Source: Elsinoe ampelina
Lineage: Eukaryota
Assembly (NCBI GenBank): GCA_010093995.1
Contig: ML992546.1
Location: forward strand, 1 to 36,985
DNA length: 36,985 bases
Direction: 5' to 3'
Shown here: positions 1-36,985 of the stretch, one piece after another
Layout: the number at the start of each line of letters is the position of its first letter
How positions within the stretch are numbered: the first letter of the stretch is position 1
Position numbers and translations under genes: made by a program
The notes under the pieces: generated by a model
The model's database searches: none
Seen by the model: only the letters and a program-made list of their open reading frames with translations
Told to the model about the DNA's origin: nothing

Positions 1-1532
1 AGTTCTTCAGTACCAGAGAAGCTGTACCAGCCTTCCATTACAACAAGAAGACGTCTTGGCCGCGCCGAGCCGCTAGAACAAAACACCTACCGCAAAGAGT
101 CTAGACACGTCGCCGCCGCCTTGTCCTTGTGGCAGATTGCATGCTTCACATTTTCGCTTGTGAGTAATTCGCTCCCAGCCGTCCGGGATGTCTCGTCTGT
201 GCTTCCATTTTTGATGTTACCCTCCTCGATCATCACGGGTTGACTAAGTTACTGTGGAGCCGCTGCAGAACGAGATGGTGGCGACTCGGGGCTTTTTCTT
301 CTGCCACAGATCTGCGCACCACATAGGGGGCTGCAAATGGCGACAAAGGCTTGTCCTCCCGTGTGAAACAGGCTCTGTGGAACATGTTGTTTCTGCCGTG
401 CGAGTTCGCATTGAAGACATCCCTGCACTTGCAGGACGGCTGACCGAGATTACTGATAGCGGTTTCTTCAATTTGAGAGGTCAGTCGTAAAGATGCCATC
501 TAAAACAAATTTGGTCCAAGCTACGACTTTGCCAGCACCATTAGGCATGGCGAAATGGCCAACAACTTGGCGACCTCGTCATGTGCATCGTCTGTTAATC
601 ATGTCAATCCTTTTCGGTCTGTCGCGGTATCGCGTGCACATGTCGCCATGGCGCAAACTTGTCCATTAGGGAAGGCAGAGGATTTCCAGAGAAAGCTACT
701 CGACTCGTGGTCAGCTATACCGACTTCCTCAGGCCTTCATCATACTCAGCTGGCTTCTGAAACAAGCGCCGAATAGTCTAAAGCCTAGCCTTTACGTACT
801 GAAAACGGGCATCGTCGGCCATGGTGTCGGCATGCATTCTGGTAGGACCGGCCTTGGTAGTGGTGTTTCCTTCGGCATCATGGGCTTTGCTTCTGGTAGG
901 TCGGGCACTGCATTCGTGAGTATGGCAACATTGGCCATCCCTCTGGCACCATCGGCTGCGTCGGTTTCTGGAGGAACAGGTCTTCTGTACCAAGGTCTCT
1001 TGGCTCTTTGTCTCTGTCTCTGTCGGGAAGATCATGAGAGGTTCTTCAGGGATATATGACACTCTGCAGCCTGGACGTTGGACACAACTTTGGCCTCACA
1101 TCGTTAGTGCCTATATTTGCGAACTGATTGTCATGACAATTCGTCTAATGGCTGTCGACACTGAAAGTGATGAAGCATGTCCTACTATAACACCAGTGGA
1201 AGTGGGGCTTTGTGCTGTGAGTACACTAATGGAAGGACTTGTTTTGGCGTGGTAGTATCATGATGGATTGACTACCAGGTCTTTTAGCCATTATCAATTT
1301 CTGGGAACAGTTCATGGAGGTTTGATAGTATCGTTGGGAATTGGCTGAGATGTCCTTCACTACCACTCAGCCACTGTGAGATTATAACAACATGTCTTCA
1401 TTAAAGACTACGTATTAGCTTCCCCACCGTTGCTCTGCCCATTGAACAAGCTATTCAGATCTGAGACGAAGAAATGGATAATAGGTCCCTTACTGTCGCT
1501 TTCCAAATAGCAAGGGACGGGCCCTGGTGGTT

Positions 1533-2330
1533 CTAGTGAGGAGTCGACTGCCAGACCTTGCGCCATCTCCCAGCCAGTAGAGGTGCTTTCGGGTCCAATC
1601 GTATGAACGGGGACTGACCGCTGGTAGTATGAATGGGATTATCTGCTAGCTCCATTCCGGCTTCAAAAAAGTTTCTCGTGTGACCGCCTGGTAGTATCAA
1701 AGAGCACCAATCACCAGTGCGTCCAAGTACAGCCGGTCCAGCACTGAAGCCCACAAAGATGTGCAAGATTCCTGTCGGATTCTTTGCAGGGTCCACAAAT
1801 CGAGCAGGACTCTGATCGCGCTGGCCGTTGATGATCTGAGTCTTCAAAGACCAATCGCCCGTTGGCTTGGCCGAAGTGAAGGTCCAGGATAGCACAAGTG
1901 GTGGATGGATAGTACCACTTGTCGGCAAAAAGAAGTCCACCATCTTCTGCTGACGGTCATCGTTGGGTTTTGGAACGTACACTCCGGAATGTCTGGTGCA
2001 AGTGAGGATGGCGGCTAGAGGTTGGGGAGGGGTCTCGGGAGAAGAAAGAAGGGGAGGATCTGATATCCTTTCGATTGGAGGTGTTCCGATGGTGGCCACA
2101 TTGACGTTGGCTGCTGCGGTGTACAGAGCCGTCGAGTCTTGGGCAGCGACAGCATCAGCAGTAGCTCTTTCGGTGTCTTTTCCCTGTTGCCAGGCTTCAA
2201 GTCGTTGCCGAATGCGATTTGTCCATTGAGGACGTGGGATCTAGCATTGGTCCACCCGCTGTTCACAGTAACGTTCCGTAGACTTACTTTGTGCAGGTCT
2301 CTCTGCAGCGTCTTCCTCTTGGCCCTTCAT
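1533..2330 (-). CDS. Orphan hypothetical protein, possibly frameshifted or a pseudogene
   Basis: The frame is open from 2240 to the stop at 1533 (IPRPQWTNRIRQRLEAW...KVWQSTPH). It is preceded by a 47-nt GTAAGT...TAG intron candidate (2287-2241) and an ATG at 2330, but that first exon (43 nt) is one base out of phase. No family recognised. Confidence 0.35.
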
Positions 2331-2433
2331 GATACTACCAGGCAAACTTGTTTGTCCCCGTGGTACTAGAGACGAGTGATGCAAAAAATGGTAGTGTTGT
2401 GTGTGTAGAAGTATCTTAATTATGTTGTCTTGG

Positions 2434-2510
2434 TATGGGGGGGTGGGGGGCGTCTTGGCTAAGGACTTCACAATGCATAGTTCATATACTACTCAAATTT
2501 CCCCCCCATA
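2434..2510. repeat. 10-bp perfect inverted repeat TATGGGGGGG / CCCCCCCATA
   Basis: Arms at 2434-2443 and 2501-2510 with a 57-nt spacer. Confidence 0.6.
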
Positions 2511-2610
2511 AATCGGAGCCGTAAGTTTGGACTCGATCTCCATGGTCTTCAAAAGCTAATACTCACGAGGTGGCGCAATGGTAGCGCGGTTTGTTTAGTC
2601 CTTTCATTCG

Positions 2611-2855
2611 AGTCTGGATTATTTCTGACGATAGATAGTCTGATTCCAGATGTCACCATGTAGTACCCCACGACTAGGTCACCTAGGAAATTCCAGAAGG
2701 TTGTGCGGTTAGTAAATTTGCTCGCCCAAATTCGATCATTGCTCATATGATCAGTTCAATTCGCACCGGCTTCAGTCTGATTGTACTTTTTGCACACGTT
2801 GTTACATCACATGTCACTCATTTTTTTGATAGTCTGATTCCACAATAGCCTGATC
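2611..2855 (+). repeat. Dispersed direct repeats with core AGTCTGATT
   Basis: GATAGTCTGATTCCA is exact at 2634-2648 and 2828-2842. AGTCTGATT occurs at 2774-2782, with variants AGTCTGGATT at 2611 and ATAGCCTGATC at 2845. Confidence 0.6.
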
Positions 2856-3180
2856 ATGCAGGGTAATCAATCTTACATGCTAGCGATACAAGTGTAAATG
2901 GATCAAGCAGTACATCATAAGTCTCGGACCGTGAAGTTGCACGACGGCGATATTTTTTGGTCTCGTTTCGTTCGTGTGATGAATAATCAAGGGTGCGTCG
3001 TTCTGATGCACCATTATTTCCATTATTGGTTGAAACACATCGATCAACAGATGGGCGGCTGATTAGAGAGAGGTCGTACGAGGTCCGGTCTCAGCCTGGT
3101 ACCGCCTGTAATTCACTCTTCGCTCACATCGGCCGTACGTCTCTACCGGCATTCCACGATACGTTACAAGCGAAGTAACC

Positions 3181-3993
3181 ATGGCTCAAGTAGATGGGCA
3201 GACTCTCAATGAACTCGCAATGAAGGACAGCTTGCCATGTCTGTTCGACAGATATCAAGAAGAGGGCCATGAGCGGGACCTTTGTGTCTCCGCCCAGTGC
3301 GAACACACATTCTGTAACCGATCACATACGCGTATCAGGCTGATGGAGAGAATGATGTCAGGAGCATCGTCAAGACTATATGCAGATAACATAAGCACAG
3401 CATCGACAATGGTCGCCGGGCATCAAGATGGCAATCTCGGAGCCAGCGTGTCCAACGAACCCCAGCTTTGGCGAGCATCACAAGGTTCTCTCCGGCTGTA
3501 CCATGATCCAAGCAACAAATACAGCATCTCGAGCAGCGATAGCGTCGATTACATCATCGATATGGCTGCCACCCGGGAACCAAAGGCAAAAGTAGTCTTG
3601 TATGATGGACCGTCGACTTCTGGACCAATCCTTGCTTCGGCGGATTGGGCGCTTAGCAGCAAACACATCCAAATCTGCTGGGGCAAACCAATGAATGGCA
3701 AGTGGCACGACGCACTAGGCAACTGGAATCATCAAGCTCGCACAATACAAGCGCCGGGCGGAGGGAGAAAGCTGAAGTGCGAGAAGACTCCACAGAGCAG
3801 AGATCAGCAACTTCTCGATGCTTCAAGCAAGGAAGGACTTGGAGGGCTGAGATGGCATGAAGCGGACGAGAAGACCAACCATGCTGCGAGCTTCTACTGG
3901 GAACGACCGTTGACGAAACATGAAGAGGTGGCAGCGCTCATTCTTATGCTGGCTTCAGATAAGAAGAACTCTACTCTGCCAGAAGCAGACTGA
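3181..3993 (+). CDS. Hypothetical protein (fungal family of unknown function); the true start may be a later ATG near 3343-3355
   Basis: 270-aa ORF. The segment VVLYDGPSTSGPILASA followed by beta-strand-like stretches and a terminal hydrophobic helix (EVAALILMLA) resembles a pattern I recall from uncharacterised fungal proteins; not searched. Confidence 0.6.
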   Translation: MAQVDGQTLNELAMKDSLPCLFDRYQEEGHERDLCVSAQCEHTFCNRSHTRIRLMERMMSGASSRLYADNISTASTMVAGHQDGNLGASVSNEPQLWRASQGSLRLYHDPSNKYSISSSDSVDYIIDMAATREPKAKVVLYDGPSTSGPILASADWALSSKHIQICWGKPMNGKWHDALGNWNHQARTIQAPGGGRKLKCEKTPQSRDQQLLDASSKEGLGGLRWHEADEKTNHAASFYWERPLTKHEEVAALILMLASDKKNSTLPEAD

Positions 3994-4057
3994 TCAACAA
4001 TATCACCGACATCACGATAGGCGCCCTGAACTCCATCAGCTACTGGAGACCCTCATT

Positions 4058-4179
4058 CATGTCTGGTAGTTCTTCCGCATATCTGGTAGTTTCTCCTCAT
4101 GTCTGGTGGTACTTTGCTCATGTCTGGTGGTACTTTGCTCATGTCTGGTGGTACTTACTCATGTCTGGTAGTACTTCCC
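4058..4179 (+). repeat. Tandem minisatellite, 6 x 20-21 bp, consensus CATGTCTGGTRGTACTT...
   Basis: Units start at 4058, 4078, 4098, 4119, 4140 and 4160. Units 3 and 4 are identical (CATGTCTGGTGGTACTTTGCT). Confidence 0.9.
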
Positions 4180-4181
4180 GG

Positions 4182-4241
4182 GTCACTCCTCCTCCCGTCA
4201 CTCCTCCTCCGGTAACTCCTCCTCCCGCCACTCCTCCCTCT
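4182..4241 (+). repeat. Tandem repeat, 4 x 15 bp GTCACTCCTCCTCCS (VTPPP if translated)
   Basis: Units start at 4182, 4197, 4212 and 4227. Confidence 0.85.
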
Positions 4242-5304
4242 CCTGTCGCTGCCAGCGCGACCTCACAGTGCCCCCGCTTCCGGAACGATTCAGCAGAACA
4301 TACCGCGCACGCTGTCCAGTACACGAAGGATCCGAAGGGCAGATTGAATGATTACGATATTCACGGGAATGACATGGCTTCTTTGATACTTGGAATGTCA
4401 TGATAGTTTGTGGTACAGGTGGTAGTATCTTCTGCTATATCAACTACCAGGCTTTCCAGCAACACTCGGAAGCGCCTGGGTTACTGGTCTCCGGATCTGG
4501 TAGTTCTGGTAATGCGTACTGCGTCATCCGTTTCCAGGGTAGTAGTGAAGTTTACGTGGCAGGTGAAAGGACTTTATGATGCATTATTGTGCTATGGTAC
4601 AGCGACATGTGCTTTTTGGTGTACCTGAGGATGGTGGGGCGAGCTGCACGGCACAGAGCTAGCTTGGAGCGCAGGGCGGGGAGCACGGACAGGGCCAAGG
4701 GGCGGATCAGGCCATGAGGAGGTCAGTGTTGGGGCCAGGAAGCTCCGAGAGAAGCTCAAGCTCTGGGAGAGCTGTTTGAAGCTGCGTCTGTATGCACGAG
4801 CTTGTTGATCTTGTCTTCTGAACAATTGTATGACTACTGATCCAAAGCACACTCACGTAATAAACATGTTTGTACAGTCAATGGCTATCTAGCGGTGTAG
4901 GAGAGGCAGCTTCCTCATCGGCAAGTGCAAGAGCCGGCCTGATCAGATGCTTCCAATTGGCCACTGGAGCTCGCCGCAGCTTTAGAATTTACATGTGAAC
5001 AAGGGCTCGAGCTCGAGAATAGACAATTGACACTGTCCATGGGTGAGACATTTGTTCCGCAATAGGGACGGGACCAGAGAACGTTGCGTAGAGAGTCAAT
5101 TGCCCCGTCTCAAGTCGATACAAAAACGGGCCCAATAACAGGCTGACCCGATCGATTGGCCAACGGGTGGTCGATTGCAGGAGCCCGCAGAGAGTGGGGT
5201 GGAGTGAGTAGTAGTGAGAGAGCGATGAGAGACGAAAGCGATGAGAGAAAGAGCAGAAAAAGTGGCCGGGAAGAAGAAGGAGGGGCATTTTTTGCGTTCC
5301 TCGT

Positions 5305-5328
5305 TGATTCTGATTCTGATTCTGAATC
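5305..5328 (+). repeat. (TGATTC)n hexanucleotide microsatellite upstream of the RfeD-like gene
   Basis: Three perfect TGATTC units plus TGAATC. Confidence 0.7.
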
Positions 5329-5758
5329 TGGCTCAATCACCCGCGTTCCACTGTCCCACACCCTCCAGCTCCGCCTTTACACCGTGACATGCCTCTGCTC
5401 TCTGCTCTCAGCTCTCAGCTCTCTTGTCACCATCCGTCATCCTCCCAAACGGCCTGGTCTAGCTGCCACCGACCACTGACCGCACACCACCGTCGTCTTC
5501 GCCGCCCAAGCTCCGTCAGAGGTCTCAAGCCAGACGACCCTGCGACCGAGGACCTTGACGCAGGTCCATGGACTGCAGGGGCTCTCCTACCTGCCCTGTC
5601 AGCCCCGTTCCCTCCCGACACACCACCTGCTCCTGCTCCTGCTCCTGCACCAGCCCACAGCTACACCCACAGCTACAGCTCCTCACCACCTCAGACCGGA
5701 GCTCCAGAGCTCTCCCTCCTCGATCATCCCAGGTACATGCCGCTTCTCTTGGTCGGCA

Positions 5759-7370
5759 ATGCCTCCCAAGCCTTCTAACCACGCTCAATTCCCCGTCTCC
5801 GACCCCGACAATGAAGTCGTCTGCCCAATCACCCAGGCCGACGGCACCGGCTGCCGCAAGAGATGCTTGGGCGTGAGTCCTCCTTCTGATCCTTTCCTCA
5901 GCGAAGAGTAACATGAGTCTCTCTACAGGAGAAGCGTTTCCGCTCCATGCAGGAGCACATCCGACGCGCCCACCCCGAATACTACATCCCAAAGCTCCCC
6001 GCCACGAGAGAGTCCTTCGAATTGATGGTCAACACCCCTCCCCATGAGATACCCAAACCAGAGGCGCAGGACCACTGGTCTCCCCCGTCCGAGAGAAGAG
6101 AGCGGCATTACATACAGCGGGGGCCAACGGACGGCTCAGGTCTGTCTTATGCACCCACCCACGATTCGTTTGATCTCCAACGCTCATTCGATCAAGGAGT
6201 CCGCCAGAATGACGGCTTCTACGGGCAGAATATCCCAACCTTTGAGATATCCCGCTCGCCCGCTCATTTGAGGAGGGGCTCTCTCTTGCCCGCCGCTGCC
6301 GCCCTCGCCCAACTCCACTACGCTCGACCCGACGGTGATTGGAGCAGTGATCATGTCGGAATGTTCCAGATGGAGCAGGATGACGGCACAAAGGGTCCGC
6401 AGAACTTCTTTACAGATGATTCAGCCGATGTCAAGCAGAATCATTTCGCTGACCCTACTTTGTCTGCAGAGCAGCAGTTTCTCGATAGTCAGTTTAGAAC
6501 TGATCACCAACATAACAATGGAAACGGCAATGGTCATATGGTTGAGCCGTCGTCATCCTTCGAGCAGTCGCCTCCAAACCGATCAGCTGCCCCCGCTGTG
6601 CAAATGCAGCGGTCGTGGTCAAAGGGTAATCGACAAAGAAAGTCATCCGTGTCTCAGAATGCCAGAAAAGCAAAGCACGAGCGACGGACTTCGAGAGATT
6701 ACCTGCGACCGACCAGTCATGATCGAAAGGCGTTTTCTGCAGAACCGATGAACGCGGCAGCCATATATGGAAAGAGATGGGAAGATTTGATCGATGCTGC
6801 TACCTCTGCCACGGAGGAAGACAGCAGAGATCTTACACCTGTAATCACGAGACCTCAACCTTGATACATGGTAAATGCTGACTATTACAGATACCTGCTT
6901 CACCTTTTCAATCCCCTCGTAACGCTGAGCGAACACCAATGCCAGCTCCGTTCGCCCTTGGTTCTCAATTTCAATCATATACCGCTTCACCCTTGCAACA
7001 AGCTCTGACACCACCTCCACCCGACGGTCCACAACTGGACCTCCAACCTTTTCCCTCTGTCGAAGAACCATCATCCATTGACTCCAATGCTTCTGGCACA
7101 AACTTCCACATCATGGCTTCGAATCAAGCATTATCATCGGCAAGCGATAGTAGTCCTATGTTCAGCACACCTGTCCAAATATACTGCGCTGGTTGTCGAC
7201 GTTTAAGCATACTAAAGGAAAGCTTCGCCTGCTCAGAATGCATCTGCGGACTCTGTCAAGGCTGCGTCGACGCCCTGATCAGCGAGCAGACCCGCGGTAG
7301 AGCCGCTCAATGTCCAAGGTGTCGGACGATCGGAGTACGGTTCAAGTTATTCCAGCTTGATATCCGCTGA
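5759..7370 (+). CDS. rfeD: RfeD-like putative transcription factor with an N-terminal zinc finger and a C-terminal RING-like Cys cluster; exons 5759-5872, 5929-6840, 6891-7370
   Basis: Introns GTGAGT..CAG (5873-5928) and GTAATC..GCTGAC..CAG (6841-6890) join the frames. The spliced motif CPITQADGTGCRKRCLG|EKRFRSMQEHIRRAHPEYYIPKLPAT, the RWEDLIDAATSA motif and the C-terminal CAGC..CSECICGLCQGC..CPRC match the family I recall as Aspergillus RfeD. The gene model is firmer than the name. Confidence 0.75.
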
Positions 7371-8082
7371 ACGATTCTTGATCTTTGTCACCACACATAC
7401 CCTCACTTACACTCCCACCATATGTCATGTCACACACCATCTCTCAGCCTCGATACTGACACATTGATGCGACCACGACTATTTCATCTGCATACAGGCC
7501 GGCGTTCAGGACCATCATCAATACTTTTCAAAAAGCTTTAATACCAGTGGAAGTCATCAAGCGCTGGACCACATTTACATCCGACCTTGTTTCTCATTCT
7601 CCACCATCTTTGGAAGGCTTTCTCAAGGAGTTTTGGGGAGGCAGGATTATTTCACGATCATTATGACAGGACGGACACGGACAAGGCAGGTTTATGTTCG
7701 GCGTCTGGGTTTTTCTTTTCTACGATCTTGATATCAGAATGCCCCGGAACAGATCAGGGGGCTTCCATAAAAGAAGGAGAGTGAGAATGTATACCGCCCA
7801 TGAGCGAGCTGTTTGCCAAGGAGATTTGATGCGGGAGTAGGTTACGTACAGTTATTGTCGAGCGATTGGCTCCAATAGATTTGATTGACCCAAGTCATGA
7901 CCATTGTCATTTTCATTTCATTCCTACACTCCACTGCCTTGTCTTTTCTCATCAAGAAGAAGCAGGGACTTCAAAGTCGATGGTAGAGTCAATGCCACAG
8001 GTGGGCTTTATTCTCAGGGGGTATCTCATGCACTCATCCAGCCACATGCTCCCCCTCACTCGGCTGTAGCCATCTTCACAGC

Positions 8083-10702
8083 TCACTGAAAAGTCCTACT
8101 CCTCCCCCCGCCCTCCTTCTGCCTCCTCCCCAACCCCTTCTTCACATCCCCCAGTCCCTTGGCCATGGTGAACGGCTCCCTCTTCTCCCTCGCCTTCCCA
8201 TCCTTGTCCTTCCCATCCTTACCCTTCCCCTTGCCCTTCCCGCCGTCGCGTTTCGCGGCGCGCTCCATCTCCCTCTGCGCGTGCAGCACAGTGGGGGCAG
8301 AGGCGTAGTCGAATTCCCCCTCCCCCTGTCCTTCCTCCCCGGCCCCTCCCCCGTCTTCTCCGACTCCAATGTCGTCGAGCTGCGTGCCCTGCTCCTCGAG
8401 AGCACGTTTCCGCCGCTTCTCCTCCTTGCGTTGGCGCTTGGCTTCGCGTTTCGCGTCGTCGGCCCGGACAGGCGTGATGGAGACTTCGTCTTGGTTGTCT
8501 GCTAGGCCGTCGTCGTCGTCTTCTTGACCGTTGAGGCCGGGAATTGCAGAGGTTGAGGGGGTGGACCGCTTGCGTTTCTCCCCTTTGTTTTGTTCGCGGA
8601 TGGTGAAAATGTCGGATTTGGCCTTGCCGGCTCGGGATAGGGGGGTGTTGTTGCCGTTGGTGGCGGGGGTAGAGACGGCAGATGCAGGGGCGGGTGAGGG
8701 CTTGTAGGGCGTTGAGGAGGGTGCGGTGAAGATTTCGGCTGTGAGGGGTGGGAGGGGGATGTGCATCCTTGGCTGCAGCGTGGATATACGCTTCTTCTGT
8801 TGTGTCGGAAAGGTATTACCCCAGAATGACGAGAGTGTCAAGCGTAAGGACGAGAGGGCGGTCTGGGGTGGTGCTAGGTTCTGAGCGGGACGTTGAAGAT
8901 CTACTCTTGGTGCTGTAGGGGCGTCTGCTGGTGGAGGAAGGGCAGGAGTCTGCCGAACGTCAATCATGGATTCGCCATAGCGAAAGATCTCAATCTCGCG
9001 AAGAGTGTCCTTCATTTCTGCTTCATTCGGGGCGCGATCCTTCGCCGCCTTGATCACGGCAAGAACTTCGTCGACATGGAGTCGAAGTATTTGCGTCACA
9101 GGTTGAGCAACGCTGAGTAGCTTCGCTCCTTCCAATGGTATTTCCTTGGCGATGTTGAAGAGAGTGTGATTGGCGAGCACGTAGTGTACGCTATCGTCTT
9201 GTTCGCGAGCTACCCGATCTCTCCATTCGTGGACTGCGCGGAACACAGCAAACTGTTCTCGTGACAGCAGCGCGGGTGTCCGCGCGAGCATGCGGTACCA
9301 ACCGACAGGACCAAGACCTCGCTCTACATCATAGATGGGATGGTTGTAAGTCTGCAGGGCGACCTCCTTGGACCTTTGGAGGACATCCATGATCTTGTCC
9401 TCTTCCGGCTTGCTTGGGTCCGAGCGATCCAACAATTCGTTTCGCATATTGTCGTAAATATACAGAAGAAAGTGCGTATCTGAGCGGGCATAGTCAAAGA
9501 GCTCCTTTGGTAAAGGTCGAATGCGCCAATCAGCCGTCTGATACTGCTTCTGTGCGTCAAAGTCGATGAATTTCTTGAGTAGAAACGCAAGACTACCGCC
9601 AGGATATCCTAGAACTCGAGACGCCAGGTGAGTGTCGAACAGACCAACTAGGTAAAGACCCAGATCACGTTGAAGCCAGATGGCATCCATGTGACCGCCG
9701 TGAAGGACCTTGACAATGTTCGGGTTGGCAAAGACCTCATTCAGAATGGAGAGTTTCCGTCGCCACGGCTTGAGTGTGTCCACTATCCAGTCGCGATCTC
9801 TCGTACTGATCTGCATAAGCGATACCAGACCAATGTATGTGCGGAAGTCGTGGTGTTCCAGATCAACGGCAATCTCCTTTGCCTGCTTCAGCTCTTGCAG
9901 CATCTCTTCCACTGCCTCTTCTGTGTCTACCAGTGTTGCTGTCGTAGATTCGAAAGGATGGTACATGATGGGTTCTGCTCGGGTATACACAAATGATGGA
10001 TATTCGTATTGCTCGATCTCGGTTTGATAGGGATGCGAGGTGCTGTGACTTTGTCAGTCTTGCTTCATAGAGCATAATCACTGTCGACTGACTGCTGTAA
10101 ACCGTCCTCACCCTCGTACTCTTGTGCCGACTCCTCTAATGGCACGATCGCATGCGGCTTCTCTTGTAGAAGAGGTCGAAACGGTGCAATATCGTCGTTG
10201 GAGGGTACAGTGTTGAAGGTCAGCTGCGGCTTAGTGATATCCTTTGACTTGAGAGCTTGCGCTATCTTGCTGGGTTTGGGTGTGCTCGTCGGAGTCTGCT
10301 CGCTGTCAGCTTAGGTCCCTCCTTCTTCTCCGAATCCCTTACCTGCTCCCTTGTGGGACTCAACCGCTTGACAGCACCCGAGAATTCATCCAAACTCGTG
10401 TCGGCCTTTTCAAGCAAACTGTCCAGGACATCAACTATGGCCTTCCAATTCTCGTCGACGGCATCGGCACCGGTCAGTCGAGGACGTACAACTTCCGAAC
10501 CCGGAGCCGCATTGCCCAGAAGGCGATCCGCAAGACTGAGAAGCCGCGCATTCTGCTGATCTATCCTTGAACCTATCGAGGGGTCGAGTGATCGATGAAA
10601 GTCGAGGTCTTCGGCGGCGAGAGCGTTTGCGCTGCGCGTCACTGCGAGCAATGAGGAGGATATTGACTCCAGCAGTGATGCTGAGTCTACATTAGTATCC
10701 AT
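8083..10702 (-). CDS. RRP6: Nuclear exosome 3'-5' exoribonuclease Rrp6; exons 10702-10343, 10295-10093, 10042-8083
   Basis: PMC2NT-like N-terminus (AEDLDFHRSLD...DVLDSLLEKAD), DEDDy motifs IAVDLEHH, LMQISTR, WLQRD, ADWRIRPLP and YARSDTHFLLYIYD, an HRDC domain (WRDRVAREQDDS) and a K/R-rich tail. Introns 10342-10296 (GTAAGG..GCTGAC..CAG) and 10092-10043 (GTCAGT..ACTGAC..CAG) keep frame. Confidence 0.96.
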
Positions 10703-10942
10703 ACTGCATGCATAGGCCGAATGAAGTGGAGAATAAATGTCGTCGTCGCGGTGGAGGTCATCTTGAGAACTTGAACTTTTTCATCATACCGCCAAGACTC
10801 CGCAAAGTCCGCATCACATGTCATCAAGACGTGAATATGAGAAGTGAAATGTTTTCTATACTACAATGATGGTATCTTATGCAGAGACTACTTCTGCCAT
10901 GTCGTGACGCCGTCGCTATGCTACAATGCTACCTCCGTCGTC

Positions 10943-13502
10943 CTAATTTCCCGAATCGGGAACATCCTCGACCTGTGCAGCTTTCCCCCTGCCTGAACCC
11001 TCGCCATGCTCGTCCGGACTCGTCCTGCTCCGTGTGGCGCTACCATTCGCAGATCCATTAGGTCTGTCCTGGACCTGATCACCAGACGAAAAGGTGGAGG
11101 GTGCAGCGTCACCAAAGCTCCAGGAAGGTGTGCTTGAGGACCATGCTGGCGCCCCTGGAGGCGGAGCTGAAGCCGGCCCAGTCGATGATGCCTGCTGGGC
11201 GGTCGCTGCAGGAGCACTTGGTCGAGGAGGTCCCTGAGTCGGCGAAGATGAGGCACCATTTGGCTGCGCAGTGGGTAGGTAATCTCCAACATCAGATGCA
11301 TTAGCTGTTTGCGGAGCGCTGGCGTTGGGATTCCGTGCTGTAACTTCATGGTCACGCTGAACTTGAGTGTCTGTACTCGGTAACGTCTCAGCCGGTGCAC
11401 TCGTTCCAGGACTTACTCCCGCTGTAGCTGCAGGGTTCACGTTCGCCTGAGCCACCGGGTGACCATGAATGACAGGTTGTTGAGCAGGAACCGCTTGATA
11501 GTTCGCCGAAAAGGGTATGAGGGGATTCGTCGGCTGCGACACGACTTGTGGTCCACCTGTCGCAGCCTGCAAGGGCACCATGGTCCATCCCTCGGGCAAG
11601 ACCAATCCTTCAGGGTAGCCTTGGCTGCCATGACCAAATGTTGAACCTCCAGGCACGGGCTGGTATGCTTGCAAAGCCTGGACCTGTGGGATTTGCGGTA
11701 CAGGAACGGCGCCATTTCGGGCGGGCTCAAGAGTTGCCGCAGCGGACGCGGCTTGTGCTGACGATCCAGGCTCAATGTAAAGACTTCTAAGTCGGCCAAG
11801 TTCTGATTCGAGAGCTCGGAGATGTGCCAATTGTGCCGTCTCGAGTTGCATATTGTGCGCCTGTTCCAACAACCGCAGCTCCACAGAGCGGATGTGGTCC
11901 TGGTTGGAAAGATGCGCTGTCCTACGTGCGAGTCTCGCTTGGGTGATTGGCCGCGTGGCTGAAGGGACGCCTTGGTCTTGACGGCGAAGTGCTTCCTGAA
12001 CATGATCCGCAGGTCCATTGTAGAATCCGATTCGGACAGGACCCATGTTGAGCCAGCGCATCCTATTCCTCCGGGCTTGAGCCTGTACTTGCTGCTGAGC
12101 ATCACCGTTTGGCTGGGCAGGTTGACCTACTTGGCCTGCCTGCCCCGGCTGTCCTTGAAGCCGCTGAGCCTCGGCGAGTATGTCCGCGACCGGACGAAGA
12201 TTGCCCCTGGCGTCCCGAACCTGCGGACCTGGGCGGGTTATGACGGGTCTTCGGCAAGTTGGACATGCCTGTTGTCTCTCCAGCCATGCTTTGAGACATC
12301 TGAGGTGAAGAATGTGGTTGCACGGTAACTTTTTTGCTCTCAACCCTTCATTGATCGTACGTCTTCGAGGCTGTCCTTCCGGCTGTGGCTCCTGAGTAGT
12401 GTCCCATGGTATCATCACCTCACGGCAGACGATGCAAGTATTATCTTGAGCAAGCTCCTCTGCTGTCGCGTCCGGATACCTGGTATTCATGTCTTGTGTG
12501 GCTCGTCTGTAATTCCTGTAGTCCTGTAAGCGCTTGGAGAAGCTAGCGATCGTCATATAAACGTCGCGCATGATGTGCATGGGCAGGCCGATGAACGTCA
12601 AGGATATTGTAAAGAAGATAGTGTAGACCAGAATCTTGACAAAGTCGGTAGCCAGCTCCAAGCCGAACATCCAGCGGCGCTTCTCTTCCCATCCCGGTAC
12701 ATCCACCTCATTTTCGTCAACGTCGTCGTCCGTAGGCTCGATGATGCTGCCGCCTTCATTGCCAGATTCTCGTAATGCTTGTTGTCGCTCTTCACGGATC
12801 TCGGCCTTGCGCTCGATAATCTTCTGGCGCGTCTGCTGCTGTGTGATGTATATCTCGTAGACGACCAAGATGTAGCGAGCCAGGGTAAAGAGCGAAAAGA
12901 TGCACAGAATGGCAAACTCAAAAGTGAAGATGACCATCATGCCGGGGCGAGGGTTGTCTAGTACGCTCTGTGTGCAGTGCTTTGTCATGAAGAAGGAAAA
13001 GGCGACCGAGACCATGAGTGAGGACACCAATCGAGCGTGGAAGAGTCTCGGGTTTTGTGGAGGCTGTTGTTCGAGAAGATCCACTCTCCCTTCTGCGATC
13101 CATCCCCAGACCTTGCCAGCCAGCAGTAGCACAAAGATGACGAGGAGCCAACCGCCAACATCGTCCCGCAGCGATGGCATGGCCAGAAGAGTATCAAGGA
13201 CCGCATACCAAGCTTTTTCCGACAGCTGCTCAATTTCGATGGGGCGAAGTCTGCCATAGAGGAGTCTTTGTAGTCCGTAGATGGAGGAAATGGTGCAGAC
13301 CAGGGCCAGGTTGGTGAGAATGAGGACGCAAGCATTGCTCTGGGCCAGGTAGACGGTCGCAGAGTAATAGTTTGGTCGCTGGCTGAATGCTTTGATCAAG
13401 GCGCCGGCTGCCAGGGCAGCAGATGTCTATACAATTGTTAGCATTTGAGAGCGGCATAGCTCGGAGGTAGTGACTGACGCCGGCATAAGCTGCCAACCTC
13501 AT
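10943..13502 (-). CDS. HRD1: ERAD E3 ubiquitin ligase Hrd1/synoviolin; exons 13502-13479, 13426-10943
   Basis: Starts MRLAAYAG, then intron 13478-13427 (GTCAGT..GCTAAC..TAG). Multi-TM N-terminus with RPNYYSATVYLAQS, LRPIEIEQLSEKAWY and LPMHIMRD; RING-H2 CIVCRE..KLPCNHILHLRCLKAWLERQQACPTCR; low-complexity tail. Confidence 0.96.
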
Positions 13503-14001
13503 CTTGAACGAGACCAGTCGGTCTAAAGATACCGTACGAATAGCGACAAGAGCGACAACCGAAACAAGAACTCCATCAGATCTGAAATTGTGGGTGGGTT
13601 GGTGAACTGTAAGTTGAAGAGATGAGTACAAGCCAGTTGTTCAAGCCACGCGAAGCTCCGCGCTTGCATGATGTCGTTTCTTGCCTGGTCTGGGGAATGG
13701 AGGGAAGGTCAAATGCGGCTCTGGTGCCACACCCGCGAAAACCCACGACCACCATTCTCCGAGTCTTTGTCACGCTGAACTCCTTCATCTGACATGCAGC
13801 TGACGGTCTTACCAAATTTTACAGACTCCCCGCCCTCCAAATCCTTGCTATTGTGGTAGGTCATGCATGGTAGACGTCAGGTGCGTCATCCATGCTACTG
13901 CCGAAGTGGCAATTTCTTTGACCTTTTTATTGTTCATGTGGCTATCCGTCAATACATCATCCTTGAGTATAGAATAAATAGCTCCTGCTCCGAAACACCG
14001 A

Positions 14002-15341
14002 ATGCCGCGACCATTCTCCAAGATCATCATCGTCGGGGCCGGACCCTCTGGACTCTTGCTCTCACTCTTGTTGGCGCAGCAAGGCATTAAAAGCTTGGTT
14101 CTCGAATCATGGCCACACCTCGACTCACGACTGCGAGCGACACAATATGGAGTTCCGGCGGCTCGAGCATTTGCTCGAGCAGGAGTACTAGCAGAACTCC
14201 GCGAGAAAGGCTTGGATAGCTTCCCTTCGATATGCTGGAGACGTGCCTCAGATGGAGAGAAGCTCATAAGCATTGATTTGGGCTTGGTCAAGGACTCTGA
14301 AGACAGGATGGTAATCATGCCACTCGGGGAAATGGTACAGATTCTGTACAATAACGCTGTGGCAAAAGGAGTTGAGGTCAAATTCGGATACAATGTTAAA
14401 GGTATAGAACAGGACGATCGAGAGGCGTGGGTAGATGTGGACGTGGTAGAAAGCGGTAAAGTGCGAGGACAGGAACGACTAAAGGCGGATTACATTGTCG
14501 GCTGCGATGGTGCCAGCAGCGTCGTTCGAAAAGCACTGTTTGGGAGAGACTGGCCCGGCTTGACTCTACCGTATCGGTCCGTAGTCCAAAATGTGAGAAT
14601 ATCCCGTTGGCATTCTATCTGAGAGATGAAAGGACTGACAGAGGACCAGGTCTTCTACGATGGTTTCGAAGAGCACGGCTGGAGCGGAGGAAACTACATT
14701 ATCGACAACAATCACTGGGGCTTGATAGCGAAACGTGGGAAAGCTGGACTCTGGCGGGTAACTTACGGGGACAACAAAGCCGGTTTGTCTGACGAGGATA
14801 TCTTGAAAAGACGACCGTGGCACTTTGAGCATTTGCTGCCTGGCAAGCCTACCCCTGAGCAATACCGGATCGAACAGACGAACATCTACAGCGTACACAA
14901 TCGGTGTGCACAAGGCTTTCGGGTGAAGCGCATCTTTTTAGCGGGAGATGCTGCTCATGTCTGCAATCCGATGGGCGGCTACGGCTGCATGTCTGCCATA
15001 CTGGATGTCGATGGTCTAGCCACATGCTTGTCAGGCTACTATCACAACAAAGCAGATGAGAGCATCTTGGACAAGTATGCTGAGGTACGAAGAGACATCT
15101 TCCTTCGGTTCGTGGACGATCGATCTATGAGGAACCTGGCTCGATGTGCTACATCTGACCCAAAGACGGTCAAGGAGACTGATCCTTTCTTTCGATTGAT
15201 CGAGAGTTTGAATGAGGACCAGGAAGACATGAAGGCTTTCTTGCTAGTATGTGACAAAGAGGAGTTTACGTAAAACGACGTTACTGACTTTTTTGATAGA
15301 AAACTATGATTTTGCCCAATATTATCATGCTTAGCGCCTAG
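14002..15341 (+). CDS. FAD-dependent aromatic monooxygenase (PheA/TfdB, FAD_binding_3 type); exons 14002-14592, 14650-15246, 15300-15341 (last exon uncertain)
   Basis: Rossmann motif IIIVGAGPSG, DG motif YIVGCDGASSVVRK and GD motif LAGDAAHVCNPMGGYG. Introns 14593-14649 (GTGAGA..ACTGAC..CAG) and 15247-15299 (GTATGT..ACTGAC..TAG). Confidence 0.9.
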
Positions 15342-15978
15342 TGAATAGGGCAGCATTGACGTCTGTCTGAATTGACAAGGCCGAAGACGGACCGACATGG
15401 TATGGAGACAGCCGCAGTCACTGTGGGGCAACCAGATCTTCGCCCCCAATATGGATGCAGGGCAATGACACTCGGTATTTGCTTCTCTCTGTCCAGTTCT
15501 ATGCATTATGACCGCGCGAATACACCGGAAGTCATCCGCATCGCAGATCAATCACAGCAGGCTCTTTCCTCGTGTCAGTGGCTTGACCACGATGGCACCC
15601 TTGAGCATCTCGCAGCGAACACGGCAAAGATGTTATTCACCCAAGGTTGGAAGGCTTTGTGGAGCAATCAACCCCGCCATTTCTCGCGTGCACAACAACA
15701 ACGTCATCTCCAAACTTTGCCGACACCTGGAACCTTCACAAATGATCGATCTGCTTTCCTTTCATGCTGCCATGCGGACCTGTGCCCTGTCATTTGACCG
15801 ACCAGAGTTTTAGCCGTCGATCTCATTGACGCTGTGGATCTCGACCCATGCATGCCACGCTTCTGCACGATCCAGGTCAAAGCCCGGAAGATGGACCATA
15901 CGCAGGAATTATTGGTAGCTATAATAAGGTGATTCTGCACAGCGTCGTTCATGTTCGTCTTTCCCATCACAAAGCACA

Positions 15979-18089
15979 ATGAAGGTAACCATGATGTTTG
16001 CGGGCCTGGTACTCTTTGTGGCCTCGGCTGCCGCCCAAGATCTGACAACAGACATGATTGAGAACATGGGCAACAACAGTCTCTTTACTAGATGGAGACC
16101 GACTTCTCATTTCATCGCCCCTGCAGGTTGGATGAATGTAAGTCATGTCAGCAAATGCTACCGAACACATCGCTAACAACGCCAAGGACCCATGCGGAGC
16201 CATGTACGATCCGACTCGTGATACCTACCATCTCTTCTACCAATGGCACCCGAATCACATCAATTGGGGTAACATTAGCTGGGGACATGCTACCAGCAAA
16301 GATTTGGTCTCATGGACAGATGTTGGTGGCTGGGAGGGCAAGAATGCAGAGGCTCTTGTGACCAATGGAGGTAATAACAGCACTTACAATGGACTTGGTA
16401 TCTTTAGTGGCACTGCGGTGAGTCCTAATCGATACCTTCCATACAGGATGACCTAACAGGAGACTAGCAACCAGTCAATCTGCAAGGCGAGCAAGACGGA
16501 ACACTGGCGGTATTCTACACATCTGTCCAGTACCTGCCGACGAACTGGCGCATTCCCTACACCCCAGGCACGGAAAGCCAAAGCATCGCTATTTCTACAG
16601 ACGGCGGCGAGACGTGGCAAGACTATGAGAATAACCCTGTCATTGAGGGACCTCCCGGCGATTGGAACATCACAGGCTTCCGTGACCCCTTTGTCGAGCC
16701 TGTATGTCTTATTGACCCGTGAGTTGACTTAGTAGGCTGACATTTGGCAGTGGCCTGAAATGGACGCTCTCCTTGGTGTAGAAGAACCGCACTATTACTC
16801 GGTCTTTGGTTCTGGCATCAAGGGAGTCGGTCCGCGCATACCCTTTTGGACTGCTCCGGCCAACGACTTGACGAACTGGACTTTCTTGGGTGCGTTGTGG
16901 GAGCCTGAGGCCAACAGCAGTCTCGGCAATGTTCTTGCTACTGGTACAAATGCCTTTAACTTTGAAGTCTCTGGCTTCTTCAGCTTAGCAGACGATAAAG
17001 GTCATCTCCACTACTATGTCAATACTGGGTTCGTTACCGTAGCATGGTATCAGAATTATTTAATGACTGACACAACACAGCTCCGAAGGCGGCAATGTCT
17101 CCTTCCATCAGTCTCAGCAGTGGTCTCTGTTCTACGAGGGGACACTATCTCGCCGCGCTAATGGATCCGCCGCCTTCAATCCCATCTCTGGCGGTGCGGC
17201 CGATTATGGCATTCTGTACGCCATGACCTCCTTCAACGATACCAAGCGCAACAGACGTGTCCAATATGGCTGGGCGCGCGAAGAGCTGGTAGGCAATGGT
17301 GGTCTCTTCTCTGCCTCCCAACAAGGCTTCCAAGGGGCACTCTCGTTCCCGCGAGAGCTCTTTGTACATACCACTCGCGATGTGGTCAACAATGACGGAT
17401 TACTAGGGGAGCTAGGTCCTGCAGCCATCAGTCAGGAACTTGATGGCTCGTTCACCGCTCGTACTCTCGGTGTTAGGCCGCTGCCTGAAGTGGTCACTGG
17501 ACTCCGCAACGGCACGAGACAGACGTCGTTCCCCAGCACCACCTTCAGCGAAAGTACGATCCTCGCGGCAAATACATCCAACCATTACGAGCTCACCGCG
17601 ACCGTCAGCAACGCCACAGGTCGAGTCGGTGTCCGCATCGGTGTGTCCCCAGATGAGCAAGAGTACACATTGATCTACTACGAGCCGTCCAACTACACCA
17701 TCGTCATCGATCGCACCAGGTCGTCCCTCATCCAGGAGTTCAATAATGCATCTCTCACAGGATACTTCCGCCCTTACCACGTCTTGCCCGGAGTAGGGGG
17801 TAACGCCACTGCCGAAGCACTGCGCTGGGACGTCTTCGTGGACGGCTCGCTTGTAGAGATCTACATCAATGACCGATTCGCCATGACTGCAAGGATCTAT
17901 CCTTCGCTAGAAGGCAGTACTGGCGTTGGGGTGTATCTTGGTGAAGGAGCTTCTGCAACTTATGAGAACGTCAACTTTTGGGATGGCTTGTACAATGTCT
18001 GGCCAGGAAGGCCGCTCAACAGTAGCTCTGAGCTGGTCTTTGATACCGCCGAGCAGACTAACAACTATACTTGGTGGGCGGGCAACTAG
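15979..18089 (+). CDS. Secreted glycoside hydrolase family 32 (beta-fructofuranosidase/invertase-like); exons 15979-16137, 16187-16417, 16468-16701, 16751-17028, 17081-18089
   Basis: Signal peptide [19 protein letters not shown]. Motifs WMN|DPCG (nucleophile), [17 protein letters not shown] and NFEV (acid/base position); C-terminal beta-sandwich with [11 protein letters not shown]. Four 49-52 nt introns keep frame. Many NxS/T sequons. Confidence 0.93.
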
Positions 18090-18335
18090 AGCTGTTTACA
18101 GTCTACCATGTAACGATACGATGAAATCATACAGACAATATATTCATAATCTCTATATATCCCGTGTAATAAGTATGATCAATCCTCAAAGGCTTGACAT
18201 TCGTGGTCGCTGGTCCAGGCATGATATTTCTCTCGGCTAGCCTCGGCTTTGTGCCATTCCTCCCCCTTGCCTCAATATCAACTTCAACATCCACGAGTTT
18301 TACCTCGCACTCTTTCCACGTCCAGAACCATCACA

Positions 18336-19259
18336 ATGACCACCCTCCACCTCACCCGCACCACCCTCCGCCCCCTCCTCTCCCCCCGCACCCCCCCTCT
18401 CACCCGCACCTACAGCACCCCCACCCCTCCCTCCACCATCAAACTCCACTCCCTCCCCGCCCCCCACAGCGGCACCATCAAAATCCTCTCCCTCAACCGG
18501 CCCACCGCCCGCAACGCCATCTCCCGCCAACTCCTCTCCGACCTCTCCACAACCATCGAAGCCATCCACGCCGAACACGCCGACAACACGTCCGGGTCGA
18601 CGCGCGCGCTGATCCTCGCCTCCGAATCCGACGCTTGCTTCTGCGCCGGCGCCGACCTGAAAGAACGCCTGACCTTCACCCCGGAAGAAACGGGCCGGTT
18701 CCTGGGCGAGTTGCGCTCCACGTTCGCGCGGCTGGCGGCGTTGCCCGTCCCGACGATCGCCGCGGTGGCTTCGACGGCTTTTGGCGGCGGGTTGGAATTG
18801 GCCCTGTGTGCGCACCTCAGGGTGTTTGCTAGTACCGCCGTCGTGGGCCTGCCCGAGACGAGGTTGGCGATTATTCCTGGCGCGGGCGGCACGTATCGTC
18901 TGCCGAGATTGGTGGGGGAGGGGAGGGCGAGGGATATGATTGTCACGGGGAGGAGGGTGGGTGGGGCCGAGGCGTATTTTATGGGGTTGTGTGATCGGTT
19001 GGTGGAGGTCGGTGGGGAGCAGGTCAAGGAGGAAGGGGTCGCGAGGGGAAAGGTGTTGGATGTGGCGGTGCAGTTGGCGAAGGATATTTGTGAGGGAGGG
19101 CCGGTGGCGATCAAGGCTGCTTTAGAGGCGGTGGAGGGGTGGGAGGCGGGGGAGAAGAGTGAGAACGCGGCGTATGAGAAGGTTTTGGTCACGAGGGATC
19201 GGACGGAGGCGTTGAAGGCTTTTGGTGAGAAAAGAAAGCCTGTCTTTTTGGGTCGGTAA
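18336..19259 (+). CDS. Mitochondrial enoyl-CoA hydratase family protein, probably methylglutaconyl-CoA hydratase (AUH-like); intronless
   Basis: Arg/Thr/Leu-rich presequence; motifs LNRPTARNAIS, FCAGADLKER, GGGLELAL, GLPETRLAIIPGAGGTYRLPRLVG and DRTEALKAFGEKRKPVF. Confidence 0.92.
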   Translation: MTTLHLTRTTLRPLLSPRTPPLTRTYSTPTPPSTIKLHSLPAPHSGTIKILSLNRPTARNAISRQLLSDLSTTIEAIHAEHADNTSGSTRALILASESDACFCAGADLKERLTFTPEETGRFLGELRSTFARLAALPVPTIAAVASTAFGGGLELALCAHLRVFASTAVVGLPETRLAIIPGAGGTYRLPRLVGEGRARDMIVTGRRVGGAEAYFMGLCDRLVEVGGEQVKEEGVARGKVLDVAVQLAKDICEGGPVAIKAALEAVEGWEAGEKSENAAYEKVLVTRDRTEALKAFGEKRKPVFLGR

Positions 19260-19419
19260 AGCGAGGCAAAAGCAAATATATTGTACATAAGAAAAGACAT
19301 GGATGTAGAATTCTCTTCATTGCTCGCTCTTCTGCATCTGTCTCTGGCCTAGATCCGTTCTTCTTGCGGTACAACACACTACAGAGGCCCAGATCAGAGA
19401 CGCCAGCGAGGACCTCAAA

Positions 19420-19812
19420 ATGCTCCTCAACCACGTCTACACCACTGGCTTATTGGCCACGCTGGTCTCGCTGATCGCAGCTGGTCCCTCGTACCCCTAC
19501 ACAACCGTCACAGCCACGACAACGCACCCAACAGCACTCGCACCTTTCCCCTTCTCCACAGGCAAGCCAACTACCAGTAGCACTACCTTTCGGCCATATG
19601 AGGGAATCACTTCCGATTGCCTGATCATGCCGACTTTCAGCCCGGCAGATTCTTCCAATCTACTCTTCGGAGACGAGGAGACCAAGCAGATGGAGAGGAT
19701 GCGTGTTGCTCAGTCGCAGGCGCTCAGTCGACTGAGCGAGTTTCAGAAGGGTGGGAGGTGCAGCTTTGTCACCGTGACGAGGACGGCGACTATCGAGATG
19801 AAGGGGTTGTAG
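19420..19812 (+). CDS. Small putative secreted Ser/Thr-rich protein (130 aa)
   Basis: ATG in an AAAATG context, hydrophobic signal-like segment GLLATLVSLIAA, T/S/P-rich stretch and two Cys. No family recognised. Confidence 0.55.
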   Translation: MLLNHVYTTGLLATLVSLIAAGPSYPYTTVTATTTHPTALAPFPFSTGKPTTSSTTFRPYEGITSDCLIMPTFSPADSSNLLFGDEETKQMERMRVAQSQALSRLSEFQKGGRCSFVTVTRTATIEMKGL

Positions 19813-19984
19813 GCGCTATCAAGTGACGAAAGCGGATAGGATACCTAAGAACCATGCGAGGTCAAGGTTGTTCGTTCGTCAAAGCCCATGAGACTCTGAG
19901 GGAGGGGAAAGACACTGATTGTCAATGATTTTAGCGATGGCAAATAAGACCAGTATTGTATTGATCGCAGCGACATCTTCGAGA

Positions 19985-21112
19985 TCATCCCCTGCTCCGA
20001 GTCCAGAGATCGTTCTCCTTGACGTCTTCGTGGTTGTGATTCCATGGTAGTGCGCCACAACGTTGAGCCATCAGCTTCGTATCCTTCTCAGACAGATCCG
20101 GCAGCCGTCCACCATCAACCAGCAGCAGCGCAGGTGGTGCGACGGCTCGAGAGAGGCCTTCGAGAAAGGATTTAGCTTTCTGTTCGAATTGATCCGCAGG
20201 ATACCGTTTCTTTAGTTTCCGCTCCCTTGTGCGTGCTTGCCGAGAGGCATCCTTCATGCAATTCATAGCAAGAAGCTGATCCGGATGGTTAGTATCAAGC
20301 AGCCTGCGAGAGTGGATCTTATACCTCTTGGATTCGATGTTTACGAAGCTTTGGCCAGGTTTCTCCTTCAGTCTCGTCAACATTACCGCCCACCCACAGC
20401 ATTTCATACAACGCTTGTTCTTCAGCGTCACCATCAACGCCAGCGGGCGAGCCCCATAGAAAAGCTTCCCGCAACACAGCGGACCTGTCAAAAGCGTGTG
20501 GAACAGCTTGCAGCACTGCTTGTGTCATAAAGTCTCTGGCAAGGTCCATCCAAGGAGGGAGTGGGTCAGTATCAGTGATGAGCACCGAGAGAGACATGAA
20601 CATAGGCAGGATATCAAGCAGCAAGACCCGGGGTTGGCGAAGGATATTGGTGGTCGCTGTAGCAGGGTCGAATTGATTCAGGCCTTGACGTCCTTTGAGT
20701 CGCTCCAGTATCTCCCAAGGACGGACACGCGAAGCATTCTGTGATCTCAGTGCATAAAGTTCGTCGGTAGGCGGTGTCCTCACAGCAGGAGAGTGTCCAG
20801 CGTAAAACAAGGTGATGAGCTGGAGTACCCTGAGACGGAATTCGAGGTCTGGTAGATCGTCTGTAGTAGTATGCGTCTGATTGAAGATCTTTAAAAAGTC
20901 TCAAGAAAGTAAGAACCCGGTCGAGTACGATAGGAAGCTGCCTCACCGTTGACTTGGTGCAATGCCTTGTCTGCTTTCTGAATACTGCTCGGACGATCCG
21001 CAGACTCGTCTAGGATAGCACGAGTAGCATTGTAGACGAGATAGTCAATAATCATGGCATCCACCTCCAACTGCAGAGTCGGCTCTGCTCTTTTGAGATC
21101 AATGCCAGGCAT
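19985..21112 (-). CDS. Fungal hypothetical protein; exons 21112-20947, 20899-20325, 20275-19985
   Basis: Three ORF pieces are joined in frame by introns 20946-20900 (GTGAGG..CTTAC..GAG) and 20324-20276 (GTATAA..ACTAAC..CAG). Helical segments EVDAMIIDYL, LEFRLRVLQLITLF, LLDILPMFMSLS and WMDLARDFMTQAVL. Confidence 0.8.
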
Positions 21113-21596
21113 GTCGTAATCAACGACCTCTGTAGCGAGGTTTCCCTGGTCACGGAGGGAGGACGAATATTCGGTGCCGGTGCAGGATTGCTCTCGAGTA
21201 AGGGTACATGACAGCTCAAGCCGGAATAGTTCCTGACTGCTCTCTTGACTTGTCACTGAAAGAAAGATCACGCGTGGAAGGCTGCGGAGACGCGACAGTC
21301 AATTAAGGTTCCATGATGCGCGAAAACTGCCTATTTTGGACCACCCGAACCGACATCTGTGGCGGTGCAAGAAGGCAGCCACATTTTGAAGTGTGCAATC
21401 TTGCACATCACCTCCTCGAACACCTTCAATATATTTTACAGGTAGGCCCTGATCACTTCGTTCAAGGTCAGCGTCACTATTTGGGGAAGCTAGATAGTGC
21501 GCCACCATCACGTGCTCAAAGCAGATCTCGTTATTCATTTTCATTGCGACACTGTTCTTGATTCCAACTTTTCTTACAGCATCCATATTTCCGAGT

Positions 21597-23064
21597 ATGT
21601 CATCACTGCTTCAAAAGGTCAAATCTGCAGTCCACAGTGCGAATGATTGGGCTGAGTCGCATTCTTCACATCATCCCGGATATCGATCCGTCTGCTACTA
21701 TGTCAATTGGGCTATATATGGACGAAATCATCAACCGCAAGACCTACCAGCACATCTTCTAACCCACACATTGTACTCTTTCGCCAATGTGAAGCCAGAT
21801 GGCGAGGTTTACCTCACAGATACCTGGTCAGATATTGAGAAGCACTACCCATCCGACTCCTGGAACGATGTAGGCACCAATGTCTATGGTTGCTTCAAGC
21901 AGATGTATCTCCACAAGAAACGCAACCGAAACTTCAAGACTCTCCTCTCAATAGGGGGCTGGACTTACAGCGCGAACTTTGCCGCTCCCTGCTCAACGGA
22001 CGCCGGTCGTCGAAGGTTCGCTGAAAGCTCTGTTCAGCTCCTTAAAGACCTCGGTCTCGACGGCTTAGACATTGACTGGGAGTACCCAGCAGATGCCTCT
22101 CAAGCACAGCACTACACCCTCCTTCTCAAGACTATGCGAGAAGAACTCGACACCTACGCCGCCACTTTGCCTTCCAGACCACATTTCCTTCTCACTATAG
22201 CCTGCCCTGCGGGTGCACAGAACTATCAGAAGCTCGACATCCGAGGCATGGACCCTTACCTCGATTTCTGGAATCTCATGGCTTATGACTTTGCCGGCTC
22301 ATGGGACCAACAATCCGGCCACATGGCCAACATCTACCCCAGCAAAGACGCCCGCAGCACCCCTTTCGCCGCCGACCAAGCAGTGCGATACTACATCGAC
22401 TCCGGCGTCCGCCCCGCCAAGATCGTTCTCGGCCTGCCCCTCTACGGTCGCGCGTTCTGCGGCACCGACGGCCCAGGATGCGGCTACAATGGCATCGGCG
22501 AAGGCAGCTGGGAGAAAGGCGTGTGGGACTACAAGGTACATCCTCCCCTTCTTCGCCCCTCCCCACCCCCCCTCCTCCACGATGACACAAATAGAGCTGT
22601 GTAGAAGCCCCTTATGGTCCTACCTCAAGAACCTCCGCGGGCCTCGCTGAGCACACAACTTGATCTAATCTGACCCCCGCTCCTCCCTCCTCCTCCACCA
22701 TGCACCATCCCTCCTGCCATCCCAAGCTCACCCCATCCAGGCACTCCCCCTCCCCTCCTCAGAAGTCCACCACGACCCCGACGCTCTAGCATCATGGTGC
22801 TACCTCCCCTCGACCAAAACCATGGTTTCCTACGACACGCCGCAAAACGCCGCTGGCAAAGTGGAGTACATCAAGTCCCACCACCTGGGCGGCGCGATGT
22901 GGTGGGAGTCTTCGGGAGACAAAACAGGGGATGAGAGTTTGATTAACTTGACCGTGCAAGGGCTGGGTGGGTATGAGGGGGGGAGGATGGAGAGGGGGGA
23001 GAATTGTTTGGAGTATCCACATAGTAAGTATGATAATTTAAGGAAGGGGATGCCGGGGGAGTGA
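21597..23064 (+). CDS. GH18 chitinase (fungal subgroup A, no signal peptide); exons 21597-22535, 22741-23064
   Basis: Motifs [20 protein letters not shown], catalytic [28 protein letters not shown] across the intron 22536-22740 (GTACAT..GCTCAC..CAG) and [12 protein letters not shown]. Confidence 0.96.
22579..22673 (+). ncRNA. Candidate intronic box C/D snoRNA/scaRNA with an antisense element to U2 snRNA
   Basis: Box C-like ACGATGA at 22579-22585 and box D CTGA at 22670-22673. ACTTGATCTAA (22658-22668) is the exact reverse complement of fungal U2 UUAGAUCAAGU. It forms a 95-nt mixed-composition island within a poly-C intron about four times the usual length. Confidence 0.65.
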
Positions 23065-23214
23065 TGTGTCAGCTTGCGCCGGGGAGGATGGTGGGGTGGG
23101 GGTAATGTTCACAATGTATATAGCGAGATGTAATGGATGGAAAAGGCGTCATGGCCTGATTTTGTGAGGCTGTCTATGCCTATGCTAATTGTGTTGGTGT
23201 CCGGCCATTCCATC

Positions 23215-25691
23215 TCATGCTCCATTCGTCTGCACCCCATTCATCTGCGCTTGAGGAGCCTGCTGAGGCTGCGGCGTCGCACTGCTCGGTCGCGCAACCA
23301 TGTCTGCAGATTGCAGTGGCTTCATTGGGGAGCTGACCCTCGGTGGAGCTGGGGCGATGTTGCTGACCGGCGTAGATCGCCCGTTGGAACTTGGCCTTTG
23401 CTGGTTGTATGTTTGACCTTGATAGCCTTGCCCTTGCTGAGACTGCGAATTGTATGTATTTTGCCCATATGACATGGAATTGCGGAACTGGGTGTTGTTT
23501 TGGTAGGTCGCCTGCGTGTTGCCGTACTGATTAGGCCAGCGTTGCGCAGGCGGTTGAGGAGAGCCCTGATTAAGCTGCTGTCCATAGTTCTGACGCTGAT
23601 AGTATTGCTGGCCGGATTGAGAATAAGAGTTTGGCTGAAGCTGCTGATGTCTACTGACTGGCGCAGTCTGGGCACCAGCTTGAGAATATGACTGTCTGTT
23701 CGTCTGTGCAGATGGTGTAGCTGAGGCAAGATTCGACGATGGTCGGGCGTAGTTGGTGGGCAGCCGGTTGCCTTGATAAGACTGAGGTGTGACTGCTTGA
23801 CGGCTTCCGCTGATGGAAGAGGTTCGCGCAAATTGATTATAGCCTGCATTACTCGACGTCCGAGTCGCGGCGTTGGCGGCCGCAGCTTGTGTGGCTTTCG
23901 TCAGGCGAGTCAATTGGTCCTCTTCTAGGACACCACGGACGTTCTTGTTCTCCAGCAGTATAGTTGTGCTAACCCGGAGATCTTCAATCTGCTGGCCGTC
24001 CATCTTCGCCACAGTGTACGGTGGCAGTCGAGCGATGACTTCGGCCAAGCGCTCCTTCAATGCACGGTAGGTCTCGACTTCTTCTGGTGCAGGTTCGCTT
24101 GGCGTGCCGGTCACAGCGCTTCGCATAGGGCTCGGGCTCGATATTGAAGGTGTGCGCGCGTGTGATGCAATGGTGGAGTTGCGTATTCTTTGCTGCGATG
24201 CGAGCGTCTGCAGCAGGTCATTGATTTCGAGTAGGAGCTCTTGCGCTTCCATCTCTGCGGGCAACCGCTCTGACTCTGCATCAGGCACATCCGCGAGGCT
24301 GTCATCGTAATTCTCGATGACCTCCTCGAACATTTTCTTCTCATAGGCGGCGTTGAGCTTGACTGGATCTTCGTCGTCGGTAGCGTCCACCTCCATCTCA
24401 TCGTCAGGTTGCTGCAGAGCGAAGATTGAATCTAGCTTCCGCTTGCCGCCCCTTTGCCACCATACAAGGTTGCGAGAATTAGCTGAGATTACGGCTCGAC
24501 TGTGGTCATAGCTTGGGGCAAAGCTCGAGTATGCCGATGCAAACAGATCCTCTTCTCGTGGTACGGATGGCGTGAGATCCTGTGGTCGTTCTTTCTCGAC
24601 AATACTTCCGGGGCGATCCCTTGACTTGTCGCTTGACCTCTCTCTCTTTCGTGGTGCATTGCCATAACGAATCCAGTGACCGACATTCAGTGGTTGATAT
24701 GGGTAAGCCATCTTCTTCGCCACAGACCTGGGTATCCGTTTTTCTGTAGACATGAAAGTGATGGGGGGGTTCCTGCTTGATGGCTTGGGCTGCTTGGGCG
24801 GCGGCTGCAGTTCAGGTAGAGATGTTGGCGGAGGAAAGGCATCAGCAAAGGTCCGTGTCTTGGTCTTGATGGGCTCGTCTTGCGGCAGTGGGAGGAGCTT
24901 CGTGGCAGTGAGCATGGTGGGAAGACCAAGCTCTTCGAGGGATAGATCGGTGGCTGCATCGTCCTGCAGACTCGAGAAGAGCTGCTTCGGACCTTGGGCA
25001 TTACCGTAGAGCGAGAGCACTGTCCTGCCTGCTTCAGGTGCCGGATGAGTTGGCACAGATGCCTGCTCAGTCTTGACGCCATTGACCTTTGTAAACTGAC
25101 GAGACCTGCCCGGTCGTTCTCCCTTCAATTTGCTTTCTCGCACGACCAATTCCCTCACCGTGCTCTTCAAAGACATGTAGTCCTGTATCTGCGCCACATC
25201 CTCTTCTGACAGGCGTTTGAGCTTAATTGTCGAGCTCTCGTCTGGCTTCTTGATCTCGGCCACCTGGGCGTCGCATATCGACACGACATCTTGCTCGAGC
25301 TCATCCAGATGTGCATAGGTACTTTCGGCTACCTTCTCTGAAATGGTCTTCGACAATGCTGGCTCTGCAAGCTTCGCCTTTTTCGAAGGCTGTGGCTGGG
25401 AGCCGGCAGGGATAGGCGCATTGAGGATGGATGGGCCAACTTCGGACCTGGAGTATGTAAGCAGACATAGGGACTTGGATGTAGCGCGACTGACTGGTAT
25501 AGAATAGCTAGGATGTCCTCGAAAGTTTCCTTGCTGACAGCTCGTGAATCCTCAGGACGGTCTTGCGATATGTCCTTTTGCGCATCCGTGGTCTCGTGGT
25601 CCGTATCTGATCGCTTTCGCTTGGTTCCAGAGGTTGGCTCATCGATTGCTGCCTGTTTTTCTGGCGTCAAAAAGCCATTCTTGGTTGACAT
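23215..25691 (-). CDS. Nuclear protein, probable Rsc58/BRD7-BRD9-like SWI/SNF-family subunit with a Q/N/Y/S-rich tail; exons 25691-25495, 25447-23215
   Basis: Intron 25494-25448 (GTCAGT..GCTTAC..CAG) keeps frame. NLS-like KRKR, degenerate bromodomain-like KTISEKVAESTYAHLDELEQDV, LFSSL, SSFAPSYDHSRAVIS..VWW and a helical EINDLLQTLASQQRIR..LKERLAEVIARLPP block. The gene is solid; the family call is inference. Confidence 0.85.
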
Positions 25692-26174
25692 TGCGCATTG
25701 AGAGAGCGGGGCTGTTCGCGTTGTGCTCCAGGGAGGGCCCTTTGACGCGACTGGAAATGGTACGGGAGCTGCGTCGTCGCGGAGGTGCTTCCACTCTGAT
25801 GACTACTGATGCTTCAAGGCCAGCGAAACAGAACAGCGACGGCGCACGATGATCCAGAGACGGGCAGAAGCGATGATCCAGCAATCAATTACGTCCGTCG
25901 GGCGTGATTGATAGAAATTGAATTGGCGAAGAGGCGCATCTTCTCTCACCCGACCACGACCAAAAGACAAAACTGGCCCTTGCGCCGGCAATGTCCGCCC
26001 GAAAAGGAAATGTCTTGGCACAAATTGTCAAGCTCCACTTCAACCTTCACAATCTGATCTTCACCTTCATCTTCGACTTCGATAATCAAGATTCTGCTTA
26101 CGGTGGTTCTGCCTCTTACTCTCACTAGCGCACCAATGCTCCGACGTACGATATGATACTCCGACCCATCGTGC

Positions 26175-29100
26175 ATGCTATTGGCCTTCACATGGCGGAC
26201 TCGAGCTCCGTCAACTACATGGATCCGCTACGGCCGCCAGTGTGAGCAGAAACGAAGGTCTCTCTTAGCTTCTGACCATTATGGACATTGTTCATCGATT
26301 GCACGGAAAGAGCAGTTTCATTCGTCCATACCGTCCAATGTAGAGGATCCGCTATCGAAGAAATGTTCAATTGCGACTTTAACACAGCCGACCATTCCGA
26401 GTGTTGGGCTCGCGCAGGATGGCGGCGACTTGTGGGACAGCCCATTCGGGACTCTTGAAGCGCCGGATACGACTGGGGGCTGGTCATCGCCCCGAATCCA
26501 ATCTCCAGAAGAGACGAATACCAATGATCATTCTGAACCTGATGGGAACCGCCAGACACGAGTGGAGCGTCTTGATACTTTCATAGATCGCCATCGCACG
26601 GTTCTTCGACGGCTGGGATATACGCAAGCCAACATCGAGGAGTGGAGAAATCTCGTACAAACAGAGCAGTCCAATCTGTTTCTGGAATCCTTTCGTAGGG
26701 CCACCCAGCAATTAGATAACGAGAAGCAAAGCTCTGAGAAGAGCATTCCCTGGTTTGTTCTTCTCTGCGTTGCTTCCAGACCTGTCCTTGCCCCGTCTGT
26801 GGTGCAAGCATTGCTGGCATATCTGGACAGTCTATCAAGGCAAAAGGGAGCAGGCATTCGTGCTTACGATGCCGACATGGCTACAAAACTGCCGCAGGAT
26901 GACGCGCTTATTCGCAAGCGCTTGCTCTGGAAGACTGATCACACTTGGGAACGTCTGCTCTCGATTGAGATGGTCGTCCTTCTTGAAGTCTATTCGCATC
27001 TCATCTCCCATGCTCGCACGTCTTGGCCTGAGATCCTCGAGGCAACTACCATCTCGCTCCTTGCTTGGCTCCCTCTCACCAGTCCGTCGAAGTCTTCGTC
27101 TTGGACAACGTCTCTCCCAAGGACAAGACGACTCAACGATCCGCTGGGTCAGCTCGACGATTTCGCAGCTTTGGCTTTTGCAACCAATGCAGTATTGAAG
27201 CTTCTAGCGCAGCCATGTACTTCGCGGACGTTCAAGAACTCCACACTTCAAGAGGCATCGCAGGTTCGCGTTGTGCAGTACATGGCTAGCTGTTCACAAC
27301 CGCTTGATCTCAATCGGACTGGCTATCGTGGTATTGCCTCGGTCCAGCTTATGCTTCGCAAGACACCGAACGAGATCCGCTGGACCGAGCTCCAAAGTCT
27401 TTCGTGGCCGCCATGGAAGTACGACCGCACTGCAATGGATAGTTGCATCGGTCCTGAGCACGGCGTAAGTAATGCTCTGCAAGCACTGAGACGCATGAGA
27501 GAGGTTGGCTATCGGCCCGCAGGCTGGGAACATGTTGCAACCGTCTACACAGGGTGGGACGATGACGGTAGCCCGACTGTCCAAACTCGGCAATACCTAG
27601 GATCATTCCAAGAGTGGCAAACTGAGGCAATAATGTGGTCAGCCCGAATTAGGACGACACGCACCATACGCGAAGCTTGGGCCGCTTTTCAGGCATATTG
27701 GGATTCTGGAGTTAAATGGCGCACTACAGTATGCCAAAGCATGCTAGAGAAGATACTGCTAAACATCAAGCGAGAGGCACATCTCAAGCATCAGGATGAG
27801 GCGGGGCACAAGATGACACGCAAAGATCTACTTCCCCTCCAGCACGATAAGAAAGTGTATCCAGGTGAAGTCAAAGAGATTTGGCCTTCACCACCGTCTT
27901 CGCATCTCGAGACATACACTAGAACTGCACCTCCTTCGCTATCCGATTTCCTGGATCTCATGGAAGAACACAAAGTAAGCTTGGACAATGACGCATTGAT
28001 TCATCTACTCCCCATGGTCACCACGTGGGACGACGCGCATCTCCTTCTCAATCGACAACGTCCTGGCATCACTGACCGAAGTCCTGCAACCCTTATCGAC
28101 CTCTTTCATTCGGGGGACGCAACCTCAGTCACACTAGCGTCGCTGCTTCTGAAGCACTTGCTCCAATTCCCAGCCAAGCACAAATGGTCATTCCCAGCTG
28201 CACAGATGGATCTCCAACTCGGCCCTTTGCGTTTGAATCAAGTAGCATTGAGCTTGACACTCGGTGTCATCATGAGTCCTCTCCAATTCGATCTACGCTT
28301 GCCAATGTATCTTCTGGCTCATCTCAACAAACAAGCTGGTCTGACCAAATATCACGACAGAAACGAAGGTAATGTGGTGGAGCAGTCTGGGCTTGTCGAT
28401 GTGCACAAGACTTTCAAGGACTTCGCGGTGGAAGAGCTCAGTCCATTCAAAGCCCATCTAGATCGTATTGCCGCTCTCCGCATGGTTCAACAGGTTGTGG
28501 AGACTGTTCTGCGACGACAAGGCTCCTTCGGTCCTCAGTCTGTGGTCGACATTCTCACAATCAGCTTCAATGCAGCACAAGCAGCCAAGGACATTGCAGT
28601 AAATATAGAGGAGCATGATCCAGATGATGGTCAAAGTAGGATGGAATCGAACACAGTTAAGGCTCTGATCGACCAGGCCGAGTGGTGCAAAATGACTATT
28701 GCATCCACATTGCGCCCTACGATATTTAGCATGATACAAACAGACGGACCAGCGAACACCTCGTCTGTTGGGACGTACGCCAGCACGGACCGACTTGTTC
28801 TTCCTCGACTCCAAGTCACCCCCTCTCCAGCCATCCTCCATGCCGCGATCCGCTGCTTCGGCGCGGCAGACGACTTTGAAGGCATCAGCCAGACCATCTA
28901 CTTCATGCAAGAGTACTGGCCTGAGATCCAAGCAGCAATGGAGCAAGACCGCAATGGTGCGAAATTGCTTCGTCGCACTCTTTGCGCAACCAGCCTGCTC
29001 TTGTCCGTAGGCAGTGATGGCATCCGGCGCGACTTGACCCGGCAAGAAGTAGTGGAGCTGTTCCTAGAGAAGCACATGCAGCAACAGAGCAGCGCGCCAG

Positions 29101-29258
29101 AAGACGTCGTCGAGGACGTCTACAAGGTCGTGGCAGTCATGGATAAGGAATGGGGTGGTTGGCCTTTGCCCATGGAGGTGGAGTCGTATATCATGCATAG
29201 AAAGGATCGGGTCGTGATGAACAAGAAGAAAAAGAAAAAGAGGTGGTACTACTCTTGA
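26175..29258 (+). CDS. Large (1027 aa) hypothetical protein, probably a mitochondrial helical-repeat (PPR-like) protein
   Basis: Uninterrupted 3-kb ORF with an Arg-rich presequence-like N-terminus and helix-pair segments such as WSARIRTTRTIREAWAAF and PSPAILHAAIRCFGAADDFEGI. Function is inferred. Confidence 0.8.
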   Translation: MLLAFTWRTRAPSTTWIRYGRQCEQKRRSLLASDHYGHCSSIARKEQFHSSIPSNVEDPLSKKCSIATLTQPTIPSVGLAQDGGDLWDSPFGTLEAPDTTGGWSSPRIQSPEETNTNDHSEPDGNRQTRVERLDTFIDRHRTVLRRLGYTQANIEEWRNLVQTEQSNLFLESFRRATQQLDNEKQSSEKSIPWFVLLCVASRPVLAPSVVQALLAYLDSLSRQKGAGIRAYDADMATKLPQDDALIRKRLLWKTDHTWERLLSIEMVVLLEVYSHLISHARTSWPEILEATTISLLAWLPLTSPSKSSSWTTSLPRTRRLNDPLGQLDDFAALAFATNAVLKLLAQPCTSRTFKNSTLQEASQVRVVQYMASCSQPLDLNRTGYRGIASVQLMLRKTPNEIRWTELQSLSWPPWKYDRTAMDSCIGPEHGVSNALQALRRMREVGYRPAGWEHVATVYTGWDDDGSPTVQTRQYLGSFQEWQTEAIMWSARIRTTRTIREAWAAFQAYWDSGVKWRTTVCQSMLEKILLNIKREAHLKHQDEAGHKMTRKDLLPLQHDKKVYPGEVKEIWPSPPSSHLETYTRTAPPSLSDFLDLMEEHKVSLDNDALIHLLPMVTTWDDAHLLLNRQRPGITDRSPATLIDLFHSGDATSVTLASLLLKHLLQFPAKHKWSFPAAQMDLQLGPLRLNQVALSLTLGVIMSPLQFDLRLPMYLLAHLNKQAGLTKYHDRNEGNVVEQSGLVDVHKTFKDFAVEELSPFKAHLDRIAALRMVQQVVETVLRRQGSFGPQSVVDILTISFNAAQAAKDIAVNIEEHDPDDGQSRMESNTVKALIDQAEWCKMTIASTLRPTIFSMIQTDGPANTSSVGTYASTDRLVLPRLQVTPSPAILHAAIRCFGAADDFEGISQTIYFMQEYWPEIQAAMEQDRNGAKLLRRTLCATSLLLSVGSDGIRRDLTRQEVVELFLEKHMQQQSSAPEDVVEDVYKVVAVMDKEWGGWPLPMEVESYIMHRKDRVVMNKKKKKKRWYYS

Positions 29259-29439
29259 TGACTATACGCATGCACATAATTGATACATATTCAATCATAA
29301 GTTTTCATCTCAGCATCGCTCAGCGGTGTACTATCAGATACTATCAAGAATAACGAGCTGCATAGGTGCATGACGGCTGCGCTTCGAAAATATTGAGTAT
29401 TACACTTCCAGGACGTGATCCCTCACGGACTCCTGGTAA

Positions 29440-31580
29440 TCATCTATTATTCCTCGGCAAATGCCTCGGCCTCCAAACCCTCTCGCTCAATATCTCCCCA
29501 GCATTCCCTTCCTCCTGCCCACCCCTCACCTGTCTAACAGAAACATACGGCACGAACCCCTTCCCCTTCTTACCCTCACCCACGCCAGCCACCTCATCCT
29601 CCTCCTCATCCTCCTCGTCCAAATCCCAATCCGCTCCTTTCTCCTCCTCCACCACCCCGTGCTTGACCCTGTACTCCCTCCTATACACGTCCTCCAAAAT
29701 CGCCCAATCCGGGGAATCCAGCTTCCCCCTCACGAGGACCAGTCTGCCCTTCCCGCCCGGCGTCTTGCTCAGAGCGTAGTGGATCTCAGCCTCGGACACG
29801 GGGGTGACGAGGTGGATTTCCTTCTTGTCCGGGTCGATGCTGCGGACGAGGGCCTGGCCTATGCAGTGCGAGTGGGTGGGGTCGAGAGGCGGGGAGTTGC
29901 CCGAGGAGGAGGGGGGCAGGTAGGGCAGGGATACGGGGGCTGGAGTGGTGGGGTTGGTGGTTGGGGAGGAGGTGAAGGCGGCGGGGGAGGAGGCGATGAC
30001 TAGGGCGACGGGGAGGCCGGTGAGGACGTCTGGCAGGGCGGAGGGAGGGATGGTGGTGTGGTAGGATGTGATGGCGTGGATGAGCTGGTTCGTACCGGCG
30101 TAGGACAGATGGAGGGAGGGGATGGCGCTGAGGGGTTGGGATGTCCAGGTTTGCTGTCCTGAGGTGGGGTCAACCGTGTGCTGGTATGACATTGTCTGCA
30201 TGGCTCGTGCTTCTGCTGACGGTCTGGTAGTTGACGTGCGACCGCGGGAGGTGAGTACTTTGACCTTTGCTGATGCTGGGAAGCTCACGGGGTCGTTCTG
30301 GAAATCCGGCGATTCAAGCATGATCACGTCGGTGACGTTCAGAATCTTGGCTATTCGTTCGGAGAGAACTGCACCAGATCCAGTGATCCATCCAGGACAA
30401 TTGATGATCAACGTAGCGTCCTGGTTTCGACTCTTCATCTCGGCATATCGCTGGTACAAGTCGTTCACGCAAGCGATGTAATGGTCTTGGTCTTCTCTCG
30501 GGGACGTGGCGGCGATACTGTGGGCCCGTATTGTTCGGTAGGGAAGAGCGGGATGAGAGCGGGGGTGAGAGAATGACGGACCTAGCAGAAGCCCCCTTAC
30601 TTGAATCAAGGCGATTTGGCCTGGAGGGCTGAACTCGGGTTGTCCAGGATCCAAGTCCAGCCAGAAACATGTTCGCGATAACTCAGGCTGGGAGCTGGAG
30701 ACTATGGCATTTGACAGACAACGACAGAAGGTCGACTTGCCGGACGACTTGGACCCGGCCACTAGAGTACGTGACGAAACTTCACTGTGCGAAGATAATC
30801 GGTTGAGTGCCTTCTGAGCAACCTCGTCGAGATCGAGGGTGCTTGCTTGCAGGGACAGAACATCTGTTGGTGCATTCGAGGCCTAGAGAGTCAGTGATAT
30901 TAACGCCTAACCGTCGTGGGAGACCTACAATAGCAAATGTACAGTCCTCCCATTTGTGCCAGATACGGTTCCATAGAGAGCTCAATGCTTCTAGTTCCAA
31001 TAAGGCACAATCGACCGACCGAAATTCAATCTCGCTCTCATGCCTCGCTCGTATGGTGGGCAAGGCATGAGATAGGGGCGCACAAACTCTGTTAGCTGTC
31101 TCTGAAGATGTGATGTAGGCTCCGTATATGCTGACAGCACCCTTGGAGACTACCAGGTCAAACACGCCAGAAGCGCTGACCCACTCATTTGCTTCCAAAG
31201 TGAGTGTCGCAATGCCGTTCTTGAGCTTCAGTGCACGTTTGCCGTACGACGACAGAGGCACATCTGATGGAGCAACGCCGTTGGTTACTGTTGTGGGCAC
31301 TGCGTTGACCGTCTCCACGCTGTAGCCGAATGTCTCATGGCGTTCCAGGAGGGGTGGCTTGGACTCGATCACGTCGACGGCACCATCGGTGGCAACAAAC
31401 GTAGTGGTAGATGAGGTAGGATCTGTCGTGGATTCCGCGGCCGCTGGTCGACCAGCTCTAGCCTTTGCGAACGCGCTGATTGGTTCTGTTGAAGTAGGTC
31501 AGCGAAAGAATAAGTGGTACAGGACCATCATGTATGACCATACTTCCGGAAAACGCTTCGGCTGCAGATCTCTTGGGCAT
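29440..31580 (-). CDS. GRC3: Polynucleotide 5'-hydroxyl kinase Grc3/Nol9 (Clp1 family); exons 31580-31544, 31485-30929, 30882-29440
   Basis: Walker A GSKSSGKST, DLDPGQPEFSPPG, IINCPGWI and CIGQALVRSID..IHLVTP; N-terminal ISAFA motif. Introns 31543-31486 (GTATGG..GCTGAC..CAG) and 30928-30883 (GTAGGT..ACTGAC..TAG) keep frame. Confidence 0.93.
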
Positions 31581-31888
31581 GTCGAAGTCGCCTGGGGGGA
31601 AGACCTCAGTTTACTACCAGTATTTTGAGACCCTCGCGGATTCTGGTGGTACCACGATCAATTCTATAATCTCGAGCTGAAGAGAGGAATAGAACAGGCA
31701 TTTGAGCACCACATGTGGTAGTATATGGAACCTCACCTCCGCCGGAAATTTTGGGTGACCGCCCGGCAGAAAAAGTGTAGATGCACAACTCCACATGTGC
31801 TCAGCAACCCTTTCCATTCGTTCTACAGGTCGCTGCGCACAGTGGGACGACTGCTGGCGGTACCTGCACTGGATAGTCAAGCTCCAAG
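31581..31888. promoter_or_regulatory. Compact bidirectional promoter region between GRC3 and RPA34
   Basis: 308 bp between divergent ATGs. Palindrome ACCACATGTGGT at 31708-31719, a second CACATGTG at 31792-31799 and an RRPE-like GAAATTTT at 31745-31752. Confidence 0.55.
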
Positions 31889-33487
31889 ATGGTCAAGTCC
31901 AAGGACAAGGCCATTGCCAAGCGGAGCAAAGAGGCATCAATTACCAAGCCAGCGAGGATAACCAAAGCTCAATTGAGTCAGGAGCGGGTCGAAGATAGCG
32001 ACGAGGATAGCAGCAGCAGCGACGCCGCCGCCGACTCTGTCGCCAAACACATTGCCACCAAAGCCGCGAATGGAATCGATTCGGGCTTCTCGAGCAGGCC
32101 CGGATTGAAAGGTCCGCAGGTGTCTGGAGAAGAATCGAGCAGCTCTGACTCCGAGGCGGAGGCGGAGGAATCATCGGAAGCAGACTCGGAAGCAGGAAAG
32201 ACTGGAAAGAATAGTAAAATCACGAATGGACACGCCGGTCCAAAAGATGTTGGTTTGGACGAGGGCGAGAGCTCGTCCGAAGTGAGCAGCAGCAGTGAGG
32301 ACGAGATACCCACAGAGAAGAGTAGACCCGACGGAATACCAGGCTCAAAGACCCAGCCTAGAAATGCGCCTGCTCCAAGGTTCGTAGCACCGGCTGGCTA
32401 CACAAGAGTCGACGACTACGAGGCGAGTCCAAGCTTGAAGGCGTCGGATCTTGGTTCAAAGGAGCTATGGCACATCACCCTCCCAGCGGGACTACCGGTC
32501 TCGCAGCTGGCCAGCATCCCTTTAGCCGCCCTCAAAGATGGGCAGTCCGTCCTTTCACACAACGGCACGAATTATTCTGTAAGCGAAGATCCTCATTCCA
32601 GAAGTACGGGCGTGTCGAACAAGTATCTTCTCGTGCCAGATCCGAGTACAAAGAAATTCAGGAATCTGTCCATACCAGTATCGCGAACAATGCACATCAA
32701 GTCCAAGATTACTCTGCCCAGTCTGGCTGCCAGTCAAGCGGATGGCAAGAGTGGCTCAGCAGTCTCAGCGATCACGACATTCAAAACCATCGACAAGACG
32801 AGACCGCAGCCAATAGGTCTTAAGATGCGGTATAAGCCACCTGGATTCGGCGCAGGAAAGCCAGGAATGATTGGATCAGAGAGCTCGGACAACGAAGAAA
32901 GTGATGTCGAGATGGAAGATGCACCACCCGCTGCGCTGGAACCTACATTTAGACGACCAACTACCGCTACTTCTGCTGCGATAAAAGGATCGCCCGAGAA
33001 GGCCAGTTTGACACCGAACAAGAAACGTAAGCGCGACGCTCCGATACCTACAGAGAGGGAAGTCCCGGCTTCTAATCAGGAAACCCCATCGAAGGACAAG
33101 AAGACTAAGAAGCGGAAATCCGAGATCGCAGAAGCAAAGACAGGACCTCCTGTCGCCGCAAAGAGTACGAGTACTCCAGCAAAGTCGAGATCGAAACCAG
33201 CAGTAACGCCACTTAACAACGGCGTGAACGGGAAGCACAATTCTCCGGATGATGGCGAGGAGACTCCTGCATTACCGACCAAGAAGATCAACGACGATCT
33301 CGAGAGCACTCCAGCAAAGGCTCCGGCTTCTGACGACGAAGAGGAAGAAGCGACTTCACACAAGAAGTCACTATCGAAAGAGGAAAAGGCAGCGAAAAAG
33401 GCCCGCAAGGCCGAGCGAGCAAAGCAGCGAGAGGAGAAGGAGGCCAGACGGAAAAGGAAAGCCGAGCAGAAATCAGGCAAGACTTGA
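31889..33487 (+). CDS. RPA34: RNA polymerase I subunit RPA34.5 family protein
   Basis: Motifs FVAPAGY, KELWHITLPAGLPVSQL and RPQPIGLKMRYKPPGF, flanked by acidic Ser-rich and Lys-rich low-complexity regions. Single exon. Confidence 0.85.
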   Translation: MVKSKDKAIAKRSKEASITKPARITKAQLSQERVEDSDEDSSSSDAAADSVAKHIATKAANGIDSGFSSRPGLKGPQVSGEESSSSDSEAEAEESSEADSEAGKTGKNSKITNGHAGPKDVGLDEGESSSEVSSSSEDEIPTEKSRPDGIPGSKTQPRNAPAPRFVAPAGYTRVDDYEASPSLKASDLGSKELWHITLPAGLPVSQLASIPLAALKDGQSVLSHNGTNYSVSEDPHSRSTGVSNKYLLVPDPSTKKFRNLSIPVSRTMHIKSKITLPSLAASQADGKSGSAVSAITTFKTIDKTRPQPIGLKMRYKPPGFGAGKPGMIGSESSDNEESDVEMEDAPPAALEPTFRRPTTATSAAIKGSPEKASLTPNKKRKRDAPIPTEREVPASNQETPSKDKKTKKRKSEIAEAKTGPPVAAKSTSTPAKSRSKPAVTPLNNGVNGKHNSPDDGEETPALPTKKINDDLESTPAKAPASDDEEEEATSHKKSLSKEEKAAKKARKAERAKQREEKEARRKRKAEQKSGKT

Positions 33488-33544
33488 TAAGACCTCGTCA
33501 ATAACACTGAAATACCCAACAAGCCCCTGCATCTCCACTGTCCT

Positions 33545-35415
33545 TCAACGCTTCACAAACCTCACCTCGCCTCTCGTCGGATGCTTCACCTTGGGCGCCA
33601 AATCAAACGTCCCGTCCATAACCACATCCAACAACCTCCCCCTCGCCACCTCATCCCAATGTTGCCCCACCGTCCCCTCGAGCCCTTCGTACATCTTCGC
33701 TCCCACCTCGATGGTGTACTCGCTCAACAGGGAGAAGATAACGCTCACAAACTCCACCTGGCTGAACTTTTTGCCGGGACAGACGCGAGGACCGGCCACC
33801 CAGGCGATGAAAGACATGCCATCGGGTCCTGAGCCGTCCATGGTCTCTGTCGTGCCGTTGCGAGCGGTGGTGTGGATGGACGTGTCGCCTACTTTGCTGC
33901 TGTTTTTGATCTCGCTGGTAGGAGTGGACGCCACCCACCGCTTGGGTTTCCATAGGTGGGCGTCTTTACCCCAGACGGATTCGTCGAGGTGGATGGCGGG
34001 AAAGTTGATCGAGACGAGCGTATCAGGAGGGATGGAGAGTGTGCGGCCGGCGATGGTCAGGTTGCGGGATTGTGAGCCTGTGGTACGAGGGAGTTGTTGG
34101 GCGGATCCGATGAGGCGAAGGGTTTCGTACTGGGAGGTGTCAGCTTGTGAAGGTAGATGTGAGGCATGCGACTTACGAGGAGTGCCAGAGTGCGGACGAG
34201 CTTGGGGTACATCTCTGCGTAGTCGCCGCCTTCTGCCATGACAAGATCGACCTCCTCCCTTACCCAGGCTTGAATCTCTGGGTAGACAGCGAGCAGCGGT
34301 ATGGTGTACGCTAGTTGCGTGCTGGTGGTTTCGAAGCCGGCAAGGTTATACAGGAAGAAGTTCCCGTACAACTCGTCGTCACTAAGGACAAACTTGCCAC
34401 CGTCCTCCTTCTTGGCCAATTCATTCGCTCTGACCAAGCTCGCAGCCAACGTATCTCCCAGTCGGCTCTTGCCCTCTTTCTCCTCCCTCCTGAATGCCTC
34501 CCTTTCCTCCTCGATCCTCAGCTCCAAGTGCCTCTGAAATTCCCCCCTTGCAAGCTTCAACTTCCTCAACGAAGCAGGCAGCATCCATCCCGGCACCTTG
34601 ATAGCCGAGAACAAAATCGTCATCATCATGTTCCTCAGCAGATACTGCAGCGCCCCTCCATAACTCATCTCGAACCCTTCCTCCTTCTTATCCAACCCTT
34701 TTCCCCCAAAAGCGTACTCCCTCCCAAACCCCGCCGCCATGAGCACATGCATAGCCAACAGACTCACTCCCTCCCTCAACCTCTCCAGATCCACGTCCGT
34801 CCGTTCCTTCGCCCCTTGCCCATCCCCACCCTCCCCAAACCACCCCACCATCCCCCCAACCTGCCTCCTCCCCTCCCGCCACACAACCCCACAATTCCCC
34901 TTCCTGAACCCCACCGCCCCGACCTTCCGATGCCGCATCCACTCCGCCCCATTCACCGTGTTGACGTTCCGTCCGAAAACATCGAACAAAGCGTACACAT
35001 CCGCAGGCTTCTCCCACTCCCTCCACCCCTTGAGCACGTCCCTCACCGCCCCCGGGTCAGCGATGATGATCTCCAGCTTATGCGGCGAAACGATCGCCAT
35101 GGCCGGCCCCAGGGCGTCGTGGGCTTTGCGCCTGTCGAGGAACGGCCAGGCGAGCGGGGAGAAGTGGTACCATTTTCCTAGCAGGGAGAAGGGGTAAGGG
35201 AGGCGGGAGAGGGGGGTGAAGATGGGGGAGAGGAGGGGGTGGAGGAGGGGTTGGAGGGGGGATTGCCATGTTATTGGGGCGTGGATGAGGGGGAGGGAGA
35301 GGGCGAGGGCGAGGCGGTGGGTGTGGAGAAGGGAGAGGAGGGGAAGGAGGAGGGGAAGGAGGATAAGGAGGGGAAGTAGTGGTAGGAGGGTGGTGAGAGG
35401 AGGAAGGGAGGACAT
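33545..35415 (-). CDS. Cytochrome P450 monooxygenase; exons 35415-34177, 34129-33545
   Basis: N-terminal membrane anchor, WMRHRK (C-helix), AGFETT (I-helix), YETLR (ExxR) after intron 34176-34130 (GTAAGT..GCTGAC..CAG), PKRW and the haem motif WVAGPRVCPG. Confidence 0.95.
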
Positions 35416-36106
35416 GCTTGTCGAATGCGGGTTGATATGAATAGGAGGTAGTGCTTGGGTGGGAGATAAAGGAGTAGTGCAGAATTAGGACATGAAGGAT
35501 GCTAATGTGCGGTGTTGAGGTAATGGTATGAGAGGTCTCATCGGCGCGAGTGACAGGGTCGCCGTCGACACCGTGATTGTTGGCAGGTCATCTGGTTGAG
35601 GCGGGACGCCTGTCAGCATCACGTCCTTTTGTGTCAGCAATGCAACACGGCAGCCGCGAGGATAGCGTGCGAGACGGATCGGTATCTCCATACGTGGGCT
35701 CCCGGGTTCAAAGTCAACTCCAGTTGGAAGTATCACGCCCCATCTCGTGGCATCATGTGTTGCTACATGGAAGCATGGCACTGGGAATGTCGAATAGCTT
35801 AATATCGTCTGCGAGTCACGAATCGCAGCTACGCTCCTGTCCACAGTTTAGTGTAGCATCTCATCCTTATTGTTAGGTCAATAGCGGTTGTCAATCGAAC
35901 TTCGAGTCTTTGCAAGCAGACAAGGAGTTCTGATGGCAGACGAGAGTGCGGTGCTTTCGAGCCAATGCGGAGGTGAGAGACAGGGCTCAAATTGTCAACC
36001 GAGGCATAAGCTGGAGCGCCAAGAAGACCCTGATTCAGTTCATCCCAAGGTTGAACTGAACACTATCTCACTATTTCACTAATCCATGATCAAATTAGAT
36101 GATTAT

Positions 36107-36251
36107 TGTCTTAACCTACTGCTATTAAGAAGTTCTTTTGATTTAGCTATCTTTTAGTTTATTAGGTTAAGTATTTATATAGTTATAATCTACCTTAGTT
36201 TAGTAGTATAGGTAGTAATTAATCCTTTTTCCTCCCCTACATAAGTTAACA
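36107..36251 (+). repeat. Putative 5' LTR (about 145 bp, TG...CA)
   Basis: Starts TGTC at the composition boundary and ends AACA directly before the PBS-like motif. The partner LTR lies outside the window. Confidence 0.55.
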
Positions 36252-36985
36252 GTTATAAGCCCGGTTTAACTACCCCTACATAAGCATATTACTTAGTTAC
36301 TTTCCTACTCTATTTATTAGTTAATTCTCTACTATCTCTCTTTTTAAGTATTAGAATCTATTAAGAACTGCCTTAACTATAACTATAGGATTTAGGTGTT
36401 AATAAGGAGATAAACAACTATAGATACTAACACCTTAATAGCTAGAATACCTATTATTCTTGCTATATTAGCTAAATAGGCTAGCTAGCTATACATTATT
36501 AAGATAAGAGTATTAAACACTAAGATATAGAACCTTATTAATCCCTAGAAGACTATTAAACTAGAAGGGCTCCCTAAGCCTTAGAGACTAGAAGTAGCAA
36601 ATATTAACTTCTTAGTACTCTTCTAGATATATAAGGAAGAACAAGCATAATATAACAAATAGTATAAGGCCTTAGCTAATTTAGCTAGCCTTATTTAGTT
36701 ATTAATTACACTATAAGTTCTTACTATTATCTAACTAGAAGGAGATTCTTATCTATAGGCTATCCTTAGGGCATTAAAGAACAGATTTACTCTATCTAAT
36801 ATAGCTATATAGCTTAAGGTTAAAGTACTCTAGAGGAAGTAACTATCTAGTTCTTCCTTATAGAATATAGACTATTAGCTTTAGTAATAGGAAGAGGTTA
36901 TAGATAAGGCTAGGAACTATAATCTACTAGAAGCTTAAGGCTTAAGGCTATAGAGAGACTTCTTACTCTCTATCTTAAAGACTAA
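36107..36985 (+). mobile_element. 5' end of a RIP-inactivated Ty1/Copia LTR retrotransposon (LTR, PBS, gag remnant); runs off the window
   Basis: Abrupt switch to very AT-rich DNA with abundant TpA and few CpA/TpG. AGTTATAAGCCC (36251-36262) reads as a G-to-A mutated form of the copia-type PBS GGTTATGAGCCC. A stop-riddled gag-like frame follows (e.g. AILRALKNRF at about 36760-36790). Confidence 0.8.

Follow-up and report, generated by a model that had tools for sequence, protein, structure and literature searches.

Gene-anchored dyads of C-rich and G-rich strand skew in a window of the Elsinoe ampelina genome

The window, i.e. the whole 36,985-nt stretch that was analysed of DNA from Elsinoe ampelina, a plant-pathogenic fungus, contains five genes in which strand composition switches from C-rich to G-rich: RRP6 (protein with Pfam DNA_pol_A_exo1 and HRDC), a methylglutaconyl/enoyl-CoA hydratase gene (ECH; Pfam ECH_1), a GH18 chitinase gene (Pfam Glyco_hydro_18), GRC3 (Pfam CLP1_P, the protein having 100% identity with an NCBI entry under the name GRC3-type kinase) and a cytochrome P450 gene. 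Skew, (G-C)/(G+C), was followed in sliding 300-bp windows, and a step statistic, (G-C) in the 300 bp to the right minus (G-C) in the 300 bp to the left, was counted at values of at least 100. All six switches described in the initial annotation are present at their places, and a weaker seventh was added (Table 1).

Table 1. Skew units of the window, with skew in flanking 300-bp windows (+ strand) and distance of the unit edge from the stop codon.
Feature	Position	Arms or centre	Upward step	Skew, left then right	Host gene (strand; stop codon)	Edge vs stop (bp)
Unit 1	8055..8931	+ strand: C-rich 8055-8425, G-rich 8425-8931	150 at 8427	-0.46 (8101-8400), +0.45 (8551-8850)	RRP6 (minus; 8083-8085)	-30
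Unit 2	18262..19242	centre ~18682	168 at 18682	-0.69 (18301-18600), +0.67 (18901-19200)	ECH (plus; ATG 18336, stop 19257-19259)	-15
Unit 3 (weak, seventh)	19372..19902	centre ~19668	106 at 19668			-85
Unit 4	22080..23135	C-arm ~22080-22885, G-arm 22885-23135	182 at 22841	-0.43 (22501-22800), +0.39 (22951-23250)	GH18 (plus; 23062-23064)	+73
GH18 intron	22534..22738	205 nt, within unit 4 C-arm			GH18 (plus)	
Unit 5	29454..30285	centre ~29758	226 at 29770	-0.64 (29401-29700), +0.63 (29851-30150)	GRC3 (minus; 29440-29442)	+12
Unit 6	33531..34200	centre ~33758-33823	127 at 33823	-0.40 (33451-33750), +0.39 (33901-34200)	P450 (minus; 33545-33547)	-16
Unit 7	34415..35556	most of first P450 exon	252 at 35111	-0.72 (34651-34950), +0.76 (35251-35550)	P450 (minus; ATG 35415)	

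The units are 0.5-1.1 kb long, with a local G+C of 58-68% against 52.9% for the whole window. Units 1 and 5 fill the last ~850 bp of RRP6 and the last ~830 bp of GRC3, respectively, the sense strand of RRP6 being C-rich upstream and then G-rich as far as the stop, while unit 2 spans the entire hydratase gene. Unit 3 sits in the 726-bp gap that separates the stop of the hydratase gene (19259) from that of a converging minus-strand gene (19985-19987), and overlaps an unannotated plus-strand ORF (19309-19812). Unit 4 lies in the 3' part of the chitinase gene (a threshold method places its edges at 22566-23135) and includes an intron with GT..AG ends, whose joint (22533/22739) is found in RNA contigs of all four runs. 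The P450 gene carries two units. Unit 6 covers its second and last exon, although by the threshold method the right arm stops short, at 33878; the intron lies at ~34130-34176 (joint 34129/34177 in RNA contigs). The sense strand of unit 7 is C-rich from ~140 bp upstream of the ATG to ~35100 and then G-rich to ~34415, and this is the sole unit without an end at a stop codon.

The seven upward steps (values 106-252) compare with a standard deviation of 51.5 for the step statistic over the whole window. Eight downward steps also reach at least 100, the largest being 156; apart from one at 5333, they are the outer boundaries of these units. The switches, which it had called sharp, are transition zones ~100-250 bp wide rather than points. 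Skew is back to zero ~0.3-0.6 kb from each centre, and the seven centres lie within 27 kb at a spacing of 1-10 kb, two of them 1.3 kb apart inside one gene. The window holds 14 G-quadruplex-type motifs; 13 of them fall inside arms, in every case on the outward strand.

An amino-acid effect does not explain the skew. Synonymous-codon shuffling, with 1000 shuffles per gene and both protein and codon usage kept, gave a third-position upward step below the observed one in 1000/1000 cases for RRP6, ECH, GH18, GRC3 and P450, i.e. five of the ten genes tested; for P450, the up-step (+88) and the down-step (-56) each lay beyond all 1000 shuffles. The step was not exceptional in HRD1 (reached by 594 of 1000 shuffles), GH32 (142), DUF7785 (875) and RPA34 (895), in agreement with the initial annotation, which had listed HRD1 and other genes as lacking the pattern, and a gene of 1033 aa was marginal (24 of 1000). 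No feature predicting which of the ten tested genes carry a significant unit was found. Pooled four-fold sites are 64% C and 10% G in C-arms (n=512), 60% G and 19% C in G-arms (n=324), and 31% C and 23% G elsewhere (n=2294). C occupies 91% of pyrimidine two-fold sites in C-arms, 39% in G-arms and 58% elsewhere; G occupies 37, 88 and 62% of purine two-fold sites, respectively. The extreme is the hydratase gene, in which four-fold sites (A/C/G/T) go from 0/31/0/2 in codons 1-40 to 1/0/15/2 in codons 241-280, a swing from 94% C to 83% G inside 921 bp. The hydratase step is partly protein-encoded, with a G excess of +25 to +55 at codon positions 1+2 of the C-terminal part in 11/11 fungal orthologue loci and an upward step of at least 100 inside the gene in 8 of the 11, and in RRP6 and GRC3 the protein sequence encoded by the arms changes from Pro/Ser/Thr-rich to Gly/Glu/Lys-rich. 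Nevertheless, amino-acid composition or ordinary codon usage alone, whose probability we regard as negligible, is ruled out as the sole cause by the shuffles and by the silent and intron sites; on this check, proposed in the initial annotation, the skew persists.

Skew peaks at the four-fold and two-fold silent sites and continues through the RNA-confirmed GH18 intron (A40 C96 G27 T42, with C at 47% and G at 13%, compared with 29 and 21%, respectively, in the other seven introns pooled), as the initial annotation had noted for codons and an intron. It had also recognized the dyad symmetry, which extends to A and T: at two-fold sites the A/T component flips as well, independently of how the arms are defined, so that C-arms with 91% C and 63% A face G-arms with 88% G and 61% T. 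The mirror is approximate, G making up 10% of four-fold sites in C-arms and its counterpart C 19% in G-arms. Arms that are roughly reverse-complement images, A/T included, are what a single strand-asymmetric process at the DNA level would leave if it worked on opposite strands. Four-fold sites consist almost wholly of C or of G, not of C+A or G+T mixtures, and hence an additional GC-raising force or a transversion bias is needed.

The units are gene-anchored compositional units and not free-standing foci. An edge lies within 60 bp of a stop codon in four of seven units (random placement P=0.0017) and within 100 bp in six of seven (0/20,000 random placements; P<0.0001), and two C-arms start upstream of the ATG, by 74 bp in ECH and 141 bp in P450. 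The G-arm shows no decay with distance and is at full strength as far as the stop, where it ends; beyond the stop codon, skew is absent from the next 100 nt in two of five cases (ECH and GRC3), an unexpected result if the mutation bias were purely transcription-wide, unless the skew is offset by the converging neighbour. All five strong 3' units lie at converging gene pairs with stops 58-726 bp apart; single RNA contigs bridge two such pairs and reach the neighbour's coding end in two more. The independence from gene orientation asserted in the initial annotation is not inferable, since a C-then-G dyad reads alike on either strand; for the same reason, the sense strand of every host gene is C-rich upstream and G-rich downstream.

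Such anchoring would also be expected from selection on the transcript or on transcription, be it C-avoidance at 3' ends tuning RNA polymerase II speed, an adaptive idea raised in the extract of PMC3315797, or RNA structure or R-loop-assisted termination between packed converging genes. The G-rich 3' arms at closely spaced converging genes recall the terminal GC skew described for human genes in the extract of PMC3787257. The skewed GH18 intron counts against selection on mature mRNA or translation, yet it fits selection on pre-mRNA or at the level of transcription. The rough reverse-complement symmetry of the arms, two-fold choices included, is unexpected from one RNA strand, and C-avoidance does not predict the A-avoidance of G-arms. 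Moreover, the predicted hydratase mRNA fold (-434.9 kcal/mol) is no more stable than shuffled versions (-432.5 +/- 9.5 kcal/mol, z=-0.25; 8/20 shuffles at least as stable), and a unit is found in only about half of the tested genes. Selection of this kind is in our estimation rather unlikely.

Replication origins in bacteria, mammalian skew domains and yeast show an upward (G-C)/(G+C) jump with mirror symmetry, and the units share both traits, including the direction of the jump, with G+T excess on the outward, leading-type strand as at bacterial and mammalian origins. Bidirectional forks leaving each centre could then have built the jumps through replication-linked asymmetry, as the initial annotation had suggested. 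The fit is poor: the units are of kilobase-or-less scale, their skew dies ~0.5 kb out instead of extending replicon-wide, seven centres share 27 kb, and these are GC-rich coding DNA with edges tied to stop codons. No motif shared by the seven centres beyond GC-matched controls was found, a check proposed in the initial annotation. We consider origins very improbable.

The other proposal of the initial annotation, hotspots of double-strand breaks or recombination fixed at the unit centres, gained no positive support and is about as doubtful as selection. Outward repair synthesis with G:T mispairs, or biased T:G heteroduplex repair, would make outward strands G+T-rich and raise G+C. The polarity fits synthesis errors on a newly made outward strand, as deduced from break-repair geometry, the local G+C is indeed raised, and the arms, ~0.3-0.6 kb long, are comparable in size to repair tracts. 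In yeast and in cancer, a break resected in both directions leaves strand-switching mutation clusters that likewise change strand in mirror image at a point. These clusters are single events, whereas the units are a fixed compositional state; and damage to single-stranded 3' overhangs would probably give G+T to the left and C+A to the right, the reverse of the window. A break-centred tract does not predict edges at stop codons far above chance, nor a G-arm of full strength to the stop. The bias is not plain AT-to-GC either, purine two-fold sites being 63% A in C-arms against 38% elsewhere, and the lack of a centre motif also speaks against hotspots. In Zymoseptoria tritici, another Dothideomycete, 1435 of 2578 recombination hotspots lie in exons according to the extract of PMC5844332, so that intragenic hotspots have a precedent; the same extract describes GC-biased conversion as extremely weak or absent in Zymoseptoria, against this explanation.

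Related fungal contigs carry weaker versions of the pattern. In the last 60 codons, third-position G exceeds C in 8 of the 12 long ORFs of the window (three negative, one zero). In nine related fungal metagenome loci this holds for 19 of 26 long ORFs (four negative, three zero), several of which have strongly C-rich codons farther upstream. Hydratase orthologues in related loci go in the same direction, more weakly, though distinctly in locus L006. A lineage trend is visible in the skew difference implied by the hydratase protein, which amounts to 0.36 here and 0.38 in Myriangium duriaei, the mean of 119 homologues being 0.10 (SD 0.08). Polarised replacements lead away from G in the C-arm, with five from G and none to G, and towards G in the G-arm, where ten are to G and four from G, five from C and one to C.

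The units are an extreme, locally compacted form of the known fungal sense-strand skew (5' C, 3' G), not a sign of origins. Their cause is most likely, by a modest balance of probability, a strand-asymmetric DNA-level substitution bias tied to the transcription unit. The strand-asymmetric foci of the initial annotation are retained as regards DNA-level asymmetry, which the near-mirror arms fit, and abandoned as regards free-standing position. On the host sense strand, each unit begins with its C(+A)-rich arm and finishes with its G(+T)-rich arm; the G-rich arm usually ends at the gene 3' end, and the C-rich arm starts at the 5' end in two cases (hydratase and first P450 exon). The main change would be A-to-G, accompanied at a lower level by C-to-T, on the strand running 5'-to-3' away from the centre, that is, the non-template (sense) strand in the 3' arm and the opposite strand in the upstream arm. 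The flip would have a plausible reason if sense transcripts exposed the sense strand near the 3' end, for instance through pausing or R-loops, and if the converging neighbour, by antisense or read-through transcription, exposed the opposite strand deeper in the gene; a displaced strand rich in G could then favour its own further enrichment. R-loops and antisense RNA enter as putative participants, and we infer the link to transcription solely from the anchoring to gene ends. Against this preferred explanation, a strand flip within a gene calls for a particular cause if the bias is transcription-coupled, and a significant unit was observed in only about half of the tested genes (5/10).

Transcription-associated asymmetry in vertebrates consists of an A-to-G excess on the non-transcribed strand, whose sign is constant along the transcript. 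The G-arm agrees with it in sign, showing a sense-strand G+T excess as would arise from non-template A-to-G and C-to-T changes; the E. ampelina skew, unlike that of vertebrates, changes sign upstream of the centre and is much larger. Human closely spaced genes, as described in the extract of Ginno et al. 2013 (PMC3787257), have a terminal G-skew with R-loops at their 3' ends, and they share with the units a G-rich sense strand, packed gene 3' ends and sequence prone to R-loops and G-quadruplexes. E. ampelina differs by its paired C-rich upstream arm, of which that extract makes no mention for human genes, by organism and by scale, and is known here from sequence. The closest counterpart is fungal. 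In the extract of McLean and Tirosh 2011 (PMC3315797), whose species list comprises filamentous fungi and two Dothideomycetes, the sense strand of most fungi tested is C-biased at the 5' end and G-biased at the 3' end, at four-fold sites and into UTRs and promoters, with a shift in amino-acid usage, as in the units. The statement of the initial annotation that a transcription-coupled bias would not flip mid-gene is at odds with this published change of sign along genes. The skew reported there appears as a modest average over all genes and leaves AT skew flat. The E. ampelina pattern is instead locus-specific and near saturation, in dyad units 0.5-1.1 kb long, with A/T choice at silent sites flipping as well. 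It also departs from that description in that units often take up no more than the final ~850 bp of a long gene, the first two thirds of RRP6 and GRC3 being unskewed, four-fold sites included, so that a C-rich 5' end does not fit these genes, and in that one gene may hold two units.

All six switches from C-rich to G-rich DNA reported in the initial annotation are present where it had placed them: in 300-bp windows the skew of the + strand runs at -0.40 to -0.72 and then at +0.39 to +0.76, and G+C around the switches amounts to 58-68% compared with 52.9% for the window overall. With the step defined as G-C in the right 300 bp minus the same quantity in the left 300 bp, the whole window contains seven upward steps of at least 100, namely the six switches and a weaker one at 19668. 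Each marks the centre of a unit composed of a C-rich arm (C-arm) and a G-rich arm (G-arm), hosted by the 3' part of RRP6 (unit 1), the hydratase ECH (2), the chitinase gene GH18 (4), GRC3 (5) and a cytochrome P450 gene (6 and 7), unit 3 being the weak one. Unit edges were set by a fixed threshold rule; the maxima of the cumulative skew overshoot into weak tails. The transition zones between the arms are ~100-250 bp wide, and the skew is back to about zero 0.3-0.6 kb from every centre. The same statistic gives eight downward steps of at least 100 in the window, with a maximum of 156 as against 252 for the upward steps, and these are the outer edges of the units plus one step at 5333. The downward step at 19283 is a converging junction, and that at 5333 lies just ahead of a plus-strand gene whose 5' region is C-rich. 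The resulting sawtooth runs upward inside genes and downward between genes.

Among the large downward steps, only that at 5333 does not coincide with an edge of a unit. It lies in a region (4350-6450) of ~0.9 kb of G-rich DNA followed by ~1.2 kb of C-rich DNA of 58-64% G+C, which leads into a plus-strand gene at 5947-7370 with a RING-like zinc finger at its end. This arrangement would fit the C-rich 5' regions of diverging transcripts; ORF and Pfam searches identified no minus-strand gene at 4400-5300.

The dyads are not true inverted repeats or hairpin DNA. Their arms match only as low-complexity C-rich versus G-rich strings of 14-41 nt (70-93%), most of them out of register, and form no palindrome. 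The search for a common motif at the centres, suggested in the initial annotation, yielded none: the best 6-, 7- and 8-mers are common to 6, 4 and 3 of the 7 centres, while 200 GC-matched control sets gave means of 5.85, 4.77 and 3.77, hence no k-mer in excess of the controls.

The window is one complete contig, and the gene names proposed initially were borne out by Pfam (table). In homology searches the GRC3 product is 100% identical to a protein recorded for Elsinoe ampelina, and proteins of E. batatas, E. fawcettii and E. australis also came up. The nearest named relatives of the hydratase in a homology search belong to Elsinoe fawcettii, Sphaceloma murrayae and Myriangium duriaei (71-76% identity), which places the source fungus among the Dothideomycetes, order Myriangiales. 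RNA evidence came from unstranded contigs of four public runs, in which strand, starts and ends are not resolvable and uncovered parts carry no weight. Besides the two introns listed, six further short stretches with GT..AG or CT..AC ends are skipped by RNA contigs and were read as introns. RNA contigs of several runs break off inside arms (18380, 22700, 29592-29623 and 35226-35260) and carry on in sequence that differs but is likewise C-rich or G-rich, which suggests that many similar low-complexity stretches elsewhere in the transcriptome confuse the assembler. An unannotated plus-strand ORF (19309-19812), located between the converging hydratase gene and a minus-strand gene, coincides with weak unit 3 (19372-19902); read from its internal Met, its product starts with a hydrophobic stretch resembling a signal peptide, and it has no Pfam match.

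Genes and introns of the window, with the evidence for each
Feature	Position	Strand	Evidence
RRP6		minus	Pfam exonuclease + HRDC
HRD1, synoviolin-type RING ligase		minus	Pfam
GH32 gene			Pfam
Enoyl/methylglutaconyl-CoA hydratase (ECH)	18336-19256	plus	Pfam
GH18 chitinase		plus	Pfam
DUF7785 gene		minus	Pfam
1033-aa gene		plus	no Pfam domain match
GRC3		minus	Pfam CLP1_P
RPA34		plus	Pfam
Cytochrome P450		minus	Pfam
GH18 intron	22534-22738		skipped by RNA contigs, GT..AG or CT..AC ends
P450 intron	about 34130-34176		skipped by RNA contigs, GT..AG or CT..AC ends

The switches had been described as independent of gene orientation. This cannot be concluded from their direction, since a C-then-G dyad is its own reverse complement and any host gene therefore reads C-rich and then G-rich on its sense strand, as is the case in all seven units (C-biased upstream, G-biased towards the stop). 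The edges tie the units to genes. A unit edge lies -30, -15, +12 and -16 bp from the host's own stop codon in RRP6, ECH, GRC3 and P450, respectively, +73 bp in GH18 and -85 bp in weak unit 3. An edge falls no more than 60 bp from a stop codon in four of the seven units (random placement, P=0.0017) and no more than 100 bp from one in six, a figure reached by none of 20,000 random placements; the cruder rule based on cumulative-skew maxima likewise brings 4/7 edges within 60 bp. G-arms keep their strength up to the stop codon and then end. C-arms start 74 bp upstream of the ATG in the hydratase gene and 141 bp upstream of it in the first P450 exon, and the 100 nt preceding the ATG are C-rich in both cases (C39/G12 and C39/G8). 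Past the stop codon, the next 100 nt are G-rich in three of five cases (GH18, RRP6 and P450) and unskewed in the other two (ECH and GRC3). More generally, third-position G exceeds third-position C (G3>C3) in the last 60 codons of 8 of the 12 long ORFs of the window.

The five strong 3' units are all found at converging gene pairs, whose stops are 58-726 bp apart, and none at the three tandem 3' ends, a contrast too small for a test. The 3' ends of converging genes overlap or lie directly next to each other (19206-19259, 23031-23064, 29259-29439 and 33488-33544). Single RNA contigs span the 1033-aa gene together with GRC3, and likewise RPA34 together with P450, while contigs of a minus-strand gene and of the DUF7785 gene reach into the coding ends of the hydratase gene and GH18, respectively. 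Furthermore, 13 of the 14 G-quadruplex-type motifs of the window reside in arms, on the outward strand.

With edges tied to stop codons and centres devoid of a common motif, the gene-independent origins or hotspots initially proposed are not supported. Replication origins at the unit centres should generate a skew that persists across the replicon, whereas here it fades within a few hundred base pairs, and their positions should follow origin elements rather than stop codons, near which all but one of the units have an edge. Both the short range and the density of the units speak against origins.

The skew does not vanish at synonymous and non-coding sites, the first outcome that the initial annotation had named as refuting its reading. 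In the hydratase gene, four-fold sites (A/C/G/T) count 0/31/0/2 in codons 1-40 and 1/0/15/2 in codons 241-280. When six units are pooled, four-fold sites of the sense strand are 64% C and 10% G in C-arms and 60% G and 19% C in G-arms, compared with 31% C and 23% G outside arms in ten genes. Synonymous codons were shuffled within each gene, thereby keeping protein and codon usage: the third-position step was matched by 0/1000 shuffles each in RRP6, ECH, GH18, GRC3 and P450, and was often reached in HRD1, GH32, DUF7785 and RPA34. The 1033-aa gene is marginal, with 24/1000 shuffles reaching its step, located 81 codons from the stop. Hence, half of the ten genes tested in the window contain a significant unit. 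Within a C-arm, the 205-nt GH18 intron consists of 47% C and 13% G, compared with 29% and 21% in the seven other introns. Four-fold sites, synonymous shuffles and this intron together rule out amino-acid composition as the sole cause.

Two-fold codons reveal a further component. Pyrimidine codons end in C at 91% in C-arms, 39% in G-arms and 58% elsewhere (T: 9%, 61% and 42%), and purine codons end in G at 37%, 88% and 62%, respectively (A: 63%, 12% and 38%). On the sense strand, the upstream arm thus favours C and A, and the downstream arm G and T. Since arms were defined by G versus C, the A/T flip is independent of their definition. The two arms are near reverse complements at two-fold sites, 91% C and 63% A in one facing 88% G and 61% T in the other, and the mirror symmetry is approximate, as four-fold sites also show (64/15/11/10 vs 60/15/6/19). 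From this symmetry we infer a single DNA-level process acting on opposite strands in the two arms. The core of the initial proposal, a strand-asymmetric process that flips at a point, survives in this form. A further GC-raising or transversion component is needed because four-fold sites are nearly all C or G and because the window-specific replacements include C-to-G and G-to-C changes.

The same data bear on two other explanations. Break or recombination hotspots at the centres, coupled with GC-biased gene conversion, should impose a strand-symmetric AT-to-GC bias. This is absent: G+C is raised, yet purine sites move to A in C-arms and pyrimidine sites to T in G-arms. Hotspots also fit less well with units anchored to stop codons and transcript starts, with abruptly ending G-arms and with motif-free centres, and damaged 3' overhangs at a resected break would leave the opposite polarity. 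Selection on RNA is weakened as an explanation by the mirror symmetry of the arms and by the lack of extra folding stability in the hydratase transcript, which folds no better than shuffled sequences (z=-0.25); an RNA panhandle was rejected on the same result.

Does the pattern extend to related fungi? Metagenome contigs scanned with the hydratase alignment yielded 11 loci, presumably fungal, with orthologues 51-72% identical, two pairs of which look duplicate. An upward step of at least 100 occurs inside the orthologue in 8 of the 11. Codon positions 1 and 2 of the C-terminal part have a G excess of +25 to +55 in all 11 loci, compared with +68 in the window, and the step in the orthologues is thus partly protein-encoded. 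Their four-fold and two-fold sites point in the same direction, more weakly. The silent-site C-to-G switch is clear in locus L006, a distant fungal contig (1437-2576; hydratase 53% identical), where a sharp downward step (-180) directly follows the hydratase stop, as expected of a converging junction. In nine such loci, G3 exceeds C3 over the last 60 codons of 19 out of 26 long ORFs, falls below it in 4 and equals it in 3; six of the 26 have, besides a G-rich end, strongly C-rich codons lying 180-300 codons upstream. Of the other genes of the window, the only ones with orthologues in these loci are RRP6, in L006, and DUF7785 and the 1033-aa gene, both in L002, another of the metagenome loci; the RRP6 tail cannot be aligned, and L006 lacks a step of at least 100 there.

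At the protein level, the skew contrast implied by the hydratase (0.36) borders the range seen in 119 homologues (mean 0.10, SD 0.08), and the Myriangium duriaei protein is alike (0.38). Window-specific hydratase replacements lose G in the C-arm and gain it in the G-arm. Polarised replacements in GRC3 follow the same trend modestly (C-arm, 11 to C and 5 from C; G-arm, 4 to G and 2 from G), and in alignment the Elsinoe batatas GRC3 protein has the same Pro/Ser/Thr-rich and then Gly/Glu-rich stretches. The skew reshapes proteins into such stretches, an effect that matters for fast-evolving regions and for codon-based tests of selection in these plant pathogens.

Strain differences amount to 0-2 other letters per contig piece overlapping a unit, an unpolarised count from contigs that drop variants. 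Where a minus-strand gene and GH18 diverge, the stretch that includes their promoters (19461-22533) is a patch in which contigs of other runs differ strongly from the window, with 18 other letters in 414 bp at 20325-20738 (run X4) and 31 in 1066 bp at 21468-22533 (run X7), compared with 0-2 per 0.4-2.7 kb in pieces outside it. The contig ends in an AT-rich block (36050-36985; 29% G+C) with TpA/ApT of 1.82 and (CpA+TpG)/(ApC+GpT) of 0.36, vs 0.59 and 1.29 in the rest, the usual signature of repeat-induced point mutation.

The composition of the arms would be explained by a main A-to-G change, with a weaker C-to-T change, on the strand running 5'-to-3' away from the centre. This polarity, in which the outward strand gains G and T, could arise in more than one way: deamination-type changes on the non-template strand of transcripts that would in effect diverge from the centre, errors on strands newly made outward from a break or an origin, or biased T:G repair. 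The anchoring to gene ends (stop codons and transcript starts), the abrupt G-arm ends, the lack of a centre motif and the non-symmetric AT/GC behaviour lead us to prefer a process coupled to the transcription unit to break hotspots. Nevertheless, a plain transcription-linked bias leaves the strand switch ~300-500 bp before the stop without explanation. A tentative and rather improbable solution is that each unit is the footprint of two opposed termination zones with runaway R-loops. Sense transcripts would form R-loops, with G-quadruplexes, in the 3' arm, and antisense or read-through transcripts from the converging neighbour would do so in the upstream arm; the displaced strand of each arm would gain A-to-G and C-to-T changes, become more G-rich and further stabilize the R-loop, a self-reinforcing runaway that could bring silent sites close to saturation. 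Two such zones facing each other would account for the strand switch. If true, this fungus would expose the long-unexplained cause of fungal intragenic GC skew at single-locus resolution. Silent sites are almost fully converted, and the discrete units have measurable centres and edges, so that rival causes (transcription-linked damage, antisense RNA, break repair and selection on transcription) make distinct local predictions.

The literature searched contains no paper describing such units in Elsinoe, and neither it nor the papers citing the 2011 study of fungal skew offer an explanation for the fungal pattern. In that study, by McLean and Tirosh (PMC3315797), the sign change of GC skew along genes emerges weakly, from averaging thousands of genes: most fungi examined, in a list with filamentous species and two Dothideomycetes, have a coding strand biased to C at the 5' end and to G at the 3' end. 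There, the skew is present at four-fold sites, reaches into UTRs and affects amino-acid usage, and its cause is left between position-dependent mutation pressure and selection for C-avoidance. In human genes, Ginno et al. (PMC3787257) connect R-loops and termination with G-skew where closely spaced genes end, and the window similarly has positive sense-strand skew at the 3' ends of closely spaced genes. The window shares with the fungal pattern of the 2011 study its direction, its silent-site signal and its effect on amino acids. Unlike that average, it reaches a nearly saturated amplitude at single loci, the skew is packed into dyad units (0.5-1.1 kb) that occupy only the last ~850 bp of long genes, one gene holds two units, and the A/T component flips with the arms, whereas AT skew is described as flat along genes in the 2011 study. 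The pattern of the window is an extreme and new variant of a known, mechanistically open fungal pattern.

Follow-up and report, generated by a model that had tools for sequence, protein, structure and literature searches.

An intronic candidate box C/D guide RNA for U2 snRNA in a chitinase gene of Elsinoe ampelina

The intron of a chitinase gene of Elsinoe ampelina contains a 95-nt island which, judging from its sequence, probably corresponds to an intron-encoded box C/D snoRNA guiding 2'-O-methylation of U2 snRNA at G26, the equivalent of human G25. We put the probability of this reading at about 60%. The case rests on a guide register that coincides with a position inside the intron and, above all, with the conservation pattern of the island. 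The analysis concerned a window of 36,985 nucleotides (assembly GCA_010093995.1, contig ML992546.1, positions 1 to 36,985 of the forward strand), and the coordinates of the features are collected in Table 1. A box C/D guide for the U2 G25 equivalent had been proposed at this place beforehand (the original prediction), together with the ideas that the host gene is remarkable and that chitinase is coupled to U2 modification. We retain the intronic guide, the register of its fifth base and the conservation restricted to the island; the two statements about the host were not supported.

Table 1. Features of the chitinase gene, of its intron and of the island, and differences from organism C per segment.
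Feature	Position	Strand	Basis or remark
Chitinase (GH18) coding exon 1	21597..22535	+	ATG at 21597; ORF and translation; Pfam PF00704
Spliceosomal intron, 205 nt, GT..AG, phase 0	22536..22740	+	skipped in contigs of runs X7 and X14
Pyrimidine-rich 5' intron flank, 43 nt	22536..22578	+	65% C, 23% T
Conserved island, 95 nt, candidate box C/D snoRNA	22579..22673	+	ordinary composition; single copy in the window
Box C variant ACGAUGA	22579..22585	+	sequence; consensus RUGAUGA
Possible degenerate D' box CUGU (uncertain)	22597..22600	+	11 nt past box C; sequence only
Second exact CUGA, alternative D' box (uncertain)	22647..22650	+	sequence
Antisense guide ACUUGAUCUAA	22658..22668	+	complement of U2 UUAGAUCAAGU; C22665 faces the target G
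Spacer U	22669..22669	+	sequence; same T in metagenome loci L010, L022 and L049
Box D CUGA	22670..22673	+	sequence
Pyrimidine-rich 3' intron flank, 67 nt	22674..22740	+	60% C, 18% T
Probable branch site CTCAC	22727..22731	+	A22730, 10 nt before the 3' splice site
Chitinase coding exon 2, stop codon included	22741..23064	+	translation; Pfam PF00704
Upstream exon, organism C	22340-22535		12 differences in 196 nt
5' flank, organism C	22536-22578		5 substitutions and 3 indels in 43 nt
Island, organism C	22579-22673		2 substitutions (22613, 22643) and 1 single-base deletion (22627) in 95 nt
3' flank, organism C	22674-22740		11 substitutions and 3 indels in 67 nt
Downstream exon, organism C	22741-22938		10 differences in 198 nt

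The host gene encodes a protein whose nearest clusters, in a protein atlas, are found in Ascomycota. Exon 1 (939 nt, a multiple of three) covers positions 1-255 of the 317 positions of the PF00704 profile, with an E value of 1.6e-69, and exon 2 covers positions 266-317, the two parts of the GH18 profile being consecutive. Read directly, the intron begins with GTACAT and ends with CAG. Position 22535 was joined to 22741, exactly 205 nt being removed, in one contig of run X7 and in one contig of run X14. Run X7 comes from the same organism as the window and is presumed to be RNA, and run X14 comes from organism D; both are available as contigs, from which RNA ends and abundance are not readable. 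The X7 contigs contained spliced exons only. Besides its spliced contig, X14 yielded an unspliced one of 157 nt over 22590-22736. This contig extends to the region of the 3' splice site, and therefore does not delimit a small RNA.

For the 205-nt intron and its 95-nt island, direct reading reproduced all the coordinates and motifs given in the original prediction. The intron had also been described as poly-C outside the island. Composition is indeed skewed in the two flanks, but these are pyrimidine-rich (C and T) rather than poly-C. As for the statement that the other introns of the region measure 46-58 nt, its backing is a crude heuristic script: of the 38 candidate rows it gave, eight were short (46-57 nt), and none of the eight was verified by RNA.

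The island itself has a composition of 28/29/21/21% for A/C/G/T, and is placed 43 nt after the 5' splice site and 67 nt before the 3' splice site. Its box C agrees with the consensus at six of seven positions, with C replacing U at position 2 and the GAUGA core intact. In the DNA reading, ACTTGATCTAA at 22658-22668 is followed by one T and then by CTGA; counting back from this box D, the fifth base is C22665. With the yeast U2 sequence as the target, the guide forms a perfect 11-nt duplex (11/0) of -12.5 kcal/mol, separated from box D by a 1-nt spacer. The spacer, U22669, may be placed for pairing with the last A of box C, in kink-turn stem II. The guide is unpaired in both the minimum free energy and the centroid folds of the island. 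The predicted fold is no more stable than that of shuffled sequences (z=+0.62; 151 of 200 shuffles fold as well), and an absence of excess fold stability is normal for box C/D RNAs, although it lends the candidate no support.

Other elements sometimes associated with such RNAs were looked for. When the 12 nt preceding box C were compared with the 12 nt following box D, the measure also used for the metagenome matches gave 0 bp of terminal stem. No external stem is possible either, because both flanks are C/T-rich; a share of intronic box C/D RNAs lacks a terminal stem. Inspection of the island sequence revealed no UGAUGA-like C' box, and the D' box is ambiguous. In particular, only GCACACA separates the internal CUGA from the guide, and no C' box lies there. 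Rfam gave 0 matches at the gathering score over the whole window, and no snoRNA family at E≤10 on 22400-22900; ARAGORN reported no tRNA in 22300-23000. The minus strand of the island was considered and rejected: it contains no box motifs, its U2-like sequence does not extend past 11-12 nt, and it has no U2 match in Rfam. The possibility that the island is a coding or alternative exon was likewise discarded, because of an in-frame stop and of the 1-nt deletion present in organism C.

The target sequence used is that of budding yeast U2, which stands in for the U2 of this organism. The 5' 50 nt of S. cerevisiae U2, as printed in PMC3177201, contain UUAGAUCAAGU, in which the G is G26, the human number being one lower. 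The guide geometry which the original prediction had drawn for fungal U2 thus matches this printed yeast sequence. In human U2, G25 is 2'-O-methylated, and the modification is assigned to scaRNA2 (PMC7960923; PMC2811027); the register of the guide is exact for this G, as it appears in the table of PMC7960923. According to the same source, S. cerevisiae U2 has no known 2'-O-methyl residues. Our search of the literature found no report of U2 G26/G25 methylation in any fungus. No fungal guide for U2 G25/G26 was found there either, the supplements of PMC5824354 on family targets, which may already contain one, lying outside the material covered. U2/U6 helix Ia starts with the target G. In the yeast spliceosome, according to PMC6294511, U2-G26 is part of this helix and is stacked on U6-A59, a base of the catalytic AGC triad.

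How often such motifs arise by chance was then estimated. Within the window, 13 YGATGA...CTGA pairs with a spacing of 50-110 nt are present, meaning that the boxes alone are common. The guide followed by box D, with up to 2 mismatches allowed, occurs once in the window against 0.34 expected, and 27 of 100 shuffles contained at least one match. Neither motif is therefore significant when taken alone. For the exact 11-mer in the right register, the chance is about 2e-5 if the first 50 nt of U2 are considered, and about 3e-3 for all usual targets. The combination is above chance: an exact 11-mer in register, lying in an intron that is spliced out and on its sense strand, with the two boxes bordering a conserved block whose flanks are not conserved.

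Conservation was measured on organism C, for which a DNA contig (run X12, depth 111) spans the intron; it differs by 44 substitutions and 8 gaps in 599 nt, and 40 of the substitutions are listed. The distribution per segment is reported in Table 1, lower part. In the exons, 20 of the 22 differences are synonymous and 19 fall at third codon positions. The island differs at 3 of 95 positions, compared to 22 of 110 for the intron flanks (Fisher p=1.8e-4) and 19 of 131 for third codon positions (p=0.005). The contig also carries a C>G change whose position is not listed; were it in the island, these values would become 6e-4 and 0.013, respectively. Box C, guide and box D show zero differences. Two blocks are free of any difference, 22571-22612 and 22644-22676, and the conserved segment extends 8 nt upstream of box C and 3 nt downstream of box D. 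The three differences of the island all lie in its middle, at positions which are unpaired in the predicted fold. Conservation limited to the island, with boxes and guide unchanged, had been named in the original prediction as a test, and this is what was observed in the one relative with a DNA contig across the intron. It represents one good pairwise comparison, with a single full-length relative, and not a phylogeny. The 157-nt unspliced contig of organism D has four gaps, all of them single-base deletions in the 3' flank; this partial contig, in which 4 of 5 substitutions are at unlisted positions, adds little. It may be noted that low-complexity flanks may mutate faster than average sequence.

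Metagenome contigs were scanned with a pattern taken from the island (GATGA, a gap of 55-85 nt, CTTGATCTAA, one base, then CTGA), and 67 loci were recovered. Most of these lie in bacterial-looking or coding sequence. A terminal stem of at least 4 bp was found in 15 of 72 match instances, compared to about 13.5 in permuted controls. Terminal stems are thus not enriched, from which we conclude that the majority of the 67 loci match by chance. Rfam at E≤1 was run on 11 of the 67 loci, picked as the most snoRNA-like, and returned no match.

Three of the loci, L010, L022 and L049, all on fungal-looking contigs, turned out to be mutually homologous over about 92 nt (interior z of 6.7-10.3, with 0 of 300 shuffles as good), while their flanks have diverged; L010 and L049 have the start of a downstream gene in common. 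The three correspond to no Rfam family. All three keep box C, an internal TGATGA-type box, and AACTTGATCTAAT followed by CTGA. All have 4 bp of terminal complementarity, with different sequences (TCCC/GGGA, GCCC/GGGT and TGTC/GACA). Their match to the pattern proves nothing by itself, because they were found with the island's own pattern. The guide is nevertheless under selection in this family, because three diverged homologues all keep it. To judge from these sequences, such retention would add credibility to a methylation of U2 at this position in fungi.

The three loci resemble the island by an identical 13-nt guide, the spacer T, CTGA and a similar length, and two of the three have the same CGATGA in box C. 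They are also intron-like, being placed about 30-45 nt past GTATGT or GTAAGG and about 55-65 nt before a 3' AG, as read from these signals. Unlike the island, which has neither, they combine the 4-bp terminal complementarity with a clear internal TGATGA-type C' box, and they lie upstream of an unrelated gene instead of in a chitinase gene. Homology between the island and this family outside boxes and guide was tested and rejected: global z values were 0.5-1.6, the local scores were equalled by 143, 367 and 288 of 1000 shuffles, and 9-22 of 64 unrelated metagenome matches scored as well against the island as the family did. A terminal complement of 5 bp is also present in two further loci, L012 and L047, but in them GATGATGA lies inside an apparent short ORF, and they were not counted as members.

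Precedents for an RNA of this kind exist in filamentous fungi. Introns host 45 of the 55 box C/D RNAs of Neurospora, mostly at 41-60 nt from the 5' splice site (PMC2780460), a range that includes the 43 nt of the island. Several guide predictions accepted in that study, including the one for U2-Gm183, are 11/0, the same length as the guide described here. Among its intronic box C/D RNAs is the SCARNA9-like CD29 of N. crassa, for which primer extension confirmed U2-Am31 as the target (PMC2780460), and in A. fumigatus Afu-191, listed as intergenic, is a predicted U2-Am32 guide (PMC2377427). CD29 with its cognates in filamentous fungi, and Afu-191, are box C/D RNAs of about 92-101 nt with U2 targets a few bases from that of the island. 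They differ in register, the fifth base being a C facing G26 in the island and a U facing A31 in CD29, and the CD29 duplex has 16 bp against 11 bp for the island guide. The island is set apart from CD29 and Afu-191 by these published descriptions, and not by sequence comparison. We also considered the island as a CD29/SCARNA9-type guide for U2-Am31 (human Am30), and rejected it: the base facing the A of UCAAGU is 10 nt upstream of box D.

The human counterpart by target is scaRNA2 (mgU2-25/61), a box C/D guide predicted for U2 Gm25 and Cm61 (PMC2811027). It has in common with the candidate the same predicted U2 nucleotide, a fibrillarin-type 2'-O-methylation and the fifth-base rule (PMC2811027, PMC7960923). 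Unlike the candidate, it is a capped RNA of 420 nt, transcribed from its own Pol II unit, and composed of a C/D plus a C/D-like domain (PMC2811027). The candidate is about 95 nt long, intronic and single-domain, and no relationship between the two was detected by any Rfam model.

Can the island be explained otherwise? The original prediction had itself offered an alternative, in which CTAAT and CTGAC are branch-point sequence. The island would then have no function, and its low divergence would be sampling noise between close relatives. No CTRAY match other than CTAAT (22665) and CTGAC (22670) occurs in the intron of this strain, as this explanation would have it, and conservation was measured in one full pairwise comparison only. 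Against it, the 3' splice site in use is the second AG after these motifs, as an AG at 22725-22726, between the island and that site, is skipped. Downstream of the skipped AG, CTCAC is the only such motif, and in organisms C and D the change C22729>A converts it to the consensus CTAAC. Because an AG intervenes after CTAAT and CTGAC, and because CTCAC reads CTAAC in relatives, the branch site is most likely A22730, about 57 nt downstream of the island end. A branch-point role for CTAAT and CTGAC is thus unlikely. Given also the difference in divergence between the island and its flanks (p=1.8e-4) or third codon positions (p=0.005), both values being those obtained before placing the unlisted change, a complete lack of function appears highly improbable.

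Two other explanations accept that the island is functional. It could be a conserved intronic element of another kind, such as a structured RNA, a regulator of splicing, or a DNA element acting as internal promoter or enhancer, in which boxes and U2 match would be coincidental. The lack of a terminal stem and of any Rfam match speaks for it, as does the frequency of YGATGA...CTGA pairs (13 in the window). We find it unlikely all the same, in view of the two boxes standing at the edges of the conserved block with the guide in exact register, and of a near-complete conservation over 95 nt, which is long for a protein-binding DNA site; a structured RNA is in addition disfavoured because the stability of the predicted fold does not exceed that of shuffled sequences (z=+0.62; 151/200). 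Alternatively, the island may be a genuine box C/D snoRNA whose match to U2 is not its function, or not its sole function, either because it is an orphan or because it has another target, recognised by the sequence that follows box C or by that preceding the internal CUGA. Conservation over the full 95 nt rather than over the D guide alone, and the two possible D' boxes at 22597 and 22647, would agree with this. Moreover, an AU-rich duplex of 11 nt is at the weak end of accepted guides, and orphan as well as multi-target box C/D RNAs are common in A. fumigatus and Neurospora (PMC2377427, PMC2780460). It would however leave to chance an exact in-register 11-mer (about 3e-3 for usual targets, 2e-5 for the first 50 nt of U2), at a U2 site which is a known methylated position in human (PMC7960923), and the same guide is kept in the unrelated, snoRNA-like family L010/L022/L049. 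Another target, or none, was therefore judged quite improbable.

If the island is a U2 guide, as we favour, its production would begin with splicing of the chitinase pre-mRNA, the step that was observed in contigs. The excised intron would be debranched, and exonucleases would trim both of its ends up to the proteins bound at the C/D kink-turn. By analogy with the general biogenesis of intronic box C/D RNAs, the proteins stopping the trimming would be Snu13, Nop56, Nop58 and the methyltransferase Nop1/fibrillarin. The 11-nt guide beside box D would then pair with U2 snRNA at UUAGAUCAAGU. This pairing would set the G of UUAG against the guide's fifth base from box D, and the ribose of that G would be 2'-O-methylated. 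The predicted target is numbered G26 in yeast and in Neurospora, and G25 in human U2.

A spliceosomal guide in a chitinase gene had been called unusual. The host is not remarkable: human U2 guides are also found in genes not concerned with translation: scaRNA28, a U2 guide, is carried by TRRAP (PMC12150615). The further suggestion that chitinase transcription is linked to U2 modification is unsupported by any evidence. A broader reading, which we hold to be distinctly unlikely, would nevertheless include it. Filamentous fungi, unlike budding yeast, would methylate the start of U2/U6 helix Ia by means of at least two unrelated guides that converged on an identical 13-nt element, and in this lineage the supply of guide, and perhaps the extent of U2 modification too, would vary with chitinase transcription and so with cell-wall remodelling. 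In that reading, the guide lies in the only intron of the chitinase gene, and its supply would therefore track transcription of that gene.

In filamentous fungi, U2-Am31 is a verified U2 mark, and U2-Gm183 and U2-Am32 are predicted ones (PMC2780460, PMC2377427). A guide for G26/G25, if confirmed, would extend this set toward the vertebrate pattern, and would place a mark on a base in stacking contact with the catalytic AGC triad, at U6-A59 (PMC6294511). Deletion of the 95 intronic nucleotides would then provide a compact and genetically tractable probe of the role of this methylation in splicing, a question that is harder to address in human cells, whose guide is a scaRNA of 420 nt with several functions. 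Annotation as a snoRNA host would in that case be warranted for this long intron and for others like it.

The U2 guide carried by the 95-nt island of the chitinase intron, a candidate box C/D snoRNA, was found in identical form in a family of conserved snoRNA-like elements, each about 92 nt long. The family was represented by three of the loci recovered from metagenome contigs with the island's pattern (L010, L022 and L049), and these contigs look fungal. Besides the guide, its members possess box C and CTGA, a C' box of the TGATGA type, the motif CAGATGA at an internal position, and TGGTATCGCTG as a conserved block. They are placed with a site resembling GTATGT or GTAAGG on one side and AG on the other, and the start of the downstream gene is common to L010 and L049. 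A search of Rfam with the family gave no match.

Three further contigs from the scan, near-identical and from related samples, contain an element which may be an additional guide of the same kind; in sequence comparison, its similarity to the L010 family was not significant. Positions are given in the table.

Positions of the elements described in this section
Feature	Location	Strand	Remark
snoRNA-like family member	L010:1501-1594	-	metagenome contig
snoRNA-like family member	L022:69-160	-	metagenome contig
snoRNA-like family member	L049:1501-1591	+	metagenome contig
CGATGAC, then GGTCAAAATTACTTGATCTAAT, then CTGA	L015, L028, L064, each 1501-1587	+	metagenome contigs
10-nt direct repeat CCTCCTCCAC	window 22571-22580 and 22689-22698		one copy each side of island
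probable branch site CTCAC (weak)	window 22727-22731		window's strain

The direct repeat bracketing the island could be the footprint of an insertion; against this, the repeat is of low complexity, and equal 10-mers are present elsewhere in the window.

As to the splice signals of the chitinase intron, CTCAC is the probable branch site, and in the relatives C and D a C22729>A change produces the consensus CTAAC. In organism C the +3 base of the 5' splice site (window 22538) is C in place of A, giving GTCCAT; C is unusual there, and this may be an effect of the alignment, the flank being low-complexity.

Sequencing run X14 (organism D) is labelled 'DNA?', yet a spliced contig is present. An unspliced contig of 157 nt (window 22590-22736) covers the island and 3' flank, with a word depth about twice that of the spliced one (5.4 vs 2.4). 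This may come from retained intron or from a lariat.

In the chitinase coding sequence, a C>A difference at window 22417 (Ala to Asp) is common to runs X7 (same coded organism), X12 (organism C, DNA) and X16, and the odd allele at this residue is therefore that of the window's strain.
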